Assembly (NCBI GenBank): GCA_913051705.1
Contig: CAJXCW010000001.1
Location: forward strand, 1-63,311
Length of the DNA stretch: 63,311 nt
Direction of reading: 5' to 3'
From: an uncultured bacterium
GTDB taxonomy: Bacteria; JAAXHH01
Program-made: the position numbers and the translations under genes
Notes under the pieces: model-generated
What the model was told of the DNA's origin: nothing
The model's database searches: none
Seen by the model: the letters and a program-made list of their open reading frames with translations, nothing else
Shown: one piece after another, positions 1-63,311 of the stretch
How the letters are laid out: each line of letters opens with the position of its first letter
How positions within the stretch are numbered: the first letter of the stretch is position 1

Positions 1-5
1 GTTCT

Positions 6-806
6 TCACTTCTTCTTTTTCTTCTCGCCGTCCAGTTGTTTCAATACTTTCGAGAGTTCGCTAATCGTTTGCTCCACATGGGTACGGAGCGTATCCCGCT
101 CTTTGGGTTTAAACACATGGACATCAAGACGCTCGATACGTTTGTGCAGGGCCTGGACGTTGCGGATGAACGTCCGCGGTGTGACGGTAGGTTCGCCTTT
201 TTTCTCTCGCTTTACGGCGCGCGCGCTCAGGCGTTCGTTCTTTATCCTATTCCAGAGGGCCATCTGTCGTTCTAAAGTCGGCTCGTTGACCACCTGGATA
301 AGCAAATCACGAGAGACATCCTGAATGATATTATAGTCGTCTTTTATGGCCGTCGGCAGTTTGAGCAGAGACAGCGTTTTGGAAATGATCGACTGATCTT
401 TACCCATCCGTTTGGCGATCTCCGTTTGCGTATGGCCAAAATCCACCAGACGCTGGTACCCTTCCGCTTCATCGATCGGATGCAGATCCCGCAGCTGTAG
501 ATTTTCGACCAGAGAAAGTTCATAGCTGCGTTCCCGGACAATGACGGGAATATCTGCCAAGCCGATCAGCGTGCAAGCCGTCCAGCGCCGCTCACCGGCG
601 ATAATCTGATAGTGTTCATCTACGGTAATCGGGTTGATCAGGCCATGCTTGCGGATGCTGTTGGCCAGATCTTCGATATCTTCCTGGCTGTATCGTTTAC
701 GCGGCTGGTCCGGATTGGGTGTAACCCGTTTGGTCGGCACCATCTGGCCGACGGCTTCACCGGGAACGATGTGATCTAAGAATGTGTTGGAGACGAATTT
801 CGGCAT
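6..806 (-). CDS. parB: ParB/Spo0J-type chromosome or plasmid partitioning protein
   Basis: 266-aa ORF with ParB N-terminal motifs LANSIRKHGLINPITV and GERRWTA, and an HTH-like segment QTEIAKRMGKDQSIISKTLSLLKL. Its start overlaps the parA stop by 31 nt. Confidence 0.9.
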   Translation of the reverse strand: MPKFVSNTFLDHIVPGEAVGQMVPTKRVTPNPDQPRKRYSQEDIEDLANSIRKHGLINPITVDEHYQIIAGERRWTACTLIGLADIPVIVRERSYELSLVENLQLRDLHPIDEAEGYQRLVDFGHTQTEIAKRMGKDQSIISKTLSLLKLPTAIKDDYNIIQDVSRDLLIQVVNEPTLERQMALWNRIKNERLSARAVKREKKGEPTVTPRTFIRNVQALHKRIERLDVHVFKPKERDTLRTHVEQTISELSKVLKQLDGEKKKKK

Positions 807-1609
807 CGCTCAATGATCTCCTGTGTGAGTTGGATAAACTCTTCACTCCCTCGTGATCGCGGCGCATGGTCGAAGATGTTTTTGCGATAAGCGGGACTCT
901 CTTCCAGGCGCACGGAGCGATGGATAACAGTCTTGAACATTATATCGCCGAAGAGATCTGAAACATCCCCTTTAATATCCCTGGCAAATGTCAGCCGATC
1001 ATCGATCATGGTAATCAAAACCCCCAGTAGAGAGAGTTTCGGGTTCGCCCGCTGGCGTATCGTCTGATACGTCTGCATGATATTTTCGATCCCCTTCAGG
1101 GCGAAATAACCGACCTGGACGGGGATAACCAGATGAGAGGACGCGATCAGAGCATTGGAAGTTAATACACCGATAGAGGGCGGGGTATCAATAATTACAC
1201 AGTCGTAGTCATTTTTCTCCAGGGCGATTTGCAGCATATGGTAGCCGTCTACCCGTTCCCGCAGCCTGTTCTCCAGCATGGCCATGTCGATAGAGGCCGG
1301 AGCGAGATACAGATTGTCCGATATGTTTTGAGTCACCTCCGCGAGCGGCACTTCTTCATACAACACATGGTAGAGCGTCTTCTCCGGCTGGTTTTGATCC
1401 AGAAACATTTCACTGGACGAACTTTGCGGGTCCATATCGACCAGCAGCGTCTTGTACCCCATACGGGCAAAACAGTTGGAGACGTTGATTGCGGCTGTCG
1501 TTTTACCAACCCCGCCTTTTAAATGGGAAAAGGCTACTGTTATTGGCTTGAGCGGCCTTTTGCGAGGCATGCGGGGCGTATTCTGTTTCCTCTTGGCCTT
1601 TTTCGCCAC
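776..1609 (-). CDS. parA: ParA/Soj-type partition ATPase
   Basis: Deviant Walker A SHLKGGVGKTTAAINV, LLVDMDPQ, Walker B-like CVIIDTPP. Short basic N-terminal tail MAKKAKRKQNTPRMPRKRP. Directly upstream of parB. Confidence 0.9.
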   Translation of the reverse strand: MAKKAKRKQNTPRMPRKRPLKPITVAFSHLKGGVGKTTAAINVSNCFARMGYKTLLVDMDPQSSSSEMFLDQNQPEKTLYHVLYEEVPLAEVTQNISDNLYLAPASIDMAMLENRLRERVDGYHMLQIALEKNDYDCVIIDTPPSIGVLTSNALIASSHLVIPVQVGYFALKGIENIMQTYQTIRQRANPKLSLLGVLITMIDDRLTFARDIKGDVSDLFGDIMFKTVIHRSVRLEESPAYRKNIFDHAPRSRGSEEFIQLTQEIIERCRNSSPTHS

Positions 1610-1815
1610 TTTCTCCTCCTTCGTTATCTGCCGTCAGGACATCCATCAGAATCTATCGTCACATGACTACGATTCTTTCTATGGATATCGACCTCAACTG
1701 CTATGTTCCGGTGGGAATAATACGCCCACAAGTTTATATGACCGGTTCTTGTAAGTCAATATTATTTGTAGTATACTGATGTTACGTAAATGCGAACATA
1801 ACATCAGGGAATTTT

Positions 1816-1914
1816 GTGCTTTGTACTTTGTACTTTGTAAAAAGATATGCCGAATGATAACCATGGCTCTATGATGTGAATCTATCAAAGTACAAAGTAC
1901 AAAGCACAAAGCAC
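1816..1914. repeat. Perfect 22-bp inverted repeat built from ACAAAGY heptamers, 48-nt spacer
   Basis: 1816-1837 GTGCTTTGTACTTTGTACTTTG is the exact reverse complement of 1886-1907 CAAAGTACAAAGTACAAAGCAC. The right arm carries one extra unit, to 1914. Lies in the divergent parA/adh gap. Confidence 0.9.
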
Positions 1915-2024
1915 TATTTGGAATTGACAATCCCTGAAACCGTGGTACATTCCATGAAATAAGGGCGGAGTTCTGAACCCTTCATCCTGAGTATAACTCG
2001 GCATCCATTCTGAAAGGACCCTCT

Positions 2025-3014
2025 ATGAAGGCTGGGCAGATTATTGCGCCCGAGCTGATCGAGATCGTGGAAGCGGAACGGCCTGACCTGGCGTTGGAAA
2101 AATCCGATCCGAGTGCTCTGAAGGACAAAGTGCTGGTACGTACCGTCAACGCTGCGGTATGCGGCAGTGATCATCTGTTGTTCATGGGAAACGGTACATA
2201 TCCGGCGCCGGTTGGGATGTCATTGCATGAGAGCATCGGTATTATTGAAAGATCGTGGACCGACGGATGTAAGGAAGGCGACCTGGTGCTGGCTTTACCG
2301 ACTTCATCGAACGCCATGGCCGAGTATTTCATGGGATTAGGCTCCTCTGTTGTGCCGTTACCGGACGGCGTGCCTCAGGAACAACTATTGATGGCCCAGC
2401 CCCTCGGCACCGTCATCTACTGTTTAAAGCGGCTTGGCCACTGGTTCAACGCCGAGGTCGCCATAGTCGGTCAGGGGCCGATGGGACTGTTGTTCACCAC
2501 CATGATGCGTAATATGGGCGCCTCATTGATTATCGGCATTGACCAGCACGATAATCGACTGGAAGCGGCAAAGCAGATGGGTGCGACGCACACGGTAAAC
2601 ATCTCCGATACAGACCCGATAGAGGCGGTCACCGAGATTACCGGGGGCCGGCTGGCGGACCTGGTCATAGAAGTGGTCGGTGAAGAAGATTCGTTCAATC
2701 TTTGTATACAGTTAGCACGCCGAAAAGGGCATTTCATCAATTTCGGCGTCCCTCGCAAAACGCAGTATACGGCGGATATATTTGAACTGTTTCGGAGAAA
2801 TCTACAACTGACGACGTCCGTAGGCCCTGATATTCACATCGATTTCAAAAGCGCCATGCAGATGATTGGTGAGAAACGAGTTGACCTGGCGCCTATGATC
2901 TCTCACAAACTGCCTTTCGCCAGATCTCAAGAAGCTTTCGAATTGGCTACAAAGCGAAAGGGAGAATGTATCAAGATCGTGGTGGATTTTGAGGAAAAAA
3001 GAATCGTGCGGTAA
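2025..3014 (+). CDS. Zn-dependent medium-chain dehydrogenase (threonine/sorbitol dehydrogenase-like)
   Basis: 329 aa. Catalytic Zn motif AVCGSDHLLF, LHESIG, Rossmann motif VGQGPMGL. No structural-Zn Cys cluster is visible. Confidence 0.8.
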   Translation: MKAGQIIAPELIEIVEAERPDLALEKSDPSALKDKVLVRTVNAAVCGSDHLLFMGNGTYPAPVGMSLHESIGIIERSWTDGCKEGDLVLALPTSSNAMAEYFMGLGSSVVPLPDGVPQEQLLMAQPLGTVIYCLKRLGHWFNAEVAIVGQGPMGLLFTTMMRNMGASLIIGIDQHDNRLEAAKQMGATHTVNISDTDPIEAVTEITGGRLADLVIEVVGEEDSFNLCIQLARRKGHFINFGVPRKTQYTADIFELFRRNLQLTTSVGPDIHIDFKSAMQMIGEKRVDLAPMISHKLPFARSQEAFELATKRKGECIKIVVDFEEKRIVR

Positions 3015-3039
3015 TCAATCAATCGCAGGAGTGGAAAAT

Positions 3040-4899
3040 ATGTTGAATAGACCAAAAATATATGGGTGGGTAGGTTTGATATTCGTATTGCCGCTGCTGG
3101 CGTGCGGCGATGATAGCGGGTCGATGGACGATCCCTGGCCGGAAGTACAGAAGGTCCTGGCGGAGACCAAAGATATTGTCGTGCTTGATGGGATTAAAAA
3201 AGGCACCGTTAAGTACACTGGCATGGAGGAAGCAGATTATGGCGACTGGCTCGTTCAGCATACGCTCTCCGATCCGGAAAATTTCAACCCGTATACATCC
3301 AGTGATGTCGGAGCGACGGCAATACACAATTTTGTTTTTGAATCGTTACTGTATTCTGAGAACGACCCGCCCTATACCCAGAAAGGCTACATAGCCATAG
3401 GCTACCCCACCATTTCGGACGACAAATTGACCTACACTTTCACGTTGCGTGAAAATGTCAAGTTCGCCGACGGGCAGCCACTTACAGCGGCCGATGTCCT
3501 GTTTTCCATGAAGGTCATCCAGTGCTCGGCGGTCATGGCGCCACACCTTCGTAATTACTATTCCGCCGTGGCCGATGTGAAACAGAATGGGGACTATGAG
3601 GTCAGCTTTGCCTGTAAAGAACCGTATTTTCTGAATGATCTGTTTTTAGGCGGTTTTCAGATCCTTCCGAATCATTTTTACGACCCGGACGGCCTAATTG
3701 ATCCGGTACCGATCAGCAGTCTGATTGACGGCTCCTGGGAAAAAGGTCGTCATGCCGACCGGGTGATCCGATTCGGGGAGCAATTCAATCAGAATTTCAA
3801 TCGTAATATGATGGGCTCCGGGCCGTATATGGTCAATGATTGGGACAACGATGTCGTCACGGGACAAAAGGTGGTGGTCACCCGTAATGAGCGTTACTGG
3901 GGAAAAGATGTGGCAGGTTTGCCGTCCACCGGCTATGTGGATAAAATCGTATTCAAAATCATCAACAATCAGGATGCGGCTTTTATCGAACTGACCAACG
4001 GGAATCTTGATGTACACAGTATGAAACCTCTGGAGTTCAAGGAGAAAAGCTGGTCCCCTGATTTTATGAATCGTTTCATGAAAGGGATTCAGTATGCCGG
4101 AGGGTATACTTACATTGGGTGGAATAATGCCCATCCGATCTTCAAAGACAAACGCGTCCGACGGGCGATGACGCATTTTACCGATAGAGAAGGACTGGTG
4201 CAGAATCTGCTTTTCGGACTGGCGGAAACCGTCGAAGGGCCGATACACAAGTTTCGTCCGGAATACAACCATGATCTGGCCGCGTATGACTTTAATACGG
4301 AAAAAGGGTTGGCCCTACTCGAAGAAGCCGGGTGGGCAGATACGGATAATGACGGCCTTCTGGACAAAGACATAGATGGTGTGAAAACCCCGTTCCGCTT
4401 TGAGTTCCTGGTTAATTCCGGTAACCAGCTTCGTAAGGACATTGCCTTGACACTCCAAAGCGCCCTCGAAGATGTCGGCATTGACTGTCAGGTAAGAGAA
4501 CTGGACTGGTCTATTTTTCTGGGACGGGTGAAAGACAAAGATTTTGCAGCAGTGACGCTGGGTTGGAGCGGTGGTACCGGCGTCGCTTTTCCACCCGATT
4601 CGTATCAGATCTGGCATTCATCCCAGGCCGAGGACAACGGGTCAAATTTTGTCAGTTTCAAAAATGAAGAAGTGGATAATATCCTGACCGTCTATCGCCA
4701 GGAATTCGATCAGGACAAGCGCATCGAGATGTACCGACGTTTCCAGGAAATCCTTCACGAAGAACAACCGTATACCTTTCTCTGGAAACAACGGGTGGCG
4801 ACGGCTTACAGTCGTCGATATCAAGGGGTGAATTGGTATCCTGGTGGTCCGGTGACGCAGGATTGGTGGGTAGAACCTACGGATCAGGTGTATCAGTGA
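3040..4899 (+). CDS. ABC transporter substrate-binding lipoprotein, family 5 (Opp/Dpp/Nik-like)
   Basis: Start moved to the ATG at 3040 (AGGAG upstream). Lipoprotein signal MLNRPKIYGWVGLIFVLPLLAC. About 620 aa, typical of SBP family 5. First gene of the ABC operon. Confidence 0.85.
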   Translation: MLNRPKIYGWVGLIFVLPLLACGDDSGSMDDPWPEVQKVLAETKDIVVLDGIKKGTVKYTGMEEADYGDWLVQHTLSDPENFNPYTSSDVGATAIHNFVFESLLYSENDPPYTQKGYIAIGYPTISDDKLTYTFTLRENVKFADGQPLTAADVLFSMKVIQCSAVMAPHLRNYYSAVADVKQNGDYEVSFACKEPYFLNDLFLGGFQILPNHFYDPDGLIDPVPISSLIDGSWEKGRHADRVIRFGEQFNQNFNRNMMGSGPYMVNDWDNDVVTGQKVVVTRNERYWGKDVAGLPSTGYVDKIVFKIINNQDAAFIELTNGNLDVHSMKPLEFKEKSWSPDFMNRFMKGIQYAGGYTYIGWNNAHPIFKDKRVRRAMTHFTDREGLVQNLLFGLAETVEGPIHKFRPEYNHDLAAYDFNTEKGLALLEEAGWADTDNDGLLDKDIDGVKTPFRFEFLVNSGNQLRKDIALTLQSALEDVGIDCQVRELDWSIFLGRVKDKDFAAVTLGWSGGTGVAFPPDSYQIWHSSQAEDNGSNFVSFKNEEVDNILTVYRQEFDQDKRIEMYRRFQEILHEEQPYTFLWKQRVATAYSRRYQGVNWYPGGPVTQDWWVEPTDQVYQ

Positions 4900-4906
4900 G
4901 AATATC

Positions 4907-5003
4907 GGCAGGTGGGCAGGTAGGCAAGTGGGCAAAAGACCAAGACAAGGGTGACCATGTTACCTGCCCACCTGCCTACCTGCCTACTTGCCTACCTGCC
5001 TAC
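4907..5003. repeat. Imperfect inverted microsatellite pair (GGCAGGTR / CCTGCCYA octamers)
   Basis: 4907-4933 GGCAGGTGGGCAGGTAGGCAAGTGGGC against 4963-5003 (CCTGCCCA CCTGCCTA CCTGCCTA CTTGCCTA CCTGCCTA C). Several pairing registers of 11-15 bp. Fills the gap between the SBP stop and the permease start. Confidence 0.8.
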
Positions 5004-5011
5004 TTTTGCCT

Positions 5012-6313
5012 ATGCTAAACTACATCCTCCATCGTATCTTCCTCATGATTCCGACCCTCTTCGGAATTACGGTAATCTCTTTTTTAATTATGCATCTGGC
5101 ACCTGGCGACCCCGTCGATTTATTCCTGGGCGGCGCCGCTGGTGGAGAAGGCCTGTCTGCCGATCGGCAGAAGGACATTGAAAAAACACGTCAGGCCCTG
5201 CGTAAACAACTGGGGTTGGATCAACCACTTCATATTCAATATACAAGCTGGGTCACCGGGCTTATTCTGAAGACCGTCCCCCTGGACGATCTTGATCAGA
5301 TGGCGTTGTTGGCAGACGACCTGTTGCGTCAATTGACCGACGCGGAACGGGCCGCGCTCGTACGGTTGAGTCGGCTTGACCAAAAAGAGCAATTTCTGAC
5401 CAGAGTTCAACAATTTGCACCTGATGAAGCGCGTGAATTGGCCCGATCTTCCTTCTGGGAGGGACGAACCTTTAATGCCGAAGGCAACTATGTATACCGG
5501 GGGGCCGGGATTGAACTGTTTCTTCTGGGTGACTACCGATTTATCACGCTGGACTTCGGGCGATCCTTCAAAGACAATCAGCCAGTTATAGACCGTATAC
5601 TGAAACGGTTGCCTATCACGCTGGAAATCAATGTCATTGCCATTATCATCGCCTATATCATCGGATTACCGCTTGGTATATTACAGGCGATAAAGCAGAA
5701 TACACCCGTCGATCGAACGCTGACCACAGGCACGTTCGTGCTCTGGTCCATGCCGACCTTCTGGGTCGGTATGCTGCTCATCATATTCTTTTGCAATCGG
5801 GAGTTTTTCTACTGGTTCCCGGCTTCAGGCATTCAGTCATTGGAGGCATCGAACGATTGGAGCCTCTGGCGCAAACTCTCCGATCATACCTACCATATGT
5901 TCTTGCCTGTGCTGACGTCCACCTACATCAGTTTTGCAACCATTTCCCGTTTTATGCGGACGAGTATGCTGGAGAACCTGCGACAGGATTATGTTCGGAC
6001 CGCCCGGGCTAAAGGGTTGCCGGAAAAAGTGGTGGTCTTGCGGCATGTCTATCGCAATTCCCTGATCCCTATTATAACCACATCGGCCGGATTGCTACCT
6101 ACCCTGATTGCGGGCTCTTTGTTTATCGAAACGATTTTTACTATTCCCGGCATGGGGCTTTTAGGTTTTGAATCCGTTTTAAACCGTGATTACCCCATGG
6201 TGCTGGCAATATTTACCATCAGTTCCATCTTGTCGTTGCTGGGGATTCTGGTTTCGGATATTTTGCTCAAAGTGGTTGATCCCCGGATTTCGTTCGATCA
6301 GTTACAAGGGTGA
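5012..6313 (+). CDS. ABC transporter permease (OppB/DppB-like) with enlarged periplasmic loop
   Basis: Start at MLNYILHRIFLMIPTLFGITVISFLIMHLAPGDP, the canonical OppB N-terminus. Binding-protein-dependent transport signature around YVRTARAKGLPEKVV. About 433 aa. Confidence 0.85.
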   Translation: MLNYILHRIFLMIPTLFGITVISFLIMHLAPGDPVDLFLGGAAGGEGLSADRQKDIEKTRQALRKQLGLDQPLHIQYTSWVTGLILKTVPLDDLDQMALLADDLLRQLTDAERAALVRLSRLDQKEQFLTRVQQFAPDEARELARSSFWEGRTFNAEGNYVYRGAGIELFLLGDYRFITLDFGRSFKDNQPVIDRILKRLPITLEINVIAIIIAYIIGLPLGILQAIKQNTPVDRTLTTGTFVLWSMPTFWVGMLLIIFFCNREFFYWFPASGIQSLEASNDWSLWRKLSDHTYHMFLPVLTSTYISFATISRFMRTSMLENLRQDYVRTARAKGLPEKVVVLRHVYRNSLIPIITTSAGLLPTLIAGSLFIETIFTIPGMGLLGFESVLNRDYPMVLAIFTISSILSLLGILVSDILLKVVDPRISFDQLQG

Positions 6314-6344
6314 TGGGGATCAGCAATTGTGAATTGGTCTTATA

Positions 6345-7424
6345 ATGACGGTTACGGTGATACAGAACATGGGTGAAGAGACAGAGAGGTCCCAGGGGTT
6401 TGATGAACTGGAAAGTTCTTCCGGGGAGAGCTTCTGGCAGCTGACCTGGAAAGAATTCAGGAAAAACAGGCCAGCGTTATATAGTCTGTATATGCTTGGT
6501 CTTATGGCGATGATGGCGATTGGAGCGGATCTGATTGCCGGGAATAAACCGTACTATATGGTATATAATGGAGAAACCTATTTCCCGGTTCTTCGTCAGT
6601 ATGCGGTCTATGTGGGGATAGCGGACTGGCCACCAGAACTTCGGACGCGGAAAAATTTCAAGCGGTACAATCCGGAGGAAGTGATCTATCCACCTATTCC
6701 TTATGCACCGAATGAAATTCAGCTGAGCGAAAAATACGAGCGTCCAGGGGGAGGCCATCTCCTCGGCACCGACAGATTGGGACGAGACGTACTCGCTGGT
6801 CTGATCCACGGGACTCGATATTCATTAACCATCGGTCTGGTGTCGGTCGGTATCTCTATGATTATCGGGTTAGTTCTGGGGGCAGTTGCCGGTTTTTTAG
6901 GGGGTTGGGTAGATCTGTTTTTATCTCGTATTTTTGAACTCTGGGCTGCCATCCCCCCGTTTTTTCTGATCATTACCGCTGCTGCCTTTTTCCCGCCAAG
7001 CCTGTTCTGGATAATGATCATCATCGGATTTACCGGGTGGGTCGGAATTGCCCGGTTGACCCGGTCGCAGTTTTTACAGGTCCGAAGTTTTGATTATGTG
7101 TCGGCCGCTAAAGCACTTGGCTGCTCGAACCTGCGTGTTATGGCGGTGCACATTCTGCCCAATGCCATTGCTCCGATTCTGATTCCGGCGGCATTTGGTG
7201 TGGCTGGCGCCATCCTGGCGGAATCGGGCTTGAGCTTTCTGGGCATCGGCGTGCCTGCGGAGGTGATTACCTGGGGATCTCTGTTAGCTGGTGCCAGAAG
7301 TAATATCGCGGCCTGGTGGCTTGTTGTTGTGCCAGGCTTTGCTATTTTTGCCACCGTAACCCTGTATAATCTGCTGGGAGATGGATTGAGAGATGCACTT
7401 GATCCGCGTCAGCGAGGCCAGTAA
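6345..7424 (+). CDS. ABC transporter permease (OppC/DppC-like)
   Basis: 359 aa. HLLGTDRLGRDVLAGLIHG N-terminal motif and YVSAAKALGCSNLRVM EAA-loop region. The start may be 6345 or 6369. Confidence 0.85.
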   Translation: MTVTVIQNMGEETERSQGFDELESSSGESFWQLTWKEFRKNRPALYSLYMLGLMAMMAIGADLIAGNKPYYMVYNGETYFPVLRQYAVYVGIADWPPELRTRKNFKRYNPEEVIYPPIPYAPNEIQLSEKYERPGGGHLLGTDRLGRDVLAGLIHGTRYSLTIGLVSVGISMIIGLVLGAVAGFLGGWVDLFLSRIFELWAAIPPFFLIITAAAFFPPSLFWIMIIIGFTGWVGIARLTRSQFLQVRSFDYVSAAKALGCSNLRVMAVHILPNAIAPILIPAAFGVAGAILAESGLSFLGIGVPAEVITWGSLLAGARSNIAAWWLVVVPGFAIFATVTLYNLLGDGLRDALDPRQRGQ

Positions 7425-7532
7425 AATGGTAATTTGATGGTTGGAGTGATAAATTTTAATGGAATAGGCAACAAATCAGATCGATTATCCGACATTTCAA
7501 TTGCGTAATCATCCGATGGTCTTTAATCTTGT

Positions 7533-7590
7533 CAATCAACAAATCACCAAATCACCAAATCACCAAATCACCAAATCAACAAATCCAAAC
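7533..7590. repeat. Tandem octamer array (CACCAAAT x4, flanked by CAACAAAT variants)
   Basis: CAATCAACAAATCACCAAATCACCAAATCACCAAATCACCAAATCAACAAATCCAAAC, ending 3 nt before the oppD-like ATG. It is translated only in the spurious ORF extension beginning at 7501. Confidence 0.9.
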
Positions 7591-7593
7591 AAC

Positions 7594-8565
7594 ATGCTGC
7601 TTCAGGTAAATAATCTAAAAACATATTTTGATACGGATGAAGGGGTCGTCAGGGCTGTGGATGGAGTCAGCTTTGAGATCGACGAGGGTAAAACGCTGGG
7701 CATTGTCGGGGAATCGGGGTGCGGAAAAAGTATGACGGCCTATTCGATCCTTCGGTTGATCCCCCAACCACCGGGACGCATCGCCGGTGGGGAGATCCTG
7801 TTCGATGGCACCAATCTGCTCACCCTGCCGGATGAGCAGATTCGGGCAATTCGGGGTAATGATATTGCCATGATTTTTCAGGAGCCGATGACCTCTTTGA
7901 ATCCGGTGTTTACCATAGGAGATCAGATCGCTGAGGTCATCCAACTACATCGCAAGGCAGACCGACAGACGGCCTGGAAGCGGAGTATCGAGCTGTTGGA
8001 GATGGTGGGCATTCCGTCGCCTGAAGAACGGGTGAAGAGCTATCCTCATGAACTCAGTGGTGGGATGAGGCAACGAGCAATGATCGCCATGGCCATTTCC
8101 TGCGACCCCCGGCTTTTAATAGCTGACGAGCCTTCTACGGCGCTGGATGTCACGATTCAAGCCCAGATTCTCGATGTACTCCGACGGTTGCAGAATGAAC
8201 TCGGGATGGCACTTATCCTGATTACCCACGATCTGGGGGTGGTCGCTGAGATGGCACACGACGTCCTGGTCATGTATGCCGGCGAGGCGGTCGAACAGGC
8301 GGATGTAACCTCTCTGTTCGCCCGACCGCACCATCCCTATACCCGGGGTCTTCTGAATTCGGTGCCGACCCTGAACATGGAAGAAGAACAGCTGCCGACC
8401 ATCGAAGGCACGGTCCCGGACCCGACATATTATCCGCAGGGATGCCGTTTCGCCCCGCGGTGTGACTTTGTCGTAGACGCATGCGGTCAAGCGCAATCGT
8501 TACAGGCCGACGCCGGTCATCTGGTACGATGCAGTGAGTGGAAGCGGATTATAGATATTGAGTGA
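7594..8565 (+). CDS. Oligopeptide/dipeptide ABC transporter ATP-binding protein (OppD-like)
   Basis: Start at [12 protein letters not shown]. Walker A GESGCGKS, signature LSGGMRQR, Walker [14 protein letters not shown]-terminal oligopeptide-type extension HPYTRGLL...CRFAPRC. Confidence 0.9.
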
Positions 8566-8687
8566 TTTGGTGATTTGGTGATTGAAAGGCAACAGCAAAT
8601 CAACAAAAAGCAAAGCGAGCGAAGCGCGTTCTAATACTGCCTCGAAGAGGCGTTCATTAAATCAACAAATCAACAAATCAACAAATT
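8563..8687. repeat. Imperfect inverted microsatellite pair (ATTTGGTG / CAACAAAT octamers)
   Basis: 8563-8584 TGATTTGGTGATTTGGTGATTG overlaps the oppD-like stop. 8659-8687 is (AAATCAAC)x3. There is one mismatch per unit between the arms. The left arm is the exact reverse complement of part of the 7533-7590 array. Confidence 0.7.
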
Positions 8688-8692
8688 CCCCC

Positions 8693-9697
8693 ATGAGCCA
8701 ATCTTCTGAACAATTATTAAGCGTCCGTGATTTGAAGAAACATTTTCCGATCGGGGGGGGGCTATTCCAGAGGCACAAAGCGCAGCTTAAAGCCGTGGAC
8801 GGCGTGAGTTTTACGTTGCAGCGAGGTGAGACGCTCGGGCTGGTGGGAGAAAGCGGATGTGGTAAGACAACGGCTGGCCGTGTTATTCTTCGATTGCTTG
8901 AGCCGACGTCCGGTTCCGTGACGTTAACTACCTCATTACAGGAACATGAACCTCGTCAGGAACATGATATTTTTTCGTTAAAGAAAGAAACCCTGCGGCT
9001 GTTGCGACGTCAGATGCAGATTGTCTTTCAAGATCCTTACGGTTCGCTCAATCCTCGAATGACGGTGGGCACTTTGCTTCGCGAGCCCTTAATCATCCAT
9101 AACCTGGCGCCGCGAAACGAACTGGATGATCGGGTGGCTGACCTGCTCAATACCGTCGGTTTGAATCCTGCGCATGCACGGCGTTACCCGCATGAATTCA
9201 GCGGGGGCCAGCGTCAGCGTATCGGTATTGCCCGCGCCCTGGCCGTGCAACCGGAGCTGATTATCGCCGACGAGCCTGTTTCCGCTCTGGATGTCTCGAC
9301 CCAGGCGCAAATCATAAATCTGCTCAAAGCGTTACAGTCGAAATTTCAACTCGGCTATCTGTTTATATCGCATGATTTGCGTGTCGTGCGCCATATCAGT
9401 GATCGCGTGGCCGTGATGTATCTGGGCAAAATCGTAGAGACGGCGGAAAAGCATCAGTTGTACAGGCAGCCTCTGCATCCCTATACAGAAGCCTTGTTGT
9501 CTGCCGTACCCCTTCCCGATCCGACGCTTCAACGCAACCGAATTATCCTGACCGGTGATGTCCCCAATCCGGCCGATCCCCCCCCAGGCTGCCCATTCCA
9601 TACGCGGTGCCCCAGAGCTGAGACGCGCTGTAAGACCGAAGTGCCTGTTCTGGAGGATAAAGGGGCCGGGCACATGGCGGCGTGTCATCTGGTATAG
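8693..9697 (+). CDS. Oligopeptide/dipeptide ABC transporter ATP-binding protein (OppF-like)
   Basis: Start at [18 protein letters not shown]. Walker [10 protein letters not shown], signature FSGGQRQR, Walker [14 protein letters not shown]-terminal HPYTEALL...CPFHTRCP. Confidence 0.9.
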
Positions 9698-9707
9698 TAG
9701 TCCTTAT

Positions 9708-9769
9708 GTACTTGGTACTTCGTACTTTGGGAACACCAGACAAAGCACCAGGTACAAAGCACTAAGTAC
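9708..9769. repeat. Imperfect inverted heptamer pair (GTACTTN / ACAAAGC family)
   Basis: GTACTTGGTACTTCGTACTTTGG (9708-9730) against CCAGACAAAGCACCAGGTACAAAGCACTAAGTAC (9736-9769), 11 nt after the oppF-like stop. Same unit family as 1816-1914 and 60123-60155. Confidence 0.6.
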
Positions 9770-9771
9770 CT

Positions 9772-10805
9772 TTAAGGATTCTCCATAATCACCCGATTGA
9801 CCATGGCAATCAGGTCGGCAAGCTGGAACGGTTTGTACATATAGTAATTCCCGGTTCCCTCGACGAATTTCTCCGTTTCCAGATTCGCTGTATCACCTGC
9901 GATAAAAATAATCCGTCGGCTGAGCCGGTCGTCAAAACTCTTGCAATATGTCGCCATTATGGTGGAGAAAGGTATAATCGACAGATGGCGTCTGCAATGC
10001 TGTCCGGGCTGTATGCGTGATGTGATGCAGGATCTCTCTGGTATCTATCGGTCGGACCAGAGGGCGGGCTGTTTCATGGAGACTATCCAGAACCCGGGCT
10101 TCATGTCATATCTGTTTTGTGTCGGCGCCCATACCCGCGATGTTCCGTCTTAAAAGATAGGGGCCTCTCTGTTGCATCGTTTTCCACGCATCCTTCGCCT
10201 CCTTTTCGGAAGGCAGAGCCTGTTTCAATTTCGATACGGTGGCCTGCGTCCACTCTTTCAAGCCCTTGACATCATTGTCACCGAGACCGAACAGGACGAG
10301 AAAGGGTTCAAGCGCTTCGAGGTCATACTGCGCTCCGAAAGGCGGCGTATAGGCCACTTTATTTGCCAGGTATATACAACCGGCCAGATCGAGTGAGGCT
10401 GTTATATGCAAGGGCTGATGATGTAGCCAGACCGCCTCACCCATGGCAGCGGGCAATCGATTTTTTTCAAGGATCTGTCGTCCTGCTACAGCGTGATCTA
10501 TACCAAAAACCCGACGTTCTTCTTTAATGCGCTCTGAGGAGGCCGATTATCGGCCATATTCCTTGGGATGAAGGTGGGCCAGCGCCAATTTACCAATATC
10601 ATGCAGCGGTCCGGTGAATCCGGCCGGACTGCTGGGCGTAAGCCCGGCCTGCGTGGCCAGTTCCTGCGCCAACAAACGACAGGTGACGGCGTGTCGCCAG
10701 AAGACATCCATATCGAAAAATGAAGCGGCGATGGGGGCAGAGCAGAAGGTAGATCGGCAGGGCGAGATCAGACAAATCGGTGGACTGGATTTCGTGACGT
10801 GCCAT
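9772..10805 (-). pseudogene. Disrupted HDOD-domain / receiver-like signalling gene
   Basis: One minus-strand frame reads ...FWRHAVTCRLLAQELA...GPLHDIGKLALAHLHPKEYGR-TAA(10547-10549)-SASSERIKEERRVFGIDHAVAGRQILEKNRLPAAMGEAVWLHHQPLH...TKQI-TGA(10106-10108)-HEARVLDS...NGDILQEF. A 1-nt shift at a T4 run (plus-strand A4 at 9934-9937) then leads into DDRLSRRIIFIAGDT...YMYKPF. The N-terminal HDOD part is missing or frameshifted. Confidence 0.6.
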
Positions 10806-10949
10806 TCTTTTCGTCCACGCTCCCCTATATTACGTAACCAGGGAGGTTATAAAATACAGGCTTAGATTTTCAGAGCATAGGCGGAATATACAATATGTGG
10901 GGTTCAAACTCGTCTCAGGATGCTATATCCTGATTTTCTCGTCAAGCAA

Positions 10950-11215
10950 AATCATTGCTGAATAGGGAAGCCGCGGGTGATTTCCTTTGCCTTGGCGAAT
11001 ATAACGTCTTTTCTTACCTGCATCATGATTTCAGGTCAAACGCTTTTATCGTCATGGAATACGTCGAGGGCGCCGCGTTCGCTGAACGCATACCTTCAGG
11101 TAGGATGGATAATACGGGTGGTTTTCCATGTTGAATTCCTATAGGTCCTAACAGAAAGTGAACACGCATCGTTAAAGACATGCCCGAAGGCCTTAATCGC
11201 GCATCCATTCGGCCC
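10950..11215 (+). pseudogene. Possible relic of a Hanks-type Ser/Thr protein kinase
   Basis: The frame containing 11048-11071 reads ...LHHDFRSNAFIVMEYVEGAAFAERI (kinase hinge-like IVMEYVEG) and then stops. A VNTHR-stop segment follows in another frame, resembling HRD. There is no start codon and no intact ORF. Confidence 0.25.
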
Positions 11216-11350
11216 AAACTTGCTATGGATCCCCGTTTAAAGCCTGCGGGGATGACGGTTTTGTGACCTGATCAGCCTCATTTTTTAAAAGGGATAGGTA
11301 GCTATATTCTGCATCCTGCATCCAAATCAACCTCAACCCGGAAATACATC

Positions 11351-12211
11351 ATGATCCCCACACTACACTTCGGCCGGACAGGCCACGAGAGCACCCGCAC
11401 CATCTTCGGTGCCGCAGCACTGGGCGACGTTACCCAGAAGGAAGCGGATGCGACATTGGATTTATTGCTGGAACACGGCATAAACCATATCGATACCGCT
11501 GCCAGCTATGGTGAGTCGGAACTACGTATCGGGCCATGGATGGCGACCCATCGTCGTGATTTTTTTCTGGCGACCAAGACGAGGGAACGCACTTCGGAAA
11601 GCGCCAGGGAGAGTCTACACCGTTCTCTGGAACGGCTTCAGACGGATCAGGTCGATTTAATCCAGATGCATGCGTTGGTCAACCCGGAGAATTGGGATAC
11701 GGCTATGGGACCGGGCGGCGCCCTGGAAGCGCTGGTGGAGGCCAGAGCACAGGGACTGGTGCGTTTTATCGGGGTGACGGGCCACGGCGTGGAAATCCCT
11801 TCGATGCATCTGCGCAGCCTCGGTCACTTCGATTTTGATACCGTCCTGCTGCCGTATAACCACCCGATGATGCAGAATCGACGATATGCGGCGGACTTCA
11901 ACACCCTCACCGAGCTGTGCGGATTCCGGCGCGTGGCGGTACAGACCATCAAATCCCTGGCGCGCGGCCCCTATCCTGAAGGACAGGATCGCACCCACAC
12001 CACCTGGTACGCCCCGCTTGAAGACCAGTCGTCCATCGACAAAGCTGTACACTGGGTATTGAGTAACCCTCAAGTTTTTCTAAACACCGCCGGCGACATC
12101 CGCCTGTTGCCCAAAGTACTCGACGCGGCCGCCCGATTCGACGCCGGCCCCTCCGGCGAGATGATGGCTGATTTGATCGCACACGAATCGATGGAACCGT
12201 TGTTTGTTTGA
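11351..12211 (+). CDS. Aldo/keto reductase
   Basis: 286 aa. [23 protein letters not shown], and a typical AKR length and pattern. Confidence 0.85.
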
Positions 12212-12312
12212 CGTATACTATTACCAATCTCTGGCGAAAAAGAGGTAATACCCTTTTAAAGAGGGTAATAACCATATTCTGAGATCACTACGTTTAAGAA
12301 AGAAGGAAAAAT

Positions 12313-13191
12313 ATGACATTCGGATCAGGCGAATACACGTACAGGGCAGATATGGACTGGGCGAAACGCCCGGAAGGGTGGACCTGGGGCTGGACGCCCG
12401 GCATGGCGTGCGACTCGCAGGGTAGAATTTTTGTGTCCTCACGTTGCGATCATCCGCTGGTATTGTTCGACGCGGATGGAAATTTTCTGGACTCATGGGG
12501 CGAAGGTATCCTGGACACCGCCGCCGCCCACGGGATTTATATCGACCCGGACGACAACGTCTATTGCACCGAATTCAATCGCCACTGTATCCGCAAGTTT
12601 AACCCGGACGGTGCACTGGTATTGACTATCGGGACACCCGGTGTCCCCGGTGCGCAGGACGGCGACCCATTCAATATACCCACCGACCTTGCGGTGGCTT
12701 CGACCGGTGAGCTGTTTATCTCGGACGGCTACGGCAACACGCGGGTGCACAAATATGCACCGGACGGCGAGCGGCAGCTGTCCTGGGGGGAACGCGGCAC
12801 CGGATCGGGGCAGTTCGATCTAAGCCACTGCGTCCGGATCGACAGACAGGATCGTGTCTGGGTATGCGATCGGGAAAACAGGCGCATACAAATCTTCGAC
12901 ACCGACGGTAACTACCTGACGGAGTGGACCGATCTTTTAGAGCCGAACCAGGTCTGTTTCGATCCGAATGAAGATATTGTCTATATCACGGAGTTGGCGC
13001 AACAGATCAGCATCTACACCCTCGACCACGAGTTGATTGCAAAATGGGGCGGGGGTGGCGACACACCGGGTGATGGACCGGGACAGTTTATCGGCGGGCC
13101 GCACGGCATCTGCATCGACGCACAGGGCAATCTGTACGTGGGTGAGGTGTTCACGGACGGTCGCTGGCATAAATATGTAAGGCAATCATAA
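12313..13191 (+). CDS. NHL-repeat beta-propeller protein (peptidyl-alpha-hydroxyglycine lyase-like)
   Basis: 292 aa with repeated blades of the form DxxGxxxVxD (GRIFVSSR, DNVYCTEF, GELFISDGYGN, DRVWVCDRENRRIQIFD, GNLYVGE). Confidence 0.65.
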   Translation: MTFGSGEYTYRADMDWAKRPEGWTWGWTPGMACDSQGRIFVSSRCDHPLVLFDADGNFLDSWGEGILDTAAAHGIYIDPDDNVYCTEFNRHCIRKFNPDGALVLTIGTPGVPGAQDGDPFNIPTDLAVASTGELFISDGYGNTRVHKYAPDGERQLSWGERGTGSGQFDLSHCVRIDRQDRVWVCDRENRRIQIFDTDGNYLTEWTDLLEPNQVCFDPNEDIVYITELAQQISIYTLDHELIAKWGGGGDTPGDGPGQFIGGPHGICIDAQGNLYVGEVFTDGRWHKYVRQS

Positions 13192-13233
13192 GTTCACGAC
13201 AATTTGTAACAGTCACCACAGGAGATTGCGCCT

Positions 13234-13650
13234 ATGCTTACACGTCTCTGGACGATCGGCGTGAAAGTAGCGGAGTTGGAGCAGGAACTCGCCTTTCACC
13301 GCCGGATTGGTCACGACATCGTCCTCGATGAGACCGTGACCGTCAATGAGCGCACGTTTCGTGTGGTTCTGCTGCGCATGGGCGACAAATATCTGCATCT
13401 ATTCGAAGAGGCGGTGTATGAAGACCAGTTAGCAGAACCGCTCGCCCCCGGCCCCTGTCATATCGTATACATCAGCGAAGACTTCGAACTGGACATCGCC
13501 GATATCCAGTCCGCCGGCGCGCATCTATTGTTTCCGTTAACAACCATTGAGGGTGAATTCGGCCGACGTCGCGTTGCGTTCTTCCGCTCGCCGGGCGGCA
13601 TGATTTTCGAGGTGATCAGAGTTTTGGAAAATCGTGTACCTGAAGTATGA
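13234..13650 (+). CDS. VOC/glyoxalase-family protein
   Basis: 138 aa, small two-module beta-alpha-beta-beta-beta-like pattern (IGVKVAELEQELAFHRRIG...GGMIFEVI). Weak, based on size and pattern only. Confidence 0.5.
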   Translation: MLTRLWTIGVKVAELEQELAFHRRIGHDIVLDETVTVNERTFRVVLLRMGDKYLHLFEEAVYEDQLAEPLAPGPCHIVYISEDFELDIADIQSAGAHLLFPLTTIEGEFGRRRVAFFRSPGGMIFEVIRVLENRVPEV

Positions 13651-13660
13651 CAGATATATT

Positions 13661-13790
13661 GGTGAATGGTGATTGATGAATGGTGATTGGAAAGTCATCT
13701 CTCCATCCTAAAAACCTGTCAAGTAGAACTTGATTCTCTATTCCTCTTCTTTTCAATCACCAATCACCATTCAGTCAATCACCATTCACC
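13661..13790. repeat. Inverted heptamer microsatellite pair (GGTGAWT / AWTCACC), 29 bp with one bulge
   Basis: 13661-13690 GGTGAATGGTGATTGATGAATGGTGATTGG against 13761-13790 CAATCACCATTCAGTCAATCACCATTCACC, plus an extra CAATCAC unit at 13754. Spacer about 63 nt. The right arm is translated only in the spurious extension from 13687. Confidence 0.9.
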
Positions 13791-13806
13791 CCTGGGGAGG
13801 CAAGTT

Positions 13807-14454
13807 ATGACCTTAGGCGTCCAGACCGCCTGTTTAGAGCAATATCCGCTTGGGGAAGTCCTGGATTTTCTACAGAAGACGGGAATCGGCCAGGTCGAAC
13901 TGATCAGCGGTCATCTGATGTACAAAACCCCGGCGTATTGCGAAGATGTAGCTGCTGAGGTTCATGAGCGCGGTATGACGATCTCAGGATACGTGTGGGA
14001 CGGCAACGGGGCGATACCCTGGTTTCAAGGGCGGCGTTTTCGGGCAATGGAACCGGGCGTACGGCTGGTTAATGAATTTCATCCGCCCGGTGATTTCGCC
14101 AGCACACCCGAACGAGCGATCGCATTGATCGATGAGGTGGATTCACCCAACTTCACGGCCTGCCTTGATTTCTGTCATGCAGAGGTCATGGCGCCCGGCG
14201 ACGCGGAAGGGTTCATCCGCAGGCTGGGCGTCGAACGCATCGGACATATACACATTGCCGGTGGTGACAGCCATCCCCACATGCACCGGGCCGTGGGAAC
14301 CGGTGAGGTGGACGCCATTCGCCTGTTGGCCGTGCTCAGGGAAATAGGCTATGACGCCAACTACTCCCTGTGCCTGTACGGCAACCCGCTGCCCAGGCGA
14401 GCCATTCGGCAGAGCGTGGACTATCTCCGGGCAAACGGCTATTTCGTCGCATGA
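13807..14454 (+). CDS. Sugar phosphate isomerase/epimerase (xylose isomerase-like TIM barrel), short form
   Basis: Start at MTLGVQTACLEQYPL, after the repeat. LDFCHAEV and IGHIHIAGG metal-site-like motifs. 215 aa is short for the family. Confidence 0.65.
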   Translation: MTLGVQTACLEQYPLGEVLDFLQKTGIGQVELISGHLMYKTPAYCEDVAAEVHERGMTISGYVWDGNGAIPWFQGRRFRAMEPGVRLVNEFHPPGDFASTPERAIALIDEVDSPNFTACLDFCHAEVMAPGDAEGFIRRLGVERIGHIHIAGGDSHPHMHRAVGTGEVDAIRLLAVLREIGYDANYSLCLYGNPLPRRAIRQSVDYLRANGYFVA

Positions 14455-14518
14455 TTTGAGACGCGTGGATTGTACCCTGCCGCATTTGGTAAAACGGGGA
14501 TCCATCTGATACAACGCA

Positions 14519-15541
14519 TCAACCCCAAAATTCAACTTCCATCTGTTTCCTCCGGTCACCCGGCAGGAAACTGGTTCTGACCGCATTCAGCAGAATCTCA
14601 TTGATGAGATCGAGATCACAGTCGAACACATCGGGCAGGAGGGCGATCTCTTCGGTCAGCGTGGTATTGAACAACGGCGGATCGTCGGAATTCACGGTGA
14701 CGATGACACCGGCATCGTACAACCGTCTCAGGGGGTGGGTTTCCATAGAGGGATAAACCCCCAGGCGAATATTACTCGTGGGGTTGATTTCAATGGGAAT
14801 GCGGTGTTCGGCAAGATAGGCGACCAGGTCTGGATCTTCTATGGCACGAACGCCGTGTCCAAGGCGTTCGGCCCCTAAATCTCGGATGGCGCTCCAGATA
14901 CTTTCCGGGCCGGCCAGCTCGCCTGCGTGCGGCGCGCTATGGAGACCGGCCTTGCGCGCCCGGTCGAACCAGGGGGCGAACGGCGCCGGTGGATAGCCGG
15001 CTTCCAGGCCGCCCAGGCCGAGAGCCACGACCCCGTCCTGCATCCCATCAATCGCCACACCTGTTGTATAATCCGCTGCAACCTGGTAAGATTCGCATCC
15101 CGCATGTTCTGCATTCCGTACGATGTCGAACACCCAGTTGATCTCCACACCGTATTCATCTTTTACCCGTTTTCGCCCTCGGGTCAATCCGGTGAAATAC
15201 GTGTCCTGATGTATCCCATTGATCCAGCGATGGCTACTCGGCGAGAACGTCACCTCGGCATACCGGATGTTCTGACGGGCCATTTCCGCCCCGAACTCAT
15301 GGACAATCAGCTCAAAATCTTCCACCGTCTTTAAACACTCGGTAATCTTGACATAGACTTCTATGAAGTGGTGAAAATCTTGAAATTGGTACCAAGCTCT
15401 CAGGCCTTCCACCGTTTCGGCCGGCAGATCGACGCGGTGCCGTTTTGCCAGCGCCAGTAACGTCTCCGGCTGGATGGAGCCTTCAAGGTGTACGTGAAGT
15501 TCTACTTTGGGTACGGTACGGATGTAGTCTGATAGGGACAT
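14519..15541 (-). CDS. add: Adenosine deaminase
   Basis: Start at MSLSDYIRTVPKVELHVHLEGSIQPETLL, the canonical Add N-terminus. HAGE (APHAGELAG), SDDPPLF, about 340 aa. Confidence 0.88.
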   Translation of the reverse strand: MSLSDYIRTVPKVELHVHLEGSIQPETLLALAKRHRVDLPAETVEGLRAWYQFQDFHHFIEVYVKITECLKTVEDFELIVHEFGAEMARQNIRYAEVTFSPSSHRWINGIHQDTYFTGLTRGRKRVKDEYGVEINWVFDIVRNAEHAGCESYQVAADYTTGVAIDGMQDGVVALGLGGLEAGYPPAPFAPWFDRARKAGLHSAPHAGELAGPESIWSAIRDLGAERLGHGVRAIEDPDLVAYLAEHRIPIEINPTSNIRLGVYPSMETHPLRRLYDAGVIVTVNSDDPPLFNTTLTEEIALLPDVFDCDLDLINEILLNAVRTSFLPGDRRKQMEVEFWG

Positions 15542-15801
15542 GGGAAATGGGCAGGTGGGTACTATGTAGACAGTTCCGAGCAGGAAGTTCCGAGTACGGG
15601 CGATAACACTCGGGCCTCGGAACTCAGAACTATTCTGCAGGCAGGTGTGCAGGGCTGCCGGTTTGTCATTATTAAGATAAGATAAGGTATAGACAACAGG
15701 TTTCAAATCAGAAATTTAATTGACGTGAACAGGATGGTATGAAATATTGATGGGATGCGGATGGATACCGATGTCTCACGCTATTTTCTCAGGAGTGTTC
15801 T

Positions 15802-16632
15802 ATGGATTTTTTTATCGTCAGCGGCGGTCGATTCAAACTGGACGGCGGCAGTGTCTTCGGTATTGTACCCAAACCGCTGTGGGAGAAGATACGTCCGGCG
15901 GATGAGCACAATCGGGTTGACATGAACACCAATTGTCTGCTGGTGCGTACCGGCAGCAGCCATATCCTGATCGATACCGGTTATGGCAATAAAATGGCCG
16001 AGAAGAACCGCCGTATTTACGGCATGTCGGGCACGACCATCGTAGATTCGCTGGCTGCCATCGGGGTCAAAGCGGCAGATATTGATCTGGTCATCCTGAG
16101 CCATCTTCATTTCGATCATGCGGGCGGTGCGACGGTATCGGATCTGGAAGGCCACCTGTATCCGGCTTTTCCCGAAGCAAAATATGTGGTGCAAAAAGGG
16201 GAGTGGGAAGATGCCATAAATGGTTATGCAACCATGACATCGTCCTATCTCGAAGAAAATTACGCCCCGCTTATAGATCAGAATATGTTGACCCTGTTGG
16301 ATGGAGATGTGGAGGTGTGGGATCGCATACGCGTGCAGATCACGGGCGGTCATACCCGGCATCATCAGATGGTCCTCATCGAATCCGATGAGGCGACCGT
16401 CGTGTACGCCGGTGATATATTACCCATGACCACACATCTTCGCGCCGCCTACAACATGGCGTATGATCTATTTCCCTACGACTCGATGATTCAGAAAAGT
16501 CGGGTCCTTGAACAGGCGGCTTCAGAAGGCTGGATTATCATATGGGATCATGATCCAAACGTACCGGCGGGACGTGTGTATCATGAGGGAGAGGGGAGGT
16601 ACAGGTTTGAGGCGGTAAGCTTCAAGGCGTAG
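15802..16632 (+). CDS. MBL-fold metallo-hydrolase
   Basis: 276 aa. HxHxDH motif SHLHFDHAGG, with a later GGHTRHH. Confidence 0.8.
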   Translation: MDFFIVSGGRFKLDGGSVFGIVPKPLWEKIRPADEHNRVDMNTNCLLVRTGSSHILIDTGYGNKMAEKNRRIYGMSGTTIVDSLAAIGVKAADIDLVILSHLHFDHAGGATVSDLEGHLYPAFPEAKYVVQKGEWEDAINGYATMTSSYLEENYAPLIDQNMLTLLDGDVEVWDRIRVQITGGHTRHHQMVLIESDEATVVYAGDILPMTTHLRAAYNMAYDLFPYDSMIQKSRVLEQAASEGWIIIWDHDPNVPAGRVYHEGEGRYRFEAVSFKA

Positions 16633-16638
16633 GGTGCC

Positions 16639-17001
16639 TCAGTTCATCAACAGATGCCCGGCCAGATGGGTTTGTAATTGCTCAAAGCGGAACGGTTTTG
16701 CGATATAATCACAGGCGCCGCGTTGTATCGTCTCTTACGCAATACCTTCATCCGTCGTTGCTGTAACCATAATGACCGGAATTTTACTATCCCGCTCTTT
16801 AATTTTCTGGAGGGTCTGAACCCCATCCATACCCGGCATGCGGATATCCAGTAAGACGATTTCAGGTTGAAAGGTCTCCAGTTGCGCGAGAGCCAGGGGA
16901 CCACTCTCCGCTTCAGCAACCTTGTAACCACTTCGACCCAGGATAATAGCCAGCACACTTCAAACCGATTTTTCGCCATCAACAATGAGTACACGATTCA
17001 C
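16639..17001 (-). pseudogene. CheY-like single-domain response regulator with two in-frame stop codons
   Basis: GGAGGA SD followed by GTG at 17001. A single frame reads VNRVLIVDGEKSV-TGA(16960-16962)-SVLAIILGRSGYKVAEAESGPLALAQLETFQPEIVLLDIRMPGMDGVQTLQKIKERDSKIPVIMVTATTDEGIA-TAA(16735-16737)-ETIQRGACDYIAKPFRFEQLQTHLAGHLLMN-stop. The phospho-acceptor D, the T and the K (KPF) are all retained, and there is no frameshift. Confidence 0.8.
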
Positions 17002-17105
17002 CGGTTTCCTCCGACGTTGAAATTTTCTAAATGCGAATAAAAGGCAAAAATACGTATCCGGATGATATGCGTCCTCTACCATTAACGGCACATGCATGGT
17101 AAAAC

Positions 17106-17918
17106 TTAAGTAAAAATCGCATTCAACACACCGGCCAGGCGGATGCCGGCCTGAAGAAGTCTTTGCTGGACGGTGGCCTTGTTTTTGAAGACGTAGTAAA
17201 AGCGCAGGTTGGGAAGACCGTCCTGGTCACTGCCGACATCATAGACGCCTTCGAGCAATGCACGCGACTCCCTGGCCCATTCGAGGATCGGCGCCTGTTG
17301 CCAGGCGTTGATCTGGACCTCTGTAGCATGGTCGATAAATTCGACGAACTCGGTATATCCCAGGGATTCGTATTCGATGAGTTCGGTATCCCAGACCGCA
17401 TGCAGGTTGGAAGGCCCACCAAACCACCTTACTTTGATGTCATTCCCGCCCCGATCTTTACCGTACCCTGCGTGTAACGGTTGATGGATATCTCCCACAA
17501 AGTGAACGATAAATTTCAAGGCTTCCGCTTTCGCCTGTCGTGAACTCCCGGAATCACGTAACACCTGCTCGAACCGCGCCAGCGATTCGATGATATCACC
17601 GTTCGGATTCTTGGCGGCATTCTCGAAGGTTTCTCCGGCCTCCACATTGATGTAATGCCAGGGGTTGGCATGGCGCCAGGCTCGATCGGACTTGATTTCA
17701 TCCGCCCAGGTGCTCACCTGCGCCAGACTCTCCGGTCCGATGAGTTCGGCGACGGCCTGCCGGGCTTCGGGTGTCAGATGGTTTTCGGCGATCCTCCCTA
17801 CGATACGATGCCCGTTCTGCCCCCAGGCCATGGCGGAAGTGGTCCATATCAGGATGGATAGAACAGCGCTGATACCATATTTCAAATGCATCATAGGACT
17901 CCTGAATAAGAAAAACAA
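17106..17918 (-). CDS. Secreted S1/P1-family nuclease
   Basis: Signal peptide ending AMAWG, then the canonical mature N-terminus WGQNGHRIVGRIAE. HFVGDIHQPLHAG and NLHAVWD zinc-site motifs. Confidence 0.82.
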   Translation of the reverse strand: MFFLFRSPMMHLKYGISAVLSILIWTTSAMAWGQNGHRIVGRIAENHLTPEARQAVAELIGPESLAQVSTWADEIKSDRAWRHANPWHYINVEAGETFENAAKNPNGDIIESLARFEQVLRDSGSSRQAKAEALKFIVHFVGDIHQPLHAGYGKDRGGNDIKVRWFGGPSNLHAVWDTELIEYESLGYTEFVEFIDHATEVQINAWQQAPILEWARESRALLEGVYDVGSDQDGLPNLRFYYVFKNKATVQQRLLQAGIRLAGVLNAIFT

Positions 17919-17939
17919 AAATCAAACGATGACGGCGAG

Positions 17940-17984
17940 AGTTCCTTGAATATAACCATACAGCATGGCAATAATCAAGGAACT
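17940..17984. repeat. 10-bp perfect hairpin between the PhyH and nuclease genes
   Basis: AGTTCCTTGA (17940-17949) and TCAAGGAACT (17975-17984), 25-nt loop, no U tract. Confidence 0.6.
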
Positions 17985-18023
17985 ATGATCTCAAGCGTCC
18001 GTCAGGTCTGATCTGCAATCCCA

Positions 18024-18881
18024 CTACCCTCGCGACGGCTCCGACCGCTCTTCCCGCAGCCGAGCATGCACCTCTTTGACCTTGAAATCATTGTCGATCA
18101 CCTGTTGCAGATGGACCATCCGATCCGGTCCGGCCGTGCGGAGCATGGCTTCACCGTGGATGCGATCGATCCAGAAGCGGCCCTCGTGGGATATCGTCTC
18201 CTGGAATTCTTCCAGGCGGTCATCAGGGATATGCTCATAGAAATTCATAGTATACATACGCCTTCGCTTCGAGCCTCCGAAAGCCGCGTGTTTGGTATTG
18301 TGCCAGAATACGACGATATCACCGGGCTGGGTTTCCAGGATGGCAGCGGGGACTTCTTCACCTGATATCCCCCAGATATTGGCGCTATCCCGGATGTCCG
18401 CTTCCAACCCCTCGGCAAACGCATCACCGACCCGATGGCTGCCGGGGATAACGCGTACCGCACCGGTATCACGAGTCACCGGGTCCAGATAAAAAGCGAT
18501 TTTTATGCTTGGAATCCGCTTCCCACCGTATCCGTCCGAGTGCCACTGCGTGTCACCTACATACAGATTGCCATCGCCGCTGGTATAGTTGAAATTATCC
18601 CCCAGAATGCTCGCAACAATATCGTGAATCCGCGGATCATCAAGGAAGCTGCTCAGGTATTCGCTCTGATCGGGAAACGGGAAAATAACAGCGCGTTGCT
18701 CGCCGTCATGAGGCTTGCCGTGATGCCCGCCGCCATGGCCGGCCCAGATCGTTTCGAAGGCTTTTACAATCCGGTCAATACAATCGGCCAGCAATCCGGG
18801 AAAATACAGATAGCCAAAGGTGTTGAAGAAGTTGAGCTGTTGCTCGGTGAGACGGGTCTGGGACATGACAAACTCCAGCAT
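18024..18881 (-). CDS. PhyH-family Fe(II)/2-oxoglutarate dioxygenase
   Basis: 285 aa. N-terminal LTEQQLNFFNTFGYLYFPG, HxD motif WHSDGYG, distal His in VFWHNTKHAAFG. Confidence 0.75.
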   Translation of the reverse strand: MLEFVMSQTRLTEQQLNFFNTFGYLYFPGLLADCIDRIVKAFETIWAGHGGGHHGKPHDGEQRAVIFPFPDQSEYLSSFLDDPRIHDIVASILGDNFNYTSGDGNLYVGDTQWHSDGYGGKRIPSIKIAFYLDPVTRDTGAVRVIPGSHRVGDAFAEGLEADIRDSANIWGISGEEVPAAILETQPGDIVVFWHNTKHAAFGGSKRRRMYTMNFYEHIPDDRLEEFQETISHEGRFWIDRIHGEAMLRTAGPDRMVHLQQVIDNDFKVKEVHARLREERSEPSRG

Positions 18882-18938
18882 TTGGTGAGTTGAAAGGCAA
18901 AAGGTAAATAGCTTGATTATAGAGGATGATGGGGCATT

Positions 18939-20369
18939 TCACTCAGCACTCTCTCCCCTACATAACCTATTCGCAAAAACAACCAACTGATACACATCCT
19001 CAAAATTGCTGACCAGGCCCACAGAAATCCGCACCGCCCCCAGACTTTTCCGGTCTATGGCCAGCCGGATGTCGTCCATGGTGAGCCGGGGTGACGGCTC
19101 ACCGCAGAGGATCAGGTCCGTCTTGTCGAGAGACAAGGCCATTTCGCCGCCACCCGGATTACAGAAGGTGCCCGTGCGCAGGGATATATGTTTCGCAGAG
19201 GCCTGCTGTTCCACCAGCAGATGATCGATGACTTCGCCCGTTTCATCGTAAAAATTAACCGTGATCGTTCCACCGCGATGGTCTGCGCCCGACGGACCGT
19301 ACAGCCGTACCATCTTTTTTCCGTTGGCATGCTGTAAGCTGAGTAGATGCTCGATCAGCCAGCCGATCAGGCACTGCACCCGCTCGTGAATAGTCTCTAT
19401 GCCGATCTTATTGAGATAAGCCAGGCCGATCGGCACGGCGGGCAACCCGAGATAGTTCAGCGTGCCGTCTTCAAACGCCTCACCCGATGTGCGAAAATCA
19501 TACTGGTCGTTTTGAACCGATACCAGCGTGGTCGTTCCGCCGGCAAACCAGGGTCGGCTCAGTTTAGTCAGCGCCTGATTGCGCGCCAGCAGACAGCCAA
19601 TCCCCGTCGGATAACCGAACATTTTGTAGAATGAAATCGGCACGAAGTCCGGCTGATAGCGGCTCAGATCCAGCCGGTTTGTCGGTACGAAGGCGGCGGC
19701 GTCCAGCATGACATCCCAGCCATATTCCTGCGCCAGCGGTATCCAATCCAATGGATGCTGGACGCCGGAAAAATTCGATTGCGCCGGAAAGGCGAACAGT
19801 CGGTCACCATCCCCGACTGCAGCCGCCAGATAGTCGATAAGACGGGCCTCATCAACACGCATCTCAGGTAAGTCCAGCGGCACATACGTCGTGGTCGCCC
19901 CGCACTGCCGGGCAAATTCCCGGATGCCGTTGACCGAATTATGGTTGTCGAAGGTAAGCAGATAGTATGAATCACTCTGGAAGGGATACGCCTCACCCAC
20001 CAGTTTGAGCGCGCCGCTGGCATTCGCCGTAAAGATGACCGTATAGGTCTCCGGAGACGCATTGAAAAAGGTAAGGACCGCTTCACGGGCTTGTTCCACC
20101 AGCGCTGTCATGGCAGAAGAAGTCGGATTGTGGGAATGGGGATTGCCGAATACCTCCTTCTGTAAAAGCTGCATGTGCTCTGTCACCTGAGAAGCCGCAT
20201 ACAACCCACCGCCCGTGTAATCCAGATAAATGTGCTTCTGATGGTCCAGACGACTATATTCATCTCGACGCAGATCATCCAGAATCGCTGTTGCCCCGTA
20301 ACCCGGATAGTCGGCCAGAAAATCCTGATGGTCTTGTTCAATGAAATCGTTCGTCGATATGGTGGTCAT
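18939..20369 (-). CDS. Class V PLP-dependent enzyme, MOCOS/ABA3 NifS-like type, without a MOSC domain
   Basis: 476 aa. FGNPHSHNPTS, YTVIFTANASGALKLVGEAYPF, PLP-lysine context PISFYKMFGYPTGIGCLLAR, active-site Cys context RTGTFCNPGG. Confidence 0.8.
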   Translation of the reverse strand: MTTISTNDFIEQDHQDFLADYPGYGATAILDDLRRDEYSRLDHQKHIYLDYTGGGLYAASQVTEHMQLLQKEVFGNPHSHNPTSSAMTALVEQAREAVLTFFNASPETYTVIFTANASGALKLVGEAYPFQSDSYYLLTFDNHNSVNGIREFARQCGATTTYVPLDLPEMRVDEARLIDYLAAAVGDGDRLFAFPAQSNFSGVQHPLDWIPLAQEYGWDVMLDAAAFVPTNRLDLSRYQPDFVPISFYKMFGYPTGIGCLLARNQALTKLSRPWFAGGTTTLVSVQNDQYDFRTSGEAFEDGTLNYLGLPAVPIGLAYLNKIGIETIHERVQCLIGWLIEHLLSLQHANGKKMVRLYGPSGADHRGGTITVNFYDETGEVIDHLLVEQQASAKHISLRTGTFCNPGGGEMALSLDKTDLILCGEPSPRLTMDDIRLAIDRKSLGAVRISVGLVSNFEDVYQLVVFANRLCRGESAE

Positions 20370-20385
20370 ATTCAGGTCAGGTATC

Positions 20386-21447
20386 CTACGGATTCACTGC
20401 GACTGCTTCAGGGTGGCCTGATTGGTTTTTCAACACATCTCCAGCACGCTGAGCCCGCTCACACTCGGGGTCGCGTTTGATGAGGCGCTTCAAATGGTGG
20501 ATGGCGTGCTCATCGCCCTGACCGGCGAGTTCAAGCGCTTCTGCAAAGCCATTGGCACCGAAATCCTCGATCGTAGGTAGTACTTCCAGGTCCATATCCT
20601 TCCAGTAATATTGTAAATCCGTAGACGTCCAATCCTTATACACTTCCTCCCACCCAAACGGATAGATTCCGCTGAGATGAGGCTGGAGCATATGCTCGGC
20701 AATGGGCAGGCGGGTGGATTGATAGCGGTTATCCAGTGAAACGCGCAGACGGTCTTCCGTGACGTTGGGCAGCGCCTGGTGCACCGTGAGACTGTGGAAG
20801 ATCAGTGAGTCACCTATTTCATAGTCGGTGGTTACCCAATTGTCATTCAGCTCTTCCTGATAAATGGCCAGGCCGCCGGCACCCAGAGAAAAATGGTGAT
20901 CGTGAATGGCATTAATCTTATGGGACCCCGGCAACACAGCCAGGCCACCCAGTTCAGCCGGACAGTCGCCTACCGGCGCCCAGCAGGTATAGGTATCGTA
21001 GACGCCCTGGAAATGGACAAAATCCTGATGAATCGGCGTCGTATGCGCGGTGTACTTTGGAAACCAGAGGCGGGCTATTTTCTGCGGGTGGGACAGCACC
21101 GGGCCGCCGATGACCTTTTCCATCATTTGTATCACTTCCGGCCAGTGCCCCGCCCGGTGAAAAGATTCTAATTTGTACATCTCATGGTACACAGCAGGAT
21201 ATTCGATATCCGGTTCGGTGCATTGCTTTGTAACATCGGCGATGCCGGCCATAGGGTCTGTCCCTTCGATCAGCCAACCGCCGGTTCTGATGACCTGCAT
21301 GATATCCTGCCGCAGCGCCAGCAGCTTATCAGGGTCTTGCAGCTTCTTAATAAAAATATACCCTTCTTCGTCCAAACGGCGGCGTAACTCTTCCGCATCG
21401 TCCACCGCATCGTTCGATACGCGAAATTCGTTCAATCTGGTATTCAA
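20386..21447 (-). CDS. PhyH-family Fe(II)/2-oxoglutarate dioxygenase (long form)
   Basis: 353 aa. EEGYIFIKKL N-terminus, HxD motif IHQDFVHF, distal His LTVHQALPN, and an extra C-terminal helical region. Confidence 0.7.
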   Translation of the reverse strand: MNTRLNEFRVSNDAVDDAEELRRRLDEEGYIFIKKLQDPDKLLALRQDIMQVIRTGGWLIEGTDPMAGIADVTKQCTEPDIEYPAVYHEMYKLESFHRAGHWPEVIQMMEKVIGGPVLSHPQKIARLWFPKYTAHTTPIHQDFVHFQGVYDTYTCWAPVGDCPAELGGLAVLPGSHKINAIHDHHFSLGAGGLAIYQEELNDNWVTTDYEIGDSLIFHSLTVHQALPNVTEDRLRVSLDNRYQSTRLPIAEHMLQPHLSGIYPFGWEEVYKDWTSTDLQYYWKDMDLEVLPTIEDFGANGFAEALELAGQGDEHAIHHLKRLIKRDPECERAQRAGDVLKNQSGHPEAVAVNP

Positions 21448-21466
21448 AGCAACCTCCGGGGGTGGG

Positions 21467-21557
21467 GAAGCTACGAAACAACAAAACGACGAAGCTACGA
21501 ATCAAAGACAGATGGAGATATACGCCGCGTTTCGTAGCTTCGTAGCTTCGTCGTTTC
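21467..21557. repeat. Inverted octamer microsatellite pair (GAAGCTAC / GTAGCTTC), about 18-bp stem
   Basis: 21484-21501 AAACGACGAAGCTACGAA pairs with the right arm CGTTTCGTAGCTTCGTAGCTTCGTCGTTTC (21528-21557). It overlaps the stop codon of the 21556-22248 gene. Confidence 0.85.
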
Positions 21558-22248
21558 AAGTCTCAATATGCACCTGCTCAGTAACGTCCTTGTCTCTGCC
21601 ACGGGCCATATGGGCTAAGATGGCATGAATAAACAGGATGACGCCGGTCATCTCGAGGGCCTCTTCGACGACGGTGGTCAGGTTGTATTCCAGGGTATTC
21701 AGTAGATCGTTATCGTCGTACCAGTCCGTAGCGTTCTCGATACCGACCGCAGCACCCACATAGATGGCACCGCTGAGAATAAAAAGGAGGCGTGTGCGTG
21801 ACGGGAGATGATTTAAAAACGGAATATAGATGAATCCGACTATTGCGGCTACTAAGGCACCCGGCAGGGTCCAGGAGAAATCGGTAAGGGTATTCAACGT
21901 TTCATGTAGACCGACGACCTCATCGAGTGATAAAAAGCAGAAACCGAGCCCCAGGATCCTCCAGGCCATATGCCGAGGTAATTTCGCCGCGCGTAGCCGG
22001 CGAGCTTGCAGCAGAAGCAACCGGGCTGCAAAGAGCAGTATTACCACGGTAAACCAGGTCCCGAAACTCTGTTCTTCATCGAGGTCAAGAAGCTCGCGAA
22101 AGAGCCAGGGCAATTCCGTTATGGAATAGTGGACAATCATGACGGCGGTATGACAGGCGGCCAGCACCAGCATAATGATGGTCAGTTTGATGGGTAGTCC
22201 GCTTACGGAGTAGGTCGATCGGATGCCTATAACGGTTTTTTTGGCCAT
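21556..22248 (-). CDS. Hypothetical multi-pass membrane protein
   Basis: 230 aa with 5-6 hydrophobic segments (LTIIMLVLAACHTAVMIV, WFTVVILLFAARLLLL, ILGLGFCFLSL, ALVAAIVGFIYIPF, LLFILSGAIYVGAAV, GVILFIHAILA). No recognisable family. Confidence 0.5.
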   Translation of the reverse strand: MAKKTVIGIRSTYSVSGLPIKLTIIMLVLAACHTAVMIVHYSITELPWLFRELLDLDEEQSFGTWFTVVILLFAARLLLLQARRLRAAKLPRHMAWRILGLGFCFLSLDEVVGLHETLNTLTDFSWTLPGALVAAIVGFIYIPFLNHLPSRTRLLFILSGAIYVGAAVGIENATDWYDDNDLLNTLEYNLTTVVEEALEMTGVILFIHAILAHMARGRDKDVTEQVHIET

Positions 22249-22494
22249 GGGTGATTTTGAGTTTTAAATCAAAGGTTTCAAACTACAAGATTGATAGTTC
22301 CAGCGGGACACACCGATCGCTATACATTTCAAGATCTCAAAGTTAAAGTGATCATTCAAAAGATATGGGGAATACAAGATATATCAAGCATATTCATGCT
22401 GATCCGTATGTTAAATTACTTGACGACACGGGAGGAATAATCAAAATTGCAAATCGGCCAATGAACCAATGAGCTAATATTTATCGGAGGCAAT

Positions 22495-23535
22495 ATGAAA
22501 GCCGCTGTCATGGACGCGTTTTGTACACCATTGGAGATACGGGACGTGCCGGACCCGACACCAACAGACGATGGGGTGGTCATCGAGGTACGAGCCAACG
22601 GGATCTGCCGAAGCGACTGGCATGCATGGATGGGCCATGATCTGACGATTAAGCTGCCCCATGTACCAGGGCATGAAATGGCCGGGGTGATCGCTGCAGT
22701 GGGAAATCGGGTAAGAAACTGGCATGTGGGAGATCGGGTGACGGTACCGTTCTGTGAAGGATGCGGCGTGTGCCATCAGTGTCAGGCAGGCAAACACCAT
22801 ATCTGCGACAACGAATATCAACCCGGCTTTACCGGCTGGGGAGCCTTCGCGCAATATGTGGCGATCCCCTACGCGGACGCCAATGTAGTCGGACTGCCGG
22901 ATGATCTGGATTATATCGCGGCGGCGAGCCTTGGATGCCGGTTTATGACGGCGTTTCGTGGGGTGGTGGATCAAGGACGGGTGACCGGCGGCGATTGGGT
23001 AGTAATCCATGGTTGCGGCGGCGTCGGCCTGTCGGCGACCATGATTGCCTCTGCCCTGGGGGCGTATGTCATCGGGGTGGATATCAATGATGCCAAGCTG
23101 ACCCTGGCACAGGAACAGGGGGCCAAGATGGTGCTCAATGCCGAATTGAGCCCTGATGTCGCTGAAGATATTATAACGATGACCAGGGGTGGGGCAGATA
23201 TTTCTATTGATGCTCTTGGCAGTAAAGTCACCAGCCGAAATTCGATCCGGTGTCTCCGTAAGCAAGGCCGCCACGTGCAGATTGGCCTGACTATAGCTGA
23301 TGAGGCGGACGTATCGATACCTATGAATGAAGTGATCGCCAGAGAACTGGAAATCGTCGGCAGTCACGGCATGCCGGCCCATCGGTATGATGCCTTGCTT
23401 CGTATGATCTCATCAGGTGTTTTGCATCCAAAGCAACTTGTGCGTAAAACAATCTCCCTCGAAGAAGCCGGGGTCGAGCTGGAAGCCATGGGGCAGTTCA
23501 GCCAGGCGGGAGTTACGGTGATTGATCGGTTTTAG
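22495..23535 (+). CDS. Zn-dependent alcohol dehydrogenase
   Basis: 346 aa. GICRSDWHAWMGH, GHEMAGVI, structural-Zn cluster CEGCGVCHQCQAGKHHIC, Rossmann motif IHGCGGVGL. Confidence 0.9.
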   Translation: MKAAVMDAFCTPLEIRDVPDPTPTDDGVVIEVRANGICRSDWHAWMGHDLTIKLPHVPGHEMAGVIAAVGNRVRNWHVGDRVTVPFCEGCGVCHQCQAGKHHICDNEYQPGFTGWGAFAQYVAIPYADANVVGLPDDLDYIAAASLGCRFMTAFRGVVDQGRVTGGDWVVIHGCGGVGLSATMIASALGAYVIGVDINDAKLTLAQEQGAKMVLNAELSPDVAEDIITMTRGGADISIDALGSKVTSRNSIRCLRKQGRHVQIGLTIADEADVSIPMNEVIARELEIVGSHGMPAHRYDALLRMISSGVLHPKQLVRKTISLEEAGVELEAMGQFSQAGVTVIDRF

Positions 23536-23552
23536 GGGCTTCGTCATTTTCC

Positions 23553-23846
23553 TCACTCATACTGCAATGCATCCACCGGATTCGCTCGGGCAATTTTGAT
23601 GGCCTGATAACCAACCGTCAGCAAAGAAATAATCAGAGCAGCAAGCCCCGACGTTACAAAGGTCATCGCGGCCATATCCACCCGATAGGCAAAACCGGAC
23701 AGCCAGTACCCCATCGCATAATATGTAAACGGAATGGCCAGCACGTTGGCCAGCACCACCATCCGGACAATATCCCAGGTCAGCATACGCATGATGGAGG
23801 GATAGGCGTCGGAAATATCGCCTGCCAGGTTTCTTCGAGTGAGGCT
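23553..23846 (-). pseudogene. C-terminal stub of an FtsX/MacB-type ABC permease
   Basis: Only the last ~95 codons look like FtsX (RRNLAGDISDAYPSIMRMLTWDIVRMVVLANVLAIPFTYYAMGYWLSGFAYRVDM...LLTVGYQAIKIARANPVDALQYE). The upstream ORF portion is non-homologous, and the rest of the gene would collide with the neighbouring CDS. Confidence 0.6.
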
Positions 23847-23970
23847 ATGGTGCCGGGCATATCGTCCGATGCAATACGTATGCGAGCAGCTTACACAGCT
23901 TGAAGTCGCAGCCGATGGCTTCAACGGGTCAGTATGTCTATCGGGAAGACCATTAGCAGGTTTTGTAGTT

Positions 23971-25623
23971 TCAAACCATAACATACGGCCTACCGCAAAC
24001 CATGCGCGTGCCGGCATCTGTCCTGGCGGCAGGTAACATGACAGACAGGCCCTGCTCCGCCAGATTTAAATGAGAGAAGTCAGGCGTGGTATCTTTGGGG
24101 ACAGGTTGCAGACGCACAGCCCGTCGCGCCTGCCAGAACCGGCTGAACCGTTCCACATCACAAACAGGGATAGAATGCGCCTGGGCAAACTGTATCACAG
24201 GCGTCCAAAGTGGGGCGCTATAGGTGGCGAATGAAACGGGATGGGCATTGACGCACATCATACTGGCTGTTTGACCAGCGTTGCGTTGCAAAAGTCCGGT
24301 GATCAGGTCGACGCCTTCATCCGGCGTTAAATTGAGGGACCAGTCAAACCCCTGGCCGCCCAGTGTTGTTTCATCGGAGAATTGGGTGGGAAGCTGGTAG
24401 ACCGGCAGCACGTCGCCAGTCAGGTTGGCAAACTTCATAGGCAAACCGGCGCCGTTCATATAATACCGGCCCTGCGGAAGTAAGGAAAAGCAATTGGTAT
24501 CGAAGGTGAATCCATGCCGGGCTTCGATACGCGCACCTTCGATATAACCGCTCCAGGTGATGCAGTGATTGCGTACAGACGGACTCGGAGGCTGGCCGTA
24601 GGCATCACGAAATTGTTGTATATGATCGTTCAGTGTCCGATCCCACAACGACAGGGAAGGCGGAGGCAAATCGGGGTGCACGGAGAAGTCGAAGCCCCGG
24701 CATTCCAGGTCTTCCAGCCACGCCCGATCCATGACACTATCCTTCTGTACCAGATAGAAAGTTAATCGGGCATCATACGTTTCACAGGCCTCAATCAATT
24801 GTTCAAAGTGTACCCTGGTGGACCAGTCATCATCGGATGTAAATATCAACACGGTGTCCGCCCGATCCGGGAAATACCACAGCCAGGGCAGCACCGTATC
24901 TTCCGGCCAGACGCGATGGATGAGTTCTCTCAGGAAGTGACCATGTAAATCCGCTGTAGGCCAGTCAGCTGTCCGTTCATCCTGCCACCCTTCAAACAAA
25001 TCAGACGGCCGCATCCGTTCGAACCCGGATGACCGGCAGCCGGCCAGGAGCGGGTTCCCCTGTCGGAGCAGATATACGCATTGGGCCGGATCGTAGGCGA
25101 GGACTATGATCACCCCGTTTCCTTCCGCCAGTTCTATCACCGCAGGATGCCCGGTGGGACGACCATCAAAATCGTGTAAAGGAATCGTATCGGTATGATC
25201 CTCATTTTCTGCGCCGCTATAATGCTGTATCCATCCCTTGAGCGGCAATCCGGCCTCCGGAAAACCCGCCAGCGCCACCGGCAAACGGCCATGCATCACC
25301 CCCTGATTTAACGGGGCCAGCCCGAGGGCAGCAGCCAGCGCTTCACCCGGCGCACAGCAGATCAGCCCGCCGCCGTGATAGGCAAAGTCTATCAACCACT
25401 GTACCGCCTCCGGCTCAGGATCAGCCGCACCCAGTAAAACCAGAGACCGACCCTCCAGCATTGCCGGCGTTAACGCATCCAGATAAGCGGTCTCAACATC
25501 GTTTATCCCTTCCAAATAGAGCATTTCAGCGTACGCCTTCGGTGACGAAAACCACCGGTCGGTGTTCGCTGATAGAACCAGGATGCTGGCAGGAGGAGAA
25601 TTTCGGATTTCGGATTGATTCAC
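23971..25623 (-). CDS. Hypothetical two-domain protein (possible glutamine-amidotransferase-like N-domain plus deacetylase/hydrolase-like C-domain)
   Basis: 550-aa uninterrupted ORF. VLIFTSDDDWS and HPD/NHC segments faintly resemble carbohydrate esterase folds. The annotated GTG start lies inside a heptamer repeat, so the start is uncertain. Confidence 0.45.
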   Translation of the reverse strand: MNQSEIRNSPPASILVLSANTDRWFSSPKAYAEMLYLEGINDVETAYLDALTPAMLEGRSLVLLGAADPEPEAVQWLIDFAYHGGGLICCAPGEALAAALGLAPLNQGVMHGRLPVALAGFPEAGLPLKGWIQHYSGAENEDHTDTIPLHDFDGRPTGHPAVIELAEGNGVIIVLAYDPAQCVYLLRQGNPLLAGCRSSGFERMRPSDLFEGWQDERTADWPTADLHGHFLRELIHRVWPEDTVLPWLWYFPDRADTVLIFTSDDDWSTRVHFEQLIEACETYDARLTFYLVQKDSVMDRAWLEDLECRGFDFSVHPDLPPPSLSLWDRTLNDHIQQFRDAYGQPPSPSVRNHCITWSGYIEGARIEARHGFTFDTNCFSLLPQGRYYMNGAGLPMKFANLTGDVLPVYQLPTQFSDETTLGGQGFDWSLNLTPDEGVDLITGLLQRNAGQTASMMCVNAHPVSFATYSAPLWTPVIQFAQAHSIPVCDVERFSRFWQARRAVRLQPVPKDTTPDFSHLNLAEQGLSVMLPAARTDAGTRMVCGRPYVMV

Positions 25624-25704
25624 AATTTTAAAGTTGATGTTAAATGCAGGAAAGTTCTACGTTCCAAGGGCTTTTAAATCCGAAATCCGAAATCTGCAAT
25701 CCGC
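25599..25704. repeat. Perfect 17-bp inverted heptamer pair (TTCGGAT / AATCCGA)
   Basis: 25599-25616 AATTTCGGATTTCGGATT against 25676-25693 AAATCCGAAATCCGAAAT. The right arm continues as CTGCAATCCGC to 25704. Spacer about 60 nt. Sits between the Gfo stop and the start of the 23971-25623 ORF. Confidence 0.9.
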
Positions 25705-25706
25705 AC

Positions 25707-26780
25707 TCAAAACCCCGGTATCTTCACCGGCTGCCCCGTCCGGATCGATTCATACGCACATATGGCAGGCGCGATGGAACGCGCCGCCTCACGTGCGTTG
25801 ATGGTAGCCGGACGGTGTTCACGGATGGCTTGAATGATATCTTCAACCATATGGATTTCGGATGATCCATGGCCGGTAGCCCCATGGCCGGGCCGGGCGG
25901 CGTAGGGGACCGCCAGGTGTTCCATACGATCCATGTAAGGGATCTGCTCGGTGAAAAACAACCCTTCGGAATCCTGGCGGGATGTTTCGAACGTCCCCTT
26001 ATCACCAAACAGATTAAAATATAGACAGTAGGGCCGGACCATGACATAGCTGGCTTCCACCTTGCTGATCAAACCGGATGCGCCTTTGAGCAAGGCCACC
26101 GTATTGGCCGGCTCAGAATGTGGTTCTACATAGGGCTCATTACCGTAGGCAAATACCTCAACCCAATTGGTCTCGCCCGTGAGCCATCGCAGCGTGTCGA
26201 AGGCATGCGGCCCCCCTCCTAAAAATGTGGTTTGTGGCCGCTGTGGGTCAAATCGCCAATGCGGTTCACCGGTTTCCGATTCTGTCTGCCGCCATCCTTC
26301 TAAACGTAGATTGTGCAGATAGCCGGCTTCGCTCTGAAAAATCCGGCCCCAATAGCCCTCATCGGCCATTTTTCTGGCCGCCTCCAGGTACGGAAACCAG
26401 CGGACTTCATTTCCCATCGCATAGACCAGGCCGGTTTTTTCCTCCAGCGCAATCAACCGTTCCAACTCCGTAATTTCATAAGCGGCAGGAATTTCACTGA
26501 GGACGTGTTTGCCGGCCTCCAGCGCTTGAATCGCTTGACCGGCATGTTCATGGTCCGGCGTTCCGATAACGACCAGGTCGATGCCCTTATCATCGAGCAT
26601 CTCCTCATATGTTGGAAATACCCGGTCGAAGCTATGTTTCTTTACAGCCTTTTCTGCACGTGCCTTGCGGATATCACACAGGCCGGCCAGCACGAGATCG
26701 TCAGGAAATGCGTCGCGACATTGAGCCATAAACAGCGCGCGCCCGGCGCCGAGGATGCCGACACGAATAGGTTGCGTCAC
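25707..26780 (-). CDS. Gfo/Idh/MocA-family oxidoreductase
   Basis: 357 aa. N-terminal Rossmann motif IRVGILGAGR, EHAGQAIQALEAGKHVLSEIP (EKP-like motif region). Confidence 0.85.
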   Translation of the reverse strand: MTQPIRVGILGAGRALFMAQCRDAFPDDLVLAGLCDIRKARAEKAVKKHSFDRVFPTYEEMLDDKGIDLVVIGTPDHEHAGQAIQALEAGKHVLSEIPAAYEITELERLIALEEKTGLVYAMGNEVRWFPYLEAARKMADEGYWGRIFQSEAGYLHNLRLEGWRQTESETGEPHWRFDPQRPQTTFLGGGPHAFDTLRWLTGETNWVEVFAYGNEPYVEPHSEPANTVALLKGASGLISKVEASYVMVRPYCLYFNLFGDKGTFETSRQDSEGLFFTEQIPYMDRMEHLAVPYAARPGHGATGHGSSEIHMVEDIIQAIREHRPATINAREAARSIAPAICAYESIRTGQPVKIPGF

Positions 26781-26788
26781 GACATCTC

Positions 26789-27877
26789 CTAGTGGGTATG
26801 ATCTGATCCATGCAAATGGGCGGCATGGTAGTGATCGGCGATCAGATCGGCGCCGAAATCGTTGCTCGGGTTACGCCATACGGTATGGATATGATTGGCG
26901 TCGTTCTGTACGTTGTCATACTCTATCAGGAACTGTAGGCCCTGCAGTCGATAATAATGGGGTTGATGCCGTTCCAGCCCACCCGCCCAGGCCAGATGGA
27001 TATGGTCCAGGCCGAGCTTGGTCAGTCGTTCGAGTTCTATCTCGGCAATCGCCTCCGGCATGCGATGAATATATTCGTGAATCAATGCTTGCAGGAGATC
27101 ATGCTGGCTTTGATTCATCGACGACGACGAGAGCCCTTTGGGGATTTCCGTATACCGAATCACATCAAACGGCACGTTCGTCCGGTCGAGGCGATCCGGC
27201 TTATCATGCGTTTCCTTTACAAAGGGCTGATTGACCGTGACGATATCCCCCGGTGGAATGGCGGATATAATTGCCGTATGACGCTGTTCCTCATCGAACG
27301 AACGAATCAGTTCTCGTCCCAGATCTTCCACATGACCAAGTGGTCTCAATGAAACCACACCATTGAGCGCAGCCTCTGCCGGATTGGATCCAAAGAAGGT
27401 AGGGGTCGGCGAAATGATTTGTCCTTTGACGATCGTGTAGTTTAAGGAAATATGATGCCCCTCAAATCTCCAACTCCAGGGTTTACTATCCGACGGCGTG
27501 CCGAAAAGACTGACATAATAGAGACCGGGATCTCGTTTGAATCCATCCGGCTTCCATCCCTCAATGGCGTCCAGCGTGGTCTCCAGCCCGATGATGGTCG
27601 CCGCCGTGACATAACCGGATCGACTTAGTCCGGCGGCCACCAGCTGATGCGCCAGACGCCGCTGGCTGAAATCCATATCTCCAAGCGCAAGTCCTTTTCG
27701 GGGTACCGGCGGGTAGTCCCAGAAGGTGCGGGCCTCCGATTCGTCGAAGGACAGGAGGGCTTTATCCCGCTGATCCGGCGCTAGAGACGCCAGAAAGTTG
27801 TCGGCGGCCTCGCCCATGCGTTGTGCAAGTTGGCGGATGCTTTGTTTGGTCAGAAGGTCGGTCTTTTCGGTAGGCAT
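26789..27877 (-). CDS. DUF3500-domain protein
   Basis: Start taken at the ATG at 27877 (GGAG 6 nt upstream). Pattern FDESEARTFWDYPPVPRKGLALGDM...YYVSLFGTPS...WSWRFEGHHISLNYT is typical of DUF3500. 8-nt gap to the Gfo gene. Confidence 0.6.
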   Translation of the reverse strand: MPTEKTDLLTKQSIRQLAQRMGEAADNFLASLAPDQRDKALLSFDESEARTFWDYPPVPRKGLALGDMDFSQRRLAHQLVAAGLSRSGYVTAATIIGLETTLDAIEGWKPDGFKRDPGLYYVSLFGTPSDSKPWSWRFEGHHISLNYTIVKGQIISPTPTFFGSNPAEAALNGVVSLRPLGHVEDLGRELIRSFDEEQRHTAIISAIPPGDIVTVNQPFVKETHDKPDRLDRTNVPFDVIRYTEIPKGLSSSSMNQSQHDLLQALIHEYIHRMPEAIAEIELERLTKLGLDHIHLAWAGGLERHQPHYYRLQGLQFLIEYDNVQNDANHIHTVWRNPSNDFGADLIADHYHAAHLHGSDHTH

Positions 27878-28208
27878 TTTGGACTCCGGTTTCGCGATGA
27901 AAGACGTCAAGGTCAGGAGTGGAACCGGGGTGGATGACGCCATGCGGATACATATCGCTTATTTCGAGATTGGACAGATGTATACGGTCATGCTCATTTA
28001 ATCATCCATCTACCTGAACCATCTACATTCATTCAAAAAAGTTAGATTTCAGGATGACGTCAAGGTCAAAACTTTCGAACGGTTCAGTCTGTTGACAGGG
28101 TTAACTGACGGCATTCAGGAAATCATTGACATTGAGAAGGGGACACGATAAGTATGATGGGACAAATAACAGGACGCAAAGGGCGGATTAATAAAGATTG
28201 GAAGAGCC

Positions 28209-29303
28209 ATGACCCTATGTTTTACCGGTGCCAAAAACCTGCATACAGAGCGATGGGTGACCTATTTTGCCAAATGTGGTTATGAGGTGCATTTAATTAT
28301 AGACGAACCTGTTGATTATGAAGGCGTCATCATTCATTGTCTTAATCTTGAGGTAAAGAAAAATCTCTCTTACCTTTTTAAAAAGTTATTCAGAATAAAA
28401 CGGTTGATTCGCAAAATCAAACCGGACATCCTTCATGCGCATACCATCACGACGGAAGGTTATATCTGTGCGCTGACCGGCTTTCATCCTTTTGTGGTGA
28501 CCATCTGGGGAAGCGACATCTATCTTCGTCCCCACACGGGATGGGAGGAACGCCTTTTCACGCAGTTGGTATTAAAACGAGCCGATCTGGTCACAGCCGA
28601 TTCTCAGGACCAGATCGATGCGGCCGTTGCTCTGGGCGGCCATCCGTCAAAATGTGAGGTCATCCAATGGGGCGTTGACTTGAACTTATTCCATCCGATG
28701 GATGCCACAGCCATCAGGACACGACTCGGTTTTGGCGATGATCCGGTTGTACTCAGTCCACGCAAATTCACGCCGTTGTATAACATTGATGTGATTCTGC
28801 GGGCATTCAAGGATGTCTTGCAGACGTTGCCGGCGGCGAAAATGATCATCACCGGCTCGGGAGCGGGCGAAGAAGAAATCAAAACGCTGGTGCATCACCT
28901 GGATCTGGAAGCGTCCATTCATTTCACGGGTTATGTGGACTACAATGAGCTACCCTTGTATCTTGCGGTCGCGGATGTATCGATTTCCGTGCCCTCATCA
29001 GACGGCACGGCCATGGCCATTCTGGAGGCGCTGGCTTGCGAGGTGCCGTTAATCGTCAGCGACCTGCCCTCAAACCATGAATGGATAGAAGATAGGATAA
29101 ATGGTTTGATCGTTCCGGTGCAGAATCAAGAGGCACTTGCATCCAGCATGCTGGATGTTCTCCAAAACAGAACCGCATACCGGGACCGTTTCAAAGCACA
29201 AAATCGACAGCTTGTTCATGAACGCGCAGATCAAGAAGCCAATATGAAAAAAATGGATGTAATCTATCAGCAGCTTATCGAAATCAGCCATCATAAATCA
29301 TAA
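28209..29303 (+). CDS. Glycosyltransferase family 4
   Basis: 364 aa. GT-B C-terminal EX7E-like region (SSDGTAMAILEALACEVPLIVSD). The 5' third is visibly AT-richer than its neighbours. Confidence 0.8.
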   Translation: MTLCFTGAKNLHTERWVTYFAKCGYEVHLIIDEPVDYEGVIIHCLNLEVKKNLSYLFKKLFRIKRLIRKIKPDILHAHTITTEGYICALTGFHPFVVTIWGSDIYLRPHTGWEERLFTQLVLKRADLVTADSQDQIDAAVALGGHPSKCEVIQWGVDLNLFHPMDATAIRTRLGFGDDPVVLSPRKFTPLYNIDVILRAFKDVLQTLPAAKMIITGSGAGEEEIKTLVHHLDLEASIHFTGYVDYNELPLYLAVADVSISVPSSDGTAMAILEALACEVPLIVSDLPSNHEWIEDRINGLIVPVQNQEALASSMLDVLQNRTAYRDRFKAQNRQLVHERADQEANMKKMDVIYQQLIEISHHKS

Positions 29304-30203
29304 TTAGTCAATGTCCGGAAACCGCAGAAACCGCCTGGCCGTCCCCCCCATAATAGCCTCTAATTCATGCGGCTGGATATCCGGTATCGATGTTTCGATA
29401 ATCGTCGTGAGCTTGTCATACCCGGGGTGTTCGTAAATCCAGGGAAAATCCGTGGCCCACATGAGCCGGTCTGCGCCGAAACTCTTGAGCAATTTTTGAT
29501 GCCAGGGGGCCAGGTCGTTGTACGGGAAGGGATCTTTGCTGAAAGCATACTGGCCGGACAGATGCAAGGTGACATTCTCATAGGCGCTGAGCCTATGCGT
29601 GGTATGAAAGGCCGGATTATATGAGGGCGTATCGACCTGGGGCCGCCCCCATTGGTCATGGCTGAACGTTCCTTCACCGGGGCAGATCCCCAGATGGTTG
29701 AGCACAACCCGTACCTGAGGGAAGGCATCGACCAGATAGGCGATCAGATGCGCATCCCGGGCGCTGAGATAGAGCCAGAGTACATAGTCCTTTTCAGCCG
29801 CATGCTGCCAGATACGAAACGTGTCGAAGGTTCGGACGTCGATCGGATCAAACGGATCACGCGGTCCGCCGACCGTATTAAGCCGAAAACCGACCAGACC
29901 AGTGCCGTCTGTCAACCGGTCCATATGTTCTTCCGGCGTCTGGCGTAATGCTTCCGGTACGAGACCGATTCCCTGGAATTTTTGAGGGTACCTCTGCAGA
30001 CAATGTTTCAAATACGCATGGTGTTCATATGTCGTACCGCCTATCTGAACAAGCATCGCCTGATCGATAAGGTTGGTGTCCATATACGTCAACAACGTCT
30101 CGACAGTCTCTTCCTTATCCGCCGGCACTAAAGGGCTGACCTCACGAGGGAACTCAGCGGACGCCCTCGTAAATACATGCCCATGGGCATCGATTCGTGG
30201 CAT
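29304..30203 (-). CDS. Amidohydrolase-2 family metal-dependent hydrolase
   Basis: 299 aa. N-terminal IDAHGHVF, VLNHLG, WATDFPW. Confidence 0.75.
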   Translation of the reverse strand: MPRIDAHGHVFTRASAEFPREVSPLVPADKEETVETLLTYMDTNLIDQAMLVQIGGTTYEHHAYLKHCLQRYPQKFQGIGLVPEALRQTPEEHMDRLTDGTGLVGFRLNTVGGPRDPFDPIDVRTFDTFRIWQHAAEKDYVLWLYLSARDAHLIAYLVDAFPQVRVVLNHLGICPGEGTFSHDQWGRPQVDTPSYNPAFHTTHRLSAYENVTLHLSGQYAFSKDPFPYNDLAPWHQKLLKSFGADRLMWATDFPWIYEHPGYDKLTTIIETSIPDIQPHELEAIMGGTARRFLRFPDID

Positions 30204-30224
30204 GACACCTCCTGATTAACGCGG

Positions 30225-30938
30225 TTATACCAGACTGAATAAACGACGGCGATCCGGTGTATTCGCCGACGAGGTGATCGCCGCAAATTTTCCCGGTTCC
30301 ACACGACCCGGCGTTCGTCTTTCATAAATGAGAATGATCGACTTACGCGGCACACTGGTGTGATTATCCATAGCCACATGCCAACCATACGAGTTGAACA
30401 TAATGGCGGTGCCTGCTTTGCCGGTAAATCGTTTATGCCCCGGCATGGCGGCCAGGTTGTGCACACGAGAATACGGCCCGGCGCCCGGTTTATGACTGCC
30501 CGGAACGTAAGCGAATTCACCGCTGTTCGACTCGACATCATTGATGTAGATCTGCACCTTGATATGTAACGGGTGATCAGGCGGCACGTCGGGATGCCAG
30601 CCCGTATAGCTCATCACCCAGGGCGGTACCGTACGGGCCTGTGGCCCTAAAAAGATCAGATCGTTATCCGTGAACGCCATGAGATGACCGTAGAAACCTG
30701 GATGATCGACGAGGTCGATAAACACCTCATCTTTTTTCAGGACATTCGGGATATCGTAAAAGGTGGCGGATGCTTCTCCTCGCTCGATGCTTAGTAGCCA
30801 ATCCTCTTTACACACGGCCGCCCAATGATCAAAGGCCGACTGCAAACGAGCCAGTTCTTCTCCCTGTATCGCGTTCTCAAATACAAGATAACCTTCTTCA
30901 TGCCAATGACGATATGCTTCTTCGGTTGGTTGCATCAT
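30225..30938 (-). CDS. PhyH-family Fe(II)/2-oxoglutarate dioxygenase
   Basis: 237 aa. WHEEGYLVFENAI, HxD motif WHPDVPP, distal His FNSYGWHVAM. Confidence 0.75.
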   Translation of the reverse strand: MMQPTEEAYRHWHEEGYLVFENAIQGEELARLQSAFDHWAAVCKEDWLLSIERGEASATFYDIPNVLKKDEVFIDLVDHPGFYGHLMAFTDNDLIFLGPQARTVPPWVMSYTGWHPDVPPDHPLHIKVQIYINDVESNSGEFAYVPGSHKPGAGPYSRVHNLAAMPGHKRFTGKAGTAIMFNSYGWHVAMDNHTSVPRKSIILIYERRTPGRVEPGKFAAITSSANTPDRRRLFSLV

Positions 30939-31126
30939 AGAATTTACTCCAAACTCCCCACGGCTGCGTCATGCTCTCTGTGGTTATCTCATTAGAGTCG
31001 GTCCGGTGATCCTCATACCCCTGCAATTAATAATTGAACCGATGAGATGTCAAGCGCATCTGATGCTGATTGCCTGAAAACGAATGAGGTGAACTTGGTT
31101 TAATTCGTTAAAATATAAATGTCTTC

Positions 31127-31157
31127 CATGCATAAATCATCATGCATAAATCATCAT
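31127..31157. repeat. Tandem 14-mer CATGCATAAATCAT x2 in a divergent promoter gap
   Basis: Exact duplicate units at 31127-31140 and 31141-31154, followed by CAT. About 75 nt upstream of the decarboxylase ATG. Confidence 0.7.
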
Positions 31158-31231
31158 TCAACAATAGCCATAACACTTCTTGCTTGATTCTCTTTTCATT
31201 ATCTCATAAGTTGGTAACGGGAGCCTTTTAA

Positions 31232-32677
31232 ATGTCCGAAGCACCAGATTTTCATATGACGCCGAATGAGTTTCGTCGCCATGGATATGCCATGATCGAC
31301 TGGATCGCCGATTATTATGAGCGGATTGAGTCGTTCCCTGTCCTGTCACAGGTCAATCCGGGCGAAATCCGAGCGTCATTGCCGAAAAATCCACCAGAGG
31401 AAGGCGAACCGTTTGAAGCGATTCTCGCGGATATCGACCGTCTGATTCTGCCGGGGATTACCCACTGGCAATCGCCTGATTTTTTTGGGTTCTTCCCCGC
31501 GAATGCGTCCGGTCCCTCTATTCTGGGCGATCTGCTGTCTTCCGGACTGGGTGTGCAGGGTATGCTCTGGGCGACCAGTCCCGCCTGCACCGAGTTGGAA
31601 ACCCATGTATGCGATTGGATCGTCGATTTACTCGGTCTTCCCGACCTGTTCAAATCCACCGGCGACGGCGGCGGTGTTATTCAGGACAGCGCCTCCAATG
31701 CCACCCTGTGTGCAGTTCTGGCGGCACGGGAACAAGCTACCAACTACGGGTTTAATGAAAAGGGAGGGGATGGTAAACTGGTGGCTTATACCTCTACCCA
31801 GGCCCATTCATCGATTGAAAAAGCGATCAAAATTGCAGGCCTGGGCACCCGCCGGTTACGGGCTGTTCCGGTAGATGATCGCTTTGCCATGCAGCCGGAT
31901 GTATTGGAAAAGTGGATCAAAGAAGATCGGGCTGCCGGCTTTACGCCTTGCTTTGTTTGTGCTACGGTAGGCACCACCTCTTCTTTAGCCATTGATCCGG
32001 TGCCGGAAATAGGACGCATATGCAGGCAACATAATCTCTGGCTTCATATCGATGCCGCTCATGCCGGCACGGCAGCACTCTGTCCCGAATTTCGATTTAT
32101 TCACGACGGGGTCGACCTGGCCGACAGCTATTGTTTCGATCCCCACAAATGGATGTTCACGAATTTTGATTGTGATTGTTTTTTCGTCAGAGATCGATCC
32201 ATACTGATCAACACCTTGAGTATTTTGCCGGAATACCTGCGCAATGAAGCCACGGCCTCAGGTGCGGTGATTGATTATCGAGACTGGCAAGTGCCTCTGG
32301 GCCGGCGATTTCGGGCGTTGAAATTGTGGTTCGTCATCCGGCATTTCGGCGTTGAGGGGCTCCGGCAATATGTTCGATTCCATGTGACGATGACGCAACA
32401 GATCGTGGACTGGGTAAAGGCCGACGCCCGCTTTGAATTGACTGCGCCGCCCATGCTCAACCTGGTTTGTTTTCGGCATATCGACGGGGATAAGCCGACC
32501 CGGCAGTTAATGGAGCGGTTGAACGCCGAAGGACACATCTATCTGACCCATACAAAATTGAATGGCCGGTTGACTCTGCGCTTCTGCGTAGGTCAGGTCC
32601 ATACACAGGAACAGCACGTCATTCGGGCATGGAAACGGATTCTGGAGATGACGGATAAATTAGAGCGTGGCAGATAA
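31232..32677 (+). CDS. Aromatic-L-amino-acid (DOPA/tyrosine/tryptophan) decarboxylase, PLP group II
   Basis: 481 aa. EFRRHGYAMIDWIADYY, THWQSPDFFGFFPAN, WATSPACTELE, PLP-lysine motif FDPHKWMF. Confidence 0.88.
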   Translation: MSEAPDFHMTPNEFRRHGYAMIDWIADYYERIESFPVLSQVNPGEIRASLPKNPPEEGEPFEAILADIDRLILPGITHWQSPDFFGFFPANASGPSILGDLLSSGLGVQGMLWATSPACTELETHVCDWIVDLLGLPDLFKSTGDGGGVIQDSASNATLCAVLAAREQATNYGFNEKGGDGKLVAYTSTQAHSSIEKAIKIAGLGTRRLRAVPVDDRFAMQPDVLEKWIKEDRAAGFTPCFVCATVGTTSSLAIDPVPEIGRICRQHNLWLHIDAAHAGTAALCPEFRFIHDGVDLADSYCFDPHKWMFTNFDCDCFFVRDRSILINTLSILPEYLRNEATASGAVIDYRDWQVPLGRRFRALKLWFVIRHFGVEGLRQYVRFHVTMTQQIVDWVKADARFELTAPPMLNLVCFRHIDGDKPTRQLMERLNAEGHIYLTHTKLNGRLTLRFCVGQVHTQEQHVIRAWKRILEMTDKLERGR

Positions 32678-32710
32678 GCCGATACGCAAGGGAACACCAG
32701 GGAGCTCTGC

Positions 32711-33346
32711 ATGAAGATAATAGAGGTGAAGACATTAGCGATACCTGAAATAAAAGTCGTCCGTTTCGGACGATTTATGGACCACCGCGGTTATTTTACC
32801 GAACCGTTTAGGGCCAGTGATTTGCACCATAATCCGGTTACGGACTTTCTGAGAGATGTCACCTTCGTACAGGAAAACGAAAGCTATTCTAAAGCCGGGG
32901 TCATTCGGGGTATGCACTTTCAATGGAATCCGTATATGGGAAAATTCGTACGAACCATCCGCGGACGCATGGTGGATCTGGTGCTGGACATCCGTAAAGG
33001 ATCGCCGACCCTGGGTAAAATGATCGCCTACGATATCCCGGATTCGGTAGATGCCGATTATAACGAGTGGATCTGGGTGCCGCCGGGGTTTGCACACGGA
33101 AATTTCTTCACCGCCGACAGTACAATCGAATATTTCTGTTCCGGTGAATACAGCCCTGGCTGTGAGGGCGGCATTTCCCCGCTGGCTGCGGATATCGACT
33201 GGTCGATGTGTGATCCAACCTTGAAAGCCGACTTTGACAACCTGCTGTCCGACAGTCCGCTTATGTCCGACAAAGACCGCGACGCTATAACGCTGAATGA
33301 TTGGCTGGCTGATGAACGATCGGAACAATTTTTGTATACCTCGTAA
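32711..33346 (+). CDS. dTDP-4-dehydrorhamnose 3,5-epimerase-like cupin (RmlC family)
   Basis: 211 aa. DHRGYFTEPF, RGMHFQ, KFVRTIRGRMVDLVLDIRKGSPTLGK, PPGFAHGNF, YFCSGEYSPG. Confidence 0.8.
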   Translation: MKIIEVKTLAIPEIKVVRFGRFMDHRGYFTEPFRASDLHHNPVTDFLRDVTFVQENESYSKAGVIRGMHFQWNPYMGKFVRTIRGRMVDLVLDIRKGSPTLGKMIAYDIPDSVDADYNEWIWVPPGFAHGNFFTADSTIEYFCSGEYSPGCEGGISPLAADIDWSMCDPTLKADFDNLLSDSPLMSDKDRDAITLNDWLADERSEQFLYTS

Positions 33347-33347
33347 T

Positions 33348-33371
33348 AGGCGTACGGCGCGCCGTACGCCT
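33348..33371. terminator. Perfect 24-nt GC-rich palindrome right after the RmlC-like stop (terminator-like, no U tract)
   Basis: AGGCGTACGGCGCGCCGTACGCCT begins 2 nt after the TAA at 33344-33346. Confidence 0.5.
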
Positions 33372-33408
33372 ACACATTTCCATCCATTTACTCATATGGA
33401 GGTACATC

Positions 33409-33885
33409 GTGACAACGGATCAACAATCGCTTTGGTCGCGGATACAGGGACTGGTTATATTCGGATGGATTGTTGCCCTCATCCGGCTTCTACTTGAGGT
33501 CGTCGCGCCGGAGCAATCCATGTACTTCGGCGTATACTGGATGATGCCGCTGGCTTACCTGTATTACGGCATGACGCGGAAGTGGGACGACCTGCCCTGG
33601 TCCCGTGTGGCCCTGTCCATAGTAGCCGTCGCCTTCTTAGTCTGGTTTCTGCCCAATGCCGTTTCATACAATATTGCCGCCTTTTCCGGCTGGGAGCACG
33701 GCCGCTTCTCCCCAGATGCCTACCCTGCTTTTATCGCCCGTGATTCCGGTATTACTACTATCCTGAACGGCCTGATGGTGTCTGTTGTCACAGGTGTCGG
33801 CGGCAGCGCCTGGAGCATCGTCTGGAGTACGCTACTCATCTGGCTGCCCGGACATTTTCGTCGCCGAAAACTGCAAACAGCGTGA
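33409..33885 (+). CDS. Hypothetical small membrane protein
   Basis: 158 aa, GTG start, four hydrophobic segments. No recognisable family. Confidence 0.45.
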   Translation: MTTDQQSLWSRIQGLVIFGWIVALIRLLLEVVAPEQSMYFGVYWMMPLAYLYYGMTRKWDDLPWSRVALSIVAVAFLVWFLPNAVSYNIAAFSGWEHGRFSPDAYPAFIARDSGITTILNGLMVSVVTGVGGSAWSIVWSTLLIWLPGHFRRRKLQTA

Positions 33886-34106
33886 AGGTATTTATGAATT
33901 ATGGTTTATGAATTATGATGTAGGCAATCGTTCAATAGAAGCGGAAGCCGAACTGGGTGGTCTTGAGAAGATGAGCAACTTCCTGATCGGTTTACCCCTG
34001 CTTCTGGGTGTCATTTTTTGATCCTGTTCGGGATCCTATTCCAGGAAAAAGGGGGACTTTCGTCCTCGGTGTGTCGTTGTAGGAGTAACTTCCCAAAGGA
34101 CCTCCC

Positions 34107-34934
34107 ATGTCTACCAGCGTCATTCGCTCCGGTGAGCGGTTCATTGATGAAAAGACCAGACAGATTCTCGACCAATTTCAGCGTGATGGCTACTTCGACT
34201 TTGGTCCGATTCTGGAAGAGGATGAAGTCGAAGCCCTGCGAACAGATATGCAGAACAAGTGGGATGACCCGCGTATGCACGAACCGGCACACGATCAGAT
34301 TCGCGGAAATAGTCTGATGCGTATGTTCGAATATTCGACCGCCTTTCGTGATCTGATCATCCGTGAGCCGTTCGCCGGCCTGGCGGAAGCGATCCTCGGT
34401 GACGATTGCCACTGCATGTCGCAGAATGCCCTGTACACGCCGCCCAATCCGAAAGCCGTGGCGGACGGTCCGGGCGGCTGGCATCTGGACGACCTCGTTC
34501 ACTTCCCGTTACCAACGCATATTCCCCGTCATGATCCCGACATACCGCTGCCATGCTTCGTGATGCAGATTTTTACGCCGCTCACCGATGTGGAAGAGGT
34601 TAAATACGGACCGACGCAAGTGATCCCTGGCAGTCACTATGCTGGTCGCCGTCCTGAAGAACAGGACCATCCGATGTTTGATGGTAATAAGACGTACTCT
34701 TTTCTCACACGCAAGCGTCACGCCTATATGTTCAACAACCAGATGTGGCACCGTGGCGCTCCCAACGCCTCGGATCGCACGCGCCTCATGGCCGGTGTAA
34801 CCTACAGCAAACGGTTCGTCTCCCAGAAATTCTATCCGTTTATCGACTACCACATGCCGGACCACATCTGGACCGATGCTTCCCCCCGCCTGCAGCGTAT
34901 GCTCGGACGGCATGAAAAAGGGGCGTATGGATAA
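34107..34934 (+). CDS. PhyH-family Fe(II)/2-oxoglutarate dioxygenase
   Basis: 275 aa. QFQRDGYFDFGPIL, HxD motif WHLDDLVHF, distal His/Arg NNQMWHRGAPN. Confidence 0.78.
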   Translation: MSTSVIRSGERFIDEKTRQILDQFQRDGYFDFGPILEEDEVEALRTDMQNKWDDPRMHEPAHDQIRGNSLMRMFEYSTAFRDLIIREPFAGLAEAILGDDCHCMSQNALYTPPNPKAVADGPGGWHLDDLVHFPLPTHIPRHDPDIPLPCFVMQIFTPLTDVEEVKYGPTQVIPGSHYAGRRPEEQDHPMFDGNKTYSFLTRKRHAYMFNNQMWHRGAPNASDRTRLMAGVTYSKRFVSQKFYPFIDYHMPDHIWTDASPRLQRMLGRHEKGAYG

Positions 34935-35017
34935 GACGACAAGTGGGCAGGTGGGGATTATGTGTAAATTTAACGCCGACAACGTCATAGGCGCTTTAAA
35001 ATCAAAAGGAGGCAACC

Positions 35018-35776
35018 ATCACCACCGCACCAGATCATCAATTCACCGGCCTTACCGCCCTCGTCACCGGTGGATCACGGGGGATCGGCAGAGCCATCTG
35101 CCTGATGTTGGCCGAACACGGCGCCTGGGTGGCGATTAACTATACCCAGAACGAAGAGGCAGCGCATGAAGCATTAACGAAGGTGAATGCCATTGGTGCC
35201 GAAGGCATGATCGTCCGGGCAGATGTTTCGCGTGAAGAAGAGGTCAATAGAATGGTTGAGGAAGTGCGCAACCGCTTCGGTCCAGTCGATCTGCTCGTGA
35301 ATAACGCAGGCATCGCCGTCAGTGCGCCCCACACGGATATGGCCTTTGCAGATTGGAAACGGATGTTCGAGGTAAACGTGGACGGGCCGTTTTTAACGAC
35401 CTGGGCAGTCAAGGACGAGATGATTGTGCGAACCTACGGTCGCATTGTCAATATTGCCTCTCTGGCAGGCGTCGTCCTGAAGAAGAATATGATCCATTAT
35501 GCAACGACCAAGGCGGCCGTCATCTCGTTCACGCGGCATTGTGCCGAGGCCTTCGCTCCGCACAATATCCGTGTCAACTGCGTCGCTCCGGGATTGACGG
35601 ATACCGACATCGCCCGCGCCGCCAATCCGGATGCGATCAACCAACTCATCGCCGCCACCCCGATGGGCCGCATGGCCGCTCCCGAGGAAATGGCCACCAT
35701 CGTTAAGTTCCTGCTCTCCGATGACGCCAGCTTCATCACCGGGCAAACCATTGTGGCGTGTGGCGGGCGGAGTTAA
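35018..35776 (+). CDS. Short-chain dehydrogenase/reductase (FabG-like), apparent non-canonical ATC start
   Basis: The Rossmann motif TALVTGGSRGIGRAI lies upstream of the first ATG (35105). The frame opens at 35000, after a TAA. The only plausible initiator is ATC at 35018, 5 nt after AAAGGAGG. Also NNAGI, and catalytic Y-x3-K in YATTKAAV. Confidence 0.75.
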   Translation: MTTAPDHQFTGLTALVTGGSRGIGRAICLMLAEHGAWVAINYTQNEEAAHEALTKVNAIGAEGMIVRADVSREEEVNRMVEEVRNRFGPVDLLVNNAGIAVSAPHTDMAFADWKRMFEVNVDGPFLTTWAVKDEMIVRTYGRIVNIASLAGVVLKKNMIHYATTKAAVISFTRHCAEAFAPHNIRVNCVAPGLTDTDIARAANPDAINQLIAATPMGRMAAPEEMATIVKFLLSDDASFITGQTIVACGGRS

Positions 35777-35912
35777 GGTTTTCAATCATAATTGCTGATC
35801 CCTGCGGGTTCCAGCGAGCGCTACGCGGTTCAACATTTCGTATTATTTGTCGTGTATGATGATTCTTTTTATTTTCTGTAAGTAGCGGTGGATCTAAGCC
35901 CAGGGTGCTTTG

Positions 35913-37310
35913 ATGAGAAAAAAACCGAATGTAATCCTTTGCATTTGCGACCAATTAAGAGCATTTGAAACAGGCGTATATGGGAATGGGATTATTCAAA
36001 CGCCACATATTGATCGTCTGGCAGAAGAAGGCGTGCGCTTTGAAATCGCCGTGACGAATAATCCCGTATGTATGCCCGCCCGGTCCTGTCTCCTATCGGG
36101 GCAGTACAGCCGATCCTGTATGGGCATGCTGGGCAACTATGCGGAACGCCGACCGGACGGGACACGTTATATGTCTGAATACCCGGTAGATGATCGCGTC
36201 CATATGCCGGAACAGACCCTGCCTGAGGTGTTTAAAACACTCGGTTATGATACGGCCTTAATTGGTAAATGGCATATTCAACCCTCGCCGGGTATCGTAG
36301 GATTTGATTATAGCTTGTTTCCTCGCGTGCATCATCGCCATTCGGGGCAGATATTTGTTGAAAATACGGGAGAAGGAGAGGTCGTAGACGGCTTCAGCGT
36401 AGAGTTCGAATCAGATAGGGTTCGGCAATATCTACGTGGTAGACGGACACAGAATGATCCCTTTTTTCTATATTATAGTATCTCCCCACCGCATATGCCG
36501 TTGATGGATGCGCCGGATCACTATCTGAACAGGTATCATCCCCAGGATATACCATTAAGGCCAAATGTGTTCAAAGATGGGAAGCTACCATTTGATGACC
36601 ACTGGTTTAAAGTGTATTTATGGGATTTTCTGCACTATGATCACCATTTACCCTATACGGAAAAACTACCGGACGGATTCGATCTGCGTCGACTGATCGC
36701 ACTGTACTACGGCATGACCACCTGGGTGGATGATATGATCGGCCGTTTGCGTAATGAGCTTGAAGAAAGTAATCTGGCAGATGATACCATCATTGTGTTT
36801 TTGTCGGATCATGGTGATAATCTGGGAAGCCATCATCTGTTTAATAAAGGGCAGCTCATAGAAGAATCTATCCGCATTCCTTTCGTTTTCCATGCGCCTC
36901 AAGCCTGGTCCGCAGGGGTAAATACGACGCATGTGGCGCAAATTATCGATGTCATGCCCACGCTCATCAAGTTATGCGGCGGCGACATACCGGATCATGT
37001 TCAAGGACGAAGTCTGTCGAATCTGATTTTTGATCATGCGATTTTGAAGGACCCTGAAGCGTTTATTGAAACATCAGATGGGAAAATAGGCATTCGCACG
37101 CCAACCGCTCTATATGGAATTAAAACCGATCCTTCAACCCGGACGGTTATAGATGACCGGTTTTGTTTTTATGATTTAATCAAGGATCCCTATGAACAGA
37201 CCAACCTGCTGGAAACCAGCTTTGATACAAAACTTACCAATAACCTGCGAGACCAGCTCCTCTCATGGCATGAATCAACCCCCTGGTTAAATAATGGAGA
37301 CAACCCATGA
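35913..37310 (+). CDS. Sulfatase (formylglycine-dependent type)
   Basis: About 465 aa. NVILCICDQLR, CxPxR motif PVCMPARSCLLSG, GKWH, FLSDHGD. Confidence 0.87.
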   Translation: MRKKPNVILCICDQLRAFETGVYGNGIIQTPHIDRLAEEGVRFEIAVTNNPVCMPARSCLLSGQYSRSCMGMLGNYAERRPDGTRYMSEYPVDDRVHMPEQTLPEVFKTLGYDTALIGKWHIQPSPGIVGFDYSLFPRVHHRHSGQIFVENTGEGEVVDGFSVEFESDRVRQYLRGRRTQNDPFFLYYSISPPHMPLMDAPDHYLNRYHPQDIPLRPNVFKDGKLPFDDHWFKVYLWDFLHYDHHLPYTEKLPDGFDLRRLIALYYGMTTWVDDMIGRLRNELEESNLADDTIIVFLSDHGDNLGSHHLFNKGQLIEESIRIPFVFHAPQAWSAGVNTTHVAQIIDVMPTLIKLCGGDIPDHVQGRSLSNLIFDHAILKDPEAFIETSDGKIGIRTPTALYGIKTDPSTRTVIDDRFCFYDLIKDPYEQTNLLETSFDTKLTNNLRDQLLSWHESTPWLNNGDNP

Positions 37311-38251
37311 ATAGATCTAATACCCTTCCAAAACCCCACCACATACTGCCTACCGCTTACCGCTTACTGCTTACCGCCTACTGCCTACTGCTTACTGCCT
37401 ACTGCCTACTGCCTTCCCATCTCACCGCCCAGGAGACCGCTTCACGGGTAAAATACAAGATGTTCCAGAGCAAGGCGCTGAATCAGGAGAAACGAGGCGC
37501 GGTTTATCTGCCCGCAGGATATGATACCTCAGATAAAACCTACCCGGTCATTTATTTTCTGCACGGGCTGTTCGGTTCTGAAAACCGTTGGGAACAGCGC
37601 GGTGCAAAACCTATTGTAGATAAATTGATAGCCGACGGCACTATAACCCCGGCTATCATAGCCATCGCCGATGGCGACAATAGTTTTTATGTCAATGCAG
37701 TAAATGGTCAGGCCGCATACGAGGATTATATTATTAATGACTTCCTTCCCTATATTGAATCCACGTATCGTATTGACCCGAGACGGTCTCAACGGGCGAT
37801 AAGCGGGATATCCATGGGCGGGTTTGGATCCTTGATGCTTGGGATGCGTCATCCTGATCTGTTCTCTTCTGTAAGCGCTCATAGTGCGGTGTTGATTCCC
37901 GTGCCTCTGGATCAACTACCGCCTCGTCTTCTGCAATCCTATCAATCCCAGTTTTTCGAAGCTGTTTTTGGCAACCCGGTGGACGAAGCCCATTGGCGAC
38001 AACATCATCCTGTCGACCTCATTAATACGGCAACTGATCTGAAAACAGTATCCTGGTATTTTGATTGCGGGACGGAAGATCGGTATGGATTTCACAGGGG
38101 CGCGGCTAAATTGCACACCCTTATGGAATCTTCCGATATTCCCCATGAATACCATCTTTTCCCTGGGGGACATGGTTGGGAATATGTCCGCTCCACGTTA
38201 CACCGCTCTCTGAGCTTCCATTCCAAAAATTTCCAGATGGCTGACGAATGA
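37307..38251 (+). CDS. Esterase-family alpha/beta hydrolase (esterase D / enterochelin-esterase-like)
   Basis: ATGA overlap with the sulfatase stop. [17 protein letters not shown], nucleophile elbow GISMGGFGS. The N-terminal signal-like segment is encoded by a heptamer array. An alternative start exists at 37460. Confidence 0.75.
37345..37413. repeat. Heptanucleotide tandem array (about 9-10 units of TACYGCY) inside the 5' end of the esterase ORF
   Basis: ACTGCCTACCGCTTACCGCTTACTGCTTACCGCCTACTGCCTACTGCTTACTGCCTACTGCCTACTGCC, translated as [22 protein letters not shown]. Confidence 0.9.
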
Positions 38252-39429
38252 CCGTTCCCCACCGCTCAGGCGAAAGACGTGTCATTGCCGTGCTGTTCGG
38301 GGTGATGTTCGCCGCTGTTGCGGACAATCAGATGATCTCACCGCTATTGCCGGATATGATGGCAGCCTTTGACGTAGATATCCGATTAGCCGGATTACTG
38401 GTCTCAACGTATGCTATAGCTGCTGCCGTGGCCTCCTTTACACTTGGACCGGTGTCGGATTTATGGGGACGCCGTCGCCTGTTGCTCATCGGCCTGGCTG
38501 TGTTCGCTGTGGGCACATTGTTATGCGGCCTGGCAACAAGTTATGCAACAATGCTTGTTTTTCGCGCGTTGACCGGGGCCGCGGCAGGTACGTTGTCGCT
38601 GAATATCACAGCCTTTATCGGTGATTATTTTTCATATGAACGACGTGGTGTGGCTATGGGCATGGTGATGTCCGGTTATTTCGCCGCTATGATCATCGGA
38701 GTGCCGATCGGCGCTTATATCGCAGAAGAGACGTCATGGCGAGGGGCATTTATCGCATTCGCCGGGATAGCCGTATTGTTATGGTGGCCAGTGTGGTTTA
38801 CCATACCCGTTCATGAAGGTAAACGAAAAATCCTGTCTACCCGTCTGGTATTAAAAAAGTATGCCTATTTTATTTCACAAACAGGGCCACTCATGGCGGT
38901 CCTGGCTTCTTTCCTTATTTCTGCCTCCATGGTAGGATTTATTACCTTTGTAGGTGCCTGGCTGAGAGAAGTGTATGGATTGTCCACCGATCGGATCGGG
39001 TTGATTTTTCTTGTCAGCGGCATCGGCGCTCTGCTGGGAAGCCCTCTGGCCGGGGCCATCTCGGATCGGATCGGTAAACGACCGGTGGTCTTCATCAGCA
39101 GTCTGGTAATGGCTGTCTGCCTCGGCGGTGTCCCATGGATCACCGGTTACCTTTCTCTTGTCTTCGTGGGTTTTATTATCACCGGCATCGCCGGCGCTTT
39201 TCGGCAGGCGCCCCTGCAGACCCTGATTACCGGTCTGGCAACAGAAGAAGATCGAGGCGCCCTGATCGCTCTGAAGAATACCTGTGCCGAAATACGCATC
39301 GGCGCAGGTACGGCCGTATGCGGGCTTCTCTATATAACCTGGGGATATCAGGCTGTAGGTATGGTCTGCGCTCTTATGACGGTCCTATCGGCATTCATGA
39401 TATGGGGGTGGGTTGAAGAACCGGGGTAG
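38248..39429 (+). CDS. MFS transporter
   Basis: 393 aa, ATGA overlap with the esterase stop, 12 predicted TM segments, motif GPVSDLWGRRRLLL (MFS loop 2-3). Confidence 0.85.
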   Translation: MTVPHRSGERRVIAVLFGVMFAAVADNQMISPLLPDMMAAFDVDIRLAGLLVSTYAIAAAVASFTLGPVSDLWGRRRLLLIGLAVFAVGTLLCGLATSYATMLVFRALTGAAAGTLSLNITAFIGDYFSYERRGVAMGMVMSGYFAAMIIGVPIGAYIAEETSWRGAFIAFAGIAVLLWWPVWFTIPVHEGKRKILSTRLVLKKYAYFISQTGPLMAVLASFLISASMVGFITFVGAWLREVYGLSTDRIGLIFLVSGIGALLGSPLAGAISDRIGKRPVVFISSLVMAVCLGGVPWITGYLSLVFVGFIITGIAGAFRQAPLQTLITGLATEEDRGALIALKNTCAEIRIGAGTAVCGLLYITWGYQAVGMVCALMTVLSAFMIWGWVEEPG

Positions 39430-39439
39430 ACGTGAGGGC

Positions 39440-39524
39440 GGAGTGGAAGGGTGGGAGGGAGGATGGGAGGGTAGATGGATGGACGTAAACCTTCCACCCA
39501 TGCACCTCTCCATCCTCCCATCCC
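39440..39524. repeat. Purine-rich / pyrimidine-rich hairpin between convergent genes (GGGAGGAT / CCATCCTC units)
   Basis: 39440-39482 GGAGTGGAAGGGTGGGAGGGAGGATGGGAGGGTAGATGGATGG, a 7-nt loop, then 39490-39524 CCTTCCACCCATGCACCTCTCCATCCTCCCATCCC. Imperfect, with a 10-11-bp perfect core. Confidence 0.75.
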
Positions 39525-39535
39525 GCTTTATCGAC

Positions 39536-40267
39536 CTATGCTTCGTCGTAATTGGTCAGCGGACGAATCCACACGTTACGATAGCGTACAAGATCGCCAT
39601 GGTCCTGTAATTTTAGCGGTCCGGTTGGCGCATGCGGCGTATCATAGTTTGCTACGTTGCGATGGCCGGTGGGGCCGATCGCTTTCTGACGGTGATGCAC
39701 AACCACGCCGTTATGTATAACCGTTAAATACGCAGCTTTTACCAGATGGCCCTCCTCATCCCATGAAGGCGCTTCAAAAATGATATCATAGGTCTGCCAT
39801 TCTCCGGGCTTTCGGCATGCATTGACCAACGGGGGATATTCGCCGTATATGCTTGCTGTGATGCCGTCTGCATATGTCCGGTTGTCGTATCCATCCAACA
39901 CCTGGATCTCATATAATCCCATAAGAAACACACCACTGTTTCCCCTGCCCTGACTGTTCCCTTTCACTTCAGACGGTGCTGCCCATTCGAGATGCACCTG
40001 GCAATCTCCGAAATGATCTCTGGTCTCAATATCCCCGGTTCGGGTCACTTCCATATAGCCGTTTTCGACCTTCCACTGCGCTTCTCCATCGCGCCCTGTC
40101 CACATCGACAAGTCTGTGCCATCAAACTGAACACTGGCATCGGAGGGAGGCGCAGCGTCCGACGCCCCTGGCGTTACAAGACGTGGTTGCGGTCGATTTC
40201 CGTCGTGAACCCGCCATTTAGAATCGGGGAGAAAAGGGGTGTCGTCGTATCCTACTGCTTCTGCCAT
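39536..40267 (-). CDS. DUF1080-domain protein (3-keto-disaccharide hydrolase-like)
   Basis: Start at MAEAVGYDD. FDGTDLSMW, WKVENGYMEV, FGDCQVHLEW, GNSGVFLMGLYEIQVLD, LKLQDHGD...YRNVWIRPL. No signal peptide. Confidence 0.78.
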   Translation of the reverse strand: MAEAVGYDDTPFLPDSKWRVHDGNRPQPRLVTPGASDAAPPSDASVQFDGTDLSMWTGRDGEAQWKVENGYMEVTRTGDIETRDHFGDCQVHLEWAAPSEVKGNSQGRGNSGVFLMGLYEIQVLDGYDNRTYADGITASIYGEYPPLVNACRKPGEWQTYDIIFEAPSWDEEGHLVKAAYLTVIHNGVVVHHRQKAIGPTGHRNVANYDTPHAPTGPLKLQDHGDLVRYRNVWIRPLTNYDEA

Positions 40268-40285
40268 GGAAAACTCCTGGGAAAT

Positions 40286-40306
40286 GGTGAGTTGGTGAGT
40301 TGGTGA
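40286..40306. repeat. Tandem octamer GGTGAGTT x2.5 in the 5' leader of the DUF1080 gene
   Basis: GGTGAGTTGGTGAGTTGGTGA, 19 nt upstream (gene sense) of the ATG at 40267. Translated only in the spurious extension to 40402. Confidence 0.75.
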
Positions 40307-40462
40307 TAATATGATCCAACACAGTACGCGTAAAAAGTTGATACGGGGGTCACCCGCATGCTTTAAGCGGGGATACCCACAGCTTGGAGAGGGTGGAATC
40401 ACCTATTGACGTGTACTATGATAATCCTAATAATTCCCGTGCTCTCTGTGCCTCTCCCTGGG

Positions 40463-42073
40463 TTACATTCTTTTCTGCAATATTTGCTTCCGCAAGGCGA
40501 GTCGCCATTCGGCCGCTTTGGGGAAATTTTCGAAACTTTGAATGTCTTGAAGGCGTGGGTCATTTCGATCTATCCCGAGGGTTTGTAACAGGGCGTAGTC
40601 CTGCAATGACTCTCCAAAGACCTCCCAGCGGATGGAGTCGATTGGCCCGTCCGGTCCCGGATAGACCACGAACGGATCGCCGTACGCCCAACCCCGGTAC
40701 CAAGCCAGGGCATCCTGCTCGGCATAGGGATCAATAAGATTTCGTTTGCCACACTCGTACCAGTAATTATAACCCCAGTGGAGAAACCCACGAAACGGCC
40801 AGCGATAAAACAACATACCGTGCATGGCAATTTTTGAGAGCGGGGTATCCATCAATCGGTTCAGATACGAGCCGCGCGGGCCGCAACAGTAGTAGCACCA
40901 GCTTGGAATATCGGCCTTATCAAAATCCAGAGCGGTGGTGATACTGGGTATCGGCATATCCGTCAGTTTTTGCTCGGCAAATTTAATCTCGGTCAAGGCA
41001 TCCATCACCTTCATCCAGGGCGCCAACTCCTGAAGTAAGGCCCTCGCTGCACGATAATTGGCCAGGTGCTCCTCGCCGTGGGGCTCATCAGAGACATGAA
41101 AAAAAGAATGGTCAAGCAGGTCATGCGCGGTAAGAAATTGATGGAGCTGAGGTAAAAACCGGGAGAGAAAGGACCGGTATATCTCAGAGGTGGCGCCGGT
41201 CTCAGGCGGCCAGAGCAGCACTTCCTCCCGGCCCTGATTTTCATAGATGCGCAGGGCGTTTTTTACCCCCCATTGGGTAAATAAATGGGTCCACTCAAAG
41301 TGCGTGATGCCATGGCTCCTGGCCAGAAGCACGTATCGCTCAACATCCGACCAGTCGAAATGGTAAGTGCCCGATCCTTGACGGGATATATGTAAAAGCT
41401 GGCTTGGACGTTTTATGCCATCAAGCGGCGGTGTAAAGAACGGTACGTAGAGCGTATCCAGGCCATGTCCAGCTACATTCTGGATATATTTTGACAGCAG
41501 ACCCCAGAACCGGTCATCAAAATGATCGGTTTTATACCAGTCCATCAATGCATCGATATAAACCCAATGCGTGATACTGAAATCGCGTCTTTTCTGAAGG
41601 ACAATATTATAGACTGTCACAGGCACCGTATGGGTCTGGACTCGCCCATCTTCAGGAGTTATGGTCACGGTCAGTTCATGTCTGCCCGGCGGCAGCGGAT
41701 CAGCCGGAGCGACCGTGATCCAGAATGCGTGGGTCTCACCTGTGGGCAAAAGCCATTCGTTTTCCTCAAAAAGCGGATCGGGGACATACCCGGGCACCAC
41801 CCCTGCCCCTTCAACATCCAGCGCTGAAGTCATAATCGGGGTATTCAGATGCCGAACGGGCACGTACCCTACCCTTCGCACCGTGATCGGCCATCCATCA
41901 GGGCCTTCAACATCTACACGCACGCGTTGCCGCTCTTCCGCTTCCCGTCTCATCACGACCTGAAAACTGAATCGCTCGTTACATGCTACATCGATTTCCA
42001 GCGCCGAAGCGTGTTGTATCTCTGTTTGAGGATAATGACGTTGATATACATGCGTACACCAGGTAAACATCAT
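40463..42073 (-). CDS. DUF4091-domain protein (GH123-like fold)
   Basis: 536 aa. WCYYCCGPRG, FLHWGYNYW and the overall length resemble DUF4091 proteins. No signal peptide. Confidence 0.5.
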   Translation of the reverse strand: MMFTWCTHVYQRHYPQTEIQHASALEIDVACNERFSFQVVMRREAEERQRVRVDVEGPDGWPITVRRVGYVPVRHLNTPIMTSALDVEGAGVVPGYVPDPLFEENEWLLPTGETHAFWITVAPADPLPPGRHELTVTITPEDGRVQTHTVPVTVYNIVLQKRRDFSITHWVYIDALMDWYKTDHFDDRFWGLLSKYIQNVAGHGLDTLYVPFFTPPLDGIKRPSQLLHISRQGSGTYHFDWSDVERYVLLARSHGITHFEWTHLFTQWGVKNALRIYENQGREEVLLWPPETGATSEIYRSFLSRFLPQLHQFLTAHDLLDHSFFHVSDEPHGEEHLANYRAARALLQELAPWMKVMDALTEIKFAEQKLTDMPIPSITTALDFDKADIPSWCYYCCGPRGSYLNRLMDTPLSKIAMHGMLFYRWPFRGFLHWGYNYWYECGKRNLIDPYAEQDALAWYRGWAYGDPFVVYPGPDGPIDSIRWEVFGESLQDYALLQTLGIDRNDPRLQDIQSFENFPKAAEWRLALRKQILQKRM

Positions 42074-42117
42074 TTATTCTTCCCTTATCATTTCCGAGCT
42101 CCTGTATTAAATGAGAC

Positions 42118-42145
42118 CTTCCATCCTCCCATCCTTCCATCCATA
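42118..42145. repeat. Single-arm pyrimidine microsatellite (CCATCCTY units), same unit family as 39490-39524
   Basis: CCTTCCATCCTCCCATCCTTCCATCCAT, between the DUF2961 stop and the DUF4091 start. Confidence 0.75.
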
Positions 42146-42157
42146 TTGTCTCTTCTC

Positions 42158-43291
42158 CTATTTCCTCTTCTCCGCCCAGGTCTTCTTATTCGCCAGCATT
42201 TCCTCATTCGGTGTGATTGTTCGGGAAGTGACCTGATTTGATTCATTATAAAGCCAGTAGCCCTGATTGTCGCGGTACACCGGCATTCGTTGAGCTACGG
42301 ATGGCACAGCGACTGTGGCGCAGGGTTGGTCCGCATACCAGTAGGCCACACTGCTCATCTCATTACATAAATGGTTACCATGGCCATGCTCAATGGTGAC
42401 CTTGATATCTTTTTCAAATCGCACCGGATTTTCAATATGGTGAACATAGCTGGTTTGATACCCGTTGGTATGCCGTTCGTATATGGAGGATCCATTGCGT
42501 TGAAAGGCATTGGCCTGCATCCCCCAGGCCTGATTGAGATAATCTTCGCTGCCGGTACCGTGCAGATCGGGTGGCCATTTATAGCCGTCCACCCAGATCA
42601 TGTCATCCCCTTCCCCCCACCAGGTGCCCTGGAAATTGGTGACGCTGATGTTGCAACCGATGAAATGTCCGCGTCCCTGCGTCTCAAGGAGGACATAGTT
42701 ATTATCCCATGCCAGGCGTTCGGTATTGACAATATTAGCTTCAGGACGGTTGACAGAAATCTCGTGACCCCAACCACCAAACGGATTCTCACGGCGGAAT
42801 TCTGCATGGAAATAGCCGGCGTCATTTTCAGAGGACCGACCATACGTTTCATAATCCACATAAAAATACTGGCGATGATCTTCGCTGCTGTCGTTGATAA
42901 GTTCTATGACAGCCCGTTCCTTGAAGGGCATATAGACATATGAATTCAAGGCGCAACCCTGATTAAACACGTTATTACGATTGGTTGATGCCGTAAACAA
43001 CAGGGATTCATACGAGTTGACGATATTGTGACCAAGCCCGAAGAAATCACCTAACGGGCAAAGAACGCTCGGCTGCGAAGCATTGTCCCAGGTGATTTTT
43101 AACAGGCATTCCCGATAGTGTTTCTGCTGCGTCATCCATATGTGGGTGACGCAGCCGGGACCGTTAATGTCCGCCAGTACCCTGGTCTCTCCAGCTGGGA
43201 TGACCCAGGCATCAGAGTTTCTTCCTGTGACGTCCCAGGAAGAGGCACGTCCGGTGGTTGCAGATTGAATCCTCGTAAGGTCTTTCAGCAT
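42158..43291 (-). CDS. DUF2961-domain protein (GH172-like)
   Basis: 377 aa. ADINGPGCVTHIWMT near the N-terminus and a double jelly-roll-like length. No signal peptide. Confidence 0.6.
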   Translation of the reverse strand: MLKDLTRIQSATTGRASSWDVTGRNSDAWVIPAGETRVLADINGPGCVTHIWMTQQKHYRECLLKITWDNASQPSVLCPLGDFFGLGHNIVNSYESLLFTASTNRNNVFNQGCALNSYVYMPFKERAVIELINDSSEDHRQYFYVDYETYGRSSENDAGYFHAEFRRENPFGGWGHEISVNRPEANIVNTERLAWDNNYVLLETQGRGHFIGCNISVTNFQGTWWGEGDDMIWVDGYKWPPDLHGTGSEDYLNQAWGMQANAFQRNGSSIYERHTNGYQTSYVHHIENPVRFEKDIKVTIEHGHGNHLCNEMSSVAYWYADQPCATVAVPSVAQRMPVYRDNQGYWLYNESNQVTSRTITPNEEMLANKKTWAEKRK

Positions 43292-43336
43292 GCATTCATC
43301 TCCTGACAGGATAGGGATTAATACGGTTTTATTATA

Positions 43337-44452
43337 TTACAAACACACCTCGTGGATCATCTTTGTATAAATATTTACCGCCTCATACAACTGTGGAATT
43401 TCAACATACTCGCCTACGGTATGGGCCCGGGCTATGCTGCCGGGCCCAAGGACGACGATATCGACTTTTTCCTTAAGATGGATCGCATCCGTACCATAGG
43501 GTACAGTTTCCGGCTTCTTACCGCCTGTAAACTTTGAGGCGAGTTGTACAACGGCATTTTCAGGGTCAAGGTAATACGGCTTACTCATACTCGATGTCAC
43601 CTCATATCCATACCCTCTGGCCTTGTTGACTAATTCCTCCACCAGGGCTTCACTATGATCATTCGGCATCGTTCGAAAACAGATGTGACACGTAGAGCGG
43701 GCGGCAGAGACGTTCTGTTTGGTGTCATAATCGGTAATCACCATGTTGAAACCGTTTGACGGCGGATTGTACTCATGGTTTAAAAAACGCTCATCATGTT
43801 TTATCTCTTTTGCCAGTTCCGCCATTTCAGCCAGAAAAGGAGCGATTAAAAAATTTGCGGATTGACCCAGTCCGGTGCTCGTATGCGCCGCTTCACCATG
43901 TGCGGTGACGACAATATGCGCTGAGCCTTTATGGGAATAGACCGGCGTAAGTGAGGTCGGCTCGGCCACCACGCCGAATTCCGGCCTGATGCTTTCCAGA
44001 ATTTCAGATTCATGCGTAACCTGATGCGCACCTTTTCCGCCTACTTCTTCGTCAGCTGTCGCCACGATGATAATCGGATGTTTTAATTGGGCAGCGGATA
44101 CAGAAGCAGCAGCTATCATCGTACAGGCCAGGGGTCCTTTCATATCGCAACTGCCGCGGCCATACAGCTTATCCCCTTCAACGATACCCTGGTAAGCGTC
44201 CCAATCCTGTTCCTGACCTGGGACTGTATCTGTATGCGAGAAGAACCCTATCCCTCCCTTACCCTCTCCTTTTTTACCTACAAGACTAACTTTCAGTTCG
44301 CCGTTTTGATCCGTAAAGGACAGACGTTCAACCTCGAATCCACAGGTCTTCATGCGTTCTTCCACCAGATCTGATATCTCAGCATTACTCCAACGGCTCA
44401 CAGACTTTATACCCACAAATTCCTTTGTTAAATCAACGGGGTCCAGGCCCAT
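43337..44452 (-). CDS. M20-family metallopeptidase / deacylase (ArgE/DapE-like)
   Basis: 371 aa. FFSHTDTVP, GRGSCDMKG, ATADEEVGG. Confidence 0.8.
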   Translation of the reverse strand: MGLDPVDLTKEFVGIKSVSRWSNAEISDLVEERMKTCGFEVERLSFTDQNGELKVSLVGKKGEGKGGIGFFSHTDTVPGQEQDWDAYQGIVEGDKLYGRGSCDMKGPLACTMIAAASVSAAQLKHPIIIVATADEEVGGKGAHQVTHESEILESIRPEFGVVAEPTSLTPVYSHKGSAHIVVTAHGEAAHTSTGLGQSANFLIAPFLAEMAELAKEIKHDERFLNHEYNPPSNGFNMVITDYDTKQNVSAARSTCHICFRTMPNDHSEALVEELVNKARGYGYEVTSSMSKPYYLDPENAVVQLASKFTGGKKPETVPYGTDAIHLKEKVDIVVLGPGSIARAHTVGEYVEIPQLYEAVNIYTKMIHEVCL

Positions 44453-44521
44453 ATGGTGCTCCTTTCTACAAAGTACAGGTCTCTTTCATGATCTGATCAG
44501 CACATATCAAGTGCGCTTCAC

Positions 44522-45511
44522 TCAATCATATAGCCACGTATTCAACTCTTCTCTCAAGGCGGGTTCCATCTTCATATCGTATGCTTCAAGGGCGTTGTCG
44601 ATATGGCTTGTCTTTCGTGCGCCGACAATCACCGACGTGATGTCCGGATGGGTCATAGCCCAGGCCATGGCAAGGCGTACCATAGGCATACCAAGCTCTA
44701 TTGCTTTGGACTGTAAACGTTCTACATTACGGAAATTGCGTTCATTGAAATAGATATCCGCATGACCTGGAATGACATCAAATCGTGACCCTTTGGGAAA
44801 AGAATCACGGTCCGGCGTATATTTCCCTGCCAGAAACCCGGCTGCCAGCGGACTGTAAGTCGTAATCCCTATTTCTTCGGATCTGCATAACGGAAAAAGA
44901 TCATCTTGCGCTTCAGGGGCAGCCAGGCTGTAGGGCGGTTGAATCACTTCAAACCGGGGATAGTTTTCCGTCTTACTTACCTCCAACGCTTCTCGAAGCT
45001 GGACAGCGGAAAAATTACTGCATCCAATATGCCGTACTCGACCGGATTCAACTTGTTCAGCCAACGCAGCCATACTTTCTTGAATCGGCGTCTGATCATC
45101 GGGTGAGTGGAGTTCATAGATATCCACATATTCCACCTGCAACCTGTCCAGACTGGTCTTAAGGGCCTTTTCAATATTTTCCGGACTATTACCGCTGCTT
45201 ACTTTGGAACATAAAATAATCTTGTCACGACATCCACGCGAGGTCAACCACCGCCCCATGATGATCTCCGCAGACCCTATTATATTTGTTGCTTCGCGCA
45301 CATCATCGACATTGAGCGCCTGCCTGCGATAGGCCTGCGCATTGCCTCCCCCATAGGCTTCTGCCGTGTCGAACCAGGTAATGCCTTTCTCTACGGCATA
45401 GTCCAGCACAGGATACGATGCCTCTTCATCAATCTCTCGTCCGAACGTCACGCATCCCAGACCTATAAAACTGATGGATTGATTTGTTCTACCAAGTAGC
45501 CGATATTCCAT
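44522..45511 (-). CDS. Aldo/keto reductase
   Basis: 329 aa. GITWFDTAEAYGGG, VDIYELHSPD, HIGCSNF. Confidence 0.87.
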   Translation of the reverse strand: MEYRLLGRTNQSISFIGLGCVTFGREIDEEASYPVLDYAVEKGITWFDTAEAYGGGNAQAYRRQALNVDDVREATNIIGSAEIIMGRWLTSRGCRDKIILCSKVSSGNSPENIEKALKTSLDRLQVEYVDIYELHSPDDQTPIQESMAALAEQVESGRVRHIGCSNFSAVQLREALEVSKTENYPRFEVIQPPYSLAAPEAQDDLFPLCRSEEIGITTYSPLAAGFLAGKYTPDRDSFPKGSRFDVIPGHADIYFNERNFRNVERLQSKAIELGMPMVRLAMAWAMTHPDITSVIVGARKTSHIDNALEAYDMKMEPALREELNTWLYD

Positions 45512-45586
45512 ATCTACTTTCCTCCTTAGCCTTACATGCTAACAGAAAATACAGGCTGGATAATGCTGGAGCAACAGGCATTTAAA

Positions 45587-45620
45587 TAAAAAACCCCGCT
45601 GTACTCAGCGGGGAAAAAAG
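45587..45620 (-). terminator. Rho-independent terminator of the sigma/Rad52-like operon
   Basis: CCCCGCTG-TACT-CAGCGGGG (45594-45613). On the minus strand the stem is followed by a T-run. 22 nt after the Rad52-like stop. Confidence 0.8.
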
Positions 45621-45641
45621 ATCGATATGAATAAGACTAAG

Positions 45642-46352
45642 TCAGTTCCCTTTCAACTTATCAATAATATCCTGCGCTTCATCCTGTGTTATTTCAGACA
45701 GATCACGACCGTAGCGCGATCTCGCCCGCTGATTCACCTGATCCTTTGTGAATTTCCGTTGGCGGGCGAGTTCAAAAATTTCTGCCAGTTGCAATTCGGT
45801 CACCTGATTTGATGGAGGTTCCGGCTCTCCCAGCAGATCATCCAAATCGTCATCTGTGACCGTCGTCTGCTTTAATTCTTCGGTAACGACGGATGTATAA
45901 TCTGAAGTCGAAGTCTCTGCTACGACATCGCTTGGTTCCGATATAACAGGTGATGGTTCTTCACTTTCAGATAGGCTTTCATCTGCGGGTACCCCGTACA
46001 ACTGGAGACCAATTCCATACAAGGTTGCCGTTTTTTTTAATGCATCGGATGCGGCTGCTTTTAGGGCGTCCCCCATGGACAGCACCATACCATCTTCGGT
46101 ATCCTGCTGAAGTTCACAGGTGCCGAATTGCTGTTTTGATACCCCTCCAGCCGTTATTTCACCCAACACCACCACATCGTCATCCAGAAATTTATGATCT
46201 ACAATTTGAAAACTCCATTCCCCATTAAATACTTCGTTCAAGCGATTTATGATGGTTGGGGTTTCAAGATAGGCGACCATCAAACCGATACTGGTGCGAC
46301 GGTGTTTGATCTGATCCGTTGGAAAAGGGCGTTTCAGGAGTTCCAGATTCAT
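45642..46352 (-). CDS. Rad52/22-family (DdrA/Sak-like) single-strand annealing protein
   Basis: Start at MNLELLKRPFP (AAGGAG 7 nt upstream). VAYLETPTIINRLNEVFNGEWSF and GDALKAAASDALKKTATLYGIGLQLYG match the Rad52 core. Acidic linker plus a small helical C-terminal domain. Confidence 0.65.
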   Translation of the reverse strand: MNLELLKRPFPTDQIKHRRTSIGLMVAYLETPTIINRLNEVFNGEWSFQIVDHKFLDDDVVVLGEITAGGVSKQQFGTCELQQDTEDGMVLSMGDALKAAASDALKKTATLYGIGLQLYGVPADESLSESEEPSPVISEPSDVVAETSTSDYTSVVTEELKQTTVTDDDLDDLLGEPEPPSNQVTELQLAEIFELARQRKFTKDQVNQRARSRYGRDLSEITQDEAQDIIDKLKGN

Positions 46353-46399
46353 CGTATTTCTCCTTAGATGGCCTACGGAGCAACTTCCCGTACACCCTC

Positions 46400-47671
46400 T
46401 TAAGGTCGGTCCGACGAACCGACCTGGCGTACACGATCCTGCCATAGTAGCTTCAGTTGTTCCAGCTCCAGTTTGTGTTGTTCCATCTCCATCTCATGTT
46501 CCAGTATCATTTGTTGAAGCATATCCAGGTTCCGAAGCGCTTCATCCTCATCAACCACTCTCTCCTCGGGTGGTTCTTCCAGGAGACGGGGCTGCGGCAC
46601 CAGAACAGTATGCGTGATATTTTCCAGATCGTCACGTAAATATTTAATCTCTATCTTTGAACCGATGGGCAGGGTGATCACGAATTCGGCCAGCATAATC
46701 GGGTGGTCCATGGAAATGCCGTTGATTTCAAGTAGCCAGTCTCCCTTTTGCAATCCCGCTTTTTCCGCAGGACTATCCGGAAAGACATCAGTAATTTCCA
46801 TACCATCACTCTTACCAACCACCACATTCAACGCGGCGTTGATATTAACGCTGTCCCATATTTTTTCTACATACACCCCCAACCAGCTTCGACGGATTTC
46901 ACCATATTCGATCAAATGCCGGGCGAATGTTTTGACTCTGTTTATCGGGATAACGGAGACCACCCCGGATCCCTCGCTGGATATTATACCACCGGATGGA
47001 ATTGTTTTATTACCGGTTTCTCCTACGATCAAGCCAATAAGTCGTCCTTCGAGAGAAAATGCGGCGCCACCTGTAAACCCCCTGGAAAGTATGGCGCTGA
47101 CCTGGAGCAGGACATCTTCTTTTCTGATTCCGTTGACGATACCGAGTGAGATGGAAGACGGTGTGCCGTAGGCGTTACTTAGAAGTAAAACCCAGGCCCC
47201 TGGCCGTGCATCATCAGAGTCGCCTAGCAAAACCGGGGAGACCGAGACGCTGTCGACTCGAATGACCGCAATATCGGATAGTAAATCGACCCCGACTATT
47301 TTTCCTGAACGATATTGTCCGTCCGGAAAGCTGACCAGAATATCATAGGCATGAGTAACGACGCCGGCCGTCGTAAGAATATAGCCGTCCTTATGTAAAA
47401 CTACACCCGACCCCACGGCACGGGTCCAATCCGTAATAATTTGCCCATTGATATTGGTCACATGCTTCCGCTGAACGATTACAGTGGCGACAGAATGCTC
47501 GACTCGTTTCACGAGAGCAATCATTTCTTTTTCCATCATGTTGAGTGTTGTCGCCGGCTGGGCTGTAACACGTAAAAACCCGCCTGACAGCAACAAGCCC
47601 AGCGTAAAAAAACACACAAAAGCTTTGCCGTGGCGGGTAGATGGAAAAACTGTATTCGATGGGGTGATCAT
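46400..47671 (-). CDS. HtrA/DegP-like trypsin-fold plus PDZ protein with degenerate catalytic triad and coiled-coil tail
   Basis: Signal/anchor AFVCFFTLGLLLSGGFL. GSGVVLHKDGYILTTAGVV (Gly where TNxHVV has His), SDIAVIRVD (Asp kept), GFTGGAAF (Thr where GNSGG has Ser). PDZ region VFPDSPAEKAGLQKGDWLLEING. Confidence 0.75.
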   Translation of the reverse strand: MITPSNTVFPSTRHGKAFVCFFTLGLLLSGGFLRVTAQPATTLNMMEKEMIALVKRVEHSVATVIVQRKHVTNINGQIITDWTRAVGSGVVLHKDGYILTTAGVVTHAYDILVSFPDGQYRSGKIVGVDLLSDIAVIRVDSVSVSPVLLGDSDDARPGAWVLLLSNAYGTPSSISLGIVNGIRKEDVLLQVSAILSRGFTGGAAFSLEGRLIGLIVGETGNKTIPSGGIISSEGSGVVSVIPINRVKTFARHLIEYGEIRRSWLGVYVEKIWDSVNINAALNVVVGKSDGMEITDVFPDSPAEKAGLQKGDWLLEINGISMDHPIMLAEFVITLPIGSKIEIKYLRDDLENITHTVLVPQPRLLEEPPEERVVDEDEALRNLDMLQQMILEHEMEMEQHKLELEQLKLLWQDRVRQVGSSDRP

Positions 47672-47676
47672 GGTGG

Positions 47677-48519
47677 TTAGAAAGAGATACGGATACGTTT
47701 TATCTGAGAAGCAGGTCTAATCAGCCGCTTCATCGCCTGTAAGCGATTCCTATTTAGCGGCATTCTTCCAATCATAAACGCGTTCATATCCCTTTGACGA
47801 GAGACATTAAGATTAATTGTCTGATTCGTCAGGGAACCTGGCTCCATCCTTTTCTGAGGTATAGTGGAGACGGTTTGAAATTCCGGAGACGGTTGGGAAT
47901 CCATCGTAGGAATAGTCATAATAGCATTACTGGTCAATGTGTGTGGTGCTTTCGCAACTGAATTTGTCAAGATGACTACCGGTGAATTCGGGATAATCTC
48001 TGGGGGAGCCATGTGTGAGACCATAGAGATAGCCATCACAGGAGCCAGTTCCGACTCAAACGGTATCGGTGAAATAATATCCCAGGAGGCCAGATCATGT
48101 TCAACAGGCGTAGGAATAGTCAAAATAGCAAGGGTAGAACCTGATGGGAATGAGGATAATCCGATGATGACGGCAATGGTCAATAATATACTGGTCGCAA
48201 ACACGAGTTGTACCGTACGTTGACGACTGTATTGTGTCAATTCGTCCAACGATCCTTTTATCGAAGCCCAGAAAGGAACGGCGTACAACTCACGGGTCCG
48301 CGCGGCATGCAAGCGGCTACGAAGGACTTGCTCGAAATCCGGTCGTGGGGGTAGGGAAGGTAAACCGCGTATAGCAAGAATGGATCGCTCCATGTCCCCT
48401 ATTTTGGTCTGGCATCGCGGACAACCCGTTAGATGAAAACGGAGTTCATCTCCGCACTCTTGATCCAACAGACCATCCAGATACTCTGAAAATTGTTTTT
48501 CGTAGTCGTTGCAGTTCAA
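47677..48519 (-). CDS. Anti-sigma factor (zf-HC2 type, single-pass membrane)
   Basis: N-terminal CNDYEKQFSEYLDGLLDQECGDELRFHLTGCPRCQ (H-x3-C-x2-C), TM segment VQLVFATSILLTIAVIIGL. 18 nt after the sigma gene. TTG start assumed. Confidence 0.65.
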   Translation of the reverse strand: MNCNDYEKQFSEYLDGLLDQECGDELRFHLTGCPRCQTKIGDMERSILAIRGLPSLPPRPDFEQVLRSRLHAARTRELYAVPFWASIKGSLDELTQYSRQRTVQLVFATSILLTIAVIIGLSSFPSGSTLAILTIPTPVEHDLASWDIISPIPFESELAPVMAISMVSHMAPPEIIPNSPVVILTNSVAKAPHTLTSNAIMTIPTMDSQPSPEFQTVSTIPQKRMEPGSLTNQTINLNVSRQRDMNAFMIGRMPLNRNRLQAMKRLIRPASQIKRIRISF

Positions 48520-48537
48520 AGCAGATATCCTTAAAAA

Positions 48538-49176
48538 CTAAACCTCGATGTGCCACTGTCTTAACAAAGCCTGCAGCCTGAGACGAGCCCGATTTACACG
48601 CGATTTGACCGTGCCGGTGGGGCAGTCCAGAATATGACTGATCTGTTCGTAAGATAATTCCTGTACATCTCGAAGGACAATAACCGTACGGTATTTAATC
48701 GGTAGTAGATCTATCGCTTTTTGAATGGTCCGACCTAATTCGCTTTGTTCCAGGTGTTCGAACGGCCCGGAGGATGGATCAGGCAGGTCAAACCCTTCTG
48801 TGTTACTGTCTTGATACGTCGATGAATTCAGTGAGAAAAACTGACGCCTTTTACGTTTGCGTAGTTCACTACGCGCCAAATTCAAGGCAATAGTATAGAT
48901 CCACGTCGAAAAATTGGACGTAGCCTGATAATTATGTCGATTTTTATAAACGCGTAGGAAAGTTTCCTGCACCAGATCTTCCGCATTTTCCGCATTGTTC
49001 ACCATGCGATACACGCAATTGTACAACCTGGTTTTGTACCGGCTGACAATCATCTCGAACGCGTGCATGTCCGCGCGTTGCACCTGGCTGAACAACATTT
49101 CATCGGTGGCGGTCAAGAGGTCATAACCGTCCGGCTGTGTTTTTTCAGCCGTTGCTGCAAATATGTAATTAGACAT
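48538..49176 (-). CDS. ECF-type RNA polymerase sigma-70 factor
   Basis: Start at the ATG at 49176 (GGAGG upstream). Region 2 EDLVQETFLRVYKN and WIYTIALNLA, region 4 YRTVIVLRDVQELSYEQISHILDCPTGTVKSRVNRARLRL. Confidence 0.87.
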   Translation of the reverse strand: MSNYIFAATAEKTQPDGYDLLTATDEMLFSQVQRADMHAFEMIVSRYKTRLYNCVYRMVNNAENAEDLVQETFLRVYKNRHNYQATSNFSTWIYTIALNLARSELRKRKRRQFFSLNSSTYQDSNTEGFDLPDPSSGPFEHLEQSELGRTIQKAIDLLPIKYRTVIVLRDVQELSYEQISHILDCPTGTVKSRVNRARLRLQALLRQWHIEV

Positions 49177-49200
49177 AATAAAGCCCTCCCACTTCAATTA

Positions 49201-49225
49201 CACGTACCCCTATGGGAATGGTTCC
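49201..49225 (-). promoter_or_regulatory. Candidate autoregulated ECF promoter GGAAC-N16-CGTG
   Basis: The minus strand reads GGAACC ATTCCCATAGGGGTA CGTG. The -10-like element ends 24 nt before the ATG at 49176. Confidence 0.45.
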
Positions 49226-49490
49226 AAAAATAATATTCTAATAACCGAGGCTTTATTTTCTTTTCATGATAAGAAGCGTAGCGAGCCTCTTTACATAGTT
49301 GACACAAAGTAAAAAGATGGATTCAGGTCTGAAAAGTTATTTTAATCTGGATTCAGTCGGATCTAAATACGATCCTACAATATAGCAAATTCCAGGCAGC
49401 CATGTCAACAACCGAATTGATCCTTGATTAACATCCCTATCCACCCAATAACTCGGTGGATGACACCCGACCCTGCGGAATGCCCTTATT

Positions 49491-51176
49491 CTATTCTGCC
49501 GGCATATACTCACTAATATCATGAATCGTATATTGATATCCCTGTTCAGTCAGGAAAAGCTGCCGATTAACCGCATAGTCCTGATCGAGCGTATTCCGCG
49601 TTATAATGGAATAAAAAATGGCGGAAGATCCATCGACTTTGGGTCTTAGAATACGACCAAGTCGTTGGGCTTCCTCCTGCCTGGATCCGAAGGTGCCGGA
49701 TATCTGGATGGCCACATTGGCATCAGGCAGGTCGATTGCAAAATTAGCCACTTTAGACACCACCAGCCGTTTAATTTCACCAGAGCGGAATTTTGCATAT
49801 AATTCAATTCTGGTTTGAAGGGGGGTACTACCCGTGATGAGTGGAAGATTGAAAATGGCCGCGACTTCTTTGATCTGCTTCAAATACTGGCCAATAATCA
49901 AAATCTGATCAGTGGGGTGTTGTGCAAGTAACAAGCGGATCATATCCGCCTTACGGTCATTTTCAGATGCGATACGAAATTTTTCACGCCGATTGGCCAC
50001 AGCGTAGGGCATACGTCGTTCCTCAGGCAGATCAATCCGAATTTCTCGACAGTATGCTTCTGCAATCCATCCCTGACGTTCCAGCAACTTCCAGGGCATA
50101 TCGTACCGCTTTGGGCCGATTAAACTGAATACATCACTTTCACGACCGTCTTCCCGGATTAATGTGGCTGTCAGACCGAGTCGACGTCGGGCTTGAATTT
50201 CCGACGTGAACCGGAACACCGGTGCCGGAAGCAGATGAACTTCATCGTAAATGATGAGTCCCCACCCTTCCCGATTGAAAAGATCGAAATGTTTAAATTC
50301 ATCAGTCTTGCTTTTGCGGTACGTCAGAATCTGGTATGTGGCCAGGGTCACGGGTTTTATCTCTTTGACCACTCCGGAATACTCTCCAATGTCGTCACTT
50401 GTCAGCGTAGTCTTGTCAAGCAGCTCATCACGCCACTGGCGAAGGGCCACCGTGTTTGCCGAAAGAATTAATGTCTGGCATTGTAGGGCGGCCATAGCCC
50501 CTATGGCCACAACCGTTTTTCCTGCCCCGCAAGGTAAAACGATCACGCCGTTTCCACCACGCAACGCCCCGTTCATATGAAAGGCGCGAACGGAATCAGA
50601 TTGATAATCTCTCAATGAAAAAGGGAGCCCATCTTGTGTCGATTCCCGCAATTGAAAGGCAAGTGGGGTGCCCGTGACGTACCCTGCCAGATCTTCTACC
50701 GGGAACCCGACTTTAATCAAGGCTTGTTTTATATGACCCCGAAAACGATCTCCGACAAAAACGCTTCGTTCATCAATTTTTCCGATCAGAAATTTATTTA
50801 CGGAAGGCAATCCTGACACCTCTGCCATCAACACCGGATCGTCCGTTTCAAGAATAAGTTTGTCGTCCCTTTTTATCAAACGAATTTGTCCGTATCGGGT
50901 AATGAATTCAGTAATTTCCCGGCTTATATTCTGCGGCACTTCATATTTACTTAAGCGATTCAACGTAACCAGGATAGTCTCTGCATCCAATCCTGAAGCA
51001 GCGGCATTCCAAAGAGAAAGCGGAGAAATTCGGTAGGTGTGAATATGTTCCGGTGATTTTTCGAGTTCGGCAAATCGGGCTAACACATCCCGGGCATCTT
51101 CGTATTGAGGGTGGTCAGCTTCCAGAAGGACGGATCGATCACTTTGTACAATCAATGGATTTTGCATGTGAGGCAC
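49491..51176 (-). CDS. XPB/ERCC3/Ssl2-type SF2 DNA helicase
   Basis: 561 aa. N-terminal damage-recognition-like LIVQSDRSVLLEADHPQYEDARDVLARFAELEKSPEHIHTYRISPLSLWNAAASG, Walker A LPCGAGKT, DEVH box, TATLIRED. Confidence 0.87.
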   Translation of the reverse strand: MPHMQNPLIVQSDRSVLLEADHPQYEDARDVLARFAELEKSPEHIHTYRISPLSLWNAAASGLDAETILVTLNRLSKYEVPQNISREITEFITRYGQIRLIKRDDKLILETDDPVLMAEVSGLPSVNKFLIGKIDERSVFVGDRFRGHIKQALIKVGFPVEDLAGYVTGTPLAFQLRESTQDGLPFSLRDYQSDSVRAFHMNGALRGGNGVIVLPCGAGKTVVAIGAMAALQCQTLILSANTVALRQWRDELLDKTTLTSDDIGEYSGVVKEIKPVTLATYQILTYRKSKTDEFKHFDLFNREGWGLIIYDEVHLLPAPVFRFTSEIQARRRLGLTATLIREDGRESDVFSLIGPKRYDMPWKLLERQGWIAEAYCREIRIDLPEERRMPYAVANRREKFRIASENDRKADMIRLLLAQHPTDQILIIGQYLKQIKEVAAIFNLPLITGSTPLQTRIELYAKFRSGEIKRLVVSKVANFAIDLPDANVAIQISGTFGSRQEEAQRLGRILRPKVDGSSAIFYSIITRNTLDQDYAVNRQLFLTEQGYQYTIHDISEYMPAE

Positions 51177-51353
51177 AATAGACTCCGGGTCGTTTTCTTT
51201 TAATCATGGCAATCTCCAAACAAGAATCAGCAACCCAATATAGCTCCTTTTCATCCCTGCCTCAAGTAAAACCTCATTTCAAACGGCATAATGATGCCCA
51301 TGATATGATGCTTTACCCTATATAAATGATGTTACACCGCTACCTCCTATATC

Positions 51354-51421
51354 GCACGCAGGAGAGAACTCCTTCCCGTCAGTAGAACAGTATATCCTGG
51401 TAGGAGCTCTCTCCTGCGTGC
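51354..51421. repeat. Strong 19-bp hairpin (one mismatch, 30-nt loop) between the GT9 stop and the XPB start
   Basis: GCACGCAGGAGAGAACTCC (51354-51372) against GGAGCTCTCTCCTGCGTGC (51403-51421). Not a microsatellite. No U tract. Confidence 0.75.
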
Positions 51422-51468
51422 AATAGAAGCCAAAATACGCCATGTAGGCGTAACAATCAGTTGTTCTT

Positions 51469-52536
51469 TTATCGACAGTGGTTAGAGGTCGCCAGGACAT
51501 CCTGGACCGCTTCGAAGACCGAATCCACAGAAATTCGGATCATACAATCAAAATAAGGGCATGCTTCTTCAATACATCGAGGGCATGAAGGAACCTCAGG
51601 CGTTAGAACTTTATGATTCCCGCCATACGGTCCCCATCTGATGGGGCTACAAGGGGTAATCGGGCAGAAGAGAGCTACGGTGGACGTATCCACGGCAGCA
51701 GCGATATGCAACGGACCGGTACTATTGGTGATGCAAATAGCGGCCATTTCCAGTAAAGCGGTCAACTCTTTTATAGACAGGTCTCCAACCGCTGTAATCG
51801 GTGGGACCGGCATACAGTCGACCATGTGTTGTATCAAATGTGATTCCTGCTTCCCACCGGTTATAATAACCTGGATACCGGATTGAATCAATTTTGTTCC
51901 GAGTGCTGTAAATGAATCAGCAGGCCAGTCTCGCGCTGATCCGCTGCTGCCTGGATGGAGCACAGCGAAATGACCGGGTTCCAAGCCCCACTGCCTCAAG
52001 CGCTTTTTAATTGACTGCCGTGCCTCATCGGTTGCTCGTATGTTAGGAGAACCAGATACCTGTTCGCCGGTAAGCGCCTGGACCAAACTCAGATTGTAGT
52101 CTACTTCATGGCGCTGCGCATTCTTCCTATGTTCGAATACACGGTGGTTAAATAAGAGGCTATATCCACGATATCCTGTACCCAGGCGATGTGGCACGCC
52201 GGCGAGTCGGCAGGCCATGGCCAGTCTTAAGGTCGGATGGAGCAGCATTACGGTATCAAAATGATGACGGTGTATTTCATTGACCAGTCTGAAAAACCCG
52301 GATATGCCTTTGTGTAACCCTTTGGTATCGTCAATCATAAGATGATTCAGCGCAGGATGATTTTCGACTAATTCACGGGTGAAAGGCGCGACCATCAAAG
52401 CGATATAACTTTCAGGATATTGTTCCCGTAGCGTGGTGAGAACCGGTGTCGACAGGACAACATCGCCAAGGCGATCGGTGCGAATGACGAGGATACGTCC
52501 GGGCGCAGGATGGGAGGAAGCGGGTGATTTGCTCAT
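51469..52536 (-). CDS. Glycosyltransferase family 9 (heptosyltransferase-like)
   Basis: Start at MSKSPASSHPAPGRILVIRTDRLGDVVLSTP, 4 nt after the tsaC stop. HPGSSGSARDWP, NSTGPLHIAAAV. Cys-rich C-terminal tail CPRCIEEACPYFDC. Confidence 0.8.
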   Translation of the reverse strand: MSKSPASSHPAPGRILVIRTDRLGDVVLSTPVLTTLREQYPESYIALMVAPFTRELVENHPALNHLMIDDTKGLHKGISGFFRLVNEIHRHHFDTVMLLHPTLRLAMACRLAGVPHRLGTGYRGYSLLFNHRVFEHRKNAQRHEVDYNLSLVQALTGEQVSGSPNIRATDEARQSIKKRLRQWGLEPGHFAVLHPGSSGSARDWPADSFTALGTKLIQSGIQVIITGGKQESHLIQHMVDCMPVPPITAVGDLSIKELTALLEMAAICITNSTGPLHIAAAVDTSTVALFCPITPCSPIRWGPYGGNHKVLTPEVPSCPRCIEEACPYFDCMIRISVDSVFEAVQDVLATSNHCR

Positions 52537-52540
52537 GGCA

Positions 52541-53179
52541 TTAATGTTGGGTTTCCCATATCTCAATGATCTCTTCAAACGGTATCTGACCTGCTCTGAT
52601 AAGATGCGGTTCCCCCTTAGAGACATCCACGACAGTAGACGGTTTCGGTTCGGATGAACGGCCCCCATCGAGAATCATATCCACGGCTTCGCCCAGGTCT
52701 TTCTCTACCTCTTCTGCGGTGAGAGGATCAGGCCGGCCGGAAAGGTTCGCACTCGGGGCAGTTATGGGGCGGTCTGAATATCGACAGAGGGCCCTGGCAA
52801 TAGGCGACGCGGTGTGACGTATTCCAATGGTTGTCCCTCTGCCTAATAATTCTATAGGAACCTGAGGGGCGGCCTGAAAAGTTAAAGTCAACGGCCCCGG
52901 CCAGAAGGAGTCCATCAGGCTATATGCCAGGTCAGAGATGTCCAGCGTCAACTGATCCAACCAGATACGATCGTCGATTAATACCAGCACAGGTTTCGAC
53001 GCCGGCCGGCCTTTGGCCTGATAAATTCGGCGTATGGCATCAGACGCCGTGCCATCAACCCCAAGACCGTATACGGTCTCAGTGGGGAAAGCGATCAATC
53101 CGCCGTTCCGGATTATGGTAGCGGCATGCTGAATGATTGAAATATCAGGGGAATCTGGATCGACCTGTATTATTTGCAT
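52541..53179 (-). CDS. tsaC: L-threonylcarbamoyladenylate synthase (YrdC/Sua5/TsaC family)
   Basis: 212 aa. GGLIAFPTETVYGLG, KGRPASKPV, PSANLSGRP. Confidence 0.85.
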   Translation of the reverse strand: MQIIQVDPDSPDISIIQHAATIIRNGGLIAFPTETVYGLGVDGTASDAIRRIYQAKGRPASKPVLVLIDDRIWLDQLTLDISDLAYSLMDSFWPGPLTLTFQAAPQVPIELLGRGTTIGIRHTASPIARALCRYSDRPITAPSANLSGRPDPLTAEEVEKDLGEAVDMILDGGRSSEPKPSTVVDVSKGEPHLIRAGQIPFEEIIEIWETQH

Positions 53180-53286
53180 GAGAAATATGAAGGCCTTATC
53201 CTTCGAAGATGGGGTCTTCGATCTCTGAAAGAAACGTCATAGCGGGCTTAGAGGTGAGAATAATCGCCTGCATGTCTGCCTATGGG

Positions 53287-54558
53287 CTAATGTTTTAAGG
53301 CCTTCTGTCCGATATCCCGGCGACAATAGAGATTATCGAATGATATGGCCCCCACGGCTTCATAGGCGCGGTCAATAGACGATGGTAAATCATCTGCTAT
53401 GGCGGTGACACCAATGATTCGACCACCGTTTGTTACCAATTGGCCATCCCGAACGGCGGTGTCTGCATGGAATGGAATAACGTCCGGCATCGCCTCCAGC
53501 CGGTCCATGCCGAAAATCGGTTTTCCTTTTTCATAGGTTCCGGGATAGCCTTTCGATGCAACGACTACACAGGTGGCCGCCTTTTGTTGCCACTTTAACG
53601 GTATGTTGGGCAGATTCCCTTCACTGATCGCCAGCGCCAGTTCTGTGAAATCGTCTTCAAGCAATGGGAACAGAACCTGGGCTTCCGGGTCCCCGAAACG
53701 GCTGTTGAATTCCACCACTTTCGGGCCATCCGGAGTCATCATGATGCCGCAATATAATACCCCACGATAGATACGTCCCCGAGTTTTCAAGCCCCTGATG
53801 GTAGGGATGATGATCTGTTTGTGTATTCGATCCAGCATCTCTTCATCGATGAGAGGCGCCGGGGCGTAGGCCCCCATACCCCCAGTATTCGGGCCTTTGT
53901 CTCCCTCATAAATTTGCTTGTGGTCCTGTGTAGGGATCATCGGTAAAGTAACCTCCCCATCGGTGAGTGCAAAAACAGAAGCCTCTTCACCGGTCATAAA
54001 TTCTTCGATCACCACGCATTGACCTGCTTCCCCGAAGACGGTACCCACCATGATGTCATCCAGAGCTTTCAGGGCTTCGTTCTCGGTCATACAGACGATG
54101 GCTCCTTTGCCCGCTGCCAGGCCATCTGCTTTTACAACAATCGGCACGCCCTGTTGTCTAACATAGGCATTCGCTGCATCCACGTCTGTAAAGGTCGAAA
54201 AGGCTGCGGTCGGAATCCCATCTTCAATCATCAACTGCTTGGCGAACGCCTTACTCCATTCGATTTCTGCCGCTGCTTTTGTAGGACCAAAGGCCCGGAT
54301 CCCTTTTTCTTCGACTGCATCTACTACACCGGCAGCCAGGGCGCCATCAGGACCGACCACGACCAGGTCAACATGATGTGATTCTGCAAAGGCAGCCAGA
54401 GCGCCGGTATCTTCAGGGTCGATAGATACGCATTCCGCATATTGCGCCATGCCTGGATTCCCGGGTGCTGCATACATTTTTTTTATCCGGTCAGACTGAC
54501 TCAGCGCCCAGGTCAGGGTATGTTCTCGACCGCCCTTTCCGACAATCAGTATATTCAT
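53287..54558 (-). CDS. purD: Phosphoribosylamine--glycine ligase
   Basis: 423 aa. MNILIVGKGGREHTLTWAL, VVKADGLAAGKG, GPNTGGMGAY, EFNSRFGDPE. Confidence 0.93.
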   Translation of the reverse strand: MNILIVGKGGREHTLTWALSQSDRIKKMYAAPGNPGMAQYAECVSIDPEDTGALAAFAESHHVDLVVVGPDGALAAGVVDAVEEKGIRAFGPTKAAAEIEWSKAFAKQLMIEDGIPTAAFSTFTDVDAANAYVRQQGVPIVVKADGLAAGKGAIVCMTENEALKALDDIMVGTVFGEAGQCVVIEEFMTGEEASVFALTDGEVTLPMIPTQDHKQIYEGDKGPNTGGMGAYAPAPLIDEEMLDRIHKQIIIPTIRGLKTRGRIYRGVLYCGIMMTPDGPKVVEFNSRFGDPEAQVLFPLLEDDFTELALAISEGNLPNIPLKWQQKAATCVVVASKGYPGTYEKGKPIFGMDRLEAMPDVIPFHADTAVRDGQLVTNGGRIIGVTAIADDLPSSIDRAYEAVGAISFDNLYCRRDIGQKALKH

Positions 54559-54958
54559 TAATATATCCTTAACCGGCGAAACCGATTCATGGTGTCAGAT
54601 GCCCCTTGACGTAATAACGCCAGTTCGAAACTTTTAGAAGAGATCCTGCGTTTAAATGTAAAGAGGAAGATATAGAGTATGACACCTTATTATTTAAGGC
54701 TTGATAATGATGTATCCGATATTATGTATTAAAATATGAACAACATCATAAAAATCCATAAAACCATCAGCGTAAAAGCAATAAAAACATAAAACAAAAT
54801 TGAGGGTTTTGTCAAGTACCAAGTACGAATAATACAAAGTGTCGGGACAAAGATACCTATCCAAAAAATGTTTGACAATAGATCGGTGATATCGTATCAT
54901 CGAAACTTAGAATCGAACGTAATTCTTGCTTCCGATGCCGCTATGAAGGAGCGTCAAT

Positions 54959-56593
54959 ATGTCAACCATTCGAAAACCAAAATACATTGCTCTTCTAATT
55001 TGTGTCGCCATCTTCTCTTTTGTCCTGGGGAGTACGACCACGCGCAGCACCTACGCGGCAGACAATCTGTTTACCAATATCAGACTTCTGAGCGGCGTGC
55101 TGAGTCTAGTAAACGATAATTATGTTGAGAAAGTGGACGCCAGCAAGTTGATCTATTCCGCCATTGACGGTATGCTCCAGGCGCTCGACCCACATTCTAA
55201 CTTCTTGAGCAAAGAGAGTTTTACAGATATGGGCGAGCGGTTCAGCGGTAAATTTTATGGCATAGGCATTGAGTTCGATGTGTTGGATGGATATTTATAT
55301 GTCATCTCGGTGATTGACGGTTCCCCTTCTGAAGCCGTAGGGCTCCAATCGGGCGACCGACTCGTAAAAATAAACGGGGAATCGGCCATAGGTATAAAAC
55401 ATGACGAAGTACGCAAGAAGCTCCGTGGAGAAAAAGGAACAACCGTTGAAGTTACGGTTAATCGGGTCGGCGCCGAAGAGCCATTTAACGTGACCATCAC
55501 CCGCGATCGTATTCCTATTCGCAGTGTACTTTCATCCTTTATGCTTGATGAACAGACCGGTTATATTCAGATGGTCCGGTTTGCCAAAACAACATCTGAT
55601 GAATTGGAAACGGCACTCAATAAACTCGAGAACTTAGGTATGAAGCGCCTGATTTTTGACCTGCGCGGTAACTCCGGCGGATATCTGGATCAGGCCGTTG
55701 AAGTGTCGAGCAAGTTTATTGAAGAAGGAAAAATGATCGTAGAGACCCGAGGACGGACACGAAGTTCAAATCAGGAGTTTCGTTCCGGAGGGTCCATTCA
55801 TGATCAATTCCCGCTCGTCGTTCTTCTTGACCATCGATCCGCCTCGGCCTCTGAAATTGTCGCCGGCGCCGTTCAGGACTGGGATCGTGGTGTGATTGCC
55901 GGATCTCGAAGTTTCGGCAAAGGACTGGTGCAGACTTTGTTCGCGGAGCCGCATCTGCGCGATGGATCCGCCTTAAAGCTTACCACGGCTCAATACTACA
56001 CGCCGAGTGGACGGTTAATCCAACGAGATTATAAGAACAAATCCTATCAGGAATATGTCGAAGAAGCGTTCGAAGATTCAGATGAGGTTATTGGTCAAGA
56101 GATGATTGATGAAAATGAAGATGGTATTGATGATCGCCCCGTGTTTAATACGGCTAATGGTCGAACGGTATACGGCGGAGGAGGAATTACCCCTGATGTT
56201 TCTATAAAGGCGCCTAAACGGAAATATCCTTTTGTGATTGGTAAGTTCCATGGGTGGACCCCCTTCGATCGGGCATGTTTTGAATTTGCTACGCAGTACG
56301 GTGTGAACCATCAGAATTTGAAAGACGATTTCGAAAACTTTTTCAGCGATTTTGAAGTCAGCGACGAGATGGTCGAAGCCTTTAAAGAACAGGTAAGTGA
56401 TTCGGGGATTTCCTTTACCCAGGAAGAATTTGATACCGATCTGGATGTGGTTAAGCTCCAATTGAAACGATCGGTTGCCCGCAATATGTGGGGTGATGAG
56501 GAAGCCGGTAAAGTAGGGTCTTCCGGCGATGTCCAGTTACAAAAGGCTCTCCTTTTGTTCAACACACACGAGATGCTGGTGGAAAATAAATAG
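54959..56593 (+). CDS. S41-family carboxyl-terminal processing peptidase
   Basis: 544 aa. Signal anchor, PDZ (GSPSEAVGLQSGDRLVKINGES), LIFDLRGNSGGYL, SASASEIVAGAVQD. Confidence 0.86.
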   Translation: MSTIRKPKYIALLICVAIFSFVLGSTTTRSTYAADNLFTNIRLLSGVLSLVNDNYVEKVDASKLIYSAIDGMLQALDPHSNFLSKESFTDMGERFSGKFYGIGIEFDVLDGYLYVISVIDGSPSEAVGLQSGDRLVKINGESAIGIKHDEVRKKLRGEKGTTVEVTVNRVGAEEPFNVTITRDRIPIRSVLSSFMLDEQTGYIQMVRFAKTTSDELETALNKLENLGMKRLIFDLRGNSGGYLDQAVEVSSKFIEEGKMIVETRGRTRSSNQEFRSGGSIHDQFPLVVLLDHRSASASEIVAGAVQDWDRGVIAGSRSFGKGLVQTLFAEPHLRDGSALKLTTAQYYTPSGRLIQRDYKNKSYQEYVEEAFEDSDEVIGQEMIDENEDGIDDRPVFNTANGRTVYGGGGITPDVSIKAPKRKYPFVIGKFHGWTPFDRACFEFATQYGVNHQNLKDDFENFFSDFEVSDEMVEAFKEQVSDSGISFTQEEFDTDLDVVKLQLKRSVARNMWGDEEAGKVGSSGDVQLQKALLLFNTHEMLVENK

Positions 56594-56622
56594 CAGCCCC
56601 ATACACCCTCTAAGGAATTATC

Positions 56623-59600
56623 GTGGCCACCTCATCCACCAGTTCTGTATGGTACGCTCTGCGTGACCGGCTTCATGCGCTTCGGTTACGCGACCGCAAG
56701 GTGACCCTGATACAGGGGGCTCTGATTTCCGGCACGGTCATCGTTCTTTTAATTATGCTGATGGCCGGTCTGGAAGGGTGGTTCAGACTGGCGCCGCCTG
56801 GTCGTTTGTCACTTGTCGTCATCGGACTGATTATTACTGCAGGCGTTTTGATCCAGCGTTGCGTGAGGATACTCTGGCACACGGTCAGTGATGATGCTCT
56901 GGCACGAAAAGTAGATCGCCATTATCCGGAATTATACGATCGTGTGACGATGACGCTCCAACTCTGGCGTCAATATGGGAGGCGAGATACCACCTCACCC
57001 TCATTACTCGAAGCCGCCATTACAGCAAGCGCTGCCTCCACAGAGGCTGTGGACTTCACCGCAGCCGACAGACGCTATCGCCTCCCCCAGGCCGCACAGC
57101 TGTTCGGCGGCGCGCTGATCTTTTCCTCTCTCATCCTCATATTGTTGTTCAACCCGCTGTATGGGGCCTTGCACCGTCTGGTACATCCATTAACGGATTT
57201 TCCGGTTCCGCAGAATACCTTCGTGGTGGTTCGGCCCGGCCATGCCGATGTGGCCTCGGGTGGTCAGGTGACCGTGACTGCTGAAATAACCGGAGACATG
57301 CCGGATCAGGCGACGATCCGGTTATACACCGATGACTCCATTTGGAAGTCTATCGATTTATCTTCAATCAGATCTTCCTCTTCCTTTTCTTATACCATCA
57401 GAGATATTAATGAGCGCCTGCAATACGAGATCGAAGCCGGTGATGCCCTCAGCCCTCGATTTCAGATATCGGTTGTCAACCGACCCAGAGTGGCTTCTCT
57501 GCATCTGACCTATCGGTATCCCGCCTATACGAATCTGGCCCCTCGAACGACGACTGAAGGTGGAGATATCGTTGCCTTAAAAGGGACCCGCGTGGCTTTC
57601 GAACTGGAGGCCAGTCAGGTGCTGACAACAGCACAGATAGACATGGTCGGGCAGGATAATCTGTTATCCTTGAAGGTATCCGACCGACAGGCTAACGGGG
57701 CTATATCCATAAAAACAGATCAGATATACCGTATTATCCTGCGTAACCAGGAGGGAAGGGCTAACATCGATCCGCCTCAGTATCGAATTACGGTGTTGCC
57801 GGATCGGATGCCGGATGTTCGGATCGTCTCCCCCGGTAAAGATAGTAACCTGACGGAAAACATGCTGGTTTCCCTCTTGATTTCCGCCACGGACGATTTC
57901 GGCATATCATCTATGAACCTGGTCTATCAGAAAACAACTGATGGCGAGATACAGCGTAAAGCATTGCCTGTGGATAAAAAGGTAACCACCTTGACGGTGC
58001 CTTATGTATGGGATGTTTCGAATTTAGGCTTAATCCCGGAAGATGTCATGTCCTATTATGTGGAGTTGTTCGATAACGATACCGTCTCCGGTCCCAAAAG
58101 GGTGGTAAGCCAAACCTTTACACTTCGGTTTCCATCGATTTCCGAGATCTATGATCAGCTGAACAGCACACAGGATCAGCAGGTGGCCGATATAGAAGAT
58201 ATGCTGAAAAATCAGGAAGAGGCCCAGAAAAGACTCGAAGAACTGAATCGGGACTTAGAGCAGAAACAACGGCAGGAAGAGCTTACGGGAGAAAAAGAGG
58301 CGCTTTCCTGGGAGCAGAAAAAAGATCTGGAATCTCTCATGGATGCCCAGGAAAAGATGGCAGATGACCTGATGAAAGCTGCTGACGCCATGGAACAGGC
58401 AATGGAGCAATTAGAACAGCAGGACATGCAGAGTATGGAGTTGATAGAAAAGATGAACCAACTTCGTCAATTGTTCCAGGAGATCGCTACGCCGGAGCTT
58501 CTCAAAGCCATGCAGGAACTTAAGCAGGCGATGAATGACCTTGACAACCGAATGATCAAGGAATCCCTTGAGAACTATGAAATGGAGCAGGAAGCGTTCA
58601 TGAAGCGACTGGAACGCAGCCTGGCCATGTTGAAACGGATGCGCACCGAGCAGCAAATGATGGCGGCGGTACGCAAATCTGAAGACCTGCTTGAACGTCA
58701 GGAAGAATTGCAATATGCAACGCAGAACCAGAAGCAGGATCCAGCACAGGATACCAGAGAGAGTTTAGCCGGTAAACAACAGAATTTAAAGCAGGATACC
58801 GAATCATTGCAACAGGATCTGGAAGCACTGGCTCAATCCATGGAAGAACATGAGAATATGCCAACGGATGATATCCGTAATGCGGCAGAGTCCATGGAAC
58901 AGCGAAATCTTCCTCAACAGATGGAGCGTATCAGTCAGCAGATGATGAACGGTCAGATGAGTCAGGCTTCACAGGGACAACAGCAGGCGGTTCAACAACT
59001 GTCGAACCTCTCTCAACAATTACAAGAGGCACAGGAGCAGAAGCAGAATGAGCAGATGCAGGAAGTAGCCGCAGAGATGCGCCAGGCGATGCATCAGTTG
59101 GTAGAGCTTTCACAGAACCAGGAATCGCTCAATGGCCGCACAAACCAGCCTGCCGGTCGCGACTCCCGTATGCAGGATCTGTCCGAAGATCAGCAGAGTC
59201 TCATGAAAGGCGCTTCCCAGGTGGCAGATCAACTGGTCTCCACCTCCCAAAAGAGTTTTTTCATATCTCCTGAAATAGGCCGGGCGCTTGGTGAAACACT
59301 CAACCGCATGCAAAGTGCCGGCAATGATCTGGCAGAACGTAACCGGGGGACAGCCTCCCAACAACAGATGGAGGCTATGGAGGCCCTGAATCAAACCGTT
59401 CTATCACTCCAACAGGCCATGAAAAATATGAATGCTTCCGGTTCTGCATCAGGTATGATGGAAATGATGCAGCAGTTGCAGAGCATGGCGCAACAACAAG
59501 CAGGTCTTAACGAGCAGATGAATCAGATGATGTCAGAGGGGCAGGGACAAGGGGAGCAGTCCGGAGAGAAAATGAGTTTGGAACAGCGGGCTAAAATGGC

Positions 59601-60033
59601 GCGACTTGCTGCAAAACAGGAAGCGTTGCGTAAAAGTCTGGAACAGCTCCAACGGGAACAGAAACAACACGCTCAACTTCTAGGGCGGCTGGATGAAGTA
59701 GAGCGGGAGATGGAAGAAACCGTAAAAGCGTTGCAGCAGAATCAGGTCAATCCTCAATTAATGGAAAGGCAGCAACGCATTCTATCCAGGCTCCTTGATG
59801 CCTCGCGTTCCATGAGGGAAAGAGATCGGAACAATAAACGTAAGGCAATGCCAGGTGAGAATCTGACAGGCCGGCCGTCACCTGGCCCCTTGCCAGGTGA
59901 GTTGATGGAGTTCGACCGAACCTTGCGCGATGATATCCTGCGAAGCGTACGCGACGGCACCTATCCACAAGAATATGAAGAACTCATCCGGGCGTATTTC
60001 CGGGCCCTTTCAGATGCCCCAAGAGAAAATTAA
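56623..60033 (+). CDS. Large membrane-anchored protein with beta-rich domains and a ~600-aa Q/E/M-rich coiled coil (DUF4175-like)
   Basis: GTG start. Two N-terminal TM segments. ATDDFGISSMNLVY motif. Long heptad-like Q/E/M region. Conserved-looking tail YPQEYEELIRAYFRALS. Confidence 0.5.
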   Translation: MATSSTSSVWYALRDRLHALRLRDRKVTLIQGALISGTVIVLLIMLMAGLEGWFRLAPPGRLSLVVIGLIITAGVLIQRCVRILWHTVSDDALARKVDRHYPELYDRVTMTLQLWRQYGRRDTTSPSLLEAAITASAASTEAVDFTAADRRYRLPQAAQLFGGALIFSSLILILLFNPLYGALHRLVHPLTDFPVPQNTFVVVRPGHADVASGGQVTVTAEITGDMPDQATIRLYTDDSIWKSIDLSSIRSSSSFSYTIRDINERLQYEIEAGDALSPRFQISVVNRPRVASLHLTYRYPAYTNLAPRTTTEGGDIVALKGTRVAFELEASQVLTTAQIDMVGQDNLLSLKVSDRQANGAISIKTDQIYRIILRNQEGRANIDPPQYRITVLPDRMPDVRIVSPGKDSNLTENMLVSLLISATDDFGISSMNLVYQKTTDGEIQRKALPVDKKVTTLTVPYVWDVSNLGLIPEDVMSYYVELFDNDTVSGPKRVVSQTFTLRFPSISEIYDQLNSTQDQQVADIEDMLKNQEEAQKRLEELNRDLEQKQRQEELTGEKEALSWEQKKDLESLMDAQEKMADDLMKAADAMEQAMEQLEQQDMQSMELIEKMNQLRQLFQEIATPELLKAMQELKQAMNDLDNRMIKESLENYEMEQEAFMKRLERSLAMLKRMRTEQQMMAAVRKSEDLLERQEELQYATQNQKQDPAQDTRESLAGKQQNLKQDTESLQQDLEALAQSMEEHENMPTDDIRNAAESMEQRNLPQQMERISQQMMNGQMSQASQGQQQAVQQLSNLSQQLQEAQEQKQNEQMQEVAAEMRQAMHQLVELSQNQESLNGRTNQPAGRDSRMQDLSEDQQSLMKGASQVADQLVSTSQKSFFISPEIGRALGETLNRMQSAGNDLAERNRGTASQQQMEAMEALNQTVLSLQQAMKNMNASGSASGMMEMMQQLQSMAQQQAGLNEQMNQMMSEGQGQGEQSGEKMSLEQRAKMARLAAKQEALRKSLEQLQREQKQHAQLLGRLDEVEREMEETVKALQQNQVNPQLMERQQRILSRLLDASRSMRERDRNNKRKAMPGENLTGRPSPGPLPGELMEFDRTLRDDILRSVRDGTYPQEYEELIRAYFRALSDAPREN

Positions 60034-60037
60034 AACT

Positions 60038-60155
60038 CTGTGCTTCGTTCATAGTGCTTTGTGGTTTGTCAAGGCTAAGTGTCTATAAAAAAATGAGGAT
60101 AGGCTCCACGATGAACAAAAATAACAAAGTGCAAAGTACAAAGCACAAAGTACAA
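60038..60155. repeat. Imperfect inverted pair of the ACAAAGY heptamer family
   Basis: 60038-60070 CTGTGCTTCGTTCATAGTGCTTTGTGGTTTGTC against 60123-60155 AACAAAGTGCAAAGTACAAAGCACAAAGTACAAC. Sits at the 5' end of the TPR gene. Confidence 0.55.
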
Positions 60156-62003
60156 CCCATGTTATCATTTATCCGGCTTTTCATGCTATTAGGCTGCCAG
60201 ATGTTTTTTCTTGCCTATTTCCCCCTATCGCTTCAAGCTGATCAGAGATCTATCTTTGGCCAACGAACCACACCGGCTCAGGACATCGATCAGGCCAGGT
60301 TGTTGGAAGAGATGGGGCAGCTCGAACGGGCGGCCGCCCAATATGAGATGGTGCTGAGAAAATCACCTCTCAATGCCCCGGCGCTGAACGCCCTCCCCCG
60401 GCTGTATATTAATTTGCAACAGTACGACAAAGCGATTGGTCTACTCGGAAATCAGATAGAACGCTCCCCGCGCAGTATCGTATTTCGACGGAACCTGGCA
60501 GACGTGTTTTTACGAGCCGGTCGGCTTGATAAAGCCCGCGAACAATGTGCAGCTTTGATCGAATTCTACCCTAAGGATGAATCGGTCATACGGCTGATCG
60601 CTGCGCTTTATATCACGTATGCGCACTATCAGGAAGCCGTCCAGGCCTATGTAGAGGGCCGCCGGACCATAGGAAACCCTGGTGTGTTTGCCCTTCCTCT
60701 GGCCGACATCTATACCACGCTGGTAGATGTGCCCAATGCCACGGCGGAATATGCTCGATGGTTAACCATTCAACCCAGGCAGTTTCCGGTCGTAGATGAT
60801 CGTATTGATCAGTTGACCGGATTGATGGATCCGAAACTTATGGAAAAAGCGCTCCGTGGAACGACGTCCGAACACGCAGACAACAAAGATGTTCATAAAC
60901 TATTCGGAAATTTTTATCTAAGGCATAATCAACCTGTCGAAGCCCTGGAACAATATAGAAAAGCAGACCGGCTTGATGGATCCAGAGGCGTATATCTACT
61001 CGAGTTTGCGACATGGGCTATGCGCGAAACACATCACGAGGAAGCCATCAGCGCCTATAAGGATTTAATGGATACCGCCTCAGCTCAATCAATTAAATCC
61101 CAGGCATCTGTCGGTCTTGCCGAAGCATACCGATTTCTCGGGCGACGCGATGAAGCGATGACAGCCTATCAACAGACCCTGTCCCAGTATCCCAGGACCG
61201 CACAAAGTGAAGAGGCGATGTTCCATATCGCGGAGCTGCACCTGACCTATCTTCACGATCCTTCAAAGGCGTTGATTGCATTTCGAACGTTATTGGCGGC
61301 CGCACCGGGATCTTCATTTCGAGCGGAAGCGATGTTCCGTATGGCTGAATGTCATCTTTCACGTGGAAGTATCAGGGATGCCATCACACAGTATAACCGC
61401 ATATTAGACCCTTCTTCAAAACTGGAGGGGCCTCATGTATTCGCTCGTGCTAAATTTCACCTGGCCGAGATGGATCTGTTTAGAGGAGAATTGGATAGCG
61501 CCCTGGAAAAATTCAATGAAGTGGCGGATGGTTTTACCGGTAATGCCTATGCGAACGATGCATTACAATGGTCGATTTTCCTTAGTGAAAGCCGACGAGG
61601 TGGTGGAGACTCCGTCAAGGCCTTTATAAATGCCCACCTGTTAAAAAGACAATATAAGCCGGATAATTCTCTGGATGCCTATAAACAATTCTTAAGCGAT
61701 CATGCCAACAGTCCTATCGGCGATCTGGCTATTTTGGAAATCGGCGTGTTGCTCGATGAAATGCAGAAACCCCATGAGGCAATCGCAGCCTTTCGGGATT
61801 TAATTGATCGATATCCCGAAAGCCGGCTCGGGATAAACGCCCAACACCATATAGCTGAGATATACGAACACCGATTAATGGATATCCCACAAGCCATAAC
61901 GGAATACGAAACGATCCTGATCAACTACCCTGATCATTTTAAAAACGACGCCATTCGCCGAAGAGTACGTGATTTGACCTTGAATCACCCACCACAACCG
62001 TGA
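60111..62003 (+). CDS. TPR-repeat protein (secreted or periplasmic)
   Basis: Multiple TPR-like helical pairs. Signal-like MLSFIRLFMLLGCQMFFLAYFPLSLQA. Start ambiguous (60054, 60093, 60111 or 60162). The stop overlaps the mpl GTG (GTGA). Confidence 0.72.
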   Translation: MNKNNKVQSTKHKVQPMLSFIRLFMLLGCQMFFLAYFPLSLQADQRSIFGQRTTPAQDIDQARLLEEMGQLERAAAQYEMVLRKSPLNAPALNALPRLYINLQQYDKAIGLLGNQIERSPRSIVFRRNLADVFLRAGRLDKAREQCAALIEFYPKDESVIRLIAALYITYAHYQEAVQAYVEGRRTIGNPGVFALPLADIYTTLVDVPNATAEYARWLTIQPRQFPVVDDRIDQLTGLMDPKLMEKALRGTTSEHADNKDVHKLFGNFYLRHNQPVEALEQYRKADRLDGSRGVYLLEFATWAMRETHHEEAISAYKDLMDTASAQSIKSQASVGLAEAYRFLGRRDEAMTAYQQTLSQYPRTAQSEEAMFHIAELHLTYLHDPSKALIAFRTLLAAAPGSSFRAEAMFRMAECHLSRGSIRDAITQYNRILDPSSKLEGPHVFARAKFHLAEMDLFRGELDSALEKFNEVADGFTGNAYANDALQWSIFLSESRRGGGDSVKAFINAHLLKRQYKPDNSLDAYKQFLSDHANSPIGDLAILEIGVLLDEMQKPHEAIAAFRDLIDRYPESRLGINAQHHIAEIYEHRLMDIPQAITEYETILINYPDHFKNDAIRRRVRDLTLNHPPQP

Positions 62004-63311
62004 CGACTGCTCCCCCGCTTCATATTCATCTTATCGCCATCTGCGGCGCAGGCATGGGTGCCCTTGCTGTGATGCTCAAAGCACAGGGCCACCATGTGAC
62101 TGGTAGTGATAAAGATGTCTATCCTCCCATGAGCACCGTTCTGTCGGAGCAGAATATTCCCGTTTATAAGGGATTTACCGTGGCCCACCTGTCTCCGCAG
62201 CCAGACCTTGTCGTCATCGGAAATGCCGTTTCCCGAGGTAATCCTGAAGCCGAGGCGGTTCTGTCGCGTAAAATTCGATATGCGTCGATGCCCGAAACGC
62301 TGAAAACCTTCTTCCTCTGGAAAAAAACCTCGATCGTTGTTACAGGTACACACGGAAAAACAACGACCACGAGTATGCTGGCCTGGGTTATGGAACAAGC
62401 CGGTTTCGATCCGAGTTATATCATCGGCGGTATCCCCATAGGATGGGCAACAGGGGCTAAGCTTGGGGCGGGTGATGTGTTTATTCTGGAGGGAGATGAA
62501 TATGATAGCGCCTTCTTTGATAAACGTGCTAAATTCTTACACTATCTACCCGATATCGTCATCATTAATAATATCGAATTCGACCATGCAGATATCTACA
62601 ATAATCTGGATGAGATTATCCTGGCCTTCCGGCGGTTGGTCAATATAATCCCTGGAAATGGTCTTTTGATCGTCTCAGCAGATGATGAACACATACAGGC
62701 ATTAATGCCAGGTGCCCCTTGTACCATCCAGACATTTGGTGAGGGAATCCACGCTCGATGGGCAGCACGCCAAGTCAACATCACCCCGGAAGGAACCACA
62801 TTCAATTTGTATGAGGAAGGATCATATCGTGATCAACTGACGATTCCCATGTATGGCGCGCACAATGTACAGAATGCGCTGGCCGTTGTAGCTGCTGCCG
62901 AGCAGGTCGGGGTTCCTTGGGAGAAGACAGTCACTGGTCTCGGTTCCTTTCCCGGTGTCAAACGCCGTCTGGAACTGCGAGGGGTAATCAACGGCATCCA
63001 TGTATACGATGATTTCGCCCATCATCCAACCGCCGTAGAAGCCACCTTGTGCGGCCTCCGAAGCGCCTATCCCGACAAACGTATTTGGGCCATATTCGAA
63101 CCCCGAACAGCGACCACCATCCGCCGCATTTTCCAGGCAGGCTATTCTACCGCCTTTGATGCTGCGGATTACATCCTCTTCGCGCCCATCTACCTGCCCA
63201 ACAAAGCCCCTGAGGGCAATCGGTTTTCATTGGAAGAGTTGATAGATGGCCTGCACACCCGAGGTCTTGACGCTCTGGCTTTACCGGACGTTGATCGTAT
63301 TGTCAACCATC
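62000..63311 (+). CDS. mpl: UDP-N-acetylmuramate:L-alanyl-gamma-D-glutamyl-meso-diaminopimelate ligase (partial, runs off the window)
   Basis: Not in the ORF track because it has no stop in the window. IHLIAICGAGMGALA, VTGTHGKTTTTSM, EGDEYDSAFFDKRAKFLHY, NNIEFDHADIY, DDFAHHPTAV. Confidence 0.85.
   Translation, partial: MTTAPPLHIHLIAICGAGMGALAVMLKAQGHHVTGSDKDVYPPMSTVLSEQNIPVYKGFTVAHLSPQPDLVVIGNAVSRGNPEAEAVLSRKIRYASMPETLKTFFLWKKTSIVVTGTHGKTTTTSMLAWVMEQAGFDPSYIIGGIPIGWATGAKLGAGDVFILEGDEYDSAFFDKRAKFLHYLPDIVIINNIEFDHADIYNNLDEIILAFRRLVNIIPGNGLLIVSADDEHIQALMPGAPCTIQTFGEGIHARWAARQVNITPEGTTFNLYEEGSYRDQLTIPMYGAHNVQNALAVVAAAEQVGVPWEKTVTGLGSFPGVKRRLELRGVINGIHVYDDFAHHPTAVEATLCGLRSAYPDKRIWAIFEPRTATTIRRIFQAGYSTAFDAADYILFAPIYLPNKAPEGNRFSLEELIDGLHTRGLDALALPDVDRIVNH

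Follow-up and report, generated by a model that had tools for sequence, protein, structure and literature searches.

The non-coding gaps of the window, the whole 63-kb stretch of DNA that was analysed, carry tandem arrays of 7- or 8-nt units in marked excess over chance, and in nine gaps an array faces a second array of complementary units. These elements belong to the STRR/LSSR class of simple-sequence repeats with heptamer or octamer units, a type already described. With a probability of roughly 0.6, we read them as long simple-sequence repeats created and renewed by replication slippage in a lineage prone to it, with their placement filtered by selection, giving intercistronic RNA hairpins. 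The host, an uncultured marine bacterium, belongs to the FCB group, with MAGs of Latescibacterota and Zixibacteria as its closest named relatives; HIP1 was not enriched in the window, which is not cyanobacterial. The genome sample consisted of the 63 kb of the host and about 90 kb from close relatives. Two related species (L168 and L427, 83-85% protein identity) and a more distant clade (73-76%) were compared, and a wider data set combined the window lineage with 120 loci from other phyla.

When arrays with a period of 7, 8, 14 or 16 were counted, the window held 25, against a mean of 2.5 and a maximum of 9 in 50 dinucleotide shuffles, a comparison that the initial annotation had proposed and that upheld its view. 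In the same comparison, arrays with a period of 9 to 11 were at chance level. The density of 36/100 kb was 7-fold that found in 3.0 Mb from 164 unrelated bacterial loci (5.5/100 kb). Non-coding DNA makes up 10.8% of the window and holds 23 of the 25 arrays, about 19% (18.6%) of it being occupied by them; the two coding arrays had low scores and occurred at the chance rate. According to Tandem Repeats Finder and an inverted-repeat tool, a complementary array lay 7-75 nt from its partner in each of the nine paired gaps. All of the arrays and pairs listed initially were recovered at or within a few bases, including the single arrays at 7534-7585, 37344-37414, 40285-40306 and 42117-42142. The array at 7534 is real; its description as single-armed has to be amended, as it has a decayed partner. 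It had also been proposed that the arrays create false N-terminal extensions of open reading frames, and the gene calls on conspecific contigs, together with N-terminal sequences, bore this out. The elements were as follows:

1813 to 1914, no strand assigned: paired element, 3.9 copies of TTTGTRC (1813-1839), a unique 46-nt spacer and 4.1 copies of CAAAGYA (1886-1914); arms 1813-1837 and 1886-1910 complementary at 25/25 bp; located in the divergent parA|adh gap, 10 nt short of a promoter-like TTGACA-16-TACATT (1924-1951); fold of -40 (RNA) and -28 kcal/mol (DNA), z -7 to -9.
4907 to 5003, plus strand: paired element, 3.5 copies of GGCAGGTR, a 26-nt spacer and 5.4 copies of TACCTGCC; reaching from the stop of an ABC substrate-binding-protein gene (4899) to the permease ATG (5012); arms 4907-4934 and 4965-4992 (28 nt, 89% complementary); RNA fold of -61 kcal/mol, z -7.5.
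7428 to 7585, plus strand: A/C-rich array with a decayed partner, 6.5 copies of CAAATCAC at 7534-7585, ending 7 nt upstream of an oppD-like ATG (7593); the decayed G/T-rich partner (TGGTAATTTGATGGTTGGAGTGAT) at about 7428-7450, after the upstream stop.
8562 to 8686, plus strand: paired element, 2.8 copies of GTGATTTG, a 73-nt spacer and 3.5 copies of CAAATCAA; the left arm (8562-8583) overlaps the stop codon at 8565, and the right arm (8659-8686) ends 6 nt before the ATG at 8693; imperfect pairing with one fixed mismatch in each unit.
9708 to 9769, plus strand: imperfect paired element, 2.9 copies of GTACTTS, a 12-nt spacer and 2.1 copies of ACAAAGCACCAAGT; 3' of the stop of the second ATPase gene; arms 9708-9727 and 9740-9769; RNA fold of -22/-26 kcal/mol, z -3 to -5.
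13658 to 13790, plus strand: paired element, 4.4 copies of TGGTGAW, a 63-nt spacer and 5.1 copies of CAATCAC/CATTCAC; arms 13661-13690 and 13760-13790 (30 bp, one bulge); ending 16 nt upstream of the ATG at 13807, with the ribosome-binding site GGGGAGG; RNA fold of -53 kcal/mol, z -9.
15573 to 15631, no strand assigned: weak paired element with a 14-nt unit, AGTTCCGAGCAGGA ... CTCGGAACTCAGAACT, in a 260-nt divergent gap.
21467 to 21557, minus strand: paired element, GAAGCTAC / TTCGTAGC, with minus-strand genes on either side; arms 21475-21501 and 21531-21557 (27 nt, 85% complementary); the sole A/C-first element of the window.
25600 to 25703, minus strand: paired element, 2.4 copies of ATTTCGG, a 59-nt spacer and 4.0 copies of AAATCCG; arms 25600-25616 and 25677-25693 (17/17 bp).
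31127 to 31157, no strand assigned: direct array of period 14, 2.2 copies of CATGCATAAATCAT, in a divergent gap; missing from the initial annotation.
33890 to 33919, plus strand: direct array, 1.9 copies of TTTATGAATTATGG / 4.3 copies of ATTTATG, beginning 5 nt past a stop codon; also missing from the initial annotation.
37344 to 37414, plus strand: single C-rich array, 10 copies of TACYGCC, between a sulfatase stop (37310) and a probable esterase start (about 37454); the esterase domain begins at residue 55 of the extended ORF.
39448 to 39523, no strand assigned: paired G-rich / C-rich element, GGGAGGAT... / ...CCATCCTCCC, occupying a convergent gap; arms 39457-39483 and 39493-39519 (78% complementary); RNA fold of -51 kcal/mol.
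40285 to 40306, minus strand: single array, 2.8 copies of TCACCAAC on the sense (minus) strand, 17 nt ahead of a probable ATG with an AGGAG ribosome-binding site.
42117 to 42142, minus strand: single array, 3.2 copies of ATGGRAGG on the sense (minus) strand, beginning about 15 nt past the upstream stop.
60047 to 60155, plus strand: imperfect paired element, a G/T-rich arm of the GTGCTTYG type, a 53-nt spacer and 4.6 copies of ACAAAGY; the left arm about 13 nt past the stop at 60033, the right arm stopping 5 nt short of the ATG (60161); arms 60047-60068 and 60132-60153 (77% complementary); RNA z -2.9, DNA z -1.3 (60034-60160).

At least 7 unit types were present within 63 kb, with further units on conspecific and sister contigs, and octamers were as frequent as heptamers among the window arrays. 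The units had been described as specific to their loci, and the many unit types agree with this only in part: the units at 7534 and 8562 are exact reverse complements of each other, the 8659 unit was found again on the conspecific contig L162, and the 13658 and 40285 units are related to each other. The paired architecture was also found in Pyrinomonadaceae, Bacteroidota and other groups. About 37% of the arrays in the wider data set were paired, with complementary units on either side of a unique spacer (3-177 nt, median about 46 nt), and among neighbouring arrays with related units there were 65 inverted and 4 direct cases.

Arms adjoined stop codons, and their far ends lay 5-16 nt ahead of start codons. 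Nine window pairs had the G/T-rich arm first and one had the A/C-rich arm first. The G/T-rich arm was 5' in 46/65 pairs of the wider data set (p = 0.001) and in 36/47 pairs in co-directional gaps (36:11, p = 0.0003), the contrast between co-directional and other gaps not being significant alone (Fisher p = 0.13). Among unpaired arrays separated from the upstream stop by more than 25 nt, which were counted as lying on the start-proximal side, 58 were A/C-rich and 27 G/T-rich. Both hallmarks of the Xanthomonas type, convergent complementary pairs and a G-rich array after the stop with a C-rich one before the start, were found.

This placement, with arms at stops and just before starts, is what purpose-built RNA hairpins might look like if they were kept by selection for mRNA stability, for translation coupling or insulation, or for termination without a U tract, the repeats being raw material. 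The polarity bias, strongest in co-directional, co-transcribed gaps, and the near absence of textbook terminators from the window point the same way, as does the published transcription of Xanthomonas arrays (PMC4692102). We nevertheless lean against this explanation. The paired gaps, when folded as RNA, reached -22 to -61 kcal/mol (z about -3 to -10), in line with the initial description of intergenic elements capable of long hairpins. A comparison of sense with antisense RNA of the elements revealed no consistent energy advantage, and hence no G-U signature, which argues against selection on the transcript. The spacers, with a median of about 46 nt, are also unlike functional terminator loops. 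The window has one textbook terminator, at 45594-45613 on the minus strand, whose singularity and different look had been pointed out before; further terminator-like matches were at chance level. Like Rho-independent terminators, the elements place a stable hairpin 3' of stop codons. Unlike them, they have stems of 17 to about 30 bp, loops of up to 75 nt and no U tract except for one chance TTTT, and they also sit immediately before co-transcribed genes. A scan of the window for the terminator consensus (short G+C-rich stem, 3-8-nt loop, U tract) recovered none of the repeat elements.

Variation in unit number was observed within the species. The left arm at 1813 had 3 or 4 units, with a conspecific allele one unit shorter than the window; the 7534 array had three alleles among conspecific contigs, with 4.5, 5.5 and 6.5 units; and one 14-nt unit of the 15573 element was absent from one conspecific contig. 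The 8562/8659 element also had three alleles, the left arm gaining a unit and the right arm losing one, independently of each other. All of the 8562 units differ from all of the 8659 units at one position, and each arm homogenises its own variant. In the 13658 element, point polymorphisms in both arms were non-compensatory, and no compensatory change between arms was found in the conspecific alleles. The initial annotation had suggested checking whether both arms change together; in these alleles they change independently. The uncompensated polymorphisms, and the one element that tolerates a mismatch in each unit, also weigh against hairpins maintained for their structure. The local origin proposed in the initial annotation, and local remodelling as well, gained support from the unit-number polymorphism, from loci with an array in one species and a single unit copy in another, and from the unique spacers. 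It had further called the mechanism that creates matched arms unexplained; no special one is needed to preserve the match: because both arms are periodic, any register pairs with any other, and the hairpin survives slippage.

Slippage alone does not account for the frequent complementary neighbour. The excess of inverted over direct neighbours (65:4) would fit a second arm produced by template switching (inverted duplication or quasi-palindrome correction) with ongoing copying from arm to arm, the hairpins then being purely mutational. In E. coli, quasi-palindromes are known to mutate by template switching, the GGCAGGTR hairpin of L168 is a near-perfect mirror palindrome with two units per arm, and the 13658 element has a mirrored 14-nt higher-order pattern (permutation p = 0.065), all of which would favour such an origin. 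However, no signature of arm-to-arm copying was detected, since the mirror order of unit variants was no better than in unit-permuted arms (61 informative pairs, complementarity 28 versus 25 after permutation of the unit order, Wilcoxon p = 0.34). The copy numbers of the arms also vary independently within the species, and the arms fix different variants. We therefore consider template switching unlikely as the source of the pairs.

Elements also turned over between species. In the species with 83-85% protein identity, one window element was kept, others were absent and arrays of their own were present. Both L168 and L427 lack the 1813 element although they conserve the promoter flank; conservation of the upstream flank is limited to L168. 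The PhyH-gap hairpin of the window (21467 to 21557) is represented in L168 by one unit copy and no hairpin, and GTTTCAA, repeated 4.4 times in L168, is single-copy in the window. The element kept is the GGCAGGTR unit in the gap between the substrate-binding-protein and permease genes, which was found in the window and in both related species; in L427, the array runs into the contig end. Its loops and arm lengths differ among the three species, and it was absent from the 73-76% clade. Its persistence in three species hints at retention by selection, beyond mere tolerance, and favours hairpins selected as RNA; the gap is presumably the position where enterobacterial REP hairpins stabilise malE and hisJ messages. 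Against such selection, the same operon in the 73-76% clade has gaps of 7-55 nt without such arrays or hairpins, and one divergent-gap element lies upstream of a promoter and is missing in the sister species.

An action at the DNA level, in which cruciforms, G-quadruplexes, i-motifs or protein-binding arrays affect supercoiling, replication or promoter access, seems quite improbable. The paired elements do fold as single-stranded DNA (z -3.5 to -8.7, with the exception of 60034-60160 at z -1.3), the 1813 element adjoins a promoter-like site, the 39448 element has at least 4 G-tracts, and units from Xanthomonas and Nostoc were shown to form G-quadruplexes in vitro (PMC4692102). However, most window units (TTTGTRC, GTGATTTG, ATTTCGG and GAAGCTAC) have no G runs and are incapable of G-quadruplexes, and only 39448-39483 qualifies as a G-quadruplex repeat (four or more runs of at least 3 G). 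Cruciform extrusion is disfavoured by spacers of 26-75 nt, no single binding protein can account for the elements because the units differ between loci, and it is mainly co-transcribed gaps that show the polarity bias.

Inverted termini, units shared by several loci (ACAAAGY at three, CAAATCAM at three and CCATCCTY at two) and the frequent breaks of short-read contigs at arrays might suggest a mobile family of the MITE/REPIN type or an assembly artefact, which we find hardly credible. The spacers are unique within the 63 kb and 31 kb of relatives, no target duplications were found, and neither a transposase nor a RAYT was among the ORFs scanned. A sequencing read exceeds the arrays in length, the arrays came up in at least 14 assemblies made independently from different samples, and megabase-long contigs of other phyla hold like arrays. 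REP, BIME and REPIN sequences form hairpins, for example after the substrate-binding-protein genes of ABC operons, and act as barriers to mRNA decay; REPs are one conserved 20-40-nt imperfect palindrome in hundreds of copies, mobilised by RAYT. The elements are likewise intergenic and hairpin-forming, but they have tandem-repeat arms and unique spacers, share no sequence across loci beyond the short units, and the window ORFs scanned against Pfam include no RAYT (IS200/IS605-like) transposase. With unique spacers and no Rfam match at gathering thresholds in the whole window, they are not MITEs, REPs or CRISPRs, as had been argued initially for these and for classical terminators. No flanking duplications were seen at the 1813 insertion/deletion boundary. 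CRISPRs have 23-47-nt direct repeats with unique spacers of similar length; here, 7-8-nt units are contiguous and the partner array is inverted, and Pfam scans of the window found no cas domains. Invertible promoters were rejected as well: in conspecific contigs (3 covering 8562 and 7 covering 13658) the spacers had one orientation, and they are only 7-75 nt long.

STRRs, as reportedly described by Mazel et al. in 1990, are a few genome-wide unit families of heterocystous cyanobacteria; the window differs in its many different units and its non-cyanobacterial host. It shares with STRRs and LSSRs tandem copies beyond chance, confinement to non-coding DNA and variation in unit number among strains and close species, whereas no dominance of one or a few units was found within the 63-kb window. 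Like cyanobacterial STRRs, the elements have 7-nt intergenic tandem units, some of which form hairpins between co-transcribed genes (PMC2670836); STRR hairpins lie between hupS and hupL and upstream of hoxW, and a role in transcript stability or translational coupling was proposed (PMC2670836). The GGGAATC arrays of Xanthomonas form inverted pairs, with a G-rich array after the stop and the C-rich strand before the start (PMC4692102), and there are 70-75 such inverted ('convergent') pairs per genome, with typical arrays of about 4 units (Rehm et al. 2015, PMC4692102). The window elements resemble these arrays of X. campestris and X. citri, and the GGGGAYT arrays of Nostoc PCC 7120, in being intergenic heptamers that vary in length and sequence and often keep their position (PMC4692102). 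The Xanthomonas and Nostoc arrays are transcribed, and their length varies between species (PMC4692102). They consist of one dominant G-quadruplex-capable unit, in contrast to the many, mostly G-quadruplex-incapable units found here, and the window host is an unrelated lineage, marine and of the FCB group. With STRR/LSSR repeats and Xanthomonas inverted pairs already published (PMC4692102, PMC2670836), the statement that standard feature types leave the elements unexplained does not stand. The LSSR survey of Mrazek et al. (2007), as summarised in PMC4679880, covers 5-11-nt units with an excess of heptamers and proposes slippage as their source; scattered, lineage-specific abundance and exclusion from coding DNA are shared with the window, and that summary makes no mention of inverted pairs or of stop/start polarity. 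The TAACTGA repeats of marine Beggiatoaceae, for which a translational role was proposed, are similar intergenic heptamer arrays directly upstream of starts in fixed orientation (PMC4679880). Unlike the window elements, they have a single unit with stop codons inside and are inverted in 1/170 sets (PMC4679880).

We infer that non-coding arrays are born and remodelled by replication slippage, each arm lengthening or shortening separately, and that the transcript of a paired gap would form a hairpin whose stem measures 17 to about 30 bp. Selection would act mainly as a filter on the sites at which arrays survive. Reading frames stay free of arrays because 7- or 8-nt units shift the frame; in co-directional gaps, the filter would leave a G/T-rich arm past the stop and a start-codon-free A/C-rich arm close ahead of the next start. 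At the molecular level, the probable outcome is an RNA hairpin of very high stability, intercistronic or at the 3' end, which may act as a barrier to 3' exonucleases and partially insulate or couple the downstream cistron, and would not be a classical terminator.

More speculatively, and with considerable doubt on our part, complementary tandem-repeat modules could be a general device across phyla, their placement rule reflecting a conserved RNA-level mechanism. If so, a hairpin tunable by slippage might keep a G-poor leader without start codons concealed until the arrival of the upstream ribosome; such a leader is also a site where Rho could load. Relative expression of neighbouring cistrons would then be set by the hairpin independently of G-quadruplexes and would evolve through unit number.

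Tandem Repeats Finder returned 38 rows in the window, and 25 arrays with a period of 7, 8, 14 or 16 nt remained once overlaps had been merged. When the shuffle control proposed in the initial annotation was run on the window, these arrays were found to be enriched, 25 being present where 2.5 were expected (mean of 50 dinucleotide-preserving shuffles, with a maximum of 9). The number of arrays with a period of 9 to 11 nt was that of the shuffles. With the same pipeline, the array density was 36 per 100 kb in the window, 32 in a sister species and 5.5 at 164 unrelated bacterial loci (3.0 Mb). We corrected start codons according to N-terminal sequences and the gene calls of conspecific contigs (other assemblies of the window species), and these also bore out the earlier claim that the arrays produce false N-terminal extensions of ORFs. 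After correction, 10.8% of the window was non-coding; 23 of the 25 arrays were located within this fraction, and the elements, spacers included, made up 18.6% of it.

The units had been described as mostly unique to their locus. This did not hold: the units of the arrays starting at 7534 and 8562 are exact reverse complements of each other, and others recur or are related. The 7534 array had also been listed as a single-arm array; the array is real, but it is not single, as a decayed G/T-rich partner lies directly after the upstream stop codon. The 7534-7585 array (CAAATCAC, 6.5 copies) is located upstream of the first ATPase gene, and the 8562-8585 array (GTGATTTG, 2.8 copies) right after its stop codon, 1 kb apart. 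The whole gene is thus bracketed by inverted arrays; it had one orientation in all conspecific contigs.

An inverted-repeat search recovered the pairs listed in the initial annotation, except 8562/8659 and 9708/9740, which the tool did not report and which are based on folding. Three pairs were perfect or nearly so, and the remaining pairs reported were 77 to 89% complementary.

Paired arms in the window found by the inverted-repeat search
1813-1837 and 1886-1910: 25/25 bp
13661-13690 and 13760-13790: 30 bp with one bulge
25600-25616 and 25677-25693: 17/17 bp

The arms at 8562 and 8659 carry a mismatch at one position in every unit, a correction to the initial annotation. Fold energies, which it had suggested computing, mostly lay well beyond background: as RNA, the paired gaps gave -22 to -61 kcal/mol (z of -3 to -10), and as single-stranded DNA z of -3.5 to -8.7, save for 60034-60160, which was not significant as single-stranded DNA. 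The G-U strand asymmetry between sense and antisense RNA folds had no consistent direction (three sense, two antisense, one tie), which lends no support to RNA-specific pairing. Long palindromes that are not tandem repeats also fill gaps, at 51350-51425, 17940-17984 and 33347-33372. One has 27-nt arms, 89% complementary (-41/-51 kcal/mol as RNA), another a 20-nt stem, and the third is a perfect palindrome of 26 nt whose first nucleotide is also the final one of the stop codon in a dTDP-sugar epimerase-like gene. Repeat hairpins could grow from ordinary palindromes of this kind.

The initial observation was confirmed, and the claim that these elements are distinct from REP, MITE, CRISPR and terminators was upheld. 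None of the spacers between arms recurred elsewhere in the window or in 31 kb from close relatives, and a MITE or REPIN family was rejected on this basis. The three ACAAAGY elements had only the unit in common, and Pfam scans of window ORFs detected neither a transposase nor a RAYT domain. Terminator-like consensus matches occurred in the window at the chance rate, apart from one textbook terminator at 45613-45594 (-), and neither an Rfam scan nor a tRNA scan of the window gave a match. The further claim, that the class is unexplained by standard feature types, was not sustained. The elements belong with the short tandemly repeated repetitive (STRR) heptamers of cyanobacteria, the long simple sequence repeats (LSSR) and the inverted heptamer arrays of the Xanthomonas type. 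What is new is the lineage and the unusually diverse units; the kind of array is already known.

As summarized in PMC4679880, Mrazek (2007) found an excess of heptamer LSSR in scattered lineages and ascribed it to polymerase slippage. In cyanobacteria, STRR hairpins are located in the hupS-hupL intergenic region and ahead of hoxW, with transcript stability or translational coupling proposed as roles (PMC2670836). The closest match to the window elements is the GGGAATC system of Xanthomonas, in which each genome has 70 to 75 inverted pairs in convergent orientation; on the coding strand, the G-rich array is found 0 to 50 nt after stop codons, and the C-rich strand is found just upstream of start codons (PMC4692102). 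Those arrays are transcribed and vary in length by species; the study explicitly leaves open what they do (PMC4692102), as a Nostoc preprint does for the role of heptamer repeats.

The architecture was also found in other lineages. The exact (CAAAGTA)n pattern matched more than 120 GTDB species, including many Pyrinomonadaceae (Acidobacteriota), Bacteroidota, Akkermansia and a Clostridium, among others, and the 8-kb loci around the matches were full of further 7-nt arrays, many with an inverted partner. ACAAAGY was rejected as a special cross-phylum unit, as (CAAAGTA)n was found at 54 loci in viral contigs versus 11 and 59 for two scrambled heptamers of the same composition. The Pyrinomonadaceae look even richer in paired arrays than the window lineage; soil MAGs of this family with megabase contigs contain very long ones.

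Paired arrays in Pyrinomonadaceae
L241 (CAVWZW010000005.1), 4411-4669: GTGCTTT, 12 copies, facing CAAAGCA, 18 copies
L248, 2304-2412: ACGCAAAG, 4 copies, facing TCTTTGCG, 4 copies

We pooled the (CAAAGTA)n loci with the window lineage, giving 346 non-coding arrays. Among these, 129 belonged to pairs with complementary units no more than 200 nt apart, with a median spacer of 46 nt, and related neighboring arrays were inverted in 65 cases versus direct in 4. Such an excess needs either a mutational route or selection for pairing. By the mutational route, the second arm would come from template switching, or both arms would grow from a short pre-existing palindrome. Arm-to-arm copying fared no better than chance, as the mirror order of unit variants scored 28 versus 25 for permuted units (p = 0.34). 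The arms showed no length asymmetry relative to transcription (23 versus 21; Wilcoxon p = 0.92).

The arms were also placed with a polarity. In nine paired elements of the window, the G/T-rich arm is 5' and the A/C-rich arm 3', and one (21467) is reversed. Over all 65 pairs, the ratio of G/T-first to A/C-first was 46:19 (p = 0.001), and 21:7 with AAAGTAC-like units excluded. This polarity is identical when read on either strand, so it is alone uninformative about gene direction. The bias was nevertheless concentrated in co-directional gaps, at 36:11 (p = 0.0003) versus 10:8 elsewhere, although the contrast was not significant (Fisher p = 0.13). Among unpaired arrays in co-directional gaps, those within 25 nt of the upstream stop codon were G/T-rich or neutral (32:24), whereas those more than 25 nt from it, taken as the start-proximal side, were A/C-rich (58:27; Mann-Whitney p = 0.0006). 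Neither convergent nor divergent gaps showed a bias (19:22 and 32:33). In the window, A/C-rich arrays end 5 to 16 nt before the ATGs at 5012, 7593, 8693, 13807 and 60161. Start codons (ATG, GTG or TTG) and G runs resembling a Shine-Dalgarno sequence are absent from an A/C-rich array but present in its complement, and the simplest reading of the polarity is selection on the transcribed leader. The placement rule is that of Xanthomonas and Nostoc, but most window units lack G runs, and the rule is thus independent of G-quadruplex potential.

To follow the arrays within the species, we compared 14 independent contigs with identical flanking proteins, covering six elements. The left arm at 1813 had three or four units. 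At 7534, the three alleles had 4.5, 5.5 or 6.5 units and differed in their variant units. At 8562/8659, one allele had one more unit in the left arm and one fewer in the right, and another had one fewer in the right arm only; the weak 15573 element showed an indel of one 14-nt unit. Because units are gained and lost independently, the arms slip independently, and each homogenizes its own variant. The initial annotation had looked to concerted or compensatory change of the arms and to a mechanism that matches them. The arms vary separately, point differences at 4907 and 13658 were uncompensated, and no such mechanism is required on the within-species time scale. Hairpin pairing persists since complementary arrays that are both periodic pair whatever the register. 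Inversion of the spacer was sought among the covering contigs, and a single orientation was found (n = 3 at 8562; n = 7 at 13658). The arrays span less than one sequencing read and turn up repeatedly in separate assemblies. Contigs break at them, but they are not a product of assembly. Short-read contigs of the window species and of a sister species (L166, L301 and L427) terminate within arrays.

Between species, L168, whose substrate-binding protein is 83% identical, keeps the hairpin at the gap between the substrate-binding-protein and permease genes, with the unit GGCAGGTR as in the window, two copies of it in each arm and a loop that differs. L427 (85%) is a third species with a GGCAGGTR array there; one element has thus been retained across at least three species. 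Both relatives lack the 1813 element but conserve the promoter block beside it. At the site of the 21467-21557 hairpin, L168 has only one copy of GAAGCGACGAAAC; it also has arrays of its own, such as 4.4 copies of GTTTCAA where the window has one. In four relatives at 73 to 76% identity (L290, L292, L293 and L428), the operon is the same, but its gaps measure 7 to 55 nt and contain no 7-8-nt arrays. Gain and loss among the three species, together with the array-free clade, indicate that the arrays arose recently in a narrow clade and that they appear and disappear quickly and locally, in agreement with the initial view of locally generated elements. No arrays were present near purD in more distant relatives (L082 and L083; 68 to 69% PurD identity). 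Two further observations concern these gaps. In L290, the corresponding gap after the ABC operon contains a repeat of another type, with tandem units of about 21 nt (GGCCACTGAAGGTCAGGTCCC; 16319-16547, beside a scaffold gap). Among sigma-70-like promoter matches in the first 20 kb, the best one (1924-1951; TTGACA-16-TACATT, TG-extended) is 10 nt past the 1813-1914 element and is kept in the two sister species lacking it.

The window carries parAB, an opp/dpp-type ABC operon, four PhyH paralogues and genes for a sulfatase, GH123, DUF2961, DUF3500, purD and murC. Identical proteins were found on Tara Oceans and other marine metagenome contigs. PurD identity among GTDB species representatives was at most 68 to 69%, the nearest named relatives being Zixibacteria (65%) and Latescibacteria (58%). 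These PurD identities and the marine contigs assign the host to an uncultured marine bacterium of the FCB group. A cyanobacterial host was rejected, HIP1 occurring once in the window, at chance. A genome search with the 1136-aa protein recovered no relative, the search with the decarboxylase gave only horizontally scattered homologues, and two look-ups by exact protein returned no record. Other loci deserve mention. The xylose-isomerase-like TIM-barrel gene (13807-14454) lacks 180 nt (60 codons, in frame) found in the conspecific contig L295, with the deletion point near 14054-14060 and a 6-nt microhomology at the junction; this reflects a naturally occurring deletion allele or else a join made in assembly. 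The 1.6 kb at 9698-11350 hold no intact gene, and conspecific contigs call only three (-) fragments (137 aa with a HATPase_c domain, 112 aa and 99 aa), which suggest the remains of a sensor histidine kinase. At 45642-46445 (-) is a gene for a single-strand annealing protein (Rad52/Rad22 family, Erf-like), followed by the only textbook terminator, with an XPB/ERCC3-like helicase nearby at 49491-51176 (-). Single-strand annealing proteins of the Rad52/Erf-like type are usually phage-borne.

In the best-supported account, the elements would be heptamer and octamer simple-sequence repeats generated by slippage in a lineage prone to it and tolerated only outside reading frames. They would often be arranged as complementary pairs that form long hairpins in polycistronic RNA, with selection filtering which arm may adjoin a start codon. 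They probably act like any other highly stable hairpin between cistrons or at a 3' end, which would shield the message upstream of it and, in part, mask or couple the start downstream of it. The candidate with the best case for a retained function is the element between the substrate-binding-protein and permease genes, at the position that REP hairpins occupy in enterobacterial ABC operons. The hairpin-free state of this operon in sister clades, the one element upstream of a promoter and the uncompensated arm changes argue that most copies are not indispensable.

Placing the pattern in a described class averts its misreading as a new element, as coding sequence or as CRISPR- or REP-like. In practice, the arrays break up short-read assemblies and misguide start-codon calling. 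The value of the data lies in generalizing the placement rule beyond G-rich units. The Xanthomonas/Nostoc architecture and polarity rule reach a marine FCB-group lineage, the Pyrinomonadaceae and other groups, and extend to units unable to form G-quadruplexes, which argues that G-quadruplex formation is not the unifying principle of heptamer arrays. Array-rich species beside array-free sister species offer a natural comparison, which could reveal the replication or repair trait responsible or the effect of the hairpins on operon expression.

Follow-up and report, generated by a model that had tools for sequence, protein, structure and literature searches.

The genes for an ECF sigma factor, a zf-HC2 membrane anti-sigma factor, an HtrA-fold pseudo-protease and a Rad52-like annealase form one unit between a promoter and a terminator in the window, the whole 63,311-nt stretch of uncultured bacterial DNA analysed here (Table 1). 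We regard as moderately probable the following explanation of the whole: an ECF sigma operon of the RpoE/AlgU/SigW kind that activates its own transcription and carries a single non-regulatory gene, for a domesticated annealase of phage type, with stress-induced, SSB-guided strand annealing as the function we infer for it. The sigma-annealase linkage is confined to one lineage, that of uncultured marine Latescibacterota-like bacteria, and it is unusual for a DNA-repair tool to be coupled to a cell-surface alarm.

Table 1. Features of the operon and its upstream neighbour, with positions in the window.
Feature	Position	Strand	Evidence
ECF (group 4) sigma factor, 212 aa	48538..49176	-	Pfam Sigma70_r2 and r4_2
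Class I zf-HC2 single-pass membrane anti-sigma factor	47677..48519	-	Pfam zf-HC2, 27.7 bits
Secreted HtrA-fold predicted pseudo-protease	46400..47671	-	Pfam Trypsin_2 + PDZ; alignment to DegP
Rad52-like annealase gene	45642-46352	-	Pfam Rad52_Rad22
Rad52/Sak-type annealing domain, residues 1-120	45993..46352	-	Pfam PF04098, AlphaFold2, Foldseek
Acidic disordered linker, residues about 121-177	45822..45992	-	Low pLDDT, variability
Three-helix C-terminal domain, lambda Red-beta C-terminal-domain-like fold	45645..45821	-	Model + Foldseek
Putatively autoregulatory ECF-type promoter, GGAAC-N16-CGTGTAA	49198..49225	-	Direct read + conservation
Candidate sigma-70-type promoter, TTGACA-18-TATATT with TG	49379..49408	-	11/12 matches; weak evidence
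Intrinsic terminator closing the operon	45584..45613	-	Hairpin + T-run
XPB-type DNA repair helicase, conserved upstream neighbour	49491..51176	-	NCBIfam repair_heli_XPB, 863 bits

When the ORFs were re-checked, the four minus-strand genes formed one block between the GGAAC-N16-CGTGTAA promoter and a strong terminator, and the gaps, recomputed in the order sigma, anti-sigma, HtrA, Rad52-like, were 18, 5 and 47 nt. An earlier sequence-only reading of this DNA had given the same gaps; its ORF positions were borne out, the peptides it quoted are present in the translation, and Pfam agrees with its family assignment for every gene. The sigma start is an ATG following a GGGAGGG ribosome-binding site, and a longer TTG ORF begins at 49197. 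The GGAAC-N16-CGTG ECF-type promoter of that reading can be read directly (GGAAC at 49225-49221, then 16 nt, then CGTG at 49204-49201). By itself the ECF motif would not be significant in one window (1 match observed in 63 kb against 0.45 expected, with 36/100 shuffles reaching 1); it is counted as real because it is conserved across related loci, where TG[GA]AAC-N16/17-CGT[GA]TA, with its variable spacer, occurs exactly once per locus in 6/6 Rad52-carrying and 18/18 Rad52-less loci examined, about 48 nt before the sigma ATG where this was measured (the 6 Rad52-carrying loci). The classical intrinsic terminator reported at the operon end was confirmed as an 8-bp stem with 7 G-C pairs and a T-run, at 45613-45594. 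The promoter keeps its place in 24 loci besides this one and, stated by genome, in about 26 related genomes.

The proposal that the block is one transcription unit is supported by its tight gaps, by the failure to find a promoter or terminator inside it, by RNA contigs bridging its gene junctions, and by a terminator after the Rad52-like gene in 5/6 aligned loci. In all, such a terminator was seen in 6 loci, namely this one and, as an equivalent hairpin and T-run, L001, L003, L005, L006 and L011. Motif scans detected no sigma-70-like or ECF-like promoter before the Rad52-like gene. Metatranscriptome contigs X25 (46189-46454) and X26 (46258-46847) cross the HtrA/Rad52 junction, and X24 (47620-47895) and X27 (47610-47760) cross the anti-sigma/HtrA junction. 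Coverage by these RNA contigs, which carry no strand information and may contain DNA, is higher within the operon than in 11 kb of flanks, and none was seen past the terminator, at 45300-45581. The operon is transcribed in the sea. The candidate sigma-70-type promoter sits about 200 nt 5' of the sigma ATG and may be a basal promoter of the operon; in L001 its -35 hexamer is kept and its -10 is not clearly kept. Because the transcripts come from ambient seawater and two contigs extend 5' of the ECF promoter (to 49314 and 49308), toward the sigma-70-like site, an appreciable basal and possibly sigma-independent expression is suggested.

An XPB-type helicase does lie immediately upstream on the same strand, as had been described, and its adjacency to the sigma operon holds in every ingroup locus but in none of the outgroup XPB loci. 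The idea that the GGAAC-N16-CGT motif would delineate a regulon including XPB did not hold: the motif has a single match in 63 kb and none upstream of XPB in the window or in related loci, so that, beyond conserved adjacency, nothing ties XPB to the regulon.

The sigma factor scores 117 bits against TIGR02937 (sigma70-ECF, cut-off 42.9), with SigW and RpoE types as its best named NCBIfam matches; it is 63-88% identical in relatives, with a dN/dS of 0.06. The zinc motif of the anti-sigma factor is H-x3-C-x2-C (zf-HC2), and among the 25 loci aligned its periplasmic region is variable and its C terminus, R[IV]R[IV]SF-COOH, is strictly kept. The HtrA-like protein consists of Trypsin_2, one PDZ domain and a C-terminal coiled coil, and MucD and DegS are among the solved homologues. 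Its description as degenerate proved apt: aligned residue by residue with E. coli DegP (2zle), the protein has Gly in place of the catalytic His and Thr in place of the Ser, and across the loci the His is lost in 25/25 and the Ser in most, while the PDZ carboxylate-binding loop RRSWLGV is invariant. Judged by these substitutions, the protein appears to be catalytically dead.

The last ORF had been read as a Rad52-family annealase that also carries an acidic linker and, at its C terminus, a small helical domain; all three elements were borne out. The Rad52_Rad22 profile matches at E 1e-12 (48.7 bits, cut-off 20.3), and the fold was confirmed by an AlphaFold2 model of the annealing domain (pLDDT 85-94) for which Foldseek returned the human RAD52 N-terminal domain (E 8e-8) and phage 80-alpha Sak (1.5e-4). 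Residues R18, Y28, K106 and K107 align with RAD52 R55, Y65, K152 and R153 and are invariant or nearly so in relatives. The linker (pLDDT < 50 for residues 124-179) varies in length and sequence, with a dN/dS of 0.59; the annealase as a whole, at 0.18 (N-terminal domain 0.04, C-terminal domain 0.13), is under purifying selection. For the C-terminal domain (model pLDDT 87), the top 6 Foldseek matches are all the Red-beta C-terminal domain (8tg7, 8tfu, 6m9k; TM 0.69-0.74, rmsd 1.7-2.1 A, 28% identity, probability 0.97-1.0, E 0.05-0.25), and the next match falls to a probability of 0.10; the likeness is one of fold, over a domain of 59 residues, and no match was seen at the sequence or profile level. 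The Red-beta C-terminal domain binds lambda Exo and E. coli SSB (PMC6393309; PDB titles 8tfu, 8tg7), and the domain found here is presumed to dock SSB or another partner.

The annealase family is large (9202 representative clusters) and rich in phages and mobile elements, and the nearest relatives of this annealase occur in a phage-like contig, beside a PDDEXK exonuclease or in an integrative element; the gene is a domesticated offshoot of that family. At the locus itself neither a prophage nor an exonuclease partner was seen around the gene, in line with the sequence-only reading. HtrA lies directly upstream of the annealase in every clade member with enough flank, and the downstream genes differ; the HtrA-Rad52 gap is 9-14 nt in L001, L003, L005, L006 and L012, and in L011 a spacer of 416 nt precedes the Rad52 gene. 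All relatives within the gene's own clade show the sigma-anti-sigma-HtrA-Rad52 synteny, but it does not extend to about 20 sister species, in which the same AKR and M20 genes come straight after the XPB-sigma-anti-sigma-HtrA unit. Since these species run the sigma module without it, the annealase is not obligate to the module and the switch can do without it. An outgroup-rooted XPB tree places the annealase at the operon 3' end in the ancestor of the lineage, with one clean loss in the sister clade; this ancestral presence and single later loss point to an old but dispensable accessory output rather than a component of the switch.

The same clean presence and absence is what would be expected if a phage annealase gene had landed after HtrA, been transcribed by read-through and served general DNA repair or replication restart, its position being a historical accident. 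We consider this unlikely, though the most plausible of the alternatives. It would fit the expression in ambient samples, the possible upstream sigma-70-type promoter, and the chromosomal Rad52-like genes that have no nearby sigma in Atribacterota, Chloroflexia and Deinococcus. Against it, the gene has adjoined the HtrA stop since the root of the lineage, although synonymous sites are saturated and downstream genes have changed, and no promoter of its own was detected, which makes its expression follow sigma in practice.

Under the preferred reading, an envelope-stress operon with an annealing output, the R-I/V-R-I/V-S-F-COOH tail of the anti-sigma factor would dock, judging purely from conservation, into the PDZ pocket of the dead HtrA, which is itself invariant. 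This HtrA would therefore be no protease but a shield or sensor like RseB/MucB. An envelope perturbation, such as outer-membrane proteins that fail to assemble and offer competing C termini, would displace the tail and leave the anti-sigma factor open to degradation by site-1 and site-2 proteases encoded elsewhere. Once free, sigma would drive more transcription of the operon that encodes it and so increase the level of annealase, which may multimerise like Rad52 or Sak, bind ssDNA in the R18/Y28/K106/K107 groove and be carried to SSB-coated ssDNA by its Red-beta-like C-terminal domain. Annealing of complementary strands could then allow repair or recombination that needs no RecA while the envelope is impaired.

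The phage or mobile-element origin of the annealase also accords with a phage-related role, in which sigma senses envelope damage by phage and the annealase serves defence or counter-defence, for example as bait or by disturbing the intermediates of phage recombination or replication. There are parallels in the Myxococcus DdvS/DdvA ECF sigma/anti-sigma pair, which controls CRISPR-Cas (PMC6061681), and in phage annealases that are targets and triggers of immunity, such as 80-alpha Sak with SaPI2 Stl (PDB 8qe9; PMC11846896). The neighbourhood, however, shows no defence genes or effector partner among its annotated genes and is conserved housekeeping rather than a defence island, and this role is judged improbable. 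Red-beta-type annealases with an SSB-binding C-terminal domain act on ssDNA at the replication fork. The fold match to that domain, and its SSB contact (PMC6393309), would suit a role with incoming DNA, in which single strands that the cell has taken up are paired by the annealase with the chromosome, at gaps coated by SSB, much as oligonucleotides are in recombineering, and in which the envelope sigma couples its expression to uptake or surface signals; the idea is purely speculative, comEC, dprA and pilus genes were not seen among the annotated genes of the window or flanks, and we rate it slightly lower still. Recruitment of the annealase as an RNA- or protein-binding factor of the sigma pathway is very improbable: the gene sits among regulators and Foldseek also lists dsRBD-like folds, but these score weakly, far below RAD52 or Sak, the ssDNA-groove residues are invariant, and the switch of the sister clade works without the annealase.

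The envelope-stress operons algU-mucA-mucB-mucC-mucD of Pseudomonas, rpoE-rseABC (with DegS) of E. coli and sigE-rseA-htrA of Mycobacterium are the systems to which the first three genes can be likened, in an envelope-stress layout that the sequence-only reading had called familiar. They share the order of an ECF sigma, a membrane anti-sigma and a PDZ-bearing HtrA-family protein, the autoregulated GGAAC/CGT promoter and, likely, a sensing logic of C-terminal peptide and PDZ. In contrast to them, the HtrA here is apparently dead, the PDZ domain is presumed to bind the conserved C terminus of the anti-sigma itself, and a DNA annealase stands at the operon end. MamO, a weak NCBIfam match of the HtrA-like protein, is likewise a degenerate HtrA/trypsin-fold protein, a pseudo-protease kept under selection without a working catalytic triad; MamO belongs to magnetosome biomineralisation and metal binding, whereas here a PDZ pocket that is still intact, in a sigma operon, points to peptide sensing. 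Sak (ul36, 80-alpha; Rad52 family) and lambda Red-beta likewise join an N-terminal Rad52-type fold through a flexible linker to a small C-terminal partner-binding domain. Unlike them, the present annealase joins a Rad52/Sak-like core to a Red-beta-like C-terminal domain. Its gene lies on the chromosome, passes on vertically, has neither an exonuclease partner nor surrounding phage genes, and belongs to a stress-sigma operon of the host, from which it is transcribed.

Deinococcus has DdrA, a chromosomal, host-used, stress-induced Rad52-family protein (PMC515370). Radiation or desiccation induces DdrA through the DdrO/PprI damage response, and it is described as protecting 3' ends. It is not known to be linked to an ECF sigma, whereas the annealase here lies within an ECF sigma operon. 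Deinococcus homologues are 28-34% identical and align only to the N-terminal domain. No paper combining an ECF sigma operon with a Rad52-family annealase was found in the literature searched; the broader idea of a DNA gene under an ECF switch is less unprecedented than had been stated, since ECF control of nucleic-acid functions has precedents. The sigma-M regulon of B. subtilis includes recU, radC and disA. DdvS/DdvA is likewise an extracytoplasmic-type sigma/anti-sigma switch driving DNA-acting genes (PMC6061681). In contrast to both, the gene for the output, here a Rad52-family annealase, lies within the sigma operon.

The sequence-only reading had placed four minus-strand genes in one operon, encoding an ECF sigma factor, an anti-sigma factor, an HtrA-like protein and a Rad52-like protein, and both their coordinates (listed in the table) and the intergenic gaps of 18, 5 and 47 nt are borne out, the anti-sigma gene starting 18 nt past the sigma gene.

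Genes and transcription signals of the sigma/anti-sigma/HtrA-like/Rad52-like operon in the window
Feature	Position	Strand	Remarks
ECF sigma gene	48538-49176	-	ATG behind GGGAGGG ribosome-binding site
Anti-sigma gene	47677-48519	-	TTG start; zf-HC2
HtrA-like gene	46400-47671	-	Trypsin_2 + PDZ
Rad52-like gene	45642-46352	-	Rad52_Rad22
ECF-type promoter GGAAC-N16-CGTG	49225-49201	-	extends to CGTGTAA
Terminator	45613-45594	-	8-bp hairpin, 7 GC, + T-run

Taken alone in a single window, the promoter motif is not significant; it is accepted as real because it is conserved across loci. The pattern TG[GA]AAC-N16/17-CGT[GA]TA, with an unconserved spacer sequence, occurs once per locus in 6/6 Rad52-carrying and 18/18 Rad52-less relatives examined. 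It always precedes the sigma gene, lying ~48 nt 5' of the ATG where the locus carries Rad52, and the promoter is kept, with a variable spacer, in 25 loci. Its AAC -35 and CGT -10 elements and the cognate, probably co-transcribed anti-sigma gene are those of an autoregulated ECF promoter, with a predicted dependence on the sigma factor encoded behind it. A search for the same motif, including upstream of the XPB-type helicase gene, had been suggested as a way to define the regulon. The strict motif has a single occurrence in the 63-kb window, at the sigma gene, and was never found upstream of the XPB or Rad52 gene in the window or related loci; looser GGAAC/CGT patterns are too frequent for interpretation. 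Just 5' of the ECF -35 element (49226-49300), the window shares two short, identical blocks, CTTATCAT and TAAAGCCTyGGTT, with the Rad52-carrying locus L001 amid diverging surroundings; they may constitute a regulator site or UP-like element.

All four genes are covered by marine metatranscriptome contigs, which cluster in the operon within the 15 kb examined. The HtrA/Rad52 junction is bridged by two RNA contigs (46189-46454 and 46258-46847) and the anti-sigma/HtrA junction by another two, and coverage is zero beyond the terminator (45300-45581). Because these contigs are unstranded assemblies that may hold DNA, they are supportive of co-transcription of the four genes rather than conclusive. 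Two RNA contigs extend upstream past the ECF promoter, as far as 49308 and 49314, which fits a second, sigma-70-like promoter at 49408-49379; conservation of this site was not established on comparison. A hairpin and T-run lie downstream of the Rad52 gene in six loci, and an Rfam scan returned only a sub-threshold match, on the terminator hairpin. The HtrA/Rad52 gap in the relatives is 9-14 nt with one exception. In L011, from a lake MAG labelled Zixibacteria (also L014), the two genes are separated by 416 nt (536-951), versus 9-47 nt elsewhere; neither a + strand terminator nor a good promoter was found in this spacer. No sigma-70-like or ECF-like site was found towards the 3' end of the HtrA gene.

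The sigma factor is an ECF (group 4) protein containing only the Sigma70_r2 and r4_2 domains (TIGR02937, 117 bits versus a cut-off of 42.9). The anti-sigma factor contains a zf-HC2 domain (PF13490, 27.7 bits versus 22.2), in which HLTGCPRC matches H-x3-C-x2-C, followed by a predicted single transmembrane helix (VQLVFATSILLTIAVIIGLSSF, its hydrophobicity judged by eye), an architecture that assigns it to class I (ASD/ZAS) on sequence grounds. Its periplasmic part, for which no family was found, is highly variable (27-62% identity overall), the ~150 residues preceding the tail being hardly alignable. The extreme C-terminus (window 47677-47700) always reads R-[IV]-R-[IV]-S-F-COOH or a close variant, in the related loci L001-L012 and in L094-L111, the 18 loci of the Rad52-less sister clade. 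About 6 kb from the operon, at 54959-56593 (+), lies a gene for an S41-type C-terminal processing protease that contains PDZ and CtpB_N-like domains; tail-specific proteases act on anti-sigma factors elsewhere, which makes this one a candidate for the site-1 protease.

The HtrA-like protein matches Trypsin_2 (4e-22) and PDZ_6 (2e-11), as well as the DegQ and DegP structures at E 1e-33. At the positions of E. coli DegP H105/D135/S210 the window protein has G/D/T, retaining the Asp. The catalytic His is absent in 25/25 loci; about nine of the loci read have Gly, Ser or Asn in place of the Asp, and at the nucleophile position the 25 loci have Thr or Ser. Because the catalytic triad is gone and all scores against the NCBIfam HtrA equivalogs are far under their cut-offs, the protein is classified, from its sequence, as a conserved HtrA-fold pseudo-protease. 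The carboxylate-binding loop of its PDZ domain, RRSWLG[VI], is invariant (RRSWLGV at window 46871-46891), and this loop and the anti-sigma tail look like a conserved tail-and-pocket pair. The DegS PDZ domain reads C-terminal YxF peptides, and RseB and MucB shield the anti-sigma factor; by analogy, the dead HtrA may hold or read the anti-sigma tail. A literature search for pseudo-HtrA/anti-sigma pairs returned nothing directly usable.

Whether the linkage recurs in related genomes had been left as a question by the sequence-only reading. It recurs within the lineage, where the dead HtrA gene lies directly upstream of the Rad52-like gene in every clade member with enough flank, but not beyond it. 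In longer contigs the anti-sigma, sigma and XPB genes come next on the upstream side, and on the downstream side the genes vary by locus (SDR and AKR, DUF6785, or a convergent gene). In a search of one genome per species, including Atribacterota, Chloroflexia, Solibacteraceae, Myxococcota and Deinococcus, no Rad52-like gene elsewhere had a sigma or HtrA gene of this kind within 6 kb, and outgroup XPB genes (Poribacteria, other Latescibacterota, Hydrogenedentota and Chloroflexota) had no adjacent sigma module. Rad52-less species that keep the XPB-sigma-anti-sigma-HtrA unit were recovered by a pseudo-HtrA scan (18) and an XPB scan (2); many of their chromosomes are complete or near-complete, at 3.5-3.9 Mb. 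Two of these loci were inspected in detail, and in both the AKR and M20 genes that stand behind Rad52 in the window come directly after the HtrA gene.

A neighbour-joining tree of XPB, rooted on the outgroups, served as proxy for the species tree, with the limits of a distance tree built on one protein. It recovers a monophyletic ingroup in 100/100 bootstraps, and the monophyly of the Rad52-less clade and its position within the Rad52-carrying lineages each receive 100/100 bootstraps. This nesting rejects a recent insertion of the annealase gene. The most parsimonious account places the origin of the full arrangement, with its annealase, in the lineage stem, followed by one deletion of the annealase gene. 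The arrangement is real, old and expressed, limited to one uncultured lineage and dispensable in the sister clade. The annealase could instead be a passenger gene expressed by read-through, a reading that is unlikely though the most probable of the rivals.

The loci of the Rad52-less clade contain a conserved block, CTTGCC(T/C)-N16-17-(G)(A/G)TATACATT, in most of them ~40-75 nt 3' of the HtrA stop, which is probably a sigma-70-type promoter of the AKR gene and probably marks the operon end where the annealase gene is absent. The MAGs that share this highly specific 8-gene synteny carry three phylum labels in public records, Gemmatimonadota (L005, L017, L095, L096, L105), Zixibacteria (L011/L014) and Latescibacterota (L012, L016, L097), some of which are probably wrong.

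The window DNA was detected in marine and seawater metagenomes, and the closest database protein to the window (94% identity) is from a Latescibacteria MAG. As initially read from the sequence, the locus has no phage context: no phage genes were found in the ~30 window proteins scanned, the flanks comprise purD, Sua5, GT9 and XPB (863 bits, NCBIfam) upstream and AKR, M20, GH172 and GH123 downstream, and the other large window genes are ordinary cellular genes. A prophage or island reading is rejected, as the flanks are cellular and collinear with genomes lacking the gene. No 5'-3' exonuclease partner is present beside the annealase gene, whose neighbours are the HtrA-like, AKR, M20 and XPB genes, unlike in two-component phage recombinases (annealase plus exonuclease).

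Relatives of the annealase were missed by a single-protein scan of the genome collection and recovered by a profile-based scan. At E <=1e-3 the wider family counts 9202 representative clusters, most of which have the two domains, and the operon-linked clade forms a single 50%-identity cluster (337 bits versus 247 for the next). The nearest outside relatives occur in three settings: a phage-like contig whose small ORFs include HTH and methylase genes; beside a PDDEXK exonuclease gene, as for the relative P0028, which a PDDEXK_1 gene follows; and an integrative element that carries integrase and HerA/FtsK-like ATPase genes. Such an element is seen in a Solibacteraceae MAG (L021, 3518-8327), where a full-length two-domain relative of ~36% identity has a tyrosine integrase, a Replic_Relax-like gene and a HerA/FtsK-like ATPase around it, the context of an integrative mobile element and not of a phage. 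The closest non-operon Rad52 N-terminal domain (53% identity) is on a phage-like contig in JGI marine metagenomes (L008-L010), of which L009 comes from the same sample as the operon-bearing contig L002; this phage-like contig may represent the phage pool that gave rise to the host gene, or else phages that infect the operon hosts. A phage-related defence role for the annealase is improbable. A role in the processing of incoming DNA is very improbable.

Deinococcus loci match at 28-34% identity over residues 6-122 and score 32-46 bits with the clade profile, versus >340 within the clade, and the gene is accordingly placed neither as an orthologue of DdrA (DR0423) nor in the radiation/desiccation response. 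In other phyla Rad52_Rad22 genes were also observed in cellular-looking contexts, in the complete genome of Candidatus Caldatribacterium sp. SIUC1 (L049, 5983-6540), where neighbours include a PBP-like binding protein, GNAT, Asp23-like and AIR-synthase-related genes and the product has a DUF3072-like tail, and at many Atribacterota and Chloroflexia loci (L036-L077). Host-domesticated Rad52-type annealases may be commoner in uncultured bacteria than the DdrA example implies.

The assignment of the last gene to the Rad52 family holds (Rad52_Rad22, PF04098, 48.7 bits versus a cut-off of 20.3, E 1e-12), and the clade profile matches human RAD52 chains at E 2e-5. The suggested check of the fold, run by AlphaFold2 and Foldseek, found the core topology of beta-hairpin, helix, three-stranded sheet and helix: the N-terminal domain is modelled as E15-19, E25-29, H31-42, E46-55, E59-68, E71-80 and H93-111 (pLDDT 85-94), followed by an acidic disordered linker (residues 124-179) and a C-terminal domain of three helices. 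Foldseek matches were, in order, the human RAD52 N-terminal domain (E 8e-8), phage 80-alpha Sak (1.5e-4) and lambda Red-beta (4e-3). Residues R18, Y28, K106 and K107 align with RAD52 R55, Y65, K152 and R153, which we take to be basic and aromatic residues of the inner ssDNA-binding groove; across 24 sequences K106 and K107 never vary, and conservation of R18 and Y28 is 90% or higher.

Searches of Pfam, PHROG and PDB sequences assigned the C-terminal domain to no family, the only matches being sub-threshold (DUF7229, Gluconate_2-dh3 and designed repeat proteins). Modelled alone (pLDDT 87), its top six Foldseek matches are all the Red-beta C-terminal domain (TM 0.69-0.74, rmsd 1.7-2.1 A, 56 columns, 28% identity), at E values of only 0.05-0.25 because the domain is short; the next match has a probability of 0.10. 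Known partners of the Red-beta C-terminal domain are lambda exonuclease and the C-terminal tail of SSB (PMC6393309; PDB 6m9k, 8tfu, 8tg7). Between two close relatives dN/dS is 0.18 overall (0.04 in the N-terminal domain, 0.59 in the linker and 0.13 in the C-terminal domain), and the annealase is therefore under purifying selection. That the protein has lost its DNA function is, beside the kept groove residues, scarcely credible.

We favour, with moderate confidence, a reading of the locus as an autoregulated envelope-stress-type ECF switch, gated by a putative lock between the pseudo-HtrA and the anti-sigma tail. On release of the sigma factor, an SSB-docking Rad52-type annealase would be made as the in-operon output and would perform RecA-independent annealing. 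We infer the signal, the tail-PDZ contact, the sigma dependence of the promoter, the annealing activity, the SSB docking and the physiological role. A bolder reading, less likely than not, is that the ECF sigma factor directly commands RecA-independent annealing, such that envelope damage (physical stress, phage attack or DNA uptake) is sensed via the dead-HtrA PDZ/anti-sigma-tail lock and elicits a burst of the phage-domesticated, SSB-docking annealase. If true, it would make this the first annealase under ECF control and would reveal a new way of controlling an anti-sigma factor, by means of a pseudo-protease. A functional coupling would join envelope integrity and recombinational DNA repair, usually treated apart, in a poorly known uncultured marine phylum, and would add to DdrA a second, independent example of a Rad52-type annealase domesticated by a bacterium. 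In this example the ancestry is clear (a phage or mobile-element family with a Red-beta-like docking domain), and a natural knockout clade is available for comparison. The intact PDZ pocket of the dead HtrA and the invariant anti-sigma tail offer a testable new wiring for regulated anti-sigma proteolysis, and a compact, host-adapted annealase with a putative SSB-docking domain could serve for recombineering in related bacteria.

In the literature searched, no paper reported a Rad52-family gene in an ECF operon, and none joined Rad52 with an ECF sigma/anti-sigma pair or Latescibacteria with Rad52; the main text of the ECF reclassification paper makes no mention of Rad52, helicase, PDZ or DNA repair. 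The targets of B. subtilis sigma-M are a precedent for ECF control of DNA-directed functions, and a literature search for DNA-repair targets of sigma-M returned nothing directly usable. A further precedent for a DNA-directed output is the ECF system DdvS/DdvA, which controls CRISPR-Cas (PMC6061681). The order of sigma, anti-sigma and HtrA genes resembles algU-mucA...mucD, rpoE-rseA with DegS, and sigE-rseA-htrA, except that here the protease is dead. The last gene resembles the phage Sak or Red-beta annealases, without their exonuclease, and DdrA, the annealase domesticated in Deinococcus, from which it differs in its regulation.
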